Shown: positions 1-64,000 of the stretch, piece by piece
Position numbering within the stretch: the first letter of the stretch is position 1
Layout of the letters: each line of letters opens with the position of its first letter
Assembly (NCBI RefSeq): GCF_004010195.1
Contig: NC_057710.1
Span: 23,330,779-23,394,778 of the forward strand
Direction of reading: 5' to 3'
DNA: 64,000 nucleotides
Source of the DNA: Chiloscyllium plagiosum
Taxonomy: Eukaryota
Made by a program: the position numbers and the translations under genes
The notes under the pieces: model-generated
The model's database searches: none
Told to the model about the DNA's origin: nothing
Seen by the model: the letters and a program-made list of their open reading frames with translations, nothing else

Positions 1-444
1 AGTCAGTGCAGTTGGAGTTTGTGGTGTATGAACAGGAATTAAAACTGACTGAAATGGTATATGATTAGACTCTAACTAAAATTTCCCCTCTGATATCTAA
101 AATTGATAACCAAGGATAGGTAGCTGTTTATAAGCCAACATTGTAAGCATTGTACCAACAAAAGAGGGATTTGGATAAAATGTTAGAGAGGTAGCAGAAT
201 GTAAATGAAAAGTATCAAGACATGATCATCCACCCCTGTTTTCTAAAACCAAATCTTATGAAAAATAAGCTGACCACCTGGACCATGATTACTGCTTTAC
301 CGAAAGAAAAAATGCTATAGCCTGTGTACTTTTGCTAACATACACTAAGTAACAATGGTTTTTGTTTTGAATTGGAGACTGGTGATTTGCACAGAGATGA
401 ATCATTGGATAAATTGTTTCAGATATAAAATTTATAAAACACGG

Positions 445-1035
445 AAACGTAAAAACACAGAAGACAAGAGCAGGAGTAGGCAATCTGACCCCCTCGAGCA
501 TGCTCTGCTCTTCAATATGATCATAGCTGATCATCGAGTTCAATACACTATCCCCCTACTAATCCCCTGATCCCTTTAACCACAAGAACTATATCTACCT
601 CCTTCCTGCAAATATATACTTTGGCCTCAACCATTCTCTATGGTAGTGAATTCACTGACTCACACCACTCTGAAATATTCTCCTCATCCCAAACCTTAAA
701 CTATGACCCCTGGTTCTGGGTTCCCCCACCATTGGGAGCATCATTCCTGCATCTAATCTGTCCATTCCTATTAGAATTGTATACGTTTCTATGAATACAG
801 TCCGAGCCAACTCAATTTCTCTCATAAGTCAGTGCTGCCATCCCAGGAAAAAATTTAGAAAACCTTTGCTGCATTCCCTCTTTAGTATGAACATGTTTCC
901 TCAGATAAGGAGGCCAAAACTGCACACATTATTGCAGGTATGGCCTCACCAATAAAACATCCTTGTTCTTGTACTCAAAATTTCTCATTATGAAGGCTAA
1001 CATGTAATTTTCCTTCTTTACTGTCTGCTTAATTT
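445..1035 (-). mobile_element. CR1-clade LINE 3' fragment
   Basis: Reverse-oriented CR1 ORF2 C-terminus and 3' UTR, similar to other copies in the window. Confidence 0.75.
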
Positions 1036-2401
1036 TTGCTGCTGGTACTTATCAAAAAAAATATTTACCAAATACTTATGCTTCGTCAGATTTGAACAGT
1101 TTTAGAAAGATTGAAGGTAATGCCATAGAAGAGCACATAATGGACTTCAGAAGATTGCACCCATGACTGCAGAACTTCTGGCTGGAAATTCCTCAGTCAC
1201 TTATTAGATTGCAGCAACGGATAACATTTTCACAGATTTCCAGTTTTGATTGGAGATAAATTTGCAGAAAGACACAAACTGATGCCAAACATATCAGAAG
1301 CACTATAAGAAAACTTTTGGGAAACACATCATTCCAGCAGTGTTCATAATGTAAATTAGGCAGGCAGCCATCCAATAGAAACCAGAGCAGACATTACTGA
1401 AATAACGAGATCATTTAGATATGGGTCACAGGAGACAATGTGAAAGAAGATTTAACAATGAGAAATAAGCATTGAATTTTTTTTTGCAATTTTGAGAAGT
1501 GAAAAGAATCTGTTATCTTACAATAAAAGTCTGAACCTCAGAAATGGTAAATCAAAGTTTTAGGTGTGATTCCATGTCCAACTACATCATCAACTGTTCC
1601 AATGGTACATTAGAGGTTTCTACACTAAATATGAGAAAGAAGATCATGATATGTATCAGAGAAGGGGCATTATATTGGTCTTCAGTTTCAGGCCAGCAAT
1701 AAAGGTGTTAGTGGCAGAATCTTTGCATTGGATTAGAACTATTATGTGCAGAGTAGACCTGGCTAAAATGCTACCGAAACCTTCTGAGTTATAATGATTG
1801 AAATAAATTTAAGGAATCCGAGAGTTCTGAAGAAGGGTTACTGGACTCGAGATATTAACTCTCTCTCTCTCCACAGATGCTTACAGATCTGCTGAGTTTC
1901 TCCAGCAATTTCTATTTTTGTTTCATCTTATCAAAATTGAGCTATCTTTAAGTTAAAACAGACCTTGATATGTTTTACCGGCATCGTAGTGGCAACTTGC
2001 AGGCATCTTTATGATGCATGTTGATAACATTTGGTAATTGAGAACAAGGAATTTGAAAACATTGTCACATTGCCACAAAAGGTTTTAAAGCAAATTCAAA
2101 ATTGGAAGTCAGTCATGCTTAAGCAAATTTTAAGTACATTGGATTGGAAATCCGGCAAAATGGGTCAAATGTCACTTTGCATCAGGAATTTAGAAAGTAG
2201 AAATTTTGAAACAAATCTCCAAATTGAAATGGTGTGGACACAGCAGTCAGCAGTCTAATTGCCTTACAAAGAAAAGAATGAGCTCAAAGAAAGTACTAGA
2301 AATACTGAAAAAATTATATTTGGAACTTTGATGTTCACTATCAAAAAAGGAAGAATGTAGAATGTTTCATTCTGCACAATTTTCATATGTCAGGTATAGA
2401 T

Positions 2402-2720
2402 GGTAGGGGACAGTGAGGTCTGCAGATGCTGGAGATCAGAGTTGAGAGTGTGTTGCTGGAAAAGCACAACAGGTCAGGCAGCATCCAAGGAGCAGGAAAA
2501 TCAACGTTTTGGGTGGAAGCCCTTCATCAGGAATGAGGCTGGGAGCCTCAGGGGTGGAGAGATAAGTGGGAGGGGGGTGGGGCTGGGGAGAAGGTAGCTG
2601 AGAGTGCAATAGGTGGATGGAGGTGGGGGTAAAGGTGATAGGTCAGAGCGGAGGGTGGAGCAGATAGGTCAGAAGGAAGATTGACAGGTGGCACAGGTCA
2701 TGAGGACAGGTCATAAGTGT
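2402..2720 (-). mobile_element. Penelope-like element 3' terminus
   Basis: ctgcagatgctggagatcagag...cccttcatcagg module shared with 18220, 22300, 25580 and 47520. Confidence 0.7.
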
Positions 2721-4664
2721 CATGGATAGGGTAAACCCATACACGCATGACCCTCTGTTTGAAAAAGTTGCCCTTTAGGTCCTTTTTATTTTTTCCCCTC
2801 TCATCTTAAACCCTCTAGTTCTGGAATCTCCCACCCCAGGGAAAAGATCATATCCCAGCCCCTCATGATTTTATAAACCTCTATAAGGTCACCCCTCAGC
2901 CTCTCATTGAAGGATCAAATTGTTGAGGGAGTCATTCATATCCTCCTTGCTTGGTCCCAATGTTTCAGATGAGGCCAAATCACCCACACCAGTAAGGCAC
3001 GTTGCATAGAGATATTCAAGTGAAGCTAGAGAGGTATGTGAACCAGAAAGGAAAGAGATGACAAGTTGATTGGATTGAATGAAATATACTGGATACAGTC
3101 TCATTTGGAGTATCAGCCCTAAACTAGATGTTATTATTCATTCATGGGATGTGAGTATGACTGGCAAGCCCATGCATTTATTGCCTCTCCCTAAAAATGA
3201 ATCAAATAGCCTGACTTGTCTGCAAATTCTATTTAATTCTATGAAATAACGTATCAACAAAAAATGTATCTTCTCATCAAACCACATCATTATCAGCAAA
3301 GAATTGGGGTTGTGAAACACTGAAACCAACATGTAAAGCTTCAAAACCTGAACAGCTTAGGAGACTGAAAAGGTAGATTGAGGAGCAGTGATAAAAAAAA
3401 GGAAGAAAACAAAAAAGATAAAGTTACTGCTTTAAGATGCAATTCAGCAAACCCCACCAAAGAGTAACACAAAGTGTTAGGATGACTTCATGCAAATCTC
3501 CCCAACCTCAAACCAACACTCAGACTGTAATGCAATATCACTGGAGCTCAGAATGCTTTTCAGTAACACTTACAGAAATACTCAACGATCTTAGAAATGG
3601 TGTAGGTCGAACAAAGCTACTCTAAGAGTATCTCACTCCATTTTCATTATTTAGTTGCAACCATAACCTGAAAGATCCAAATCAACCTACACACAGAATG
3701 AAAACAGCGTAAACAATTTGTAAGACCAAACAAAAATACTGAAAAAAAGGTCCACTTTATTTAAAGTTCCATGTCTCTTTATTTTTGTGTCGTTAAAAAC
3801 TGTTGACAGCAATCAGAAGGAACATACTCTGGCCCCCATCAATTTATTTCATATTTTAGTATTTGAACAAGTAAAACTTACACATCCTTAAGATGCTATA
3901 AGTTCTCCTTGACCCAAGACACTCTGATTAGACCTTGGGATATCAACATTACTCTTGACAATATGGAATTTTAACCAAGTATATTCCACAAATGACACCC
4001 CCCAAGACTTTGGTTGGACATCAACTACTCCCTAAATTTTCAGCCATCTCTGTCTATGCACTTTAGTATTTTCAAGTTATTTTCTTCTGGCCCCTTTCTT
4101 AAAAGAATTAAGCAGCATGAAAAATTGTACTTATATTCACTTAGCAATGATCCTAACCTCAGAATGTCCAAAAGTGCTTTGAAATTTAAGAAATAAAAAG
4201 ACTGGTGGGTGTTCTTAAGCTGCAGGGTAGTACATCTCAGGCAAGGGGCAGAGGTGAGAAGCCAGGACATTCATAGTGACCTCAGCTGGGATAGGAATTG
4301 AATCTATGATATTGACTTTGTATTGTAGTTGCAAACCAGCCAGCCAACTGAGCTAACTAGAACCCACTCGTTCTGAAATGTAGTCACTATTGTATTTTCA
4401 GAATTCTGCAATGAATAACTCACCACTTGTTTACCTAGTGCATGTCTACTGACAATAAGGTGCAAGTCAGGAGTTTGGCAAGTCAAGTGTGTAATGGAAT
4501 ACTCCCCACTTGCCAGGATAAGTGCAGCCCCAACATCACTCAGGATGCTTGACACCATCCAGGACAAAGCAGTCCATCTGTTTGGCATCCTATCCACCCT
4601 TTTCAACATTCACTCCTTTCACCACTGACGTAAAGTTTGTTCTGCCTAGAAGGTGCACTGCAAT

Positions 4665-7380
4665 AGATCAACATATGCTCATTCAGCCCATCAGATCTGT
4701 TTCACCATCTACTGATCTGGCACTATTCAACTCCACCTTCCTGTCTTTTCCACATAAGTTATGATTCTCTTACCGATTAAAAAGCTATTTCAACCTTGAA
4801 TATATTAATCGATCTAGCCCATACATTGTTCTGGGATGAAGAGTTCCACAAATTCACTGCTCTCTGAGCGAAGAAATTCCTCCTCATTTCTGCCTTAAAT
4901 GGGTGCCCCTATATTCTGAGATTATGCCCTTTGTTTAGAGAATCTGCCACAGGGGAAACAGCCTTTTCACATACACCCTCTTAAGTTCCCTAAGAATTGG
5001 GAATGTTTCAATAAGGTCTCATTCTTTAAAGTTCCAATAGGTACAAGCCCAATCTACTCATCCTCTCCTCATAAGGCAGTCCATCCAAACCTGGGATCAG
5101 CCTAATCCTTCTTCTCTGAACTGCTTCTTTTCTTTGATAAGCAGTCCAAGACACTTCACAGTATTCCAGCTGCAGTCTGACTAGTGCCTTGTACAGTTAA
5201 AGCAAAATCTCTCTATTTTCATACACCATTTACTTTGAAATAAAGGCCAACAGACTTCCCTATTACCTGCTGAACCTGTATGTTAGCTTGTTTGTGATTT
5301 ACACATAAGGATTTCTGAAACTCTATGCTACTCTTTCTCAATTTAAATAATATTTAACATCTCGGTTCTTCTTGCCAAATTGCATAACCTTACATTTTCC
5401 CACATTGTATTCCATCTGCCAAGTTTTTTGCCCATTTGCTTGTCCGATCTATATCCCTTTGCTGAACTCTTCATGACATCCTTACCAGTTGTTTTATCGC
5501 CTATTTTTGTGTCATCCACAAATTTGTCTGTAAGCTATTTGCTGTCCTCATTCATGTCATTAGCATATATTGTAAATAATGTGTCCCCAGCACTGATTCC
5601 CGTGGCACTCCATTCATTACAGGTTGCCATCCTGAAAATGCCCCCTCATCTCAACCCACTGTCTTCTATTAGTTAGATAATCTCTATCTATTCTAATATA
5701 CTGCCACCAATGGCATCCTATCTTATTATTGTCTAATATGTGCTACCTTATCAAATGCTTTCTGGAAATCCAAATATATCACTGTCTCCCATTTATCCAT
5801 CCTGCTTGATGCCTCCCCAAAGAATTCTAATAAATTTATTAGATATGGTTTCCCCTTTGTGACGCCATTCTGATGCTGCTTGAATATATTATGTATTTCT
5901 AAATGTTCTGCTGTTACGTCCTTTATAATAGATTTTAATGTTTTCCAATAACGTGTTAAGCTAACTGGCCTATAGGGACATTTTTTTTCTCTTTCCCTTT
6001 TTATTTAAGGATGTCACTTTGGCAGTTTCCCAATCCTCTGGGATTTTTCCAGAGCCTAAGGATTGTTGGAAGATTACTACCAGCGTGACTACCATCTCTG
6101 CAGCTCTTACTTTTAATGTTCCAGGATATATCCCTTCAGTTCCAAAGCCTTTTTCTCTAGTGGAAGTTACTATATTTATTTCCACTCATCCTTTGTTTAT
6201 TTAACCTTTTTGAAATGCCGTTCATGTTTTTTATCATGATGCAAAGTATTTATTCAACTCCTCAGCCATTTCTTGTTCCCCATCCACAGCATCATTCTCT
6301 AAGGAACCAATTTTAACTCTGGCTTTTCTCTTCCTTTTTTATATGTTTAAAGGCGTTCTTCTGTCTGGTTGGAAGTTTAAGAACAATGTTTATCTCTTTC
6401 CTTTTTTTTGGTCTTCTTTGGTTGGTTATTAAAACTGTCCAGTCCTCTAGCCTTATTTCTAATCTCTGCCACATGGTATGCTTTTTCTTCCAATTTGTTG
6501 CTGTCCCCTTAACTTCCCTAGTTAATTATAGTTGTCTTAGCTTCTGAGAATCATTCTTCCTGACTGGGATATATTTTTGTTGCAAGCCATGAACGATTTC
6601 CCAAACATCTACTATTGTTCTTCAATGGTTGTTTGATGCTAAACTCTTTTCCCATTCCACCTAGCTCTGCCCTCGTAACTTTGTACTTACCCTTATTTAA
6701 GTTTAGCTCAGTTGTTTCTGACCTAAGTTTTCACACCTCAAACTGAGTACCAGATTTTATATTATGGTCACTGGTTCCTGAGGAATTTTTAACTCTAAGA
6801 TCACTTATTAACCTGCCCCATTACACATCATCAGACACAAAATCTTCTTGACTGTGGTTGAATCCACAACATATTGTTCGAGGAAATTGTCCTGAATGCA
6901 CTCTGTGTTCTGTACTTCCTCTTGGTTGCCTCTGCCAATCTGACTATCCCATTCTACGTGAAGATTAAAGTCACCCTTGATTAATACACTATTTTTATAA
7001 CATGCCGTTATAATCTCCTGATGGACTTATTATCTGTCCTACAGTATAACTACAGGTAAGGGGCTGATAGATTACTCCTACCTGTCTTTTCTTCCTTTCT
7101 TATTTCTCTCAGATTCTATATCTTCTGATCCAAAATCATTTCTTGGCATTGTACTTATTTCATCTCACACTAACCACCACCTTTTCCTTCCTATCTGTTC
7201 TTTAATTCATTTCTTCCTGAATATTTAATTATTAGTTTTGATCTCCTTGTAACCATATTTCTGTAATGTCTTCAAAATCATTGAAGACATTATGCCATTA
7301 TTCATTTATTTTGTTCCAAATACTATGCACATGCAAGTAAAGATCATTAATTTTGATGCAATTTACTGCTTTTTTTTGTA
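4665..7380 (-). mobile_element. Old CR1 LINE, large ORF2 fragment
   Basis: Minus-strand RT-like pieces (IFQQSLGSGKIPEDWETAKVTSL) with many stops; 3' end near 4665. Confidence 0.75.
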
Positions 7381-7384
7381 TACA

Positions 7385-7790
7385 ATCATAGAGTCATTTA
7401 GATACAAAGCACAGAAAAAGACCCTTTGGTCCAATTCATCTATGCTGACCAGATATCCTAAATCAATCTAATCCCATTTGCCAGCATTTGGTCCATATTC
7501 CTCTAAATCTTTCCTATTCATATACCCATTCAGATGCCTTTTAAATGCTGTAATTGTACCAGCCTCTACCTCATCCTCTGGCAGCTCATTCCATATATGC
7601 CCCTTTTAAATCTTTCCCCTCTCATCTTAAACCTCTGGTTTTGGGCCCACCCACCTTGGGGAAAAGACTTTGTTTATTTACCCTCTCTATGCCCCTCATG
7701 ATTTTATAAACCTCTATAAGGTCACCCCTCAGCCTCCAACACTCCAGGGAAGATAGCCCCAGCCTATTCAGCCTCTCCCTGTAGCTCAAC
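7385..7790 (-). mobile_element. CR1 (HER1-like) LINE 3' fragment
   Basis: LSYRERLNRLGLSSLECWRLRGDLIEVYKIMRG, plus tail repeat (tcatagagtca on the + strand). Confidence 0.85.
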
Positions 7791-9202
7791 TGTTTTACAT
7801 CTATCACTTCCTGCTTCAACTGAGTCCTAAGACTCTTCTTTAAAATCTGTGACCTCTACCACCTTTCAAGGATAAGGGCAAAAGATGAATGTGAAAGTCA
7901 TCACCAAATTGTTGTCCTCAAGCCACATACCTGCCTAACCAGGAATTATATCTTCATTCCTTCAATGTCACTGGGTCAAAAGTCTGAAGCTTCCTTTCTA
8001 ACAGCACACCGGGTGCCCTTATACCAAATCAACCTTAGCAAAGGCAGCTCTTGACCACTGTCTCCAGGGGCAACTAAGGATAGACAATAGATGCCAGTGA
8101 TGTCCAAGAACAAAGGAACAAAACATGGCAGCTAATTTATACATAGCAAACAGCAATGAGATAATGACCTGATTGTCAGTTTTGAGACACTGATTAAGGG
8201 TTAAATATTGGACAGGACTCGGGGAGATCTTAGTTATTTTCATTAAAATAATGATAAATGTTTTTTTTTGTTTCATCACAAAGGTTTCTCTAGTTAGACC
8301 TCACCTGAAACATCTCTGACAGGACAGCTCTCTCAGAATTGCACCAGAATGAGGAAGCATTTGCTGACTGTGTATTATCCAGGATCAACACTCAGTGGGA
8401 AAAGAACTTAGATGAGAATTCTACAGGTGCTTTCTAAGGCCCCCAAGATGGGCAGAAGAACCAGCAATCCTTTTAACTTTTTCATGGGATCTGTTTGTCA
8501 CCAGTTAGGTCAGCCTCTATGTCCAGTTCCTAGTAACCCAGGAGAAGGTGATGGGCCATGGTTTTACACCACTGCAGTCCTGGGGATGTAGGAACACCCA
8601 CACTGCTATTAGCTTTGGAGATCTGGAATACTGATAGAGACATTGAAAAAATATATTTCCAAGTCAAGGTGGTGAGTGGCTTCAAGAGGAACTTGCAGAT
8701 GGCAGTGTTCCCATTTAGCTGCTACCTTTGTCCTTCTAAATCATGGAGGTCGCAGGTTTGGAAGATGCATCAGAGGATCCTCAGTGAGTTACTGTAGTGT
8801 GCCTTGTAGATGGCACCGAGTGCTACCACTCTACATTAGTCCTGAAGGCAGTGAATATTGAAGGTGGTGGATTTGGTGCCAATGAATTAGCTGCTTTGTC
8901 CTGGATGCTGTCAAGCTTTTTAATTGTGGTTGGAGCTGCACATATCCAGGTAATGTGGGGGTGTTCCATCACACTCCTGACTTGTAAATGGTGGACAAGC
9001 TTTTGGAAATCAGAAAGTGTAGAATTCCTAGATTCTAAACGCTCTTAGTCCTGGTCATTTTCTGGTCAATGAGATTTCCTAGGATGCTGGCAGAGGTAGC
9101 TTCAGCAATGGTAATGCTATATATTTAAGCTTCCAGACTACTGAGAATAAGCCTGATTCCCATGAAATTGTAGCAGGTTTTCAGGCATCAGAAAGCCCAG
9201 GC

Positions 9203-9634
9203 TGTGATAAATTCATGGCTACCCTCTGAGTATGGCAACCTCTTTTTTCTGACATACTGACTGTGTGGTCTCAAGCAAGCCTGCTTGGTTAGGCTGCTTA
9301 GCCTCCTCCTGCTGCTCTCAGGAAACAGGGTGTAGCTGCGTGCCCTCACCTCTTCTAGCAAAGCCTCCAGGGAGGGCTTTCTCTGTGAAGGCTGATGCCC
9401 CGTGTAGTGATTGGAGTAAGGGCCAGGTGGACCTCATTAGTTATCACATCCTTGATTGGGGTTAGTAACCTAGGTCAATCAGGATACCCTGGATGACAGA
9501 TATAAACAGGGGATTCGGAGACTCTCCTCATTCTAGGGCAGACTCTGACCTGTCTGGTCAAAGCCCATCTGCTGTGAACATGTAAATAAAGGAGGCCTTG
9601 GTGTCGGGATGGTAGCCTCTGTGCAGTTATTTCA
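9203..9634 (+). mobile_element. Probable solo LTR
   Basis: TG...CA termini (tgtgata...tttca) and internal AATAAA near 9586; no clear TSD. Confidence 0.45.
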
Positions 9635-10306
9635 CACTCCCCTTACCCATAGTCTTCAGCAGCACTCTTACTGCAACCACAGGCAATTGACTCGCCTTGA
9701 AATTGTTGCTGCCAATTTGTCCTTATCCTGCCCATTGTTTCTAATCAGACGATAATCCCAAACGCAAATTTCATCATCAGACCCTTCTGGTAGGATTGAG
9801 CCAAAGATTAGAAACTCCTGAAATTTACCTATTCTTATCCTTTCCCATGTCTTCAATAATGGTGTCAATATTTGCTTCTATCTAGGTGTTATCCTCAATT
9901 TTCATATTTAAGTAAAATGTAGCTGTGCTATCTCCTCTCTCAGTTTCTTCAATGATGTTGGTTGTCATCTGAAAGCTGGTGACTTATCCATTCTCAATTT
10001 TACTGAATTTTTTTTATATGATACAGGCCATTTCTGTAGCTATCTTTAACAATGTTATACTTTCCTCCAGTGCATTAACCTTCTCACTGCCCTCATCATT
10101 TGTAAAACATAATACAAAGTACTTAATCCATCCCATTACCTTAACTCTATTGTCCATGATTACATTCTCATCTCTGAGTTGTCCTACTCTGTCTTTAACC
10201 AGAATCTTGCATTGCTAATATGCCTTTGGAAGCATTCAGTATTTCGAATGCAGTAGTACTTTGTTAGCTTTTTAATTACATTCTCTTTAGCGTCTAACCT
10301 CAGTTT

Positions 10307-10513
10307 TGATTTGGAGATGCCGGTGTTGGACTGGGGTGTACAAAATCAAAAATCACACAACACCAGGTTATAGTCCAACGGTGTAATTGGAAGCACTAGC
10401 TTTTGGAATGTTGCTCCTTCATCAGGTGATATCACCTGATGAAGGAGCGATGCTCCGAAAGCTAGTGCTTCCAATTACACCTGTTGGACTATAACCTGGT
10501 GTTGTGTGATTTT
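10307..10513. mobile_element. Fold-back short element (Penelope-terminus derived) with hammerhead ribozyme core
   Basis: Arms about 10348-10430 and 10431-10513 are inverted with no spacer; TSD taacctcagttt at 10295-10306 and 10514-10525. Confidence 0.8.
10433..10467 (+). ncRNA. Minimal type I hammerhead ribozyme motif
   Basis: cac-CTGATGA-a-ggagc(gat)gctcc-GAAA-gcta-gtg: stem I cac/gtg, stem II 5 bp, palindromic AGCT stem III, CUA cleavage triplet. Confidence 0.72.
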
Positions 10514-11449
10514 TAACCTCAGTTTGTCCACGTCGAACCAGATTGCTTTATTCCTCATGGCTTTAGTTTGAACTGTAAGTTATCATAATTATCCCTGCTA
10601 AATTTACAAATAATGAAACGTGCAAAGACTTTGTGCCTAAGGATATATTTTGCTGAGAATTCAATTTCAGAAACAAAGAACAGAAATTCATTCTTCAGTG
10701 TGCCTGATCACTGTAAACACAAGCTGACTTCCTGACACTCTGCCATGCCTGTCTTCTCCACCATGCATTGGCATTGTCAAAGTGAAAGAGTTCTCCTGGA
10801 GTTGTGACCAATATTTTTCCAGTGTGTTTTTTTTTAACATAAGATGTGGCCATGTTGGCTGGCTAGTATTTATTGCCCATCCCTAGTTGCCTTTGAAAAG
10901 GTGGTGGCCTTCTTGAACCGCTGCAATCCATCTGCTGTGGGTTGAGCCACAATGCCCTGAGGGAGGGAATGCCAGGATTTTGGCCCAGCGACAGTGAAGG
11001 AACGGTGTGATATTTCCAAGTCAAGGTGATTTGGAGGGGAACTTGCAGGTGGTCTTCCAATGTACTTGCTACTGTTGCCCTCATTCTTGTAAACTCCTAT
11101 AAATATAATCCCAACCGATTCAGTCTCCTTCAGTAAAATCTAGAGAGCTGGCCAAATGACTACTATGTAACCGCTGTTGATTGTTGTTAAAAACACCTGG
11201 TTCACTCATGTTCTTTCATGAAGGAAGTTTGCTGTCCTCACCCTGTTTGACCTACACGTGACTCCAGACTCCCAGCATTGGGGTTGACTCTTAACTGCCC
11301 TCTGGGCAATTAGGGATGGGCAATAAAATGCTGGCCTGGGAGGGAACTCTCACATCACCTGAATGATATCTTTTTAAGTGCACAATTAGCTGTCAGGTCT
11401 TAACTGTCCCGAGGTAATGAAAGGCGCTACATAAATGCAAGTTCTGTTT

Positions 11450-12350
11450 TTTCCCCCCCAAATCTTTAAAGAGTTCCCCGGTCACCTTCGATACTGTGAA
11501 GGCTTAAATGTTGTGACGGTCTGCCAGCCCACCAGTGGCTCTTTAACCCGCAGCGTTAAAGCCGGCCTGACTAACCGTTCTCGGTTCTAGAAAATATTTT
11601 TGTCGCTCGCTTCGAGGCGTTCACTTTTTACCCAAATTCCGAAGCTACCTCAAGAAGTTCCACCCACTTAGTGCTTTTTGTACCAGTTCGCCCACGCGGC
11701 TTGCAGCTCGGGAACAAGAAGCCGTTCAAAAACAACCGGAAAAGAAACCGTGAACAATTCCGATCAATTATACCGTGTATAAACCTTTCCATTGCCTGGA
11801 GCTTGACATGATCAGATGCTGTCAGAATTCGTAGTAACGCCTTTGGAGGTCATTTGTAATGGGAGTCTGGTATTAAAATGGAATGCTCTGCACAGTTAAC
11901 TGATATCTAACCCTGACTGATTAAACTGCTCTCCCGGGAGTTAAAGAGCAAAGTGTTCCCGAGGCTTATTCCAAAAACAAAAAATGAATTGGAGAATTGA
12001 GACGAGAACGCGCGTATTCCTAGGCAAGGGCAGAATTGGTGAGTCGGTGAATTGTGTAAGTGCATGTAGCCTTTTTCCCGTCCCTTTCCCAAAAGGACTC
12101 CAGAGAGCAATACAAACTCCACTCCCTTACCCCGTGGAAAACCATCTCCCCGCACACTCAGCCCAGCAAGTGCAGGGTGACGGCACTCCGGGTTTGAAAC
12201 AGTACAACGAATGAGAGCTGCTCTCCAGCTTTTCCACAATCATGGTCACGAAGCCTTGTGTTTGCCTCCTCCCCCTTCAATCACCGCCAGTCTGGTTGGT
12301 TCATCCTTGTTCAGAAATCGAACGGGTTCCTTAAAGGCTTTATTCTATCT
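11450..12350. promoter_or_regulatory. CpG-rich unique segment (possible enhancer or promoter)
   Basis: Many CpGs in non-repeat sequence, against CpG-depleted flanks (judged by eye). Confidence 0.4.
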
Positions 12351-12429
12351 CACTACAACAAAATGGCTTTGTGCAGGAGCTCTGGTGAAATGGCAAATCA
12401 GTATGCAGGGAAAGTATTGGAAAGATTTG

Positions 12430-13580
12430 AAAACCTGTATCAATCCCCATTTGTAGAGGCAAGGATTAATCCGGGACAATTAGCATGACTTTGTCAGGGG
12501 AGATTGTCAGACAGATTTGATTGAGTTTTGAAGGAGGTGATTGGATGGATAAATGCGAGGTATTGCATTTTGGTACAACAAATACGGTGGAACTTATACA
12601 ATTAATGGTAGGGCCTTGGGAAGTGTTGTAGAATAGAGGAACCCAGGGGTTCAGGTACATAATTCTTTAAAGTTAGCGTCACATATAGACAGAATGGTTT
12701 AAAAAGGTGTTTGGCACACTTGAAACGTTGATTTTCCTGCTCCTCGGATGCTGCCTGACCTGCTGTGCTTTTCCAGCACCACTCTGATTTAAACACCTTG
12801 CCTTCATTGCTCAGTCCTATGAATATAGGAGTTAGGAAGTCATGTTGAGGTTGTACAGGACATTGGTGAGGCCTCTTCTGGAATACTGTGTCCATTTTTG
12901 GTTGTCCAGTTATAGGAAGGATATTATTAATCTAGAGAGGGTTCAGATGAGATTTCCCAGGATATTGCTAGGTATGGGAGGTTTGAGTTATAAAGAAAGG
13001 CTGGATAATCTGAGACTTTTTTCACTAGAATGTAGAAAGTTGAGAGGTGACTTTAAAGAAGTTAGTGGGTGGCACTAAATCTCTAGATTAATAATATCCT
13101 CACAGCGCCAGAGACCCGGGTTCAATTCCCGCCTCAGGTGACTGTGTGGAGTTTGCACGTTCTCCCCGTGTCTGTGTGGGTTTCCTCCGGGTGCTCTGGT
13201 TTCCTCCCACAGTCCAAAGATGTGCAGCTCAGGTGAATTGGCCATGCTAAATTGCCCGTAGTGTTAGGTAAGGTAAATGTAGGGATATGGGTGGGTTGCA
13301 CTTCGGCAGGTCGGTGTGGACTTGTTGGGCTGAAGGGCCTGTTTCCACACTGTAGTGTAATCTAATCTAAATCATGAGGGGTATAGATAGGGTTAATAGT
13401 AGGTGTCTTTTTCCTCGGATGGGGGATTTCAAGACTGGGGGGCACATTTTTAAGGTGAGAGGACAGAGATTTTAAAAAAGACAAGGGGGCAATTTTTTTA
13501 ACACAGAGGGTGGTTTGCATGTGGAATGAACTTCCTGAGGACGCGATGGAAGTGGGAACAATTACAATGTTTAAAAGATC
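12430..13580 (+). mobile_element. CR1 LINE fragment with nested Penelope-terminus and HE1 inserts
   Basis: MLRLYRTLVRPLLEYCVHFW...LERVQ...LRGD. Confidence 0.85.
13066..13369 (+). mobile_element. HE1-type tRNA-derived SINE (5' end disrupted)
   Basis: B box ggttcaattcc, central conserved domain, taatct tail. Confidence 0.88.
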
Positions 13581-13819
13581 CCCAACACTGACAGTATTCT
13601 GCTTTTATATGCACGCACTCTATGTTTAAAATAGTTATTTGGTGACCAGCTGGTTTAATTGTACTCACCTTAAAGGGCCAATGTGATGCTTAAGATAACT
13701 TGCATTTATAAACTTCTGTTAGAATTGTAGGTCTTGTTATGTAACATAAAACATAGTTTGTATTCCCTGGGCTGGATTTCTTCCTAAGCTAACATTTATT
13801 TTCAATAACAATAATGTAT

Positions 13820-14510
13820 TTACAAAATACCTTGAAGGTAGCAGAGCATGGTAAGGTTCTTCATGGCAACATTATAAAACACATTGGACACTCAGCCACA
13901 GAGGAAGATATTAGGGCAAGTAGGTAAAAGCTTGGTCAAAAGGGTAGGATATTAATCAACGTAGTTAAAAAGAGGAAAGTGAGATAGAGAGGCATCAAGA
14001 ACTTAGGGAGAGATTTCAAGATCTTAAGGCTTAGACCTTTAAGGTAGAGCCATTAATGCTGGAGCCATTCAAATTGGGAATTTGTAAACATCCCGAATTA
14101 AAAGACCTGAGGTATCTTGGAGGATTGTAGTGTTGGAGAGATTGCAGAGGTGGGTAAGAGCTCGACCATGGAGTGTTTTGAAGGCAAGGATGAGAATTTT
14201 AAAAAATGAGTCATTGCTTTAATGAGGGCGACATGGAACAGCAAACACAGCGGTATTAGCAGAACTGGCTGCAGTTTTGAAAAACCTCAATTTTATAGAG
14301 GGTAAAGTGTGAGCGGTGACCCAGGGGTATGTTGGAATAGTCAAGTCTGGAGGAGATTCATGCATGGATGATGGTTTCAGCAGCTGATGAGCTGAGGAAA
14401 GGACAGAGGTGGGTGAAGTCATGCAGGTGGAAATAAGCCATCTCCATGATGGTGCAGTTATATAATCAGAAGCTCATCACAGGTTCTGTGAGACAACGAA
14501 GTTGCAAGCA
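13820..14510 (-). mobile_element. Old L2-like LINE fragment
   Basis: Decayed C-terminal ORF2-like sequence on the minus strand; recognised by pattern only. Confidence 0.5.
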
Positions 14511-15611
14511 GTTTTGGATAAAGCCCATCAAAATTGAGGAAGGTTACCTTTTTGAATGAATTCAAATTCCTATGGGTTAAGAAAAGTGACTGCAAACAGA
14601 ACCATGAGGTTGTAACTATAAGGAAATACTGGAGTTCTTTTCTCTAAAGACAAGAAGGCTAAGGTGTAATACAATAGAAATCCTTGAAATTATGAGGCAA
14701 TTTGATAGGCAGACTTAGAGATCATGTTCTCCACTTGTACATAGTCAATAATAGGGATGGTGAGTCATCAGTAAGTTTCATGAGCATTTCAGGAATAATT
14801 TCCTGACCCAGGATATTGTTCGAACATGAATTTATTGCCATGTGGTGTAGCTGAGGCTAATGGCATTGATGATTTCAGGAGGAAACTAGAGAAATAGATG
14901 AGGGAGAAAAGAATGAAGGATATGGCTCACAAAAAAAGAAACTGCTGAAAAGGCTCAGCAAGTCTGGCAGCATCTGAGGAAGGGTCACTGAACCTGAAAT
15001 GTCAGCTCTGATTTCTCTCCACAAACACTGCCAGAGCTGCCAGCAATTTCTGTTTCTGTTTCTGATTTCCAGCATCCATAGTTTTTTTTCAGTTTTGAGA
15101 AGGATATGGCTCTTCTGGTGTATTAACAACAGCATGAGGCAGTTGGCTGTAATGGCCAGTTTGTGTGCTGTAAGTTCTATGTAAGATCAAAAGCTCAACT
15201 GGGTGATTATACCACCAAGCTCTGCAATAGTGTACATTTAGGTCTTTATCTGTATTTAACTGGAACCGACAGGCATGAGAAAGCTGATCAGACACTTAGA
15301 TAAATTGCTGTCTTTTTGGAGGCTTTATGTGGTTGCATTTTGTTTCCTCTAACATCTCTGCAAGAATTACTTGAAAATCTGGTCTTATAACAAAACACTT
15401 GATAGCTTCAATATTTAGTTTTCTTCTGTGAGATACGGGTGTCACTAGTAAGCCCAGCATTTGTTGCCCATCTGTAATTTCCTTTTGAGTGGCTTGCTGG
15501 GTCATTTCAAGGAACAGCTGGAAGTCAATCACATGGGAGTGACTTGGAGGCCACACCAGTTAATGATGGTAGATCTCCTTCACTAAAGGACCATTACTGA
15601 GACTGGCTATG

Positions 15612-17410
15612 TCATAGAATCGTAGAGTCATACAGCATGGAATCAGGCACCTTGGTCTAACTAGTCCATGCCAACCGTGTTCCAAATCTAAACTGGTCCT
15701 GCCTGACTGCTCCTGGCCTATGTGCCTCCAAACCTTCCCTATTCATGAACTTATCCAAATGTCTTTTAAATGTTGTTACTGTACCTGCATCTACCATTTT
15801 CTCTTGTAGTTCATTCCACACATGAACCACTTTCTGTGTAAAACAAAAGCTCCTCGTGTCCTTTTTTATATCTTTCTCCTCACACTAAAAACATGCCCCC
15901 TACTTTTGAACTCACCCACCTTAGGGAAAAGACATTTGCACTTCACCTTATTGCTTTATTGATGCCCCTTATGATTGTATAAACTTCTATATTGTCACCC
16001 CTCAACCTCCTAATGTCCAGTGAAAGAAGTCCCAGCCTATCCAGCCTATTTTTATGACTCAAACCCTCCATACCCAGTAACACCCTGGTAAATTTTCTCT
16101 GAAGCCTCTCTAGTTTAATAATATCCTTCTTGGTGACCAGAACTGCACACAGTACTCCAGAAGAGGTCTCGCCAATGTTCTGTACAACCTCAACATGACA
16201 TCCCAACTCCTATACTCAAAGATCTGAGCAATCAAGGCAAATGTGTGAAACACCTTCTTAACCACCCTGTCCACTTGTGTCACAAATTTCAAAAAATTAT
16301 GTACCTGAACCCTTAGGTCTTTCTGTTCCACAACACCACGCCTACCATTAATTGTATAAGTCCTACCCTTGTTTGTCTTACCTTTTTTCACTGGAGCATA
16401 GGAGAGTGAGGGGTGACCTTATAGAAGTTTATAAAATCATAAGGGTATAGATAGAGCTAATGGTATGTGTCTTTCCCTAAGGTGAGGGATTTCAAGACCA
16501 GGAGGCACAATTTTAAAATGAGAGGAGAGAGATTTTAAAAAAGACTAAGAGACATTTATTTTTGCACAGAGGGTGGTTCGTGTATGGAATCAACTGAGGA
16601 AGTGGCGGATTTGGAAATTTGGCTCAGTACCCGAATAGGAAAGGTTTGCAGGGATATGGGCCAGGAGCAGGGACTAGTTTAGTTTGGGATTATGTTCAGC
16701 ATGGACTGGTTGGACTGTAGGGTCTGCTTCTGTGGCTGTATCACTCTGTGACTCTATTAGCCACCTCCAGTCCACCAACACCTGGCCTGTGGTTATAGTT
16801 AATACAAATATTTCTGCTAGGGGCCCTGTAATTTCTACCTAACCCACCACAAAGTCTTGGGATACACTTGATCAGGTCTCGGAGGTTTATCTACCTTTAT
16901 GTTTTCTCAGACCTCCAACATTTCTTCTTCTGTAATGTGAACAATCTTTGTTTCCTTGAGCTCTCTAGCCTCCATTTCTTTCTCCGCAGTAAAAAACTGA
17001 TGCAAAATATTCATTTAATATCTCTCCTATCTCTTGAGGTTCAACACAAAGACAACCTTGTTGATCTTTAAGGATTGCTTTTTTGCCCTTAATCTCTTTG
17101 GATTATCCTTAATTTTATCTGACAAGTCTACCTCATATCCCCCTTTTGCCTTCCTGATTTCCCTCTGTGGAATGCCTCTACACTCGTTTATTGTCTTCAA
17201 GGGATTCATTTGATCCCAGTTGTTTATATCTAAGATATAATTCTTTTTTAATCTTGACTAGAACCTCAATATCTTTATTCATTGTTCCCTAATCTTACCA
17301 GCCTTACCTCTAACAGGAACATAATGCCTCTGAACTCTTCTTATCACATTTTTCAAAGTCTCACACCTGCCAATAGTCTACTCCAATCAATTTTTGAAAA
17401 TTCTTATATT
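15612..17410. mobile_element. Cluster of CR1 fragments (-, +, -)
   Basis: CR1 ORF2 peptides on the minus strand at 15943-16391; orientation switches near 16385 and 16760. Confidence 0.8.
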
Positions 17411-18219
17411 CCAGATTTATTAATCAGATTTACACCAGGGATTTCAATCTGTTTCCACCTCTTGATTACTACTTCTGTGCCATCACCCCCACCACCTCCC
17501 CTGTGGAGAGTAACAAGTGTTGAAGATAATCTTTATACTAGTTGAAGTTTAATGTATTTATTTACATTACAATAATTGTAAGTTGCAGAAGAATGGCAAC
17601 TGAGCTTTCTCCGCGTGTTTCGCTTCGTCACCGACTGAAGAACATGCGTGGGGAGCAAATGGACCCTCTCCAGAGGCGGGGAGACCATTTATCACTGGAA
17701 TTAGTTCGCCAATTAAATCCAGGGGCGAGTGGAATACATACAGACAGAATGGTATATAAAATGACAAATATTGGCGCAACATGATTAATAGTAATTGCAA
17801 TCAGTTTATGAAGATCACAAAGACAACCCGCGATATACAAATGGGACTTGTTACTTTGGGAACATGGTCGGCGTGGACGAGTTGGACCGAAGGGTCTGTT
17901 ACCATGCTGTATGACTCGATGGCTCAATGTATCAGGAAAATCGTAGAATGGTATGGTCTGTTTCAGTGAGGCAGTGAGTGAATTTATGAGAAAAATGGTA
18001 GTGTAATGCAGTATTTCTTACTGTTCCAGGTATAAAATGAGCATGTCCCAGCAAACACTTGGGATGATGGTTTTTATCTGTTGCAATCCTTGTGGAAAAC
18101 ATTCTCAAATGAAGTAGTTAAGGCAGAGTGTTTGTCCCGTGAAGATATTTTATCTGACACACAATGAGGTGCCATGTGGAACTTAATAGGTTCATCTACC
18201 AGAGCTTAGTAAATACGGT

Positions 18220-18441
18220 TGGAGAAAGTGAGGACTGCAGATGCTGGAGATCAGAGTCGAGAGTGTGGTGCTGGAAAAGCACAGCAGGTCAGCAGCATTG
18301 AGGAGTTGGAGGATTGATATTTCGGGCATAAGCCCTTCATCAGGAATTTTATGTTGAAGAACTTATGCCCGAAATGTCGATCCTCCTGCTTCTGGGATGC
18401 TGCCTGACCAGCTGGGCTTTTCCAGCACCACACTCTTCGAT
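18220..18441. mobile_element. Fold-back Penelope-terminus element
   Basis: Inverted arms; 14-bp TSD ttagtaaatacggt at 18206-18219 and 18442-18455. Confidence 0.8.
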
Positions 18442-19744
18442 TTAGTAAATACGGTGCCAAAATTAGCGATTAACTAAATGTATTGTAGAAAGTCAAATTC
18501 ATCAGGTATCCTGGAATTAATCAAGAAAGATGGGAAGGGACGGTTAAATGTATCAGATACATGGCTTCCACGGGCAGTGGGCAACCTCACTTACCCCGGG
18601 GTCCACTGCCACCTCGGAGGGCAGCTTGCAAACCGTTCACCTAAAGTGGCGTCCGAAATATTCATCCAACCCGAACATCCAAGAATCTCAAGAGCGGTCA
18701 TTGTTGGCCCAGCCGGCGACGTTAACATCCCTAAAATTAATAATTCCTAGGCGAATCCTTGGAGATGAATGCATATTATTCTCTGGAGAATTGGGCAGTT
18801 CGCTCTCCTGATCATGTCTGAATATAGTAGACCTTACCTACTACACACAAAAAAAAGCACAGTCGAATACACAAACTCTGAGTTGGGGATGCAGTTCGTT
18901 TAGCTGAACACTCAGCTGGCCTATCTGCAGCAGAATGCATTTTTTCACAATACCCGAACGAATACCTGATTCCTATCCAGAATGCACTATCGAGTTAGAC
19001 TTTGGGCTGCTAGTCTCTGCCTGGAATGTTATTTTCGTTTTGTTCGTCTCACTGGGAGCTCCTTAGCTTTGAGTTTTATAATCGCTGTGCTTTCAGACTA
19101 GTGCGAGTTGAAGATTCTGCTAAACCCCCCGCTATGTTTATATAATTCAACCCAATCGTTTGAAAGATATTTAATCTTTTTCACTCAAAGTACAGAATCT
19201 GCAATTCGGGGTCTCCCTTTCGTGATTTTCAATGCTGTATGATTCTATGACTCAATATATCAGGACAATATATCAGGGTCTCCCTTTCGCGATTGTTCTT
19301 TTGAAGTTTATGAGACTCAAATGCTTGTTTTTCTTTTCAAAAAACCTCCCAAAACATCTATTCAGGACACTGAACGGCCCCCGCCAGTCCAAATGTGACT
19401 TCTGTCAGAATTTGGGATTTAAATTAAGTTAAAGTTGGGATTTAAGAACAGAAAACGGCGGAAACACCGAGCAGATGGAGAGATGCTGCTGAACATTCCC
19501 TTTGCTAAGATTTCAGGTTTGTGACACTCAATGGGATTTTTACACTGGCCTGGGACTTCCGTTTGTTATTCCGTTCATGGACAACAAGAGATGGGTTTAT
19601 CAGTGATTTGTAGTGAGCTGGAAGCGTCTATGGAAACAGAGTCCAGAATCTAGTCATCCCTCTCACATTCCGTAATGTCCCTTAAAACCAAACATGCCTT
19701 TGGAAACACGCTGGAGGGCTAACGTTAGAATACTGATCAGACGG

Positions 19745-20120
19745 AGGCTGAGGGGCGCCCTTATAGAGGTTTATAAAATCATAAAGGGCATGGATAAGAT
19801 AAATAGGCAAAGTTTCTTCCCTGGGGATGGACAAGTCCAGAATTATAGGGCATAGTTTTAGGGTGAGAGGGGTAAGATATAAAAGGGACCTAAGATGCAA
19901 CTTTTTCACGCGTGTATGGAATGAGCTGCCAGAGGAAGTGGTGGTGGCTGGTACAATTGCAGCATTTAAAAGGCATCTGAATGGCTATATGAATAGGAAG
20001 GGGGGGGACTATGGGCCAGGTGCTGGCAAATAGCTCTAGATTAGGTTGGGATATCTGGTTGGCATGGACGAGTTGGACCGAAGGGTCTGCTTCCATGCTG
20101 TACATCTCTATGACTCTATG
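19745..20120 (+). mobile_element. CR1 (HER1-like) 3' fragment ending about 200 bp upstream of the CD8 ATG
   Basis: VWNELPEEVV...AFKRHL and ctctatgactctatg tail. Confidence 0.85.
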
Positions 20121-20315
20121 GCTCCTGCCCTCGGGGTGGTTTGGTAGGAGCTCGGCTCATCTCTGCATTTAATGGGTGTGCCAATAACGTGACTCTGAGC
20201 TTGTAGCTGAGTGGCGCCTCGGATCACAGGGAGGTCTCTGGGTTCTCTCTGTGTCCTCAGCACAACCCCGGTGGCCCCGCCATCAGTAAATGGTGGCTTC
20301 TCTCCCCCGGGCAAA

Positions 20316-20361
20316 ATGCACCTTCTTGGCTACATCTGGATGCTGAGCTGTTGGATGAAAA
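20316..20361 (+). CDS. CD8 exon 1 (signal peptide)
   Basis: aaaATG at 20316; MHLLGYIWMLSCWMK; consensus donor A|GTAAGT at 20362, phase 1. Confidence 0.8.
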
Positions 20362-23300
20362 GTAAGTACATTTCCAGCTGAAAGTTTCACTGCGTGAAAA
20401 TGCTGGCATTCCTGTCGTTTATGTTTGGGCGAGTTTTGAATAGGAGACTTGTTTAAAGAGCTTTGTTTAAAGAAATCCACAGTCATACTGCAGAGGGGGG
20501 GGGGGGGGGCGTTCGGCCGCTTCTATCAGTGCCTGACCTTTGAAAGAGAGACGCAATTGGTGCCACTCTCCCTTGTAACTGATTTCTTAGGAGGAATTGA
20601 TCCCATTTCCAGAGAATTGGAGACTGATTGCAGAGCAGGAGGCGGCAATTCGGCCCATCGCTGGCTGTCCACACGGGCAGCTCACTTCTTCCCAATCCTC
20701 CCACTCAGACAAGGAACCAATTCTCTTTTGGATTGAGTCAGCCTCTCGGGGGCAGAAAGTCAGAGGCCCGACCACGTATAAAATCCTAACGAATCCGCAT
20801 CCTCTAAAGGCTGGAAGAGAATAGGGAATGTTGAAACAATGCAGTCGAATCTCGCTAGGGAGGGGAGGGATAACAGGAAAATAACGCCGTGTCTGTCCGT
20901 GCAGGTGCCCAGGCGGAGACAATCCTCCAGCAGACTCCGAGAGAAATACTGGCGGCCAAAGGCGAGAATGTCGAACTCACCTGTAATCTGAAGAGGGGCA
21001 CACTCGATGAGGTCTTCTGGTACAAGCTAGAGGGAAACTCCCAGGCCCATTTTCTGAAGTCCGCCACTGTCCTGAACAGACAGGCCTCAGGAGAGGGAAT
21101 AACCGGGCGGTTCATTTTAACCAGAGATGCCTTTCGACTGTCGTTCAGTTTAACCATAAAAGACATACAACTGTCAGACAACGGCACCTACTACTGCCTG
21201 ATGCTCAGCTCCTACTTTGTGTCTTTGGGAGGTGGAAGTGTGGTCACAGTAGGTAAGAAGCTTTCCAATTTCAATACCCCCTACCGTAACAAATAATCAA
21301 AATAAGCATCGACTTTAAGAAACAAAATAAGGAATTGCTGTTTGCTGAACGACTGAGACAAGAACAGGAAGTTTTGGAGAAGCTCTATAGGTCTGGCAGC
21401 AGTTATGGAGAGAGAACACATAGTTAACGTTTCGGGGTGAGTGACCCTTCTTTAGAACTGGGCTCTCTCTCCAAGCTGCTGTCAGACCTGCTGAGTTTCT
21501 CCAGCAATTTCAGACCTCTCCAGTGTTTTATTGAAGGGAGACTGACCGTCCCTTCTGATTATGTCGGGGTTTATGTTTGACTCCCACCTAAAGTTCTGGC
21601 TGGTGTGGGTCCCGCTGGTTGGACTGGGGATTATTAGTGACATGAATCGCCACAGCTGTCAAGTCTAACAAAGTTTTTAAAAAAATCACACAACACCAGG
21701 TTATTGTCCAACAGGTTTATTTGGAAGCACTAGCTTTCGAAGCGCTGCTCCTTCATCAGGTAGCTAGTGCTTCCAAATAAACCTGTTGGACTATAACCTG
21801 GTGTTGTGTGATTTTTAACTTTGTACAGCCCAGTCCAACACCTGCTCCTTCACATCAAGCCTAACAAAGTCAGGCTTTGGTTTGTGATAAATAGTTGCTG
21901 TCGGTCATTCTGTGAGTTGACAGATGGCCCGTGGATATACCGTAGACCATTAAAACGTTGCTTGTTTCAGTTCCAGAACGAAAGATAGTAACTTCTCCGC
22001 CTCCGACTACTAAACGCCACAGAATCCATCACTTCAACTACCCCAAGGTGCGAAACAAGAAGCAAACGTGGAATCATGGTAAGATCAATGCGTTCACTGT
22101 GTCTGAGACAGACAGACTAGCGCTGTTCAGTCAATCTGACTGATAAATACAGCTAGTTACAGTCCAATATCTCAACAGTACACGCACATTGATGGAAAAC
22201 AGAAACTCAGCAGGTCTGGCAGAGAGAAAACACAGAGTTAACGTTTCGGGTCCAGTCCAAAGAAGGACCCGAAACGTCAACTCTACTTTCTCTCCAGACC
22301 TAGGCAAAAGTGGGTACTGCAGATGCTGGAAAACCAGAGTTTAGATTACAGTGTTGCTGGAAAAGCGCAGCAGGTCAGGCAGCATCCGAGGAGCAGGAAA
22401 ATCAACGTTTCGGGCAAAAGCTCTCCATTCCTGATGAAGGGCGTTTGCCCGAAACGTCGATTTTCCTTTCTCTCCAGACCTGCTGAGTTTCTCCAGCAAT
22501 TTCTGATTTCCCGCAGTTCTTTGCTTTATTTAGAGCTTGCCTTCCAATGTGCTGATTCGTTATCAGCACAACATTGACAGGGGAATCATCACAGCATTTT
22601 CCTCAAGCACTGTCTAGCTGAAGCCAACTTCATATCTTTGTTTTTTTTTAACTTCAAAAGTCCTCGATCTGAAATGTTTCCCACTGATGCTGAATGTTTC
22701 CCGCGCTTCCCCTAATTTGTAAACGTTATTTTCCTTTTTGTTATGGAGACGATCCGTTTGGGATATTTGGTAATTCAGTTTAGGCCCCAAATAGCATCTG
22801 GATGTTTTTTCGAACCAGGAAAGAAAATACCGTCAGAAACCTGCCCGCGTTATCTAGCTTTGGCGTAGAGCTGAGTAAATTCTGAAGTACTGGGAGGTGT
22901 ATGTATAAATGGGAAACACTCTCAGTTGAACACGTACTAGGGGGAAATACTATCTGTAGGAGATGGTGGGAGGGCGTCCTGTGTTTTTAACCTTTACTGG
23001 AAATCCTTTCATGGTATTTTCTACATTCCCCTTCTCGCAGTCCCTTCATTTATTTATGGCCTATTATATGGCAGCGCCATTTATGACCGTCCAGGACACA
23101 TAACAACATAAGCACCAGGAGCAGGAGTAGGCCATCCGGCCCATCGAGCCTGCACCGCCATTCAATAAGATCATGGTCGGTCTTTTACTGGACTCAACTC
23201 CACTTACCCCTCTGTTCATCATAACCCTTAATTCTTTTACTGTTCAAAAATCTTATGTCTTGGCCTTAAAGGCATTTAACGAGGTAGCCTCAATTGGGCA

Positions 23301-26300
23301 GGGAATTCCACAGATTGACAGCTCTCTGAGTGAAGAAGTTCCTCAACTCAGTCCTAAATCTGCTCCCCATTATTCTGAGGCTGTGCCCCTTGGTTCTAGT
23401 TTCACCCGCCAGTGGAAACAACCTCCCTATTCCCTTCAGAATTTGATATGTTTCTATAAGATTGTGGTCCTTCTTCTAAATGCTAATGAGTGAAGTCCCA
23501 TTTTACTGAACCTCTCCTCTTAACTCCAGAGTCAACCTAGTGACCCTCTTCTTGCACCCCCTCCAGTTCCTCCTTTCTCGAGTAAGCAGACTCTGGAATC
23601 TCCTCTCTCAGCCTCTCTACTGCCCTACAACACTCGGGCCTCAATTCTCAACGCATTTTAGGCCCCAGCCCTATTATCTCTCAATGTGGCTGGGCGCCAT
23701 TGACAACGCCTTGGCAGTTGTTGCGTGCTGCTACATAAATGCACTGTTATTTGTCCTCCTATAGTGGGGGGGGGGGAAGGTGAATGTGGAGGTTTACAAA
23801 CATGAAATAGCTTTGGTTTTGAAATGCCAGTATGAGCATTTTTATCTTGTTCCCTGCGAATGTTGGTGAATGGATTTGTGAGGAAGCTGGCCTGTCCCAA
23901 ATACCGGGGTCAGGCCGCTCCGAGTCTTTTCCATTAAAACCATTGGACGGGGTCAGACTGCAGGAAAATGTCACCCTGAAGTGTAAGGCTGCCGTGCATT
24001 TCCAATTGAGTTTGCAGCGCACAAGGAGACGCCTCCTGAGCAGGGTTTTATGTTGCTTTTCTTTTACTTAAAGCAAGGCAAAACTACTTTATTAATTCCC
24101 GTAGCCCCGCTTTCCCGTTTAACGTACAATTGCCTGTCTGAAAAGGGTGCATGAATACTGACAGTCCTCACTGGTTAACTGCAGAACTCCCTTGTGCTTG
24201 CCAATTTTACCAAAAACAAATCCTAAAGAACTGAGGATGTTGGAAATCAGAACCAAACACAGAAATTGCTGGAAAAACTCGGCAGCTCTGGCAGCATCGC
24301 TGGAGCGAAAACAGTTACCGTTTCGGGTCCGGTGGAGAAGGGGGGTAGATCCCAGCCTCGGGGGACTGTGTGGAGTTTGCACATTCTCCCCATGTCTGCA
24401 TGAGTTTCCTCCCACAGTCCAAAGATGTGCAGGTCAGGTGAATTGGCCATGCTAAATTGCTCATAGTGTCCAGGGATGTGTAGGTTAGGTGCATTAATTA
24501 GGGGATATGTAGGGTATTAGGTTAGGGGAATGGGTCTGGGTGAGATACTCTTCGGAGGGTAGGTGTGGACGTGTTGGGCTGAAGGCCCTGTTTCCACGCT
24601 GTAGGGATTCTATAATTCTATAAATGCTGCCGAGTTTTTCCAGTAATTTTTGGATTTTCGTTTGAATAGAAGAGTGTTCATTTCAGAAGACATCTTTACA
24701 AAACGGGGGCTGGCTTGGTTTTAATGGATGTGTTGGCAGAATAAATGAGGGCAATGTTGGCCCGACACGAGCTGTGGGTGGTGATGGGGAGAAGGGGGTG
24801 ATTAATATTGAAGGAGCTGGGATTCTTAACTTCTCTCCACTCGCTTGGAATAAAATCATGGTGTTGTCAATTTCTGAATTCTTACACGTGCCGTCAGTTG
24901 GGCCTTTAGTCTGAACTACTGCCCCGAGGAATTAAATGAGAGACAAGTTATTTATTTATTGCCGGGATAAATCTAAACCGTCATCTGCCGCAGATTGGAG
25001 AGATACCCAGCAAATTAGACAGTGGATAATCCCACCGAATTCTATGGTTATTTCAGATTTCGGCCAATCTTGCGATGTAATCCATAAATCAGTGGTTGTA
25101 ATTAATAGAAATCTTCCTGATACACACGCAGTGACTACACAGCAGCATCACTCCGATTAGGAACAGTTGCCTTGGTCGAGTGAAAGTCCCAGTGCTGAAT
25201 TTGTACAAGTATATGGTCATTTGTTTCGTGTTTTGTTTTCTGGGACCTTGATGGACCTTCCCAGCAATGCATCAGTGACCTTCCTGTCATTTATATAAGT
25301 GGGTTGGATGTGAATATAGGAAGAATGGTTGGTAAGTTTGCAGATGACACCAAAATTGAAGGTGTTGTGGACAGCGAAGAAGGTCATCTTAGTACCATGG
25401 ACCTTGATCAGATGGGCCAATGGGCCCCTGAGTGGCAGATGGAGTTTGATTCAGATAAATGTGAAGTGTTGCATTTTGGAAAGGCAAATCAGGGCAGGAC
25501 TTATACACTTAATGGGTAATATTGCCAGAGAAAGAGACCTTGGAGTACAGATTCATAATTCCTTGGATGTGGAGTCACAGTCGAAATGTGTGGCTCTGGA
25601 AAAGCACAACAGGTCAGGCAGCATGCTAGGAGCAGGAGAATCCACGTTTAGGGCATAAAGCCTTCATCAGGAATGTAGAGGGGGCTGAGAGATAAATAGG
25701 GGGTGGGGGTGGGGCTGGAGCTGGAGCTGGAGGGAGGTGCAAAATTGGAGGGTTGGATTTGGGATGAGGTTGGGGGAGAGGAGACTTGGAAACTGATGAA
25801 ATAAATGTTGATGCTGTGTGGTTGTAGGGTCCCAAGATGGAAGATGAAGCGTTCTTCCTCCAGGTGTCAGGTGGCTGGGATTTGATGGTGGAGGAGGCCC
25901 AGGACTTGCATGTCCTTGGTGGAGTTGGAAGGGGAGTTTAGATTCTCTACAGTGTGGAAACAGGCCCTTTGGCCCAACAAGTCCACACTGACCCTCCGAA
26001 GAGTAACCCACCCAGACCCGTTTCCCTCTGACTAATGCACCTAACACTACGGGCAATTTAGCATGGCCAATTCACCTGACCTGCACATCTTTGGACTGTG
26101 GGAGGAAACCGGAGCACCCAGAGGAAACCCACGCAGACACGGGGAGAATATGCAAGCTCCACACAGACAGTCACCCGAGGCTGGAATCGAACCTGGAACC
26201 CTGGCACTGTGAGGCAGCAGTGCTAACCACTGAGCCACCGTGCCGCCCAAAGTTGAACTGGTTAGACACAGGGCAGTGGGGTTGTTTGGTGCATATGTCC

Positions 26301-29049
26301 CAGAGATGTTCCCTGAAATGCTTCACGAGTTGGCGTTCTGTCTCCGTTGTAGAGGAGACCACATCAAGAGCAACAGACGCAGTAGATGAGGTAGATGGAT
26401 GTGCAGGAAAATCTCTGCTGGATGTGAAAATATCCTTTGGGGCCTTGGACAGAGTGGAGAGGGGGAGGCATGGAGTCACAGGTAGACAGGATAGTGAAGA
26501 AGGCTTTTGGTATGCCTGCCTTTATTGGTCAGTGCATTGAGTATCAGAGTTATGTCCTGTTGTGGCTGTACAGGACATTGGTTGCACCACTTTTGGAATA
26601 CTGCATTTGGTTCTAGTACAGGGAAGATGTTGTGAAACTTGAAAGTGTTCAGAAAAGATTTACAAGGATGTTGCCAAGGTTGAGGGAGAGGCTGAATAGG
26701 CTGGGGCTATTTTCCCTGAAGCCTCGGAGGCTGAGAGGCGACCTTATACAAGTTTATAAAATCATGAAGAGCATGGATAGGGTAAATTGACAAGGTTTTT
26801 TCCCTTACCAGTGAGTCCAAAACTAGAGGGTATTGTTTAAGGTGAGAGGGGAAAGATTTTAAAGGAATCTATGGGGCAGTATTTTCAAGCAGAGGCTGGT
26901 GCATGTATAGAATGAGTTGCCAGAGGAAGTGGAGGAGGCTGGTACAATTACAACATTTAAAAGGCATTTGGATGGGTGTATGAATAGAAAGGGTTTAGAG
27001 GAGTATGGGCCAAATGCTTTCAAATGGGACTCGATTAATTTAGGATATCTGGTTGGCATGGACAAATTGGACAGAAGGGTCTATTTCTGTGCTGTGCAGC
27101 TCTATGACTCTATGACCACACTTTTAACACACTTCTTTGAATAAAATATCCATCATAGGATGTATGTATCACTAGATAGGGCAGCATCTATTGCCTATCT
27201 GCAATTGTCCAGAGGGCAGTTAAGAGTCAACCACATTGCTGTAGGTTTAGAGTCACATATTGGCCAGACCAGATAACAATAGCAGATTTCCTTCCATAAA
27301 GGAATTTAGTGAACCAGTTTTTTAAACGTACATAAGAACAATTAACAGTGGTTACATTGTCGATAGCAGGCTGGCTTTTCATTCCAGATTTTATTGAAGT
27401 CAAATTTCACCATCTTAACAGGGTCGGAATCAGACTCATGTCCCCAGAACATTAACCTGAATGACCAGCCCAGTGACATGAATATTTCTTCCTTCATTGC
27501 CTGTAAAACAAACTTAGAGAGTGTCTGCAGCAATAAGTTCCTGACAGTCAAGGGGACCACATGTGTCAACAAATCTGTGAACAGATAAACAGGTAGAATC
27601 CTTTAGACCAAGAGGCAGGTGCCTGATCTGAGCAGAGGGGAAGGGTTGGGAGGGTTCAAGTTTTGATTTAACTAATTGAATTAGAGGCTCGAGCTCTGTC
27701 TAGCAAGAGAGTCAGAAGTTACAGGACACCCAGTTATAATCCAACAGATTTATTTGAAATCACAAGCTTTTGGAGCTCTGCTCCTTCATCAGGAGATTCA
27801 ACAGTGGAAATTTATGTGGAGTCTGAAAAACGACAATAATATTAATCACGAGTGAGGGGCATTATATCTGCAATTAGCCTTAGTCTTTCTCATGCTCTCA
27901 TTTTCCTCTATTCCTAAAGGTTTATAAAATCTAGCATATTTTGTATTTTTCTAAGTAACATGAACCTAAATGGAGTCATAGAGATGTACAGCAACTTTTC
28001 CATGAGGTCGAGTAGCGGTCATCAGGAACAGACACATTTTCAGGCTCTCCTCGTCTTGGTCTGAAAACAACAAATTCTGGAGATCACAGCGGGTCTTACA
28101 GCATCCATTGAGATAGAGCAAGCTAACATTTCAAGTTTAGATGACTCATCATCGGAGTTCATCTAGACTGAAACATTAGCTTGCTTTCTCTCCACGGGTG
28201 CTTCTGATCCACTGTGATCTCCAGCTTTCGTTGTTTTCAATACAGATTCCAACGTCTGCATTAATTTGCTCTCGCTTTGGTTTGACCCTGGATGGTTTCA
28301 AGGTCTGGAAGATGACAGAGCCATTACGGAAAGGAGTGCAAATAGGAACTGACATCCAGGCTGACAGCTCACTGACAATAATCTGAATCGAAAGTCAATG
28401 ACTTTCTCACCGGGAGTTCAAAGATTCCCAAACCATGGGATTGCCTTGTGGTGTTGCGTGGACAATGTGTCAGTTTTGCTCAAGAGTGCTTTGTCTTGTG
28501 CTGTACCGAGTAAGGGATTTGCTGCTGTTTGCTTTGCAGGGTACGTGTGTAGCTGGAGTATCTGGGGCTCTCTGACTGCCTGCAACCTCCTGCTCCTGTC
28601 CTCCATTGCCTTTGTTGTCATCAAACACAAGATCCAGAGTAAGCGCCAAAAGCTGTCTCGTGTGTCTGCGTGTGTGTAATTGTGCGTGTGTGTCTGTGAA
28701 TGTGTGTGTGACTGTCTGAGTGTGTGTCTGAGTGTGATTGTCTGTGAGTGTGTATGTCTGTGAATGTGTGTGATTGAGTGTGTCTGCGAATGTGTGATTG
28801 TGTGTGTCTGAGTGTGATTGTCTGAGTGTGTCTGTAGTGCGTGTCTGAGTGTGTGTCTGTGAGTATGTGTGTAAGACTGCCTGTGAGTGTGTGTGTGATT
28901 GTCTCTGTGAGTGTATGTATTAACCTCGTCATTGCTACATTGCACTCACCTGTGGAGTATTTAGTTATTTATTTAATTGGGCGGCCTCTCTTTCTCTTCC
29001 ATTTCTAGAATCCCGGAGGCGATGTCCCCACCAGTTTCGGAAAAGGTAA
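20316..29049 (+). CDS. cd8b: T-cell coreceptor CD8 chain, most like CD8 beta; spliced CDS join(20316-20361,20905-21252,21971-22078,28540-28638,29009-29049), 213 aa
   Basis: Seen: four GT-AG introns, all phase 1, give an open 642-nt frame: MHLLGYIWMLSCWMKSAQAETILQQTPREILAAKGENVELTC...VFWYK...DNGTYYCLMLSSYFVSLGGGSVVTVVPERKIVTSPPPTTKRHRIHHFNYPKVRNKKQTWNHGYVCSWSIWGSLTACNLLLLSSIAFVVIKHKIQKSRRRCPHQFRKR*. Knowledge: leader/V/stalk/TM/cytoplasmic exon layout, a Cys-x3-4-Trp TM start and a cytoplasmic CxH are CD8 hallmarks in fish. LQQTP N-terminus, RDA in the D strand, short stalk, GxxCS before the TM and a short tail favour beta over alpha. Alpha is not excluded. Confidence 0.8.
20905..21252 (+). 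CDS. CD8 exon 2 (V-set Ig domain with joined J-like G strand)
   Basis: Acceptor gtgcag|; B-strand Cys (ELTC), C-strand Trp (FWYK), DxGxYYC, GGGSVVTV; donor G|GTAAGA at 21253. Confidence 0.93.
21675..21854. mobile_element. Fold-back element of the 10307 family in CD8 intron 2
   Basis: Same aaaatcacacaacaccagg arms; TSD tcaag(t/c)ctaacaaagt at 21659-21674 and 21855-21870; hammerhead core on the minus strand at about 21728-21762. Confidence 0.8.
21971..22078 (+). CDS. CD8 exon 3 (stalk/hinge)
   Basis: Acceptor ttgtttcag|, donor G|GTAAGA at 22079, 108 nt, phase 1-1; Pro/Thr-rich TSPPPTTK followed by a basic stretch. Confidence 0.85.
22190..22530. mobile_element. Nested Penelope-terminus elements in CD8 intron 3
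   Basis: Inner element flanked by TSD tttctctccagacct, sitting inside an outer palindromic element (agagttaacgtttcgggtcc...ggacccgaaacgtcaactct). Confidence 0.75.
22429..22460 (+). ncRNA. Minimal hammerhead ribozyme motif (sense to CD8 pre-mRNA)
   Basis: tc-CTGATGA-a-gggc(gttt)gccc-GAAA-cgtc-ga; stem I only about 2 bp. Confidence 0.55.
23095..23570 (-). mobile_element. CR1 LINE 3' fragment
   Basis: Closely similar to 40740-41400. Confidence 0.8.
24349..24622 (+). mobile_element. HE1-type SINE (5' truncated)
   Basis: Central domain tgtgtggagtttgcacattctcccc and 3' tail. Confidence 0.85.
25580..26468 (-). mobile_element. Penelope-like element 3' part (GIY-YIG remnant)
   Basis: ETERQLVKHFREH remnant, hammerhead-type terminus, TSD tggagtcacag on both sides. 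Confidence 0.75.
25938..26248 (-). mobile_element. HE1-type SINE, full length
   Basis: tRNA A/B boxes on the minus strand, central domain, tail. Confidence 0.9.
28540..28638 (+). CDS. CD8 exon 4 (transmembrane)
   Basis: Acceptor tttgcag|, donor A|GTAAGC, 99 nt, phase 1-1; GYVCSWSIWGSLTACNLLLLSSIAFVVIKHKIQ. Confidence 0.88.
28658..28920 (+). repeat. Degenerate (TG)n microsatellite with recurring longer units
   Basis: tgtgtgattgtctgagtgtgtgtctg-like units filling most of CD8 intron 4. Confidence 0.95.
29009..29049 (+). CDS. CD8 exon 5 (cytoplasmic tail, CxH motif)
   Basis: Strong polypyrimidine acceptor ctctctttctcttccatttctag|; KSRRRCPHQFRKR then TAA at 29047, which overlaps a possible donor AG|GTAAAG at 29046. 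Confidence 0.87.
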
Positions 29050-29561
29050 AGACAATCCTTTCTTTTTGTCACCGCTTACCAGGGAGGCTCAGAGAGTGGG
29101 CCATAGCGGATTGCCCTGATTAAGTGTAAACATGCACGTTGCTTCGCTTCACTGATACTGTATTTGTTAGCGAAAGCTCCCTTTAACCGAGCGGCAACAC
29201 GTTGAGTCAGGTTTGGTCCTGTTTGGTCTCGGTTTGTGCGAATACCCGCTCATCGCTGTTTCAAACCCGATTGCACATTGATTTTAATTAGACAAGATGA
29301 GAACCTCTGAGCACCTTAAAATAAGCGGAGACGCCGCTTCTGCACAGTCAGACAGGGTCAGCTCAGGAGCTGTTTTATTCTAATGCAGAGACTGATTCCA
29401 AGTTCTAACTCCACTCTGTGTTGGAGGTTGTTCACGTCTAGTCTGAACGGTTTCGGCCTGTTAGAAATTTAACATCAAGGTCATTATGTTTAAAGAAAAA
29501 AACAACAAAGGAGAGCGGATGCTGGAAATCAGAAGCGAAAACAGAAATTATTGGAAAAAGA

Positions 29562-29862
29562 GGCGGCATGGTGGATCAGTGGTTAGCACCACAGTGCCAG
29601 GAACCCGGGTTCGATTCCCAGCTCGAGTGACCGTCTATGTGGGGTTTGTGCGGCTTCCCTCCGGGTGCTCCGATTTCCTCCCACAGTAGACCAAGATGTG
29701 CAGGTTGGGTGAATTGGCCGTGCTAAATTGCCCGCAGTGTTAGGTGCATTAGTCAGGGGTAAATATACGATAGGGGAATGGGTCTGGGTGGGTTACGCTT
29801 CAAAGGGTTGGTGTGGACTTGTTGGGCCGAAGGGCCTGATTCTACACTGTAGGGAATCTAAT
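29562..29862 (+). mobile_element. HE1-type SINE
   Basis: ggcggcatggtggatcagtggttagcac, B box ggttcgattccc, tail. Confidence 0.88.
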
Positions 29863-29971
29863 CATCAAATCTTTTGAGGTCTGGCAGCATCTGTGGAGAT
29901 AAATCAGAATTAACGTTTCAGGTCCAATAACCCTTCTTCGGAATTCAGTTTTTACAGCAATTTCTAATTAT

Positions 29972-30320
29972 TGAGTCATGAACATGTACAGCACCGACAG
30001 ACCATTTGGACCAACTCGTCCATGTGTACCAGATATCCTGAATTAATCGAGACCCATTTGCAAGCATTTGACCTATATCCTTCCTATTCATTATAACCAT
30101 CCAGGTGCCTGTTAAATGTTATAATTGTACTAGCCTCCACCACTTCCTCTGACAGCTCATTCCATACATGCGCCACTCTCTGTGTGAAAAAGTTGCCCCA
30201 TAGATTCCTTTTGCATTTTTCTCCTCTCACCCTAAACCAATGTACTCTAGTTTTGGACTCCTCTATCCTAGGGAATAGACCATGGCCATTTATCCTATCC
30301 ATGCTCCTCATGATTAAAAA
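29972..30320 (-). mobile_element. CR1 3' fragment
   Basis: NFFTQRVAHVWNELSEEVVEA. Confidence 0.85.
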
Positions 30321-30719
30321 CATGCATGTGGTTGTTTAGAAAGAAGAGCACTTGTCTGTCAGGTTGAGGGATAAAGATTTAACCAGGAGACTGGGGAGAG
30401 ACCCCTTGGAATCCCAAAAACTGCAGGAGAGATGCCCTGCTCTCGGCACATAGTGCAAGGTGTCATTTCAGTACTGAGGGAGCTAACCATGACTTTTAGT
30501 TTTACTATGATCCGGTGGATCCCAGTGCACAAATTACACATGTATTTGTACCTTTAATGCTCTGAGTGTCAGCCAATGTGGTACTTTTAAGGTTAGTCAT
30601 TTTTGTAATGGGGTGGGTCAGCTGATCTGCCCACACAGCATGCTCCACTTGAGGCCAGATCATTATTTTGGATGTTGGTGACGTTGGGAGAGGGATTATT
30701 TTAGGCCTGATCAGTGTGG

Positions 30720-32190
30720 AATTATATGAAATTTAGTTTTGGATGGGGAATGGTGAGCTAATTAAATTTGCTCACAAGAACAGAAAAACAGAATATTTTG
30801 AAAGGGAGTGAAATTTGTTAATGTTGATGTTTGGAGAGACTTGGTCATGCTAACTCAGGGAATGCAGTAAAACCCAGGTGCAGAAACAATTAGGAAGGTC
30901 CATGGCATGTAAGCCTTTTTCCCAGTTGGGGTACAGGAATGAAGAATCTTGTTAGATTTGTTCAGGGCTTTTGTGTGACCATGGCTACAATATTGAAGAA
31001 CACTTAATGGGGGTAAAATTGGTTAGTATAATCCCACATCACCTCTTCTTGAGAACAGCTAACAAATGAAGGATAATTCAGACAACTAACTGGTCAGGGG
31101 CAGGCTTTCCACAGGATCAAGGAGCATAGGGGCGGAAATGCTGAAAGCTTCAGCCATTCAAGACAAGCTGAAGTTGGTCTAGATAGGGGATCCAAATGAG
31201 GCCTTGGTCCACCGAGGAAGGTCTATACGATGACTTCGGATTTTGGGCTAGGGAGTGAGATTTGGCAGCAAGGCAGGACCCATGTTCTCCCACCAGTGAA
31301 GCTAGTTATTGGAACCAAGTGCCTTCAAATGAGCAATCAGACAACCCCCTCCTTCACAACCTCCCCCACAACAATCCATCCTGGAAGCCTGCAACCAATA
31401 TGCCAGCATTTATGTTTCAAACCTCCCACACATGGTGAGGCTGCTACATTGAGTGGATGGAAACCGTTAGTGATGGAATGAACCCTTTCAGTGAGCATTA
31501 ATCGGCTAGTTCAAGGCTTCAACTGGCAACAAGATGGAAGGGCTGTCCACAAGCCTTCCCTCCACAGACATAATTGTGGCAGTGCTGGAAAGGCATCTCC
31601 ATCCACTGCCCTCCTAATTTGTTAAATGCATTCTTGCTCCCAAATGCAGTCTGCAGAGGGGGTCATTAATTCTGCCCACTGTGTGGAGGTTTGATCTCCC
31701 TTTTTAAGGAAGAATGTACTTCGTTTGGAGGCAGTGCACTGAAGGTTTGTTACATTGCTCCTTGGGATGAGAGCACTGTCCTCTGATGAGAAGCTGAGTA
31801 AATGGGGCCAATATTCTCTGGAGTTCAGAAGAATGAAAGGTGATCTCATTGAGACATTCTTGATTCTGATGGTGTGTGACAGGATTGACATTAAGAGGCT
31901 TTATCTGCTAACTGAGGAACCTAAAAAGACAGTCTCAGGCTACAGCAACAATCATCATGAGACCAGGAGAAATGTCTTCACTACAGGGTTGTGAATCTTT
32001 GGAAATATCTGTACTGAGGATGTTCCAGTGTTGAACATATTTAAGAGTATTGCACTCTCCAGGAATCGAGGGATATAGGGAGGGGTACTGGAAATTGACC
32101 AAATTCCAGGGTGTGCCACAATCATATGAAATAACAGAGCAAGCTTCTCGGGCTGTTCGGTCTATTCTTACTTCTAGTTCCCATGTTCAG
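30720..32190 (+). mobile_element. Old CR1 fragments with an interrupting repeat
   Basis: YSLEFRRMKGDLIETF peptide at 31755-31994; boundaries approximate. Confidence 0.65.
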
Positions 32191-35100
32191 ATGTTCTCCT
32201 TCAACAATTAATTTTGTTAAAGCAAGAGCTAATATCTTAGTTGTGAGGAATAGTGAATGTTATTTTTGTAAGTGTTATTTCTGTCAGAAAAAAGTATGAA
32301 TCTTGTCTATTAGTAGATTTCAACATGCCTGCTGTCTATAAAAAAAAATTCCAGGCTAGTATTCTCTTCTATTCTTTCATATTACACTCTGAGCCCTGTG
32401 TTTATTCATTTGAATCAAATTGTAAGGAGCAAATTGTTCATATGGTGGAGTTTGATAGCAATAATAAAATCCTAACCATTATTGTTATCACTAGAAACTA
32501 AATTAAATACAATAAAATCTGCACTAGTACCGTAGCTGATGTAAAAATGCAATCTTTTGTTGACTTTTACAGATTTGGTTTACATTATCTCAGCTCAATA
32601 TCTATTACAGTATTTGCCAGAAGTTGTCAAATTATTTTACAACAAAATTGATTATGAATTTACTGATCCCTTTTTATAATATTATCATCTTGAAATTATA
32701 ACTATGCTTAAAGTACTTTGATCATTCAATTAAAGATACATTTTATTCTGATTCAACCATCATAATTATTTACTAATTCAATAACCATATGGTTTCTGAA
32801 CAGGGTTAAGTAAATTATATTCTAGTGATCTTGTCCCTATGGCTGCCAGAATACTTCATTGCCAAAACTTATCACTTTATGAGCACTGAAACCCACCCAT
32901 ATAAGAGATGCCTTTCTAATGAGAGGGACAGTAGTACATAAGAATTCTTGAACTTGCTTATAATTATCTTCATGTTGCTTGTATTTCATTTTAGCTGACA
33001 TCACGTAGCAATAAGGAAATGAAATTATTATAGTTAGATATCATCCTCTAAAAGAGGAGCAGACATGGTTAAAAGCGATTTCAGTAATTTTAGCATAGGC
33101 ACCCTGCATTTCATGACTTCCTACTCACAAATTTCTGTGATTCTACTATGTTCTGGATATATTTCTACACACAATAAACACTATAAAACCTGAGATAATA
33201 GGCCAACATGTCAAGGGCCTTATTCATAATTTTTCTGGGATTAATGAGAGTTGCTTACAATTTTTTTTTAATCATTATGATAGAAGATACAGGTTAACTA
33301 TTGTTCTGTCTAAGGGTAAAAAGAATATCAGCATGACAAGTGTAATTAAAGTATTTTAAGTACATATTTTATATTTGTTTAATTATAACTTATTCATAAT
33401 GTAGTTCTGATATCACACATAGAACTATTACTGAAGTAGTAATCTCAAACTACCAAAGGAAACACAGAACAACAATTTTGTTTTAACTTAAAGCTCTTCT
33501 TTAACACATTTTTGTTCTTATTTGCCCTTTTTAATTCCATTCTGTTTTCCTCCATTCTCTTTTCTACCATTTTGCTTTGATTCTTACCATTACAAAAAGC
33601 TGACAGTTAAAACAGTTGCTCTCTGAATGGTTGCATTTTCTTTCCATTAACTGATTCCGTTGTGAAGGAGACAGTTATAAAATACCAGCTTTCAAAAAAA
33701 TCATAATTCCGTGACAGAAAGCAGAATTGAACTTAACTCTCAATGATTACTTTGTGTCTAAGTAATACATTCAGTACTGTACTGTCACATTGCAGTCACT
33801 ACAAAATTATAGTTAATTGTATGGATTACCTTGAGATGTTGTGGTGTGATAACGTGCTGTATGCAAGTTATTATATGTAGTTTCCATCGTTGTGGTTGCA
33901 GGCACTTTGAAAAGATTGGCTTTGCTTTGTTAACATCTGTCTTTGAAAAATCGATTCTTGTGCATTGCAAAGATGATTATTTCATTGTCATGTTACGATA
34001 AACTTTGACACAATTTTCCACAATTAGGCACATAAGTGATCTCATTTGACTGATTAAATCAGCCATGGGGTTTATGTCATGTACAGAAGAACCCATGTAT
34101 CTCATAAAGTACAGGTTCAATTAAAACAGACTGCTGCCAGTGACTAAAAATTGCACATAGGTTGAAACAATAATAGCAATCATTATATATGAATCTCTAA
34201 TATGTTTACATAAATTAGCATTATGTAATGTTTTACAAGGCTTGAAACACCTGCATGGTGAGTTTCAGCTGACCAATATACACATGTTAATATCATGAAT
34301 CTGTCAAACATTGTTTTTTTTCATGACATTCCTTAATTCTGTAAAATAGCTAGTAATGAATTTAACACTAAAATACTGATTGCATTCTATTTAAATGATA
34401 GCAATATTTTAAATTAATAATTGATAATTTCTTAAGGTAAAAGTGGATTTATTACCTGCCTGTGTTCAAAATACACTCCTAGTCCATTTTAAATAATATA
34501 TATAATGAATTTTTAAAATGCCAGTGCATCGGCTATCTTCTGGAAATTATAATATTTTTGATCATGAAACAAGATTGCAGTTGAATGAAACCAGTTATAA
34601 TCAGTCCCACTTTCTCGAAATGACTTGTAACCTCAATGTGAAATTGAGAACAGAAATCTAAAAGGTGTTACGAAGTTTCCATTTTTTTTAACAATAACTT
34701 AATTGCTCTTTTTAATGATTGAGACAGTAAATGTGCTAAATCCCACAGAAAGACACTATGTTAACTGAGAAACCTGTTAAATGGCTCAGGAGTTTTACGG
34801 GATCAAAATATAGTTAAATGTTTTACCACTCTGCTTGTCTCTTAAACTAGAATACATTCCATTACAGAGCATTGAAAGTATTTGTTTGGTTTGTAACTTG
34901 AAAATACATTTCTTCATTATATATCAGATTCATGCGAAGTATTTTTGCCAATTAACCTATTAATTCCACTATCTTATGTATGAACATTTCAAACAAAAAA
35001 AAATCTGTAAACAAAATGTTTTGACTAATACAATGATCTGGAAAATATTATTTTTGAGAATGTCTATGTTCATAAAAAATGAGGTGCTATAAGGAAACTG

Positions 35101-35869
35101 AAACTGAAATCATATATTACAAACGATATTTCTATTCATTGAATTCTGTTTTTAAATTCTCTGTATTTGGATTTTGGAAATTATATTTTTCTCATAACAG
35201 CAAATAACATTACCAAGATTACATTTGCGCTTTGTTAAAACAGGTAAATAGTGCAGTAAAGAAAATAATTGCCATTTATATCATGATTAAATGTATTCTG
35301 AGGTCATTTAAAGTCGTCTTACAAGTTACTTAAATGGTTTGAGGATCATAAGGAGTAGGAGCAATAATAGGGTATTCAGTCTGAGCATTCAGTCCATTTA
35401 CTCTGCAATGTCATTCCATGAGATCATGGCTGATCTGATAATCCTCAACTCAATTTTTCTGTCTTTTATCTATAACCCTTGTCTCCTTCTGAGTTACCCA
35501 TCTCAGTCTTGGATACAGGTAATATAGAGCCTCAGCAGCCCATGGTGGTAAAGAATTTCACAGATATTCACTATTCTGTAAGAGAAAGTACCGTTCTGAG
35601 GAGGAATTCTATCTAGAGCAACTAAGAGAAAGTGTGGACTGCAGATGCTGGAGATTTTGACTATCTAGATCAATACAAACACTACTGATAAAGCATCAAG
35701 CTTTCTGTTTTTCATTAATGTGATGTGAAAATCACTGAATAGACTCACACCAATTGCCCTTGAAGGTGACAGTGAGTCACTTCTTGAGTCACTGCAGTCC
35801 TCTGGATAGGTCAACCAACGGTGATGTTTGAGAATTCCAGGGATTTGATCTAGTGATAGTGCAAGAATG

Positions 35870-38800
35870 GCAATATGGTTCTATGTCAGGATTACAAGAA
35901 ATGGAATAAAACTAAAAGTAAAGGCTTACAAAATTGTGAAAAACAGCACAGATCTTGCCAAATGGGAAAGAGCCACAAAGCAACTTATAAGAACTACTAA
36001 AGGGACAATGTACTGATTCTTATGTCTGCAGGAAATGTCTTTGATTGAAAATCCTATCAGATCGCATGGATTGGTTGGAGCCGCAGTTAGTGGCAACAAT
36101 GAAACTACAGGGGCAAGAGGATGTGATGGATGGCAGTTATAGGAAGAGAGAAAAGCTGTAGATACAGTAAGGTAGATGGGTTAACTCCAGGAGAGGGAAG
36201 CAGGAGGCAGGTTGAGATGTGGCTATCCCCATTTCAAACAAGAATGCTGTTTTCGAAAATGTAGGGTTGATGGATTCTTAGGGGAATGTAGCATGAACAG
36301 CCAAGATTCTGGTACCAAGAATGACTCTAATGTAGTGAGGAGTATGTCAGGTTCCGAGCAATCCATTGTGATAGGGGGCTACCTAGTCAGAGGCACAGAC
36401 AGATGCTTCTGCGGCTGGCAGCAAAAAATCAGAATGGTGTGCTGCTTCCCTGAGGCCAGGATCAAGGATATCTCAGAGGGTGCAGGATGTTCTCAAAGAG
36501 GAGAGGGACCAGCAGGAAGTCATTGTGCACATTGGAACTAATGACATAGGAAGGGAAAAAGATGAGATGTCTTAAAACATAAAGCATAAAAGTGGATAAA
36601 TCCCTAGGATCTGATCAAGTGTACCCTAGAACTCTGTGGGAAGCTAGGGAAGTGATTGCTGGGCCCCTTGCTGAGATATTTATACCATCAATAGTCACAG
36701 GTGAGGTACTTGAAGATTAGAGGTAGGCTAACGTGGTGCCACTGTTTAAGAAGAGTGGTAAGGACAAGCCAGGGAACTATAGACCAGTGAGTCTGACATT
36801 GGTGGTGAGCAAGTTGTTGGAGAGAATCCTGAGGGACAGGATTTACATGTATTTGAAAAGGCAAGGGCTGATTGGGGGTAGACAACATGGCTTTGTGCAT
36901 AGGAAATCATGTCTCACAAACTAGATTGAGTTTTTTTGAAGAAATAACAAAGAGGATTGATGAGGCAGAGCAGTGGATGTGATTCTATGGACTTCAATAA
37001 AACATTTTACTAGGTTCCTCATAGTAGATTGGTTAGCAAGGTTCTAGTTCATGGAGTACAGGCGGAAATAGCCATTTGAATATAGAACTGGCTTGAAGGT
37101 AGAAGACAGAGTGATGAAAAAGGGTTGCCTTTCAGACTGGAGGCCTGTGACCAATGGTGTACCACATGAACGGTGCTGGGTCCAGTGCTTTTTGTCACTT
37201 GTATAAATGGTTCAGATGTGAGCATAGCAGGTATAGTTAGTAAGTTTGCAGATGATGCCAAATTTGGAGGTATAGTGGACAGTGAAGAAGGTTACCTCAG
37301 AGTACTCTAGGATCTTGATCAAATGGGCCAGTGGGCTGAGGAGTGGCAGATGGAGTTTAATTTAGATAAATGTGAAGTGCTACATTTTGAAAAGGCAAAT
37401 CAGCAGGACTTGTACACTTAAAGGTAAGGTCCGGGGAGTGTTGCTGAACAAAGAGACCTTCTGGTTCATAGTCCTTTGAAAGTGGCGTCGCAGGTAGACA
37501 GGATAGTGACGAAGGTGTTTGGTATGCTTTCCTTTATTGGTCAGAGCATTATGTATATAAGGTAAAAACAATAACTGCAGATGCTGGAAACCAGATTCTG
37601 GATCAGTGGTGCTGGAAGAGCACAGTAATTCAGGCAGCATCCAATGAGCAGCGAAATCGACGTTTCAGGCAAATGCCCTTCATCAGGAATAAAGCCTTTA
37701 TTCCTGATGAAGGGCTTTTGCCCGGAACGTCGATTTCGCTGCTCGTTGGATGCTGCCCCATTGTGTATATAAGTTGAGAGGTCATGTTGCAGCTGTATAG
37801 GACATTGGTTACGCCACTTTTGGAATATTGCATGCAATTCTGGTCTCCCTCGTCTCAAAGATGTTGTGAAACTTGAAAGGGTTCAGAAAGAATTTACAAG
37901 GATGTTGCCAGGGTTGGAGGATTTGAGGTACAGGGAGAGGCTGTATAATATGGGGCTGTTTTCCCTGGAACATTGGAGGCTGAGGGGTAATCTATTAGAG
38001 ATTTATAAAATCTTGAGGGGAATGGATAGGGTAAATAAACAATGTATTTTCCCTGGGGTGGGGGAGTCCAAAACTAGAGGGTTTAGAGTAAAATATAAAA
38101 GGGACCTATGGGCAATTTTTTTCATGCGGAGGGTGGTGTGTGTATAGCACGAGTTGCTAGAGGAAGTGGTGGATTACGACATTTAAAATGCATCTGGATG
38201 GGTATACAAATAGGAAGGGTTTAGAGCGATTTGGGCCAAATGCTGGCAAATGGGACTATATTAGTTTAGGATATCTGGTCAGCATGGACAAGTTGGACTG
38301 TTTCTGTGCGGTACATCTCTATGACTGTATGACTCCATGAAAGGAAACTTGCAAGAAACATCAAATTCAACAGGAAGATATTTTATAGTTATATAAAATG
38401 GAAAGCAGGTGGTCAGAAGCAATGTTGGGCTTGAACCTGGGTGTTTTCAATGGCTATTGGGAAATGGCAAACATGTTGAGAAATTACTTTGCCTCAGTAT
38501 TTACAGTAGAGAAACTGTAAATTAACAATGGATCGGGGACAGAGACTTAATAAAATTTACACATATGAACATTGATAATGCAAACGTTAAAATAAATAAA
38601 AAGTGATCTAAGGGCCCAGGACTTAAAGATTTCCATCTAATGGTGTTAAAGAGGTAGGGGAGCATGTTGTAGTTGTCCTAACTATCATCATTCAGAGTTC
38701 CTTAGGTTTTGTCCCTCTGGTATGGAAAATTGCACATGTCACTGTACTTTTTAAGAAGAATGTAAGCGTGGAATTACAGGCCAGTTAGCCTAACACCTGG

Positions 38801-41800
38801 TGGTTAAATTGTTGGAGTCCGAATCGGGGAAGAGGGAACTGAACACATCTCAAGTTTTCAGTTAATCAGGAAGAACTCTGATAGATTCATGACAGGTAGG
38901 TCTTGCCTGTGTAGTCTCATTGATTTTGTTTCGGAGAGGTGAATAAAGTAGTGGACTGGAGAATTCTGTGAATGTTATTTATTTGGACTTCTGGAAGGCA
39001 TTTGCTAATGTCCCATTTAAGACGTGGTTCACTTGAAGTCTGAAGAATTGAGGGCAAATTGCTGCTAAAGCTGACTGAGTGGCAGGCAACATAATGGGTA
39101 GGTACTCAAATTGGCAGGATGTGATTTGCAGTGTTCCACAAGGATCTGCACTAGGGCCTCAATTATTCACATTATTTATTAATAACTTTGGATAATGGCT
39201 TAGAAGTCATATATCCATTTACTAATAGTACAAAGTTATGTGACATAATAGGCATAAAGTTACAAAGGGATGTTGATTGACTAGGTGAATAGGCAAAAGT
39301 GGCGGATGGAGTTCAAAGAAGCAAGTGTGATGTTATCCATTTTAAACTGAGTTCGGATGGATTAGGTATTTATTAATGGGTGTTGTTATCTGGGCGAGGA
39401 GATCTGGGCACCATACTTTAGAAAGGATATATTGACCTTGGAGGGAGTACTGCTAGATACCTGGATTGCACAGGCTAATTTATGAGGAGAGATTAATTTG
39501 TTAAATACAGTGGGTGTCCAAAGAAATTTGGGTATTCAGGTACATAGATCTTTAAACTGTCATAGACAGATGGGGTGGCCGGGTGGTTAAAGCAGTTAGC
39601 ACTGCTGCATCACAGCACCAGGGTCCCAGGTTCAATTCCAGCCTCAGGTGACTGTCTGAGTGGAGTTTGCACATTCTCCCCATGTCTGCATGATCTCCCA
39701 CAGTCCAAAGATGTGCAGGTCAGGTGAATTGGCCATGCTAAATTGCCCACAGTGTTAGGTACATTAGTCAGGGGGAAATTGGTCTGGGTGGGTTGCTCTT
39801 TGAAGGGTCGGTATGGACTTGTTGGGCCAAAGGGCCTGTTTCCACACTAGGAAATCTAATCAGATGCAGAAAACAATCAAGAAAGATAATGGAATGCTAA
39901 TCTTTCTATCTTGAGGACTGGAGTAAAAGGATATGTAAGTTATGCTGCATCTATACAAAACCCTTGATATGCCCCATTTAGAGAACTGTAAGGAGATCTG
40001 GGCACCATACATTAGAAAGGATATATTGACCCTGGAGGGAGTACCGTTAGATACCTGGATTTTGCAAGGATAATTTATGAGGAGGCATTACTTACATTAT
40101 CCCTGCTTTCTCTAGAATTTAGAAGGTGTAGGAGTAATCTGATTAAAGTCTTTAAGATATTAATAGGAAAAGACAGGGTGAATGAAGATAAATTATTTCC
40201 ACTGGCCGGGGATTCCAGAACTAAATGGGCACAGTCAGAGAGCTAGGCTGACACCATTCAGGAGAGATTTTGGGAAGCACTTCTATACTCAAAGGCTAGT
40301 GGATGTTTGTAACTCTCTTCCACACATAACAATGGATGCTAGATCTGTTGATCATTTAAAATCAGATATTGATAAATTTTTGTTTAGCAACGATGTTAAG
40401 GGATATGGCCAAAGGCCGCGAAATTGTATTAGGCCACATTAAAACATAGTCTGTGTAGAGTACAACTCTTACCTTTTGCCCTTTCTGCAGTAACTCTCTC
40501 AAAACCTTTTTTGTTGATATCACCAAATCTTTCCCGATAATGATTTAACGGGCTTGGATGATTTAAACTCACCTTATTAAAGCTAAAAAATGACACGTTC
40601 TTGCAATCTGACTCAGTGAAATAGAAAATAGATAAACAGGAGTTTGTGGCATTTTTCTTGTGTCTCTAAAACACTAACATGTTACCTTTATCAATCAGAG
40701 CATGGTTTTATGATGGGAAAATCATGTTGGACTAATTTAGAACATAAGAACATAAGCACCAGGAGCAGGAATAGGCCATCTGGTCCTTCGAGTCTGCTTT
40801 GCCATTCAATAAGATCATGGTTGATCTTTCCCGTGGCCTCAGCTCCACTTACCCCGCCCTCTCACCATAACCCTTAATTCTTTCACTGTTAAAAATATTA
40901 TCTACCTTAGCTTTTAAAACATTTAATGAGGAAGCCTCAACTACTTCACTGAGCAAGGAATTCCATAGATTCACAACCTTCTGGGTGAAGAAGTTCCTTC
41001 TCCATTCAGTCCTAAATCTGCTCCCCCTAATTTTGAGGCTATGCCCTCTTGTCCTAGCTTCACCTGCCCATGGAAACATCCTGGTAAAAACAATGACTGC
41101 AGATGCTGGAAACCAGATTCTGGATTAGTGGTGCTGGAAGAGCACAGCAATTCAGGCAGCCTGGATTAGTGGTGCTGGATGGAAACATCCTCTCTACTTC
41201 TATCTTATCTATTCCCTTCGTAATTTGATATGTTTCTATAACATTCCCCTCTCATTCTTCTGAATTCCAATGAATATAATCCCAGTCCACTCCATGTCTC
41301 CTCCTAAACCAATCCCCTCAACTCTGGAATCAACCTGGTGAACCTCCTCTGCACCCCGTCCAGTGCCAGTACATCCTTTCTCAAGTAAGGAGATTAAAAC
41401 TGTACACAGTATTCCAGACATGGCCTCACCAGCACTCCATACAGCTGCAACATAACCTCCCTGCTTTTCAACTCAATCCCTTTAGCAATGAAGGACAAAA
41501 TTCTATTTGTCTTCTTAATTACCTGTTGCACCTGCAGACCAACCTTCTGTGATTCATGCACAAGGACACCCAGGTCCCTCCGCACAGCAGCGTGCTGCAG
41601 TTTTTTACCATTCAAATAATAGCTCTTTGAAGATGTAACAAGCAGAGTTGATAGTGGGGATACTGTAAATGTAATATATCTGTACTTCCAGAAGGCATTT
41701 GGTAAGGTGCCACACAAAAAAGTTAATTCACAAGGTTGGATCATGTGTAATTTATTAACTTGGCTGATGGACAGAAGACAAGGAGTCAGAATTAATGTGT

Positions 41801-42850
41801 TTTTTCTGGATGGCAAGATGTAACTAGGTGGGGATCACAGAGTTCGACCCTCTGACTCCAGCTGTTTACAATCTACATTTACAACTTGGATACAGGGCTC
41901 GAAGGCTCAATAGCCACATTTGACAACTCAAAAATAGGTGGGACAGTGAATTGCAGTGTAGAATGGGCCAAAATGTGGCGGATGGAGTTTAACATGGATA
42001 AGTGTGAGGTCATGCATTTTGGTCTAAAAAATGGTAAGACAACCAATTATCTAAATGGGAAGAGACTCCGGGGTGCTCCGGTGCAGAGAGATCTAGGTGT
42101 CCACATTCATGAGTCACTGAAAACTAGCATGCAGGTACAGCAGATAATGAAGAAAGCAAATGGAGCGTGGGCCTTTTATAGCTAAAGGAATAGAAGTAAG
42201 GAAGTACTGATGCAAATGAATAAGGCATTGGTGAAACTGTACCTGGAGTATTGTGCACAGTTTTGGTCCCCTTATTTGAGGAAAGATGTAGTGTCAGTGG
42301 TGGTAGTTCAGAGGAGGTTCACTAGACTGATCCCAGATATGAGAGGTTTCTCTTATGAAAAGAGATTGAACATTTAGGGTGTAGGTTTGCTCGCTGAGCT
42401 GTAGGTTTGATTCACAAACCTTGCAAGAGATTGAACAATTTAGGCTTACACTCTCTGGAATTTATAAGAATGAGTGGATATTAAATTGAGGTATTCAAGA
42501 TGATAAAAGGTATGGATAAAATAGACTCGTTGCGGATGCTTCCTCTTGTGTAGCATTCGAAGACAAGAGGTCTTAAGATAAGAGGTACGAAAATTTAAAA
42601 CAGAGCTGAGCAGAATTTTCTTCTCCCAAGTGGTTGTGAAACTGTGGAATTCACTATTCCAAAGTGCTGTGGATGCTGGGACAGCGAGTACATTTATGGA
42701 GGAGTTAGACAGATTTTTAATTGATAAAGGGTTGAAGGGTTATGGAGAGAAGGCAGGAAAATGAGAATGAAGAGTGTATCAACCATGATTGAATGACGGA
42801 GTAAACTCGATAGGCTGAATGGCCTAATTCTGCTCCTATATCTTGTGAAC
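35870..42850 (+). mobile_element. Large nested CR1 LINE cluster (mostly +, with a minus copy at about 40740-41620)
   Basis: ORF1 esterase-like remnant (VCCFPEARIKDISE), ORF2 PGNYRPVSLT, QHGFV..KSCLTN, KFADD, several 3' ends. Confidence 0.85.
39571..39861 (+). mobile_element. HE1-type SINE
   Basis: B box ggttcaattcc, central domain, tail. Confidence 0.85.
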
Positions 42851-43927
42851 TTTATTCTGTTTTCAATCCTGGGTGTTTTCCTTGTCAATTGAAGCTAATG
42901 AGAGTCCCATAATATAATTAAAATCTATATCGCTTACAGTTAAAGTGGAATAATATAACATTAAATTAATCTATAAATATACTGTGTGTGATCATAACTA
43001 AACTAAAAGGTAAAAGGAAAGTCACCAGAGCCGTACTGCAGCAGAGGGTTTCTGTGTGATTGGAGTGAGACAAATGATGGTGGTTTAACCTGAGGGTCGC
43101 CACACACCCTCAGCCTAGGGTGAGGTTCATAGGAGTATTTCATGATTACCTCAACTGGTGTGGGAATTGAACGAAATTAAGTGAAAGATTGTTTAAATAG
43201 AAATAAAGTGCAAGGTTTATAAACAAAGCCATAGTGTATAAAGGCAAATCATTGGTCAGACTGCATTGGGAGTATTGTGTTCAGTTCTGGGCACCTTATA
43301 TCAGGAAGGATATTGAAGCCCTAGAGAGAGTGCAAAGGAAATTTACTAGAATGATACTAGAATGAGGGATTTTAGGTACAACGAAAGCTTAGAAAAGTTG
43401 GGATTATTTTCCTGTGAACAGAGAAGATTAAAAGGTAGCTGGGTAGCTCTTTTGGGAGCTAGTACAGACACAATGGGCCAAATGGCCTCATTCTGCACTG
43501 TAAATATTTTTAATCAGATGACGACAGGAGACTGGCATGAAGTAAAAATGTTCAGAAAGCTGATGCAGGCATAATGGCTGATTGCCTGTTACAATTCGTA
43601 CACCATTACAATTTTTAAAAAATCATTCACGAGATGTGGATATCATTGGCCAGCAGTTGTTGCCCATCCCTAATTGGGCAGTTAAGGGTTAACCACAGTT
43701 AAGGGTTGACCATGCAGGCCAACCAAGTAAGGATGGTCCCTAAAGAGCTTCAGTGAATCAGATGTTTTTTAAACTTATGACAATGGTTACATTCTCTTCA
43801 TTACACCAACACTGTTACTTCCCTGGTGGGATTTGACCCCAAGTCTTCAGACCATTGGTCATGGTTTACTGATTTGCTACTCCAGGGATACCACCACCTC
43901 ACCATACGAATGCTGTGATTCTATCTT

Positions 43928-44233
43928 ATTAGATTAGTTACAGTGTGGAAACAGGCCCTTCGGCCCAACAAGTACACACCGACGCGTAACCCACCCAGAA
44001 CCATTCTCCTATATTTACCCCTTCACTTAACACTACGGGCAATTTAGCTTAGCCAATTCACCTAACCTGCACAACTTTGGACTGTGGGAGGAAACTGGAG
44101 CCTCCGGAGGAAACCTACACAGACACAGGGAGAACATGCAAACTCCACACAGTCAGTCACCTGAGGCGGGAATTGAACGCGGGTCTCTGGCGCTGTGAGA
44201 CTGCAGTGCTAACCACTGTGCCACCGTGCCGCC
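43928..44233 (-). mobile_element. HE1-type SINE, full length
   Basis: Reverse complement of the 44668 family; short TSD ctatctt. Confidence 0.9.
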
Positions 44234-44667
44234 TGCTATCTTGAAACATGCCCTGACATTGCTTCTGTTAAAGCTTAACAGAGAAGGTAATATATAGTTC
44301 TGGAATTACAGCTACTTGAATTTAAAAATTCAGTTAATTAATTAATTTGATGAATTATTTTGGAATATGGCCTCAGTAATGATGAGCACGACAGCTTTAT
44401 ATGAAAAAGTCTGTTCCACTACCACCCTTTATGGAAGGAAATCTGTCGTTCTTACATGTACCAACAGACCCCTAGATGTGTCAACCAGTTGTAAACTCCT
44501 AACTGCCCTCTTCAATGTCCTAGCAAACTTCTCAGTTCAAGGACAGTTATGATAACAAATACCCACATTTCATTAGAGAGTAAAACTAATTTACACTGCC
44601 TAAAATTAAGTTGACGATCTTCTTTAATCAAATTGCAGAGGCAGGTTGTTCAGAAGTCACAAGTCGT

Positions 44668-44979
44668 GGGCGGCACGGTGGCACAGTGGTTAGCACTACT
44701 GCCTCACAGCGCCAGAGACCTGGGTTCAATTCCCGCCTCAGGCGACTGACTGTGTGGAGTTTGCACGTTCTCCCCGTGTCTGCGTGGGTTTCCTCCGGGT
44801 GCTCCGGTTTCCTCCCACAGTCCAAAGATGTGCAGGTCAGGTGAATTGGCCATGCTAAATTGCCCATAGTATTAGGTAAGGGGTAAATGTAGGGGAATGG
44901 GTGGGTTGCGCTTCGGCGGGGCGGTGTGGACTTGTTGGGCCGAAGGGCCTGTTTCCACACTGTAAGTAATCTAATCTAA
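44668..44979 (+). mobile_element. HE1-type SINE, young full-length copy
   Basis: A box tggcacagtgg, B box ggttcaattcc, CpGs intact, (taatc)n tail. Confidence 0.93.
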
Positions 44980-45623
44980 TTGAAGTTTCCTCATCGTTTA
45001 ATTATCTTACTTGGCTTGTCTCTTCTTTCAAAGATATGCACTGTTCCTCTGATAGTCTATTTGCACATTTATAATCATCATTTTACTCAACCCCCACCAC
45101 ACTTCATTTGCTCCACAGCCTCCAAGATATCTGTATTACTCTAATTCCAGCCTCTTGTGCAGCCCAATTTTAAATTCTGCAACATTGATAGCCAGGCCTT
45201 CAATACGAACATATGAACAACAGAGAAGAGGTCACTCTGCCTTCTAGGCTACTCTACCACTCAATAATTTAATGGTTGATCTGATTTTAACCTCAACTCT
45301 CCATTCTTGCATATCTCCAATAATCTTTCATTCCCTTGGTAACCAAGAATCTATCTACCTCTGGCTTAAAAATATTTAAAGTTCTGAAACACTGCCTTTT
45401 GAGAAACAGGATTCCAAAGACTCATTCTGAGGAAGCTCAATTCTGAGGAAGGATCGCTGGACCTGAAATGTTAACTCTGATTTCTCTCCACAGATGCCAG
45501 ACCTGCTGAGCTTTTCCAGCAATTTCTGTTTTCATTCTGTTTTCAGTTTCATGCTGTGGAACTGAAAACAGCATCCACAGTTTTTTCAGTTTTTATTTTT
45601 CCCATGACTCATAATTCTCTGAC

Positions 45624-45654
<31 letters not shown>

Positions 45655-46713
45655 CCTCTGTTTAAATGGGAAATTGCTTATATACCTGGAATCCTGATGA
45701 GCTTATGTCCAAAACCGTGACTCTCTTGCTTCTCAGATGCTGCCTGACTGGCTGTGCCTTTTCCAGCATCGCACTTCATCGACTCTGACTCTCCACCCTC
45801 TGCAGTCCTCACTATCTCCTAAATTCCTTGTTTTCCTAGTTTGACCCCCATTTCTGGATTCTCCCATAAGATGAACATCCTTTCAATATCCAGCCAGTTA
45901 AATCACCTATGATTCTTCTAAACTGTAGAGAATAAAGGCCCACCATGTCTAGCCTTTCTGCACAAGGCAACCCGTTTATTCCTGATACTAGATCTAATAA
46001 ACTTTCTCTGAACTGCTTCCAATGCTTTAACACCCTTCCACAAGTATGGTGATTAGTACTGTACACAGTACTCCATAGGTGGTCTCACAAATGCCCTGTA
46101 TAACTGATGCAGCTACAGCAAGCAGTTGAAGAAAGAACAAAGAAAATTTACAGCCCAGGAACAGACCCTTCAGCCCTCCAAGCCTGAGCCGATCCAAATC
46201 TACTGTCTAAACCTGTCACCCAATTCCTAAGCATCTGCATCCCTCTGCTCCACACCTACTCATGCATCTGTACAGACGCATCTTAAATGAATCTACTATT
46301 CCTGCCTCTACCACCTCTGCTGGCAACGCGTTCCAAATGCCCACTACCTGCTGTGTAAAGTACTTGCCACGTGTATCCCCCTTAAACATTTCACCCCTCA
46401 CCTCGAAACCATGACCTCTCATTATTTAACAGCTTATCTCTGTCTACCCTGTCTATACCCTTCATGATTTTGTAGACTTCAATCAGATCCCCCCTCAATC
46501 TCCTTTTTTCTAATGAAAACAAACTTAACCTACTCAACCTCTGTCATAGCTAGCACCTTCCATACCAGGCAACATCCTCATAAACCTTCTCTGCACCCTC
46601 TCCAAAGCATTCACTTCCTTTTGGTAATGTGTACAGGACTGTACACAGAATTCTAAATGCGGCCGAACCAACATCATGTACAATTTTAACATGACCTGCC
46701 AGCTCTTATGCTC

Positions 46714-47617
46714 ACCCTGCCCCCTGTAAAAACGCCATCCCATTCTCCCAATTCCTTCGACTCCGCCGCATCTGCTCCCAGGAGGACCAGTTCCAAAAAC
46801 GTACAACCCAGATGGCCTCCTTCTTCAAGGACCGCAATTTCCCCCTGACGTGGTCGACGATGCCCTCCATCGCATCTCTTCCACTTCCCGCTCCTCCGCC
46901 CTTGAACCCCGCCCCTCCAACCGCCACCAGGACAAAACCCCACTGGTCCTCACCTACCACCCCACCAATCCCCATGTACAGCGCACCATCCGCCGTCATT
47001 TCCGCNNNNNNNNNNNNNNNNNNNNNNNNNNNNNNNNNNNNNNNNNNNNNNNNNNNNNNNNNNNNNNNNNNNNNNNNNNNNNNNNNNNNNNNNNNNNNNN
47101 NNNNNNNNNNNNNNNNNNNNNNNNNNNNNNNNNNNNNNNNNNNNNNNNNNNNNNNNNNNNNNNNNNNNNNNNNNNNNNNNNNNNNNNNNNNNNNNNNNNN
47201 NNNNNNNNNNNNNNNNNNNNNNNNNNNNNNNNNNNNNNNNNNNNNNNNNNNNNNNNNNNNNNNNNNNNNNNNNNNNNNNNNNNNNNNNNNNNNNNNNNNN
47301 NNNNNNNNNNNNNNNNNNNNNNNNNNNNNNNNNNNNNNNNNNNNNNNNNNNNNNNNNNNNNNNNNNNNNNNNNNNNNNNNNNNNNNNNNNNNNNNNNNNN
47401 NNNNNNNNNNNNNNNNNNNNNNNNNNNNNNNNNNNNNNNNNNNNNNNNNNNNNNNNNNGGAGGCCACATCGGGTGCAGAGGATGCAATAGATGATGTGTG
47501 TGGAGGTGTGGACAAACTTTCCTCATTCCTGAAGAAGGGCTTATGCCCGAAACGTCGATTCTCCTGTTCCCTGGATGCTGCCTGACCTGCTGCGCTTTTC
47601 CAGCAACACATTTTCAG
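46714..47617 (+). mobile_element. Penelope-like element (RT C-terminus, gap, inverted piece, hammerhead terminus)
   Basis: HPAPCKNAIPFSQFLRLRRICS and PLVLTYHP motifs; core CTGAAGA-a-gggc(ttat)gccc-GAAA-cgtc at 47529-47556; TSD cttatgctca. Confidence 0.85.
47006..47458. other. Assembly gap (N run)
   Basis: Run of n. Confidence 1.
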
Positions 47618-48785
47618 CTTATGCTCAATACCCTGTCTAATGAAGGCAAGCATACCATAGCCTTTTTAACCACTCTATCCACCTGTGCAGCAACCTTCAG
47701 TGTACAATGGACCTGAACTCTCAGATCTCTCTGCTCATCAACCTTTCCCAAGGCTCTTCCATTTATTGTATCCTCCCTACTTTTTCAATCGCACTGGCAA
47801 TAAAACATAGCATTCTATCAACTTTCACAACTGCTTGCTGTAGCTGCATCATTACCTTCTGTAATTCATAAACCAGGACACCCAGTTCTCTCTGCATCTC
47901 GGAGCTCTACAACCTCTCATTATTTAGATAATTTACTTTTTTTTATTCACAATTGACAATTTCACTCTTTCTCACATTGGACTCTATTTCAATTGTCAAG
48001 GTCCCAAACGCTCTCCTTGCTTTCCTCTTTCCTATCAACACGCCTCGTTGCCCAAGGTTTAGGTGATCTGATCTAACTTTGTTTGTGTAGTACTTTGTTT
48101 TATAATGCTTCAAGAAACACGTTAGGAAATGTTAGTATATTAAAGGTGCTATTAATTTACCTGTTTGTTAGCATTGAAATATGGTTTACTATATTACCAT
48201 GTTTTACATATTTTGTGTTGACATTTATTCTAGGTAATAAACACATCATCTCAAGACCAATAACTGGAGGAAAGATTGGAATGTTATTTCAACCAATTTT
48301 GAACTTGTGAAAGTCGTAGTCAGAACTTTATATTGTTAAATGCAGTCTCATCTACATTTCACCCTGCTTTATCATTGCTGTTAAATTTCTTTTGGTTATG
48401 AAAACTGGGATGAAACTTGCACTCAATGTACGCATGCATGAGCCATTACCTCCTCAGAGATTACATGACCATGGAAGTGAGGGGTAAGTTGGGGGTAGAA
48501 TACAAAGAAGTTTTTAGCTAGCCATGATATTTTGGAGACTGTGGTGTGTGGGTCAGCTGTGATTTTCCTGCCTGTGACATTGTCAAAATTCTCTTCAGAT
48601 TAATGTTACTATGATGGATGAAAAGTATTGTCTCCCTGCAATGTTCTCCTTGTGTTTACTGTTCAATAATGTTCACTATGCTTATTCCATTTGCTGCTTG
48701 TATCATACAGAAAGTGTAAAATGTTTACTTTGCAGCTGCAATAAACAGTAATTATGTGTTCTAAAATTACAACAATTTAAAGAGT

Positions 48786-51700
48786 TGTGGGACTTGGCAA
48801 GATGGTGGCAATTTATTCGATCTGCCGTGCATGGCTCTGCCTAACAGCCAAGGTTCATTGGTGTTTTTTGCCATCCCTGGCTAACTTCTATGAAAGAATT
48901 GTTAATTTAAAACTTTGAGAACACATGCTTGTTCACATTTTGGAGAGGGAAAGATGCCAAAGGGAAAGGTAGTGAGCAAACAGCAGCAGGGAGGACACTC
49001 CCCGCAGCACTGGGCAAGCTAGAGACCCCAGCAGCGGCGCCTCCCGAACCCCCGAGGGACTTTATGGATCCGCAGGAATTGGCGGCGGCGATGGCAAGAT
49101 TCACTGCAGAGGTTGAGGCTGCGTTCGAGGAGATTTGAGCCCAGATCCAACCCATCGTGTCTCTGCTGCAAAAGCATGAATGGGAGCTCCGGGACATCGG
49201 GGAGTGGATGGAAAATGTGGAGGGTCGAACCATGGCCTCAGAGTGGCAATCGAGTCCTCGTCTGGACGGATCCAGACACTGGACCAGCAAGGGCGGGCCT
49301 TGTGAGATCAGGTCGACCTCGAAAATTGAGTTCAAAGGTCGAATCTACGGATTGTCAGGCTCCCGGAGGGTGAAGAAGGTGGGCAGTCAGTCAGCTTCTT
49401 TGAACACTGACTGTCACAGTTCCTGGGCCTTCAAATCGAGGTCTGGCCATCTGCAGATTGAAAGGGCCTACCTGGTGGCAGTGCGCAGATCTGGGCCAGT
49501 ACAGCACCCCCACACGGTCCTAGTGCACTTCCACTCCTACAAGGGCAAGCAAAGAGCGATAGCCTCCAGATCACTGGGAAAGACTCTCAGAAACTGCTGC
49601 ACAAGGGATCAAAAGTTATGTTCTTCCAAGATTTCTCAGCAGTTGTAATCCAAAAGAGGAAGTCCTTTAATGAAGTTAAGAAGAGGCTGAGGAACCTGGG
49701 CATCCAGTACTCCATGAGGTACTCGGTGGTGCTCCATTTCAGCCAGGAGGATTCGATTTATACGTTTGACTCGGCAGATAAAGCCAAGAACTTTGTGGAC
49801 ACTTTAAAATAGACCGACTGATCTGAAGAATATGGTTAATGTTTGTCCTCTTTTCCTTCTTACCCTGTTTTTTACCCCTTGTCCCTTTTTTCCTCTCTCC
49901 CTAATAATTCTTTTAAGAACAAAGAATCTTGGAATATGTTGTTCCTACTATATATTTATAACTGGATTTTATCACGGGAAGGTTTATGGGTGTCTTTTGT
50001 TGTTTTCCCCTTTTTTTGTTTTTTTTCTTTTAATCATAATTGGGGTTGATGTGGAGCCAGGGATGGGTGGTGTGCTTATCCTGACTTTGTTGTCTTTTGT
50101 TGATTTAAGGATCATCTCCTTGTTTACTTATTTAATTTTGCCTAAGGCTGGGGCACAGTATAGGATTGAAGGAGTTGTGAGGGGGCGGGCTGGATAAGGT
50201 GAGTGCTCCCTATGGGCAGGGGGGGGGGGGGGGGGAAGAGTCACCCGTTCAAGGCTTTCCAGTTGGTTTTCTTTGTAGTTTTTTTGGCAGCAATAGTTGT
50301 TTGTAGTTATGTTAAAGTAGTTTTTGTATACACAATTTTACGAATCTGAGACTTCATTTACTTGTACTCGGTGCATTGCAAGCAGGGTTCTCCCTCCTTG
50401 GGAGGGTTCAAGGGTCTCTGAAAGGGGATATGGCTAAGAGTCTTGTTAAGTGGTGCACCTGAACATCAAGGGAAGTCATTCACCTGCTAAAAGTAAAAAG
50501 GGATTTCTAGCTTTAAGAGGGAGAGGGTTGATATTGCCCTGTTGCAGGAAATCCATCTTGACCATGGGGAACACCTGAAGTTACAACAGGGGGGTTATTA
50601 CAGGGTATTCCTTTCATCCTTTACGACCAAAAGTAGGGGAGTGGCTATACTTATCCAGAAAAATCTACCGTTCACATTATTAGAGCAGGTGAAAGATGAG
50701 CAAGGGCAGTTTATTAAAGGTGCTACTTAATTTACCTGTTTGTTAGCATTGAAATATGGTTTACTATATTACCATGTTTTACATATTTTGTGTTGACATT
50801 TATTCTAGGTAATTAACACATCAACTCAAGACCAATAACTGGAGGAAAGATTGGAATGTTATTTCAACCAATTTTGAACTTGTGAAAGTCGTAGTCAGAA
50901 CTTTATATTGTTAAATGCAGTCTTGTCTACATTTCACCCTGCTTTATCATTGCTGTTAAATTTCTTTTGATTATGAAAACTGGGATGAAACTTGCACTGA
51001 TACATGGTGAGGAATATGGCATTTTAAATGTCTACTGTCCTCCGGTGCATCCACTCAAATTTTTGATTAGTGCCTTCTCTAAGCTGAGTGCCTTTGGAAT
51101 GTGGCACATTATTATAGAGGGAGATTTCAGTTGCCTTTAGAATGTGGCACATTATTATAGAGGGAGATTTCAGTTGCCTTTTGGATCTGATAGTGGACAG
51201 GATGCCCGGTGGGCTCCCAACTATTTCTTTGCAGGCCAAGCAGGCGAGGAGTTGGGGCTGGTGGACATTTGGAGATGTCTTCATCCTACCAGCAGAGACT
51301 TCACTTTTTTTTTTTCAAATCTGCATGAATGTCACACAAGGATTGATCTTTCTCTGGCACCCTTGACCCTTCTGGATTCGATTATGGGTTGTAAAATTGG
51401 GAATATAGCTATCTCTGATCACACGGTAGTGTATTTGGAGGTTAAGGCCAAGAGTGAGGGGCTAGGTTCACGGCACTGCCATCTGGATCCTTTTCTCCTC
51501 AGAATTCCAAATTTGTGGAATACATTTTGAGGGAGTTTCAGGGGTTTTTGACTATCAATCCGATCACGGCTAGTATCCCATTTATGCTATGGGAGACTGC
51601 TTACGCCTTTGCTAGTGGATTAGCTATTCCTATTCGGCTAGCCAGAAATGACAGAAGGGGGAACACAAGCATCTACTTGAGACATGGCTGAAAGATGCTG

Positions 51701-54700
51701 AGGTGGCACATTTTGCGAGGCCTTCAGTGACTAAGCTACAGTGGATCACGGCCCTCCAGGCTGCCCTGAATTCAGTACTTACACAAACCGCAAAGAAAGA
51801 ACTTGTTTTTGCTAGACAAAGACTGTTTGTTTGAGTATGGGGATAGGCCAGGGAAGTATTTAGCGTACCTGACTACAAAAAAGCGTGCTCCCCAATCCAT
51901 TACTGCAATCAGAGACAGCGCCGGAGTCCTTACGTACAATGTCAAATGGATTAATGAGGCTTTTCACAGTTTTTACTCTGAATTGTATTGGTTTGAAGGT
52001 TGCGAGGACAGGTGGGTCAAAATGGAAGCTTTTTTTTTAAGAGCTTGGACCTCCCAGGGGGTAACCTTGGAACAGGCCTCTCTCCTTAATGCCCCCGTGA
52101 CAGTTCAGGAAATACAGGAGGCAGCTGGGCAACTTCAACATGGGAAAGCGCCTGGCCCTGATGGTCTCCCGGGTGAGCTTTATAAGGAGTTCATAGGGAT
52201 TCTGTCAGGCCCGATGCTGGAAATGTACAATCACTCCTATATGCATGAATGCCTACCACCATCTTTGAGCGAAGCTAATATTTCTCTCATTCTTAAGAAG
52301 GGGAAGGTTCCTGAGGATTGTGCTTCATACAGGCCCATCTCTCTATTAAATTCAGATTTCAAGATTCTAAGATTTTGGCGCTGAGATTGGAGAAGATGTT
52401 GCCCTATATTGTCAAAGAGGACCAGACAAGTTTTAAAAGGGGTCGTAAGTCCTCTAATAATATGAGAAGGTTGCTGAATATGGTCCAAGCATGTCAGCAG
52501 CAATCGATCCAGGGGTTCGTGATTTCCTTAGACGCAGAGAAAGCATTTGAATGAGTGGAATGGCTTTATCTCTTTTATGTCTTAGAGCGGTTTGGATTGG
52601 GTGGGATCTTTGCTAGGTGGGTGGAGGTTTTATATCACCACCCTCTGGCCGTGGTCATGACCAATGGGGTGAAGTGTGGGAACTTTAGGATTGGTAGGGG
52701 TAGTCATCAAGACTACCCTCCCTCTCACCGTTGTTGTTTACGTTGGTGATAGAGCCGCTGACAGAGGCCATTCGTCAGAATTCCACATTACTGCTCCGGA
52801 AGTGGGATCGAGAGCACACAAGATTATACTGTATGCAGATGATGTCCTTCTGTTTTTATTGGACCCGATGACCTCTGTACTCCATGTGATATAATGTATT
52901 AATTCATTTGGGGCTTTTTCAGGATATAAGATCAACTTTGCAAAGTTGGAGGCTATGCCTTTGCGGACCATAAGGAAGTGCCAGAGGTTGAATTTGGCCT
53001 TAGGTTCCCCTTTAAGTGGTCACGGGTAGGTTTCCGATAACTAGGCATTTTTATTACCCCCATGTTTGATCAGTTATTTCGGACTAATTTTGTTCACCTG
53101 CTAGACAATTTTAGGTGGGATCTCCAGAGATGGGAGGCTCTTCCAATTCCGTGGTTGGGCCAAATAGCCTTTATTAAGATGAATCTACTTCCTCATTTGC
53201 TTTATCCCATGCGTATGCTCCCTACAATGTTCCTCAGGTCAACGTTGCAGAGACTTATGGGTTGGTTTAGTTCTTTTGTTTAGTGTTGTGGGCGACCCCT
53301 CATCAAACTTAATAAATTGCAATTGTCTCCAGAATGGGGAGGAGTTGAATTCCCAGACATCAGGAGGTATTGACTGAGTCCCCTGTTATCCTTTGTGTGC
53401 AATTGGGCAAGTAACAATCCGGGTTCAATATAGCCTGTCAGGCAAAGTGCCCTCTTATTAGCCTGTTGTTCATGGATAAAATGAGGACAGTTATGGACCA
53501 CTGCCGGAACCCCATTGTTATTAGTCCTGTTAAGGCATGGAGGGCAATGCGTCAGAATGAGGGTTGCTCATCCAAGACTTTGCCACTCACCCCTGACCAG
53601 GGATGATGGACTCCGGGTTCAAACAATGGGCAGTGAGAGGAGTTTCTAATTTAGGAGACTTGTTTAAGGGGGCGGTCATGATGTCCTTTGAGCAACTGAG
53701 CCGCAAATACGGGCTGCCCAGCAAGATCTTTTCCGTTTTTTTTTCAGTTTAGGGTTTTCGTCCAGAAGAAGACTACGCTTCTCACTAAGCCCTAGAAGCC
53801 CAATACAGAGAGGTTGTTGCTACATGCCACAAGCACCCTTTCGGTTAGTGCCCTCTATCGCCTGCTGGGTGGCAGGGTCTGGAAGGATATTACCTGGCTA
53901 TGTGAGGTCTGGGAGCAAGAGCTAGGAGTGGAGATCTCTTCTGAAACATGGAAGCACATATGGGAGAACATGCAAAAGATCTCAGTCTGTAATAGGACAT
54001 GCGCTGTGCAGTTAAAGGTTCTGCACAAGGTTCATCTGACACTGGACCATCTGGTGAAGTTTAAAAAAGGGGCATCTCCAATGTGCCCCAAATGTAGGTA
54101 CTCATATCCATTGCTCCTGGACCTGCCATAGGCTCCGTGATTATTGGAGCACTGTGACGGCAGAGGTAGGGAGGATATTGAGAACTGAAGTTAAAGTGGA
54201 CCTGATATCTCTCTTAGGTCGATCGAATTTATCATCATTAGACTGGAATGGGAAGAAACTATTTACTATTCTTGCTTACTGTGAACAGGAGAATATTCTC
54301 ATGAATTGAGTGTCTGAGAACCTGCCAGGTTTGCTGGGATGGCGAAAATTAATTATGGAGCACATTCCCTTGGATTATCTCACAAATATGGAGCTCTGTA
54401 CAACAGACTCTTTTTATCAGACATGGCAGCCCTTTTTTGAATTATTTGGATACAGATTTATCTGCTATCTTAACTAGGGTGTTCGTTTAACCAGGCTGGT
54501 TAGGTTTGATGAGCCCTGGCCCCTGGAAGGGGGGCTCCTGAGTGAATACTGGTATATATACAACATAGAACATAGAACAGTACAGCACAGAACAGACCCT
54601 TCAGCCCACAATGTTGTGCCGACCACTGATCCTCATGTATGCACTCTCAAATTTCTGTGACCATATGCATGTCCAGTAGTCTCTTAAACGTCCCCAATGA

Positions 54701-55259
54701 CCTTGCTTCCACAACTGCTGCTGGCAACACATTCCATGCTCTCACAACTCTGTAAAGAACCTGCCTCTGACATCCCCTCTATACTTTCCTCCAACCAGCT
54801 TAAAACTATGACCCCTCATGTTAATCATTTCTGCCCTGGGAAATAGTCTCTGGCTATCGACTCTATCTATGCCTCTCATTATCTTGTATACCTCAATTAG
54901 GTCCCCTCTCCTCCTCCTTTTCTCCAATGAAAAAAGTCTGAGCTCAGTCAACCTCTCCTCATAAGATAAGCCCTCCAGTCCAGGCAGCATCCTGGTAAAC
55001 CTCCTCTGAATGCACCTGTTTGGTTATTTGTTTGGGAGCTTTGCACTGAGCATTGTTATTCTATGTCCTTTTGTTTTCTTTCGTCACTTACTTATTTATT
55101 GTTGTTTTGCACAGTATTTGATTTGGTTTTGTTTTATAGGGTAGGTTAGTCGTTAGTTGCATTGTAATTTGAGCTTTTTAAATTATTTGTTACATTTTTA
55201 AAAACTTTATATTTTTGTAAAGTCAAAATTTTTTTGCTAATAAATATATTTACAAAAAA
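48786..55259 (+). mobile_element. Near full-length decayed L1-clade LINE (5' UTR, ORF1, ORF2, 3' UTR)
   Basis: ORF1 C-terminus FFQDFS..IQKRKSFNEVKKRLRNLGIQYSMRY. ORF2 from ATG ~50430: endonuclease LQEIH, SRGVAILI, GDF, ISDH; RT KAPGPDG, YRPISLLNSDFK, SLDAEKAF, LYADD. AATAAA plus A-tail near 55240-55259. Many frameshifts. Confidence 0.92.
54563..55010 (-). mobile_element. CR1 3' fragment inserted in the L1 3' UTR
   Basis: MLPGLEGLSYEERL...RGDLIEVYKIMRG; (catagaa)n tail. Confidence 0.9.
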
Positions 55260-55264
55260 GAGTA

Positions 55265-55895
55265 GAGGAGTCCAAACTAGAGGACACAGGTTTAAGGTAA
55301 AAGGGGAAAGATTTAAAAGAGATCTGAGGGGAAACTTTTTCACACACAGGGTGGTACGTATGTGTGATGAACTGCCAAAGGAAGTAATACAGGCAGGTAC
55401 AATTTCAGCATTTAAAAGACATTTGGACAGGTACATGGATAGGAAATGTGTACAGAGATATGGGTCATTTGCAGGCAAACAGGATAGTTCAATTTAGGAA
55501 ATCTGGTCAGCAAGGACAAGTTGGACTCATAGGACTATTCTGGATTAGTGGTGCTGGAAGAGCACAGCAGTTCAGGCAGCATTGGATGCTGCCTGAACTG
55601 CTGTGCTCTTCCAGCACCACTGATCCAGAATCTGGTTTCCAGCATCTGCAGTCATTGTTTTTACCTCATAGGACTATTCCTGTGCCATATGACTCTATCT
55701 CCTGTATCTTATTAAAAATTATTTCATTTCCTATCGATTATTGGGTTTTAAAACTGACTTATTGGGATTACTGTGTAAAATATTGACCTTGTCATTATTG
55801 CTGGCAGGTGGGACTAGATTGGGTTGGAATATCTGGTCAGCATGGACGGGTTGGACCGAAGTCTGTTTCCATGCTGTACATCTCTATGACTCTAA
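55265..55895 (+). mobile_element. CR1 3' fragments with a fold-back Penelope-terminus insert (about 55541-55664)
   Basis: RGHRFKVKGERFKRDLRGNFFT; insert flanked by TSD ctcataggactattc. Confidence 0.8.
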
Positions 55896-56074
55896 ATGGA
55901 GCTATATTGTGTAATCTAACTTTACAACATTGAAATTGCTGTCAGAATATACTGTCCACCAAACAATTGCTTAACCACATGAGCACAAATTGGAGGAGGT
56001 GGACCTTGCAGTTTCTGTAGTGTCTGTCATTGTCTGCGATCATTAAAGATAGTTTCCTGTAGCTAAATGTACCA

Positions 56075-56830
56075 GAATAACATAGAATATATAACACAAA
56101 AACAGGCTGCACGGACCAACTAGTCCATTGTGGTGTTTAAGCTTCACTTAAGCCTCCTCCTATCAAAGTTTACCAACGTAAGTATCAAATACATCTCACT
56201 CAAATATTTGACATTTTCGTCTTCAATGTATCCTTGCTATTTGCTTTAACCACTGTCTCTGTGGCAGCAACTACCACATTCATAATCTGAATTCCCTGTG
56301 GAATTTCCTGGTGACTCTTATACTGATGACTTCCAGTTATGCTCTTCTCCATTAAAGGAAACAGTCTCTCTGAATCCACTCTGTTAACCTTTCACAGTTT
56401 TAAAGGCATCTATTTAGTAGGACCCCTCAACCTTCATGCTTCTAGTGAAAAAAGGCACAGCCTTTCAATTGTATCCTGACATATAAACCCATACATTCTG
56501 ATATAATCCTTGTGAATCTACTCTCTACTCCCCCTTTCTTTTATATGGTTATCAGAACTACACACTGTATTCTAAAGTGTGGTTTAAACAAGCTTCAATA
56601 CATGTCTAGTGCAACGTTCATGCTTTACAATTCTGTCTCCCTGGAAATAATGAGCTTAGTTTTTTTTTTAAATGACCTTGCTAACCAATAGTGCTAACCA
56701 GAGTATATATGTACTCTGAGATCTTTTATTCCTCGACTCCACCTCAAACAGCACCTTCCGAGTATGAAGTGACCTCCCTGTTGTTCTTACCAAAGTGTAC
56801 CAGCTCACATTTATCTGTGTTGAAATTGAT
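56075..56830 (-). mobile_element. Old CR1 fragment
   Basis: Decayed reverse-oriented 3' region. Confidence 0.65.
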
Positions 56831-57574
56831 GGAGAAAACGGGAGAACCATCTATACAACGTATTCAAGAAGAACGGATACTCAAAAAATACAGTCCGCAG
56901 ATTCCTCAAGAACAAACCACGACAAGCAGACCAAACACAGCCTGGAACCCTAACCACCTTACCATACATCAAAGAAGTTTCAGAAAAGACAGCCAGACTA
57001 CTAAGATCCCTCGGAACCCTAGTAGCACACAAATCCACCAACACTCTCAAACAAAAACTAACAAACTTAAAAGACCCAGTACAATCCATGGACAAAACCA
57101 ACGTCATCTACAAAATTCCATGCAAGGACTGCCACAAACATTACGTAGGACAAACAGGAAGAAAGTTAGCCACCAGGATACATGAACACCAGCTAGCCAC
57201 AAAAAGACACGACCCTCTCTCCCTCGTAGCCCTACACACGGATGAAAAAAAACACCATTTCGACTTGGACAAAGCCTGTCCCAGGATAGATGCAAAGCAA
57301 AGACATGCCAGAGAATTCCTAGAGGCCTGGCACTCCAACCACAACGCCATAAACAAACACAGAGATCTAGATACCATGTATCAACCCCTCAGAAAACGAA
57401 CAGGAAATGACATCACCACGAACCCCAGGACCCCCAACCAGGACAAACGTATAAATAGAAAGCAGGAGACAACAGCTTCGCTTCACTTGGAGGTCACCAC
57501 TGATGATGTTACCTAGCCAGGTAATGAAACGTCTGGATATCAAACCTACAGCTCAGCGAGCAAACCTACACCCT
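56831..57574 (+). mobile_element. Penelope-like element 3' half (GIY-YIG endonuclease plus terminal hammerhead)
   Basis: NVIYKIPCKDCHKHYVGQTGRKLATRIHEH...REFLEAWHS..AIN; TLPYIKEVSE linker upstream. Confidence 0.92.
57497..57536 (+). ncRNA. Minimal type I hammerhead ribozyme of the Penelope terminus
   Basis: cca-CTGATGA-t-gttacc(tagcca)ggtaat-GAAA-cgtc-tgg; GUC triplet, predicted cleavage after 57533. Confidence 0.78.
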
Positions 57575-58586
57575 ATTGATTGAGAAGGTCAGTAAGAGGA
57601 GATACAGGTATCCAGCAGGTGGCAGGATAAAGTTTCCAAGCAGCTTAGTATGAGTGGTCAAAGGTGGCAAAGCTAGTCCCTGTCAGAAGCTTCCCTGTCA
57701 TAACCCTCCAGGATATGACCGCAAGTCAGGGAAATGTTTAATAACCAAGATAACTCAGGTAAACTTTCCAACTTGTAACTCTACTTGACAACCTATTGCT
57801 TCAGCACACTTCTCTTTCTCAATTTTCAATCATTCCAACAAACTTCACTGGATCACTTTCATCTCCTAATAGCCTCTCCAATCCAGAAATCCAAAGTCCG
57901 GAAACACCAGTTGTCTGGAAATGTATTGAGCAAATCCAAGCAACTTGACTCGTTTTAGTATATTTTTTTGAGAAATAAAAAAAAGAGCACACAGTATTTA
58001 GATGATGTTGCAACCAGAGAAGACAATAGGTGAAGGAGTTTCCTCTTTTCCCTTCTTTGTTTGACTGTAACAATCTTTTTTTTAATTTTGCATAAGGATA
58101 TCTTCACCAATTTAATGTTTAATTAACTGTTTACATACTGTAATCGTAAAACAAATCAATCAGACACTTTTTCTGGTATAACCATAATTCAGATTAGGTT
58201 ATGTATTCTTAAACTGATCTAAGCAAAATATTCTCCCAACTTCCATATGTACACACACATATTTGAAGCCCACAAGTACAATTTTGTTTATTCACTCACA
58301 GGTTGTGGGCATCGCTGGCTGGGCCAGCATTTATTGCAAATCCCTATTTGTCCAGAGAGCAGTTAAGAGTCAACCACATTGCTGTGGGTCTGGAGTCACA
58401 TATCAGCCAGACCAGCTAAGGGTGACAAATTTCCTTCCATAAAGGACATTAGTGAACCAATTACAGAGAAGGGGATTAGTCCATCAAAATGCATCATAAA
58501 AGATAAACGGTGGTTTGAATCATTCTCTGAAGGAATGTGTTTAAATCACACAACAAACTTTTTTCTGTCATGTCCCCTCCCTCTTC

Positions 58587-59091
58587 NNNNNNNNNNNNNN
58601 NNNNNNNNNNNNNNNNNNNNNNNNNNNNNNNNNNNNNNNNNNNNNNNNNNNNNNNNNNNNNNNNNNNNNNNNNNNNNNNNNNNNNNNNNNNNNNNNNNNN
58701 NNNNNNNNNNNNNNNNNNNNNNNNNNNNNNNNNNNNNNNNNNNNNNNNNNNNNNNNNNNNNNNNNNNNNNNNNNNNNNNNNNNNNNNNNNNNNNNNNNNN
58801 NNNNNNNNNNNNNNNNNNNNNNNNNNNNNNNNNNNNNNNNNNNNNNNNNNNNNNNNNNNNNNNNNNNNNNNNNNNNNNNNNNNNNNNNNNNNNNNNNNNN
58901 NNNNNNNNNNNNNNNNNNNNNNNNNNNNNNNNNNNNNNNNNNNNNNNNNNNNNNNNNNNNNNNNNNNNNNNNNNNNNNNNNNNNNNNNNNNNNNNNNNNN
59001 NNNNNNNNNNNNNNNNNNNNNNNNNNNNNNNNNNNNNNNNNNNNNNNNNNNNNNNNNNNNNNNNNNNNNNNNNNNNNNNNNNNNNNNNNNN
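58587..59091. other. Assembly gap (N run)
   Basis: Run of n, adjoining a CT-rich repeat. Confidence 1.
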
Positions 59092-59214
59092 CCTCTCTCT
59101 GGCACCACCTCTCTCTGTCCCCACTCCCTCTCTCTGTCACCCTCACTCTCTCCCCCTCTCTCTCTCTCTCCCCTTCTCTCTCTCTCTCTCCCCCTCTCTC
59201 TCTCTCCCCCTCCC
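59092..59214 (+). repeat. (CT)n-rich simple repeat
   Basis: ctctctct/ccc runs. Confidence 0.95.
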
Positions 59215-59519
59215 TGTAATTCAAACATGACTGTCACTTCCAATTGGAGCTTGATTAGCTCATGCAGAGAGTGAAGTTCTTGTTTAAGCAATTACTTCTG
59301 AATAGTTTGCTATCAGTTGTTGGATACTGAGATGGCTCCCGCAGAGATCTTGTTGATACAGTGGGGAAAAATGTCTCACGGAGGGGAGGAGAGTTCCATT
59401 CCATTGGATACTTGCAAAGACGCACAATTTCTTCTCTATATGCCTGGACAATGGAACGCATTTAATAAAGCAAATTAATGTCAGTGAACGTGATGAAGAC
59501 TGCATCACTTTATTCACTT

Positions 59520-61170
59520 TCACTTGTAGACATTTACAGCACAGGGAAGCCATTTGGCCCATTGTGTCCATGCTGGCCAATAACGATCTGACCACACAAA
59601 TCGTCTTTTCCAGCTTTTGGTCCATAGCCTTGGAGTCAACAGAAATGTAAGTGAATATGTAAGTAGCTTTTAAATCTTGAGAGCTTCTGACACGGCCAGA
59701 CTCCAGACTTGGATGAAAAAATTCTCCTCAACTCTCCTTTAACCTTCTACCTCTTACCTTAAATCTATTGACACTGTACTATTGAAAAAGTACATTCCTA
59801 TCCAATCTTTCAATGTACATCATAATTTTATGCACTTCCATCAGGTGCCTTCTCAAAGTTCGCTGCTCAATGGAGAACAATCCCAGCCTTTCTAATTTCT
59901 CCTCATAACTCACACCCTTCAGTCCAGGCAGGATCCTGATAATTCTCCTTTCTACCCTGTCTATTACAGTCACATCCTTCCTATAATGTGGTGACCAGGA
60001 CTGCAAACAGTTACCATTTGTGGCCTAACCAGCATTTTAGGCAGTTCCAACATAACCTCCCTTCCACAATATTCTATGCCTCAGGTAATAAAGATAAAAT
60101 TAATAATTAAAAAGGTACATGTCCCATATGCCGCCTTAACACCTTATCTACCTTCCCTGCTACCTTCAGGGAGCCATGGATGTACACATCAAAGTCTCCC
60201 TGATTGTCAGTACTTTCCAGGGTTCATCATTCTTAGTATGATCCCTTGCCTTGTTAACCTATCGCAAGTGCATCACCCACACTTTTCCAGGTTGAATTCC
60301 ATTTGCTACTTCTGTGCCCACCTGACAACACTGTTGATCTCCTCCTTCAGTTCATAGCTATCCATATCATTATTTACTACCCGACTAATTCTTGTGTCAG
60401 CCACAAATGTCCTGATCATACACCCCTACCTTTATGTCCAAATCATGGATGTACACAACAAACAGCAACAATCCCAGCACCAAGCCTTAAGGAACCCTAA
60501 TAGGGATCACAGAAACATCCCTCAACAATCGCCCTCTGCTTCCTGCCTCCCAGTCAATTTGCCTTGGATCCATTACTTTCTTGTCCAGTCTGCCAGGAAG
60601 GACTTTATCAAAACTTTGAGTTATTTAGACCCCAACAAATGCATTGACTTCCTGCTTACCTCATCAAAAAATTCAATCATGATCTTCCCTGAACAAATCC
60701 GCGCTGACTATCCCATCTAATCGGTGTTTCTCCATGTATAGATACATTCTGTCCTTCGGAATTCTTTCTAATATCTTTAACACCATCAAGGTCAGACTGA
60801 CTGGCCTTCGATTTCCTGGTCTATCTCTTTCTCCTTTTGTCCTCCAGTCCTCTCACACCTCACCTCTGGCCAGAGACGCTTTGAAATTACTGCCAGGGCC
60901 CCCAATATCTTCTCCCTCGTCTCCATCAAAAGAGATATATCTCATCCAAACCTGCAAATTAATGCACTTTTAAGACTGCTAAACCTGTTAGTACCTCCTC
61001 TCTCTCCCTCCATTCATTTATTTTAATATTGGCATTCATCCCTGACACCTGCATCATCCTTTTTCCATTTTGAAGAATGACACAAAGTATTCATTGAGGT
61101 CTATGTTGGTGTCTTCTAGGTCCACAAACAATCACATCTATGGTCTCTCATGCACCCTAATCTTTCCCTG
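59520..61170 (-). mobile_element. Old CR1 fragment
   Basis: QSWSPHYRKDV...SYEEKLERLGLFSIEQR. Confidence 0.75.
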
Positions 61171-61171
61171 C

Positions 61172-61863
61172 TGTGGGAAAAGATCTGCCACCCTGCCTAT
61201 CCATAATACCTCCACACAGAACATAGGAAAGCAAACTTGGCCAAACTATATCAGAAAAACCTAGAATGCCTCAGCAGTGACCTAACAGACTGACAAGTGA
61301 AACCAGACAGCACTCGCAGACAAGGGAATACACTTCCCAAAACGCACTAACAACGCCAGGTCAACACAGCTGTCCCAAAGCCCCGGGGCAGTCTCATAAT
61401 ACAGCAGTACCACAGCCACACAAAGGGCAGATCAGGCAGAGAGCACCACCAAGGACCTCGCTCCTAGGACAGGAACAATGGAAGCACCTTGCTGTTTCAA
61501 AAGAGACATTCTCACCTACCTGCAAAGAGAACTGGGATCTCCTGATCCCATTGATACTGTCAGGATGCTGCATTGTATCGACAATCAAGACATTCTTCCG
61601 ATAACTGTTTTTCAATTATCACCATTGTAACTGGATTACTCAATTTCCAAATACATTGTCTCTTTCCACATTTTAATTAACCTCATTGTACAAGATTCCT
61701 ATAAAACCCGACTTCATCCTTAACATGAGGAAGAGAATTCTCAGCTACCTCGATAGACTGTCTGCGCTGTTTCTTAGTCAATTTCTCTTGTAATAAACAA
61801 CTTGTCATTTTCACCGAATCTGGTTTGTGTGGTCTCTGCTTTATTGGGCTAACTTCTCCAACA
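61172..61863 (+). mobile_element. Probable solo LTR (about 690 bp)
   Basis: TG...CA ends, TATAAAA near 61700, AATAAA near 61792; interrupts a CR1 fragment; TSD unclear. Confidence 0.55.
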
Positions 61864-61939
61864 CTTATTTATTTTCTTGCTCATTATAATTGGAAAAAAG
61901 AACCTTTTGGTTCTCCTTTACTTTATGTTCTGCACACAA

Positions 61940-63860
61940 AAAGCAGGATAAATCCAACAAGCCAATAACCACCCCATCAGTCTGCTCTCAGTCATCAATA
62001 AAGTGATGGATGGTGTCACCAACCGTGCTACCAAGCAGCACCTGCTCAGCAATAACCTATTCAGTTACACCCAGGTTGGGTTCCGCTAGGGCCACTCAGT
62101 TCCTGACTTCATTACAGCCCTTGGTTCAAACATGTACAAGAGAGCTGAATTCCAGAGGGGAGAGTGACATCTCTTGGCATCAAGCTTTCATTCAATTGAG
62201 TGTGGCATCAAGGAGCCCTGGCATAACTGGAATCCGAGGGCAATCTCTCCTCTGGTTGTCATGATTTGGAGATGCTGGCGTTGGACTGGGATGTACAAAG
62301 TTAAAAATCACACAACACCAGGTTATAGTCCAACAGGTTTAATTGGAAGCACTAATTTTCAGAGCGCTGCTTCTTCATCAGGTGGTTGCTCTCCTCTGGT
62401 TGGAGTCATACCAGGCACATAGGAGGATGGTTGTGGTTGTTGGAGGTCAGTCATCTCAGCTCTCGGACATCACTGCAGGAGTTCCTCAGAGTAGTGCCCT
62501 AGGCACAACCATCTTCAGCTGCTTCATCAATGACCTTCCTGCCATCATAATGTCAGAAGTGGGGATGTTTGCCAATGATTCCATAATATTCAGCACCAAT
62601 TATGACTTCTCAAAAGCAGTCTATGATCAAATTCAATAAGATTTGGACAATATCTATGCTTGGACTGACAAGTGACAAGTAACATTTGCATAACAAATAC
62701 CAGACAATGACCAGCTCCAATAAGAGACAATCTAACCACTACTTCTTTACACTTAATGTGTTTCATAGAACACAGAACATATGGATCTTTGGTGAATTTC
62801 TACAATGCGTCTTGCAGATGGTACATACTGCTAATACTGATTGTCAGTGGTGGAGTGAGTGGATGCTTGAGATTTGGTGCCATTCAACCGGGCCCGTCGG
62901 CCCTCGATGTTGTGCTGACCTTTTATTCTATTCTAAGATCAAACTAACATACATATCTTGCATTTTACTATCATTCATTTGCCTATTCAAGAGTTACTTC
63001 ACTGAATTTCCCGCTATCAACAATCTTGGGGTTACTGTCGAAGAGAAACTATCTGAATTCACTGCTTAAACACAAAGGCTACAAAAGCAGGTCACATACT
63101 AGGCATACCGCAGTGAGTAACTCACCTCCTGATTCCCCTAAGCCTATCTGCCATCTACAAGCCACAAGTTAGAAGTGCAAAGTGATACTGCCCACTTGCC
63201 TGGATGGGTGCAGCTCCAACAACACTCAAGTAGCTTGAAACCATCGAGGAGAAAGCAGCCCGGTTGAATCGCACCAAATCTCAAGCATCCACTCACTCCA
63301 CCACTGACAATCAGTATTAGCAGTGTGTACCATCTGCAAGACGCATTGTAGAAATTCACCATAGATCCATATGCAGCACCTTTCAAACCCACGATCACTT
63401 CCATCTAGATGGACAAGGGCAGCAGATACCTGGGAACATCACTACTTAAAAGTTCCCCCCAAGCCACTCACCATCCTGACTTGGAAATATATCACCATTC
63501 TTTCACTATGGCTGACTCAAAATTCTGGAATTCCCTCCATATGGACATTCTGGGTGTACCTATAGCATGTAGACTGCAGCAGTTCATAAAGGCAACACAG
63601 CACCACCTTCTCAAGGGCAATGAAGGACTTGCTGGTGTTGGTGTTCTGATGTATTTGCTGCCTTTGTCTTTCTAGAGGAAAGCGGTTGTTGGTTTGGAAG
63701 GTGCTGTCAGAGGCTTGAATTTCAATAAGGCATCTGTTAGGTATTACACTGTTGCTGCTAAGCATTGATGATGGAGGGAATGGATGCTTGTGAATATAGT
63801 GCCAATAAAATGGCTGTTTGTCCTGGATGGTATCAAGCTTCTTGAATAATGTTGGAGGTA
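61940..63860 (+). mobile_element. CR1/L2-group LINE RT fragment with nested inserts and an inverted tail piece
   Basis: ITAGVPQSSALG..FSCFINDLP...MFAND motif; 10307-family insert at about 62260-62390 with TSD tctcctctggttg. Confidence 0.75.
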
Positions 63861-64000
63861 GTCTAGCACTTAAAGTTATGATAGCATATTCCCATGTGCC
63901 TATCCTTAGCTCATCAATCTCACTCTTCAGGCCCCTTGCATTAAGATATATTCCATTCAACAATCTAATGTCATTCTGTATACATCAGATAATTTTTAAA

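Follow-up and report, generated by a model that had tools for sequence, protein, structure and literature searches.

Introduction

Hammerhead ribozymes in the pLTRs of Penelope-like elements (PLEs) have been described by Cervera and De la Pena (2014, PMC4209133), who reported several covarying minimal-hammerhead families per genome, each with an extra nucleotide and a palindrome, and found poor in vitro cutting by metazoan minimal hammerheads. Eight of nine Xenopus hammerhead dimers failed to cut. In an anole PLE, cutting needs protein and insertion proceeds from uncut RNA; a C3G/G8C rescue was obtained, catalytic mutants insert normally in vitro and no reads end at the cut site (PMC11167929). 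Type I hammerheads also occur in non-LTR retrozymes, with 16 families in Acropora millepora (PMC7229834). The literature that we searched held no shark PLE hammerheads, and neither the main text of PMC4209133 nor the two supplements searched contain a shark term.

Here, we analyzed 64,000 nucleotides of the Chiloscyllium plagiosum genome (NC_057710.1, forward-strand positions 23,330,779 to 23,394,778; hereafter the window), for which a preliminary description had proposed four hammerhead families, A to D. We conclude that the window very probably holds predicted minimal type I hammerheads from the terminal repeats of several PLE families, which have spread as short, decaying retrotransposed copies and whose fold was likely under selection only in source elements, where the RNA would cut itself near its own 5' end.

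Results

We observed eight motifs in the window with a strict hammerhead descriptor, against 0.06 on average (never more than 1) in 100 local shuffles. Allowing one core mismatch gave 10 motifs, compared to 0.75 in the shuffles. These motifs are real and exceed chance, and they are mostly of a known kind. The window contains 36 end segments of families A to D, as well as one inverted pair that belongs to a fifth family. By extrapolation, the genome carries ~190,000 intact-looking motifs (~55 per Mb), which bears out the earlier proposal of a very high genome-wide density. The eight strict motifs of the window are ~2 times the genome average (~3.7 expected per window), and no random 10 kb sampled held more than three. 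An Rfam scan of the window, which bears on membership in Rfam models only, returned no hammerhead at E ≤ 5; its sole matches were hairpin models at the inverted pair near 55550. The coexistence of distinct families with a common core was likewise confirmed: A to D are separate, and we found four further families, E to H.

All 16 sites named in the preliminary description have PLE end sequence within ~35 nt of the coordinate given, but only five are intact (22429, 47527, 10433, 21728 and 57497). Four retain the full core with damaged stems (18315, 62350, 14973 and 45440), and six carry a core mutation (37702, 2500, 25640, 1821, 21421 and 29906), although the inverted partner of 37702, at 37686, is intact. 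The last, at 22235, is no hammerhead: this head-to-head pair of family C 3' halves (22201..22301) is without the 5' core box, CUGAnGA.

Family A supplies three head-to-head pairs, at 22317..22509 (forward arm intact, core 22431), 37569..37757 (minus arm intact, core 37686; plus arm core-mutated, 37704) and 18227..18440 (CpG-decayed, core 18343). A young plus-strand stub at 47517..47629 has an intact core at 47529. Two minus-strand copies are mutated at G12: the one at 2412..2540 has ~200 nt more element sequence upstream, and the one at 25579..25935 is preceded by the C-terminal end of an apparently Neptune-type PLE frame, with a SINE-like repeat interrupting the element further upstream. A decayed plus-strand stub (45692..45811) and fragments at 12722-12780, 41091-41160 and 55537-55657 complete the family. 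Family B forms head-to-head pairs at 10308..10517 (plus arm intact, core 10436) and 21668..21841 (minus arm intact, core 21759), a solo minus-strand stub at 62263..62388 with decayed stems, a tail and a 14-bp target-site duplication, and an older minus-strand copy with mutated G12 at 27710..27791 that had escaped the preliminary description. Family C retains the core with decayed stems in a pair at 14933..15076 and a plus-strand stub at 45437..45543. Its core is mutated in a pair at 21358..21511 and in stubs at 1824..1924 (plus strand) and 29877..29943 (minus strand), and a further minus-strand stub, at 24227..24334, starts within stem II. A head-to-head pair at 28061..28241 belongs to the decayed family F, which has seven matches among the loci compared and a 3' flank resembling A and C.

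Family D is represented by a 5'-truncated, probably Penelope/Poseidon-type PLE on the plus strand (56830..57575), in which the tail of an endonuclease frame (a 228-codon open frame; Pfam GIY-YIG weak at E=0.007, below the cut-off) precedes the 3' terminal repeat. The copy ends at ~57575, the 3' end common to the family. Its hammerhead, at 57497..57536 on the plus strand, is intact by the strict descriptor, and A9, the extra U and G10.1 spell an AUG at 57506-57508. A minus-strand 3' fragment at 42372..42411 is without the ribozyme.

Next, we compared core and stems across families. The majority sequences of A, B, C, D, E and H, and the single copy of G, have the core (CUGAnGA...GAAA plus a U-H cut site) as well as its pairing, and the cut triplet takes three forms (GUC, GUU and CUA). 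In these seven families, helices I and II make 55 of 56 pairs with their own strands, compared to 168 of 336 after strands are swapped between families. Among 5,040 strand permutations the true assignment alone reaches 55 of 56, a count that is not a probability because the seven families are mutually related. Pairs were counted by structure position; a MAFFT alignment of ten family copies misregistered stem II. Folding energies gave no discrimination. Stem I is short (2-4 bp), and in the main young A subfamily consists of two pairs plus a mismatch; stem II of family E contains a G-G mismatch. The extra nucleotide between 9 and 10.1 is A in A, B, C and H and U in D, E and G, and a palindromic 15.2-16.2 (ACGU or AGCU) replaces helix III. 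The stem II and palindrome given earlier for A to D are genome-wide majorities, but the stem I given for C was wrong. C copies with upstream element sequence have TCAGTT before the core, and their stem I is AGUU/AACU; the longer stem arose because a junction base, G, stands before the AGTT with which the copy at 1824..1924 begins.

We then examined the reading frames beside the motifs. Each of A to D sits directly 3' of a PLE reading frame, confirming the proposed tie to Penelope termini for these four families, and E is also frame-linked. The frames combine RT with a C-terminal GIY-YIG endonuclease, as in EN+ PLEs. An RVT_1 domain was found in D (sister copy L226) and B (L235); the A and C frames had no Pfam match and were assigned by motifs and by blastp to B (E 7e-15 and 9e-7). 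The same module also stands 5' of the frame in B, D and E, where a 5' terminal repeat runs into the ORF in copies of D (L314, L319, L330, L334), E (L367) and B (L340, L363). Family A probably has such a repeat too, judging from one partial tandem; among the C copies examined, none leads into a frame. Between RT and endonuclease, A and B have a clear CxxC linker; in the C copies examined it is decayed. D and E are without it, and their ORF begins within the hammerhead, as in anole PAc. A, B and C are best described as putatively Neptune-type, a placement made by motifs rather than by an RT tree with references, and D and E as putatively Penelope/Poseidon-type. The endonucleases of the seven families are 21-63% alike. 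Inverted 5'-truncated partners, optional tails and target-site duplications occur as well; of the 27 non-inverted sites inspected, 15 have a duplication, 9-17 bp long. Among 114 A and 27 C tails we found no shared sequence after the tail. The search for an autonomous Penelope master yielded PLE frames for A to D but no intact full-length element among the loci examined, in which there are assembly gaps. Long 'open frames' at five loci proved to be partly assembly gaps.

The stubs far exceed the frame-bearing copies and many have duplications of their own, as would be expected if they formed a separate non-autonomous element of retrozyme or SINE type, copied from source genes of its own; tandem retrozymes have been published for one chondrichthyan. 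We consider this very unlikely. Stub sequence runs unbroken into that of the termini of frame-bearing copies, both kinds of copy share the same two tail end points, start points vary, canonical helix I and loop contacts are missing, and the window holds no retrozyme-type tandem array of repeat units each with a hammerhead.

To assess selection, we compared rare non-CpG changes in core and flank. The respective rates were 0.012 and 0.020 in family A (43 copies), 0.025 and 0.025 in B (73 copies) and 0.017 and 0.019 in D (50 copies); for B and D, the 'shared' flank rates extend beyond the element end and were left out. The catalytic G12 is lost at CpG rates (9 of 43 copies in family A, 23 of 70 in B), and within families 130 broken pairs stand against 14 double changes. 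Within-family copies decay neutrally, irrespective of core or pairing, and selection therefore likely acted on source elements, not on present copies. The 'compensatory stems' of the preliminary description hold between families, but its case for selection is not supported for the copies seen here. In D and E, stem conservation is not attributable to RNA-structure selection alone, because these stems also encode protein.

The same decay bears on whether the host keeps dispersed copies as working ribozymes, for example to cut intronic RNA, which would explain their paired stems. Although ~190,000 motifs look intact and many are carried in host transcripts, a single copy is unable to close stem III and head-to-head pairs would probably form long hairpins instead. 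Together with the mutation pattern, this largely refutes host retention for the bulk of copies, and we regard it as extremely improbable; a few domesticated copies are possible.

We next mapped where copies begin. Positions -12..+2 relative to the core hold 75 of 201 5' ends in A, 31 of 67 in B and 22 of 65 in C. This corresponds to 5.0, 2.07 and 1.47 ends per nt, respectively, compared to 0.23, 0.08 and 0.06 just upstream of this hot spot and 1.11, 0.44 and 0.44 at the cut site, where there is no pile-up. Many short copies thus begin just before the motif, likely marking the element RNA start. RNA reads over dispersed A copies drop ~3.5-fold at -4, with 100 loose ends there; D has no step in read depth, in only 196 reads. 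Of 1,561 reads over dispersed A copies, 95% extend into unrelated sequence, as expected of copies carried in host transcripts. The reads revealed no site where many molecules begin or end, and the poly(A) single-cell library captures neither cut ends nor an RNA start. Splice-acceptor-like words lie 3' of the ribozyme; no read joint supports them.

Copies that start at the A at -4 are preceded by G in 65 of the 100 sites listed (expected fraction 0.29), compared to only 13 of the 100 listed for copies starting at -3. Most of the G's at -5 could come from the inverted arm or the target site; in solo copies with a duplication, G occupies -5 in 9 of 15, with seven inside the duplication and one cleanly untemplated. 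In A, C and H, the A at -4 is part of a word that resembles the initiator consensus. This G before copies that start at an initiator-like A is a new observation and suggests a capped RNA start at -4; our literature search found no report of a cap or start-site pattern for PLE hammerheads.

A reverse transcriptase that stalls or folds back at the ribozyme might also create the hot spot, with microhomology to the inverted arms and to target sites producing the G excess. Consistent with this, inverted pairs account for 33 of the 60 -4 sites inspected, many of the G's could be templated by arm or duplication, and 44 of the 201 5' ends in A lie within the ribozyme. However, stalling on entry to the fold would put ends on its 3' side, and D, with the longest stem II, has no step in its few reads. 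The excess is confined to -4. Arms end in G at many positions, and at six inverted sites and one solo site the G is, by eye, templated by neither side. With the initiator-like word also against it, we judge stalling to be somewhat unlikely.

Finally, we examined the start codon. In D and E copies running on into the ORF, the first AUG of the frame includes the 'extra' nucleotide, as it does in the anole PLE, and in E copy L367 this AUG opens an unbroken 335-codon frame. In family B the ORF starts ~95 nt past the predicted cut site.

Discussion

Self-cleavage of these hammerheads is predicted from sequence. Because copies retain sequence on either side of the cut site and show no pile-up of 5' ends there, uncut RNA was the usual template, in agreement with the in vitro result on the anole element. 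The 4-nt palindrome leaves stem III unclosable in one copy, so cutting would need a second copy or the element's protein. In A, B and C, RNA probably starts 2-9 nt before the core, and a cut would then remove the capped first 30-40 nt; in D and E, it would lie 28 nt downstream of the first AUG's A. Rather than making the insertion template, cutting would probably switch off translation or serve to process RNA multimers. The 110-160-nt stubs could arise if reverse transcription initiates at the tail-site copy nearer the 5' end and continues to the end of the RNA.

We therefore offer a tentative model, to which we give a little less than an even chance. In Neptune-type elements, capped RNA would begin 4 nt before the core, its first bases would form stem I and the cut would remove the cap; in Poseidon-type elements, the core would supply the start codon and the cut would sever it. 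The hammerhead would be a translation off-switch, and stubs would be run-off copies recording the RNA start, with the cap as an extra G. If true, this is a 5' off-switch in two layouts, with hundreds of thousands of stubs recording the start. The sharp 5' end and extra G predict precisely where the RNA starts and also a specific function, removal of cap or start codon. The genome offers at least seven natural variants of the predicted ribozyme.

Instead, the fold might be kept as a protein-binding site, a promoter or a signal in translation, with cutting vestigial or incidental. The start codon inside the D and E motifs and the lack of a 5'-end pile-up at the cut site fit such a role, as do the unaffected in vitro insertion of anole catalytic mutants and the absence of reads ending at the anole cut site; Naiad PLEs thrive without canonical hammerheads. 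We nevertheless think it unlikely, as seven families with such divergent endonucleases keep all catalytic core positions and the U-H triplet in its three forms, and the anole rescue demonstrates real catalysis in a relative.

Since covarying families, extra nucleotide and palindrome are listed in PMC4209133, the hammerheads described here are not new in kind, and family diversity itself adds little. As in that study, we found a type I core, an extra nucleotide 9/10.1, a short helix I, a palindromic 15.2-16.2 and several covarying families, mostly as single motifs of truncated copies; its G10.1-C11.1 pair is G-U in family D. Our extrapolated ~190,000 motifs exceed the ~4,000 of coelacanth and ~9,000 of Xenopus, counts made with another descriptor. 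Non-LTR retrozymes (PMC7229834; bioRxiv 10.64898/2026.07.22.740005) share type I hammerheads, PLE-derived termini and many families, but form tandem units of ~150-450 bp with mostly canonical ribozymes, whereas the copies here are scattered stubs, single or paired head to head, whose ribozymes are minimal. Compared by motifs, not by an RT tree, Neptune-clade PLEs (Craig et al. 2021, PMC8557442) have in common a C-terminal GIY-YIG, an inverted 5'-truncated partner, an optional 30-40-bp tail and, for A and B, the CxxC linker, which also marks Nematis and is decayed in our C copies. Anole Poseidon PAc (Frangieh et al. 2024, PMC11167929) differs from A, B and C, which have A as the extra nucleotide, and from B, whose ORF follows the cut site. 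As in D and E, its ORF starts at stem II; its cut falls 26 nt after the start codon, compared to 28 in D and E. In PAc, as in the elements described here, two 3' ends are separated by the tail and the template is uncut RNA.

Hammerhead motifs in the window and across the genome

We searched the window, which sits on the largest contig of the 3.56-Gb assembly, with a descriptor comprising the core, a stem II of at least three pairs, the palindrome and H. This returned eight motifs, compared to a mean of 0.06 over 100 local shuffles; Rfam hammerhead models gave no match in the window. The motifs noted in the preliminary description are real. Among the 16 sites it named, five are intact and four keep the core with damaged stems; six have a mutated core, and site 22235 lacks the 5' core box. 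Thirty-six window segments match family ends, many arranged head-to-head, and a further family, F, forms a head-to-head pair at 28061-28241.

We then drew a sample of 955,641 called bases from the 41 largest contigs, as 100 segments of 10 kb set at round coordinates. The sample holds 56 descriptor hits, four of which resemble chance, and five shuffles of it gave 0-3. The expectation of a very high genome-wide density was thus borne out, at 52-56 motifs per Mb, which extrapolates to ~190,000 genome-wide (~140,000-230,000 by sampling error; largest contigs only). The window has about twice the average density. End copies picked by their 3' flank numbered 107 A, 48 B, 41 C, 8 D and 5 E in the same sample, or ~700,000 in total by extrapolation. 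Exact genome-wide core matches number 12,864 for B and only 25 for C, an old family; one A subfamily has two junction forms with 5,724 and 6,146 exact matches.

Families and their Penelope-type frames

Clustering clearly separated six families (A, B, C, D, E and H); G is a single copy and F a decayed set, and the frame links given here concern A-E only. Three families have no copy in the window: E, which is young and has its own frame (loci L049, L059, L287 and L367), H (L246, L162, L061 and L344) and G (L252). The proposed tie to Penelope termini holds for A, B, C and D, each lying 3' of a frame typical of Penelope-like elements (PLEs). For D this is a frame of 228 codons that matches GIY-YIG weakly; a genome search with it scored 150 of 97,107 first-look candidates, and a sister copy of D contains the reverse transcriptase (RT). 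A, B and C lie 3' of frames with RT-thumb, CxxC-linker and YIGET-type endonuclease motifs, the linker being decayed in C. Pfam matched an RT in B; it had no hit for any of the three fragments from A and C, nor for the two endonuclease fragments examined from B. Endonuclease likeness, measured on decayed copies, is 33% for A-C, 31% for A-B, 26% for B-C, 63% for D-E and 21% for A-D. Judged by the linker rule that separates PLE clades (PMC8557442), A-C would be Neptune-type (or Nematis) and D-E Penelope/Poseidon-type.

A B subfamily at L177, L179, L181, L187 and L188 shows 94-95% identity over ~1 kb, has its own stem variants and is concentrated on small contigs, possibly as an array. Separately, an old C copy lies inside a 2.35-kb direct duplication of 99.7% identity (L240:4283-9001), which is either recent or an assembly artefact.

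Pairing is kept between families and decays within them

Taking one copy per family (the majority sequence for H), we counted pairing in stems I-III. Own strands pair at 55/56 positions, compared to 168/336 when strands are swapped between families. Of 5,040 permutations, none but the true assignment reached 55 pairs, a result that is not a probability because the families share ancestry. With the main A subfamily representing A, 54/56 positions pair. In the set A, H and C, where the 3' flanks can be aligned, three pairs are altered on both sides; in D, E and G, three versions of stem I pair 3 occur.

Decay was assessed in 43 A, 73 B and 50 D copies that were selected on their two flanks, without reference to the ribozyme. 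In core and flank, rare non-CpG changes occur at rates of 0.012 vs 0.020 (A), 0.025 vs 0.025 (B) and 0.017 vs 0.019 (D). G12, inside a CpG in A and B, is altered in 9/43 and 23/70 copies. Pairs are broken in 31 (A), 80 (B) and 19 (D) cases and altered on both sides in 4, 9 and 1, some of the latter being CpG double decay. The core is complete and stems II and III are both paired in 22/43 A, 14/73 B and 29/50 D copies. Variants shared by A subfamilies fall at N7, in loop II and at a stem I mismatch, and none at non-CpG core positions. Since core and flank are altered alike and pairs are mostly broken, selection is visible in source lineages only: the earlier reading of selection on the fold stands for source elements and is not supported for their copies, which decay in a neutral-like manner.

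Copies begin near the core, often after a G

Among copies chosen by 3' flank, 75/201 A, 31/67 B and 22/65 C start at -12 to +2 of the core. Immediately upstream of this interval, 5' ends are more than 20-fold sparser, and their density at the cut site is low as well; the pattern is shared by solo and inverted copies. In RNA run X21, whose reads come almost all from dispersed copies, depth over A steps from 372/264 to 106/72 at -4, where there are 100 loose ends; D shows no such step (196 reads). The words upstream of the core with A at -4 are TCATTC (A), TCAGTT (C) and CCAGTC (H), which we take to resemble the initiator consensus.

The base before this A, in the first 100 among the matches listed, is G in 65, A in 20 and T in 15 (expected G 0.29), compared to G in 13/100 listed matches starting one base later (Fisher p 2e-14). 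We inspected 60 junctions of the first 61 among the matches listed (33 inverted, 27 other) and found G in 25/33 and 15/27, respectively; about five of the latter still resemble remnants of an arm, and a local duplicate accounts for two. Most G's in these 60 junctions can be read from the inverted arm or a target duplication, and ~7 cannot. The signature is consistent with a cDNA that ends in an additional C, which may be inserted or may select a G for annealing. At the ends of full-length L1 and SVA copies, untemplated G has been ascribed to cap copying (PMC4859970). Our literature search found no published report of the signature. The longer stem I first described for C is explained by such a junction, where a G precedes AGTT.

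Two placements of the ribozyme relative to the frame

An AUG is made up of A9, the extra U and G10.1 in D and E, with its A 28 nt upstream of the predicted cut site. The E copy L367 is unbroken from this AUG through the rest of a 335-codon frame, up to an assembly gap, and six D copies (L314, L319, L324, L330, L331 and L334) share the N-terminus, with frameshifts or stops. An anole element has the same layout (PMC11167929). The D/E stems are thus coded twice. In B, the frame begins at the end of the tail, ~95 nt past the predicted cut site; in A, one partial tandem suggests a start ~45 nt beyond the tail. Downstream of the A and B ribozymes (e.g. 47575-47605) lie words that resemble a splice acceptor, with branch-point-like and pyrimidine-tract-like parts and a terminal CAG; no spliced reads for A were seen in run X21.

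Other features of the window

An open frame at 20874-21293 (+) encodes one immunoglobulin V-set domain (Pfam E=2.5e-16); the exon also includes a J-like glycine motif. Among solved structures, the V domains of antibodies and T-cell receptors match it best; our guess is a CD8-like host gene. Two frames at 51141-52381 (+) look by eye like the endonuclease and the first part of the RT of an L1/Tx1-type LINE; they had no Pfam match. Other dominant repeats, including LINE/SINE 3' ends at 37773-38144 and many similar, are presumably CR1/L2-type LINEs and tRNA-type SINEs. Several microRNA families score below their cut-offs on a near-perfect hairpin at 55537-55657, which consists of two family A 3' parts placed head-to-head. 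Assembly gaps occupy 47006-47458 and 58587-59091, and most of the long PLE copies examined are likewise broken by gaps.

Proposed mechanism and known systems

We propose that the element RNA would carry one hammerhead at each of its two ends, 5' and 3', with predicted cutting requiring two copies or a protein. Uncut RNA would serve as insertion template, primed at tail sites; the 110-160-nt stubs would arise from a start at the 5'-proximal tail site, and head-to-head pairs from fold-back. Most likely, the predicted cut limits translation or processes multimers. A model for rotifer PLEs, which have initiator-like words, inverted repeats and tails, differs in invoking self-priming on an antisense template (PMC3846280).

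The interpretation is right for source elements and is already in print: PMC4209133 lists consensus families "full of covariations", with the extra nucleotide and palindrome. Sixteen families are described in a coral, and axolotl retrozymes reach up to 120,000 copies in a 32-Gb-class genome (PMC7229834); a 2026 preprint, which puts the axolotl genome at 28 Gb, finds retrozymes in one chondrichthyan (bioRxiv 10.64898/2026.07.22.740005). In conclusion, what is added here is modest and testable: the copy number, the two ribozyme placements at the message start and the G signature.

What the first reader, a model, noticed from the sequence alone, without database searches (positions are those of the whole stretch)
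10307..10513. Short TSD-flanked fold-back retroelements built from hammerhead-ribozyme termini
Seen: a spacer-less palindrome of about 165 bp centred on 10430/10431, with a 12-bp TSD. One arm has an intact hammerhead core (10433-10467); the opposite-strand arm has a decayed one. Relatives lie at 21675-21854, 62260-62390 and about 27710-27792. Knowledge: Penelope-like elements carry minimal hammerheads, and palindromic helix III allows dimeric cleavage. Inference: a non-autonomous, retrozyme-like family mobilised by Penelope RT/GIY-YIG. A MITE-like look is misleading, since 12-16 bp TSDs of variable sequence fit target-primed reverse transcription.
Basis: partly seen in the sequence, partly recalled or inferred. 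Interest (0 to 1): 0.8.

Follow-up and report, generated by a model that had tools for sequence, protein, structure and literature searches.

The report
Miniature Penelope-type fold-back retroelement copies
This is a real, very abundant short mobile element carrying a minimal hammerhead-ribozyme motif, inserted here as a head-to-head double copy in the way already described for Penelope-like retrotransposons, so it is a clear example of a known kind and not a new one.

Summary
10307-10513 is an insertion flanked by a perfect 12-bp duplication. It consists of a spacer-less 166-bp palindrome plus a 41-nt one-sided extension. The right arm carries a complete minimal type-I hammerhead (10433-10467). 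The left arm's copy is broken mainly at CpG sites. Three relatives lie in the window: one more fold-back and two single units. TSDs are 12, 14 and 16 bp in the three young copies.

A strict hammerhead descriptor hits 3 times, against 0.005 expected. The motif meets the published marks of Penelope-like-element (PLE) minimal hammerheads. The layout also matches published PLE grammar: a head-to-head inverted 5'-truncated copy, a 30-40-bp tail at one end only, and TSDs. A second, unrelated-sequence family in the window shows the same layout. MITE is rejected.

"Retrozyme-like" is not supported: 0 of 4 loci are tandem and there is no RNA evidence. In the fold-back the hammerhead is locked in an 83-bp hairpin, so this copy is a relic. 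Contigs of three related species hold the family in tens of thousands of pieces.

Other first readers of this scan noted the same architecture on many other pieces of this genome. Verdict: new member of a known kind, moderate-to-low interest.

The parts
10295..10306 (.). left copy of the 12-bp target-site duplication
   Evidence: D1, 100% identical to 10514-10525
10307..10347 (-). 41-nt 'tail', the 3' extension of the unit, present only on the left arm
   Evidence: 1317/1308/1467 contigs of three species lose similarity just before 10307.
10348..10430 (-). left arm. The unit is read on the minus strand. Its hammerhead remnant at 10394-10428 has G12->A and a damaged stem II.
   Evidence: (found only when G12 may be A)
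10431..10513 (+). right arm, tail-less, with a complete minimal hammerhead at 10433-10467. The predicted cut is after A10464.
   Evidence: Family similarity runs to 10516/10517, which gives 3-4 nt of microhomology (TAAC) with the target.
10514..10525 (.). right copy of the 12-bp target-site duplication
21675..21761 (-). copy 2, tail-less arm with an intact hammerhead (21728-21762, minus strand)
21762..21854 (+). copy 2, tailed arm. It starts at A15.1 and so lacks the catalytic core. The whole copy is flanked by a 16-nt TSD with 1 mismatch (21659-74 / 21855-70).
62259..62388 (-). copy 3, a single full unit with tail. Perfect 14-bp TSD (62245-58 / 62389-402). Helix III reads AAUU instead of AGCU.
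27677..27798 (-). copy 4, an old single unit (about 76% identity) with G12->A. No TSD is recognisable.

Best explanation
10307-10513 is one insertion of a short (about 130-150 nt), non-coding, very high-copy retroelement family, called F1 here.

The unit, read 5' to 3' as RNA, has four parts: a short leader, a minimal type-I hammerhead, a conserved body of about 50 nt, and an optional tail of about 41 nt.

It was inserted by target-primed reverse transcription of the Penelope-like-element (PLE) type:
- Staggered nicks 12-16 bp apart gave the TSD.
- cDNA synthesis began at one of two 3' sites, about 49-53 nt or about 90 nt after the hammerhead cut site, and ran to the RNA's 5' end.
- A second, inverted copy was joined head-to-head at that 5' end during the same insertion.

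The tailed arm marks the protein-directed start. The short arm meets the target through a few bases of microhomology.

What is shown: the anatomy, the TSDs, the hammerhead motif, the abundance, and the recurrence of the layout in a second family.

What is inferred: that a PLE reverse transcriptase / GIY-YIG endonuclease acts in trans, that the RNA runs in the hammerhead-sense direction, and how the second arm is made. Copy 2 needs two separate priming events. For the symmetric copies, self-priming of the cDNA is equally possible.

The template RNAs had not been cut at their own hammerhead, because the arms keep the catalytic core. In the fold-back copy itself the hammerhead is a relic, because a read-through transcript folds into an 83-bp hairpin that buries it.
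For: Anatomy and TSDs:
-.
- The single-arm copy 62259-62388 has its own perfect 14-bp TSD.

Hammerhead:
- The strict descriptor gives 3 hits against 0.005 expected.
- The core is identical in three families that share nothing else.

PLE grammar:
- PMC3846280 (passages) describes an inverted pLTR, a 31-bp optional tail, TSDs, and palindromes at head-to-head junctions.
- In this window, 6 of 14 loci of families F1 and F3 are fold-backs, and 6 of 6 fold-backs have one long and one short arm.

Distances:
- The 3' ends lie about 49-53 and about 90 nt after the cut in F1, and 53, 85 and 97 nt after it in F3.
- For the anole PLE, PMC11167929 (main text read) puts the cut at +26 and the RT start at +111-118. 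That is 85-92 nt by my subtraction. The same paper reports two start sites a tail apart and both DNA strands cut and extended in vitro.

A PLE is present in the window:
- ORF 57088-57513 gives a weak GIY-YIG match (Pfam E 0.0015, below the cut-off).
- 17 of 30 Atlas hits are eukaryotic GIY-YIG clusters.
- A CxxC...HxH pattern can be read.
- Its own minimal hammerhead follows at 57497-57536.

Abundance and boundaries:
- 69,853 / 59,010 / 62,356 contigs of three species were laid at 85% or more.
- Similarity is lost exactly at 10307 and at 10516/7.
Against: - No autonomous PLE with this family's tail was found. The PLE fragment at 57.5 kb is unrelated beyond the core.
- Only 5 hammerhead-bearing arms are available. 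None shows a compensatory double change in stem I or II.
- Stem I is only 3 bp.
- Rfam's hammerhead models give nothing. They also miss the hammerhead that follows the GIY-YIG ORF.
- No RNA evidence: 0 of 8.3 million reads of the one RNA run were laid, which the tool calls no test.
- The TSDs (12-16 bp) are longer than the 8-10 bp reported for rotifer PLEs.
- Other copies continue 5' of the hammerhead with shared sequence (288/262/302 contigs), so the true 5' end of the unit is not fixed by this window.
Confidence: 0.78

Rival explanations
1. F1 is not a dedicated non-autonomous family. The copies are simply extreme 5'-truncated tails of an autonomous PLE whose ORF ends or begins at this hammerhead.
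For: - PLE insertions are heavily 5'-truncated (PMC8557442 passages).
- 288/262/302 contigs continue 5' of 10433 with a shared sequence.
- In the PLE fragment at 57.5 kb the hammerhead directly overlaps the end of the ORF.
- F3 arms are truncated at varied points.
Against: - 4 of 6 F1 arms end within 6 nt of each other just 5' of stem I.
- The loose-end consensus before 10433 is specific for only about 16 nt and then becomes AT-rich, with agreement of only 0.45.
- No F1 copy in the window joins an ORF.
Confidence: 0.15
2. It is a DNA-transposon MITE or foldback element. The palindrome arms are terminal inverted repeats that a transposase cuts and pastes.
For: Long inverted arms and a flanking duplication.
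Against: - Copies 62259-62388 and 27677-27798 are single arms with no inverted repeat.
- The two outer ends of the fold-backs are unequal (41-nt one-sided tail).
- TSD lengths are 12, 14 and 16 bp.
- The centres of the fold-backs differ between copies (0 nt versus 26 nt of unpaired core).
Confidence: 0.02
3. A palindromic master copy is transcribed and retrotransposed as a whole, so the fold-back is inherited and not made at insertion.
For: Contigs elsewhere in three genomes cross the same centre. Summed depth at 10429 is 23,557 / 26,378 / 44,482, against 6-50 in unique flanks. A 2-nt shorter centre is seen in 10/3/4 contigs.
Against: - That depth is only about 0.5-2% of the depth on the arms.
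- The two F1 fold-backs have different centres and different short-arm ends.
- The four F3 fold-backs have four different centres.
- Single units with their own TSD exist.
- A transcript of the palindrome would be a near-perfect hairpin (-158.6 kcal/mol), which is a poor template.
Confidence: 0.05

Closest known systems
Penelope-like element insertions with an inverted pLTR and a one-sided 'tail' (Arkhipova et al. 2013, PMC3846280; Craig et al. 2021, PMC8557442)
   Same: - Head-to-head inverted 5'-truncated copy.
- A 30-40-bp extension at only one end.
- TSD around the whole structure.
- Palindrome at the inverted junction.
- Hammerhead in the repeated terminal part.
   Different: - There is no ORF between the arms, and the whole insert is 180-207 bp.
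- TSDs are 12-16 bp rather than 8-10 bp.
- Copy number is very high, and the family is present in three related species.
Minimal hammerheads of metazoan PLEs (Cervera and De la Pena 2014, PMC4209133)
   Same: - CUGAUGA / GAA core.
- Bulged nucleotide after A9.
- G10.1-C11.1 pair.
- No helix III hairpin, but a 4-nt palindrome (AGCU).
- Short helix I.
- 'Dual motifs close to each other on opposite strands' are mentioned there.
   Different: - Helix II has 5 bp (7-8 bp in the schistosome families).
- Helix I has 3 bp.
- Activity is untested here.
Animal non-LTR retrozymes (Cervera and de la Pena 2020, PMC7229834; Li et al. 2026 preprint, 10.64898/2026.07.22.740005)
   Same: Short non-coding hammerhead-bearing elements thought to be mobilised by PLEs. 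They co-occur with PLEs.
   Different: Retrozymes are head-to-tail tandem arrays with canonical type-I hammerheads and are expressed as circRNAs. Here there are 0 of 4 tandem loci, the hammerhead is minimal, and there are no RNA data.
In vitro behaviour of the anole PLE 'PAc' (Frangieh et al. 2024, PMC11167929)
   Same: - Two internal RT start sites a tail apart.
- The distal start is 85-92 nt after the hammerhead cut.
- Both DNA strands are cut and extended.
- Uncleaved RNA is the template.
   Different: That is a biochemical system with an autonomous element. Here there are only genomic scars of a short element, and the cognate protein is unknown.
L1 twin priming (recalled, not read here)
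   Same: The second nicked strand primes on the RNA by microhomology and gives an inverted 5' part.
   Different: Twin priming inverts a different part of the RNA without duplicating it. Here both arms copy the same segment.

Membership tests
PLE minimal hammerhead (PMC4209133) | Core C3-U-G-A-N-G-A9, G12-A-A14, A15.1/U16.1, and H17 that is not G | tested here: met
   10436-42, 10457-59, 10460/10463 and A10464. Also met in copy 2's left arm.
PLE minimal hammerhead (PMC4209133) | [quoted passage not shown] | tested here: met
   A10443. Present in 5 of 5 core-bearing F1 arms, and also in F3 and in the PLE-linked motif.
PLE minimal hammerhead (PMC4209133) | G10.1-C11.1 pair | tested here: met
   G10444-C10456. 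Copy 3 has G-U at this pair.
PLE minimal hammerhead (PMC4209133) | Palindromic 15.2-16.2 (dimer helix III) | tested here: met
   AGCU in 5 of 6 arms and AAUU in copy 3. A double change kept the palindrome there.
PLE minimal hammerhead (PMC4209133) | Family-wide covariation in helices I and II | tested here: inconclusive
   Only 5 arms are available. They show G-C to G-U changes and mismatches but no double compensatory change. Across the three families the stems differ completely and still pair.
PLE minimal hammerhead (PMC4209133) | Self-cleavage (as a dimer, or protein-assisted) | not testable with these tools
   Needs transcription assays. The RNA run gave no reads.
Rfam hammerhead families (clan CL00010) | Match to a curated covariance model | tested here: not met
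   No hit at gathering score. The best hit is HH10 at 14.1 bits, E 4.3. There is no hit for copy 2 and none for the hammerhead next to the GIY-YIG ORF, so the blank says little.
Penelope-like element insertion | TSD, plus an inverted 5'-truncated copy head-to-head, plus a 30-40-bp tail at one end only | tested here: met
   2 of 4 F1 loci are fold-backs, and the tail is on one arm in 2 of 2. The same holds in 4 of 4 F3 fold-backs.
Penelope-like element insertion | RT and GIY-YIG ORF within the element | tested here: not met
   F1 copies are 122-207 bp and hold no ORF, so if F1 is PLE-type it is non-autonomous. A separate PLE EN fragment lies at 57088-57516.
Penelope-like element insertion | 3' region shared with an autonomous partner | not testable with these tools
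   Only this 64-kb window is readable. The one PLE tail in it is unrelated.
Non-LTR retrozyme | Head-to-tail tandem repeats | tested here: not met
   0 of 4 F1 loci.
Non-LTR retrozyme | Canonical type-I hammerhead with loop-loop contacts | tested here: not met
   Open 3-bp helix I, and no loop 1.
Non-LTR retrozyme | Abundant linear and circular RNA | not testable with these tools
   X22: 0 reads laid, which the tool calls no test.
MITE / DNA transposon | Terminal inverted repeats in every copy and a TSD of constant length | tested here: not met
   There are two single-arm copies. TSDs are 12, 14 and 16 bp.
tRNA-derived SINE | tRNA-like head | tested here: not met
   ARAGORN finds 0 genes in the window.

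The most novel reading that the evidence does not exclude
The palindromic helix III of the hammerhead pairs two template RNAs head-to-head. A dimeric PLE RNP then delivers this RNA dimer to both nicks, so the fold-backs are the normal product of two-sided target-primed reverse transcription: one protein-directed, tailed start and one microhomology start. On this reading the hammerhead's main job in animals would be template dimerisation rather than cleavage, and the thousands of shark fold-backs would be a natural record from which the unsolved PLE integration pathway could be read.
Probability: 0.1. Interest if true: 0.7.

Novelty: new member of a known kind. Interest (0 to 1): 0.35.

Why it matters
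It gives a clean, small example of the still poorly understood PLE insertion pathway. The fold-back, the one-sided tail, the microhomology at the short arm and the long TSD are all readable within 200 bp, and the same layout recurs in two unrelated families in one window.

The spacing between the hammerhead cut site and the two 3' ends matches the start sites measured in vitro for a lizard PLE. A genome-wide census in these fishes could therefore test that model in vivo.

Practically, such fold-backs look like MITEs and like miRNA precursors (sub-threshold Rfam miRNA hits), so they are a likely source of annotation errors.

Tried and rejected
Rfam:
- The scan at gathering score gave 0 matches.
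- E-value scans of three small stretches gave no hammerhead model match. They gave only hairpin-shaped miRNA families below their cut-offs, which I take as shape matches.

More copies:
- A metagenome scan for a conserved 27-mer returned 0.
- No other collection on hand holds vertebrate DNA, so within-family covariation could not be tested.

RNA evidence:
- The single read-laying run included one RNA run, and nothing was laid.

Thermodynamic folding:
- The hammerhead fold is only partly in the minimum-energy structure. Stem II is present in the right arm of copy 1.
- This is not decisive either way for a minimal, dimer-type motif.

Body and tail structure:
- A long-range helix brackets the tail-less end in F3 (4 of 6 copies folded) and in 1 of 3 F1 copies.
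- z-scores are only -0.5 to -2.7, so this is kept as a lead only.

PLE fragment at 57.5 kb:
- No TSD was found for it.
- It shows no similarity to F1 or F3 beyond the core.

Orthologous presence:
- Contigs of species B and C run from unique flank 14-22 nt into the element, and 20 nt on the right side in B.
- This is under the tool's 31-letter rule for bridging, so 'older than the split' is probable but not shown.
- No empty-site joint was among the 15 joints shown of 724.

AT-rich targets:
- The loose-end consensus is AT-rich, but the window is 57% A+T.
- A plurality consensus of random flanks would look the same, so I draw nothing from it.

Papers:
- Lunse et al. 2017 and Pyatkov et al. 2004 are not held and are cited only from reference lists or recall.
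- Supplements were not opened. Supplementary alignments of PMC4209133 and tables of the 2026 preprint (which sampled one chondrichthyan) might already contain this family.
- 'Not found in print for sharks' rests only on the searches.

Full report
WHAT IS THERE

The stretch 10307-10513 is bounded by a perfect 12-nt direct repeat (10295-10306 and 10514-10525). Inside it lie two inverted arms with no spacer: 10380-10430/10431-10481 (51 nt, 90%) and 10348-10379/10483-10514 (32 nt, 100%). The left arm continues for 41 more nucleotides (10307-10347) that have no partner on the right.

A blastn of the element against the window finds three more loci and nothing else:
- 21675-21854 is a second fold-back. 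Its TSD is 16 nt with one mismatch. Its arms are 55 nt, 98% complementary, with 26 nt between them.
- 62259-62388 is a single unit with a perfect 14-nt TSD.
- 27677-27798 is an old single unit of about 76% identity.

Aligned in one orientation, the six arms define a unit: a few leader bases, a hammerhead, a well-conserved body of about 50 nt, and an optional 41-nt tail. The arms of copy 1 differ at 6 of 83 positions. The 5 substitutions all fall in the stem II/loop/G12 segment that holds the arm's CpGs. The arms of copy 2 differ at 1 of 55 positions.

THE HAMMERHEAD

On the plus strand the right arm reads:
- stem I: CAC/GUG (10433-35 / 10465-67)
- core CUGAUGA (10436-42)
- a bulged A (10443)
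- stem II: GGAGC-GAU-GCUCC (10444-56)
- GAA (10457-59)
- the 4-nt palindrome AGCU (10460-63)
- A10464 as the cleavage-site residue

A descriptor I wrote required the core, an optional bulge, stem II of 4 bp or more, GAA, A15.1, a palindromic insert, U16.1, H17, and stem I of 3 bp or more. It finds 3 sites in the window: this one, copy 2's left arm, and a third at 57500. It finds none in the reversed sequence. The mean over 200 dinucleotide shuffles is 0.005, and 1 of 200 shuffles had a hit.

Allowing G12 to be A adds the left arm of copy 1. The change CCGAAA to CCAAAA is a CpG transition and is also seen in copy 4.

Cervera and De la Pena (PMC4209133; results and discussion read) list four marks of PLE minimal hammerheads that their search did not impose. 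[quoted passage not shown] The fourth is family-wide covariation, and five arms cannot test it. The arms show only G-C to G-U changes and mismatches in stem II. One double change, AGCU to AAUU in copy 3, keeps the palindrome.

Rfam's hammerhead models see none of these motifs. They also miss the motif that directly follows a GIY-YIG ORF, so the blank carries little weight.

A SECOND FAMILY AND A PLE FRAGMENT IN THE SAME WINDOW

With stem I relaxed to 2 bp the descriptor finds a further family, F3, at 22431(+), 47529(+) and 37686(-). Its features are a bulged A, GGGC/GCCC, ACGU, and H17 = C. F3 has 10 loci in the window.

Four of them are head-to-head fold-backs with long TSDs:
- 18220-18441: TSD 14 nt, perfect.
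- 22316-22463: part of a nested direct/inverted cluster.
- 37562-37758: TSD 15 nt with 1 mismatch; arms 62 nt, 94%, 1 nt between.
- 55541-55664: TSD 15 nt, perfect; arms 46 nt, 98%, 3 nt between; both arms are truncated so that no hammerhead remains.

The third strict hit, at 57497-57536, lies at the end of ORF 57088-57516. That ORF gives a weak Pfam GIY-YIG match (E 0.0015, below the cut-off). 17 of its 30 Atlas hits are eukaryotic GIY-YIG clusters. It shows a VIY...CxxC...YVG...HxH pattern. The CCHH motif is called universal to PLE endonucleases in the abstract of PMC8557442. This is a 5'-truncated PLE.

F1, F3 and this PLE tail share nothing beyond the hammerhead core. Local alignment scores fall within the shuffle range, and the invariant columns are the core letters only.

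WHY THIS IS THE PLE INSERTION SIGNATURE

Craig et al. (PMC8557442, passages) describe PLE insertions as follows. They are highly 5'-truncated. [quoted passage not shown] Arkhipova et al. (PMC3846280, passages) describe inverted pLTRs, a 31-bp optional tail on one of them, TSDs of 8-10 bp, palindromes at the mostly head-to-head inverted junctions, and pLTRs that suffice in cis for mobilisation in trans.

In this window 6 of 14 F1 and F3 loci are fold-backs. In 6 of 6 fold-backs one arm is long and the other short.

The 3' ends are discrete:
- In F1 they lie about 49-53 nt and about 90 nt after the predicted cut.
- In F3 they lie at query positions 90-91 (4 loci), 121-122 (4 loci) and 134 (3 loci). 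That is 53, 85 and 97 nt after the cut.

Frangieh et al. (PMC11167929, main text read) report the following for the anole PLE:
- The hammerhead cut is at +26.
- Reverse transcription starts at +111-118, which is 85-92 nt by my subtraction.
- A second start site lies a tail-length away.
- Both DNA strands are cut and extended.
- Uncleaved RNA is the template.
- Mutating the hammerhead has no effect on insertion.

The numbers and the two classes of 3' end fit. The F1 arms also keep the catalytic core, so their templates had not been cut at their own hammerhead.

HOW THE SECOND ARM AROSE

The TSD encloses the whole fold-back, so both arms were made in one insertion event.

In copy 2 the left arm alone holds 26 nt of hammerhead core and the right arm alone holds the tail. 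Neither arm can therefore be a copy of the other, and two priming events are needed.

Short arms meet the target through microhomology:
- TAAC in copy 1. Family similarity runs to 10516/7, inside the TSD.
- 7 nt in copy 2.
- ATTC at 55537-40.

The symmetric fold-backs have 0-9 nt between arms. One of them has both arms truncated at the same internal point. They would fit equally with the cDNA priming on itself, the idea raised in PMC3846280. With six cases I cannot choose between the two mechanisms, and both may occur.

A palindromic master copy is unlikely. The centres differ among copies of one family, and single units carry their own TSDs. Still, contigs elsewhere do cross the same centre as copy 1.

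ABUNDANCE AND AGE

Contigs of runs from three coded organisms were laid on 9800-11000 at 85% likeness or more:
- 69,853 (A), 59,010 (B) and 62,356 (C) contigs were laid. These counts include a second repeat at 10825-11000.
- Summed depth inside 10292-10537 is 0.3-5 million (A), against about 6 in the flanks. The tool warns that this is no copy number.
- Most pieces are 90-95% like copy 1. For A the counts are 4717 / 15535 / 32620 / 16981 for 99+ / 95-99 / 90-95 / under 90.
- Similarity is lost just before 10307 (1317/1308/1467 contigs), just after 10517 (1776/1706/1880) and just after 10516 (445/458/471).
- It is also lost before 10433 (288/262/302). There the loose parts share about 16 specific letters and then become AT-rich, with agreement 0.45. 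Many copies therefore have a somewhat longer leader than copy 1.

Flank contigs of B and C run 14-22 nt into the element. This suggests the insertion is shared, but it falls short of the tool's 31-letter rule. The RNA run gave no reads, which the tool calls no test.

WHAT THIS COPY CAN DO

A transcript across 10295-10525 folds into one 83-bp hairpin (-158.6 kcal/mol, z = -22, 0 of 200 shuffles as stable). The hammerhead strand is fully paired with its inverted partner. The two motifs also lie on opposite strands and could not form the RNA dimer. This copy is a scar, not a working ribozyme.

REJECTED READINGS

- MITE: rejected because of the single-arm copies, the unequal ends and the varying TSD length.
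- tRNA-derived SINE: rejected because ARAGORN finds nothing.
- Retrozyme: rejected because there is no tandem arrangement and the hammerhead is not canonical (features from passages of PMC7229834).

NOVELTY

The searches found no paper describing these shark families. The 2026 preprint (abstract and results read) sampled one chondrichthyan and argues that animal retrozymes derive from PLE pLTRs. Every structural feature seen here is already described for PLEs.

Other first readers of this scan noted the same architecture on many other pieces of this genome. Those are unchecked notes, and they agree with what I measured here. I file this finding as a new member of a known kind.

Noticed in passing
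window 2420-2534, 12721-12783, 18220-18441, 22316-22463, 25590-25674, 37562-37758, 41083-41178, 45736-45806, 47525-47609, 55541-55664: A second hammerhead-bearing short family (F3), unrelated in sequence to the finding's family. It has 10 loci. 4 are head-to-head fold-backs, and 3 of those have confirmed 14-15-bp TSDs. 41083-41178 has a 13-bp TSD and an internal 19-nt direct duplication.
   Followed up: partly
window 57088-57536: A 5'-truncated Penelope-like element. The ORF has a GIY-YIG/CCHH-type endonuclease end. Its stop codon (57514-16) lies in the loop of stem II of a minimal hammerhead (57497-57536; 7-bp stem II, ACGU, H17 = C). No TSD was found.
   Followed up: partly
window 22230-22500: A nested cluster of F3 pieces: a 20-nt mini fold-back (22234-53 / 22265-84), a 34-nt direct repeat (22268-301 / 22448-81) like a partial tandem, and an inverted pair. 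This is the 'complex tandem/inverted' PLE pattern.
   Followed up: no
window 10825-11330: Another very high-copy repeat (summed contig depth 1e4-3e5 in three species). In other genomic places it abuts the ends of the finding's family directly (joints 10517->10856-10868 and 10307<->10868). Partial copies lie at 8653, 27178, 43615, 58322 and 63477.
   Followed up: no
window 21618-21628: An 11-nt perfect match to the F1 tail's inner part sits 45 nt upstream of copy 2, inside a roughly 25-nt stretch that resembles the tail. It may be a remnant of an older insertion or a preferred target.
   Followed up: no
window 10357-10505 and 21697-21799: The fold-backs draw sub-threshold Rfam hits to many miRNA precursor families (for example mir-302 at 41.5 bits against a cut-off of 55, and mir-8517 at 39.8 against 70). 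Such copies could be mis-annotated as miRNA genes.
   Followed up: no
window 37562-37660, 22302-22400, 2406-2500, 21762-21855: In F3 (4 of 6 copies folded) and in one F1 copy, the minimum-energy fold has a 7-8-bp long-range helix that brackets the place of the tail-less 3' end, with the tail starting in its 3' strand. z-scores are only -0.5 to -2.7.
   Followed up: partly
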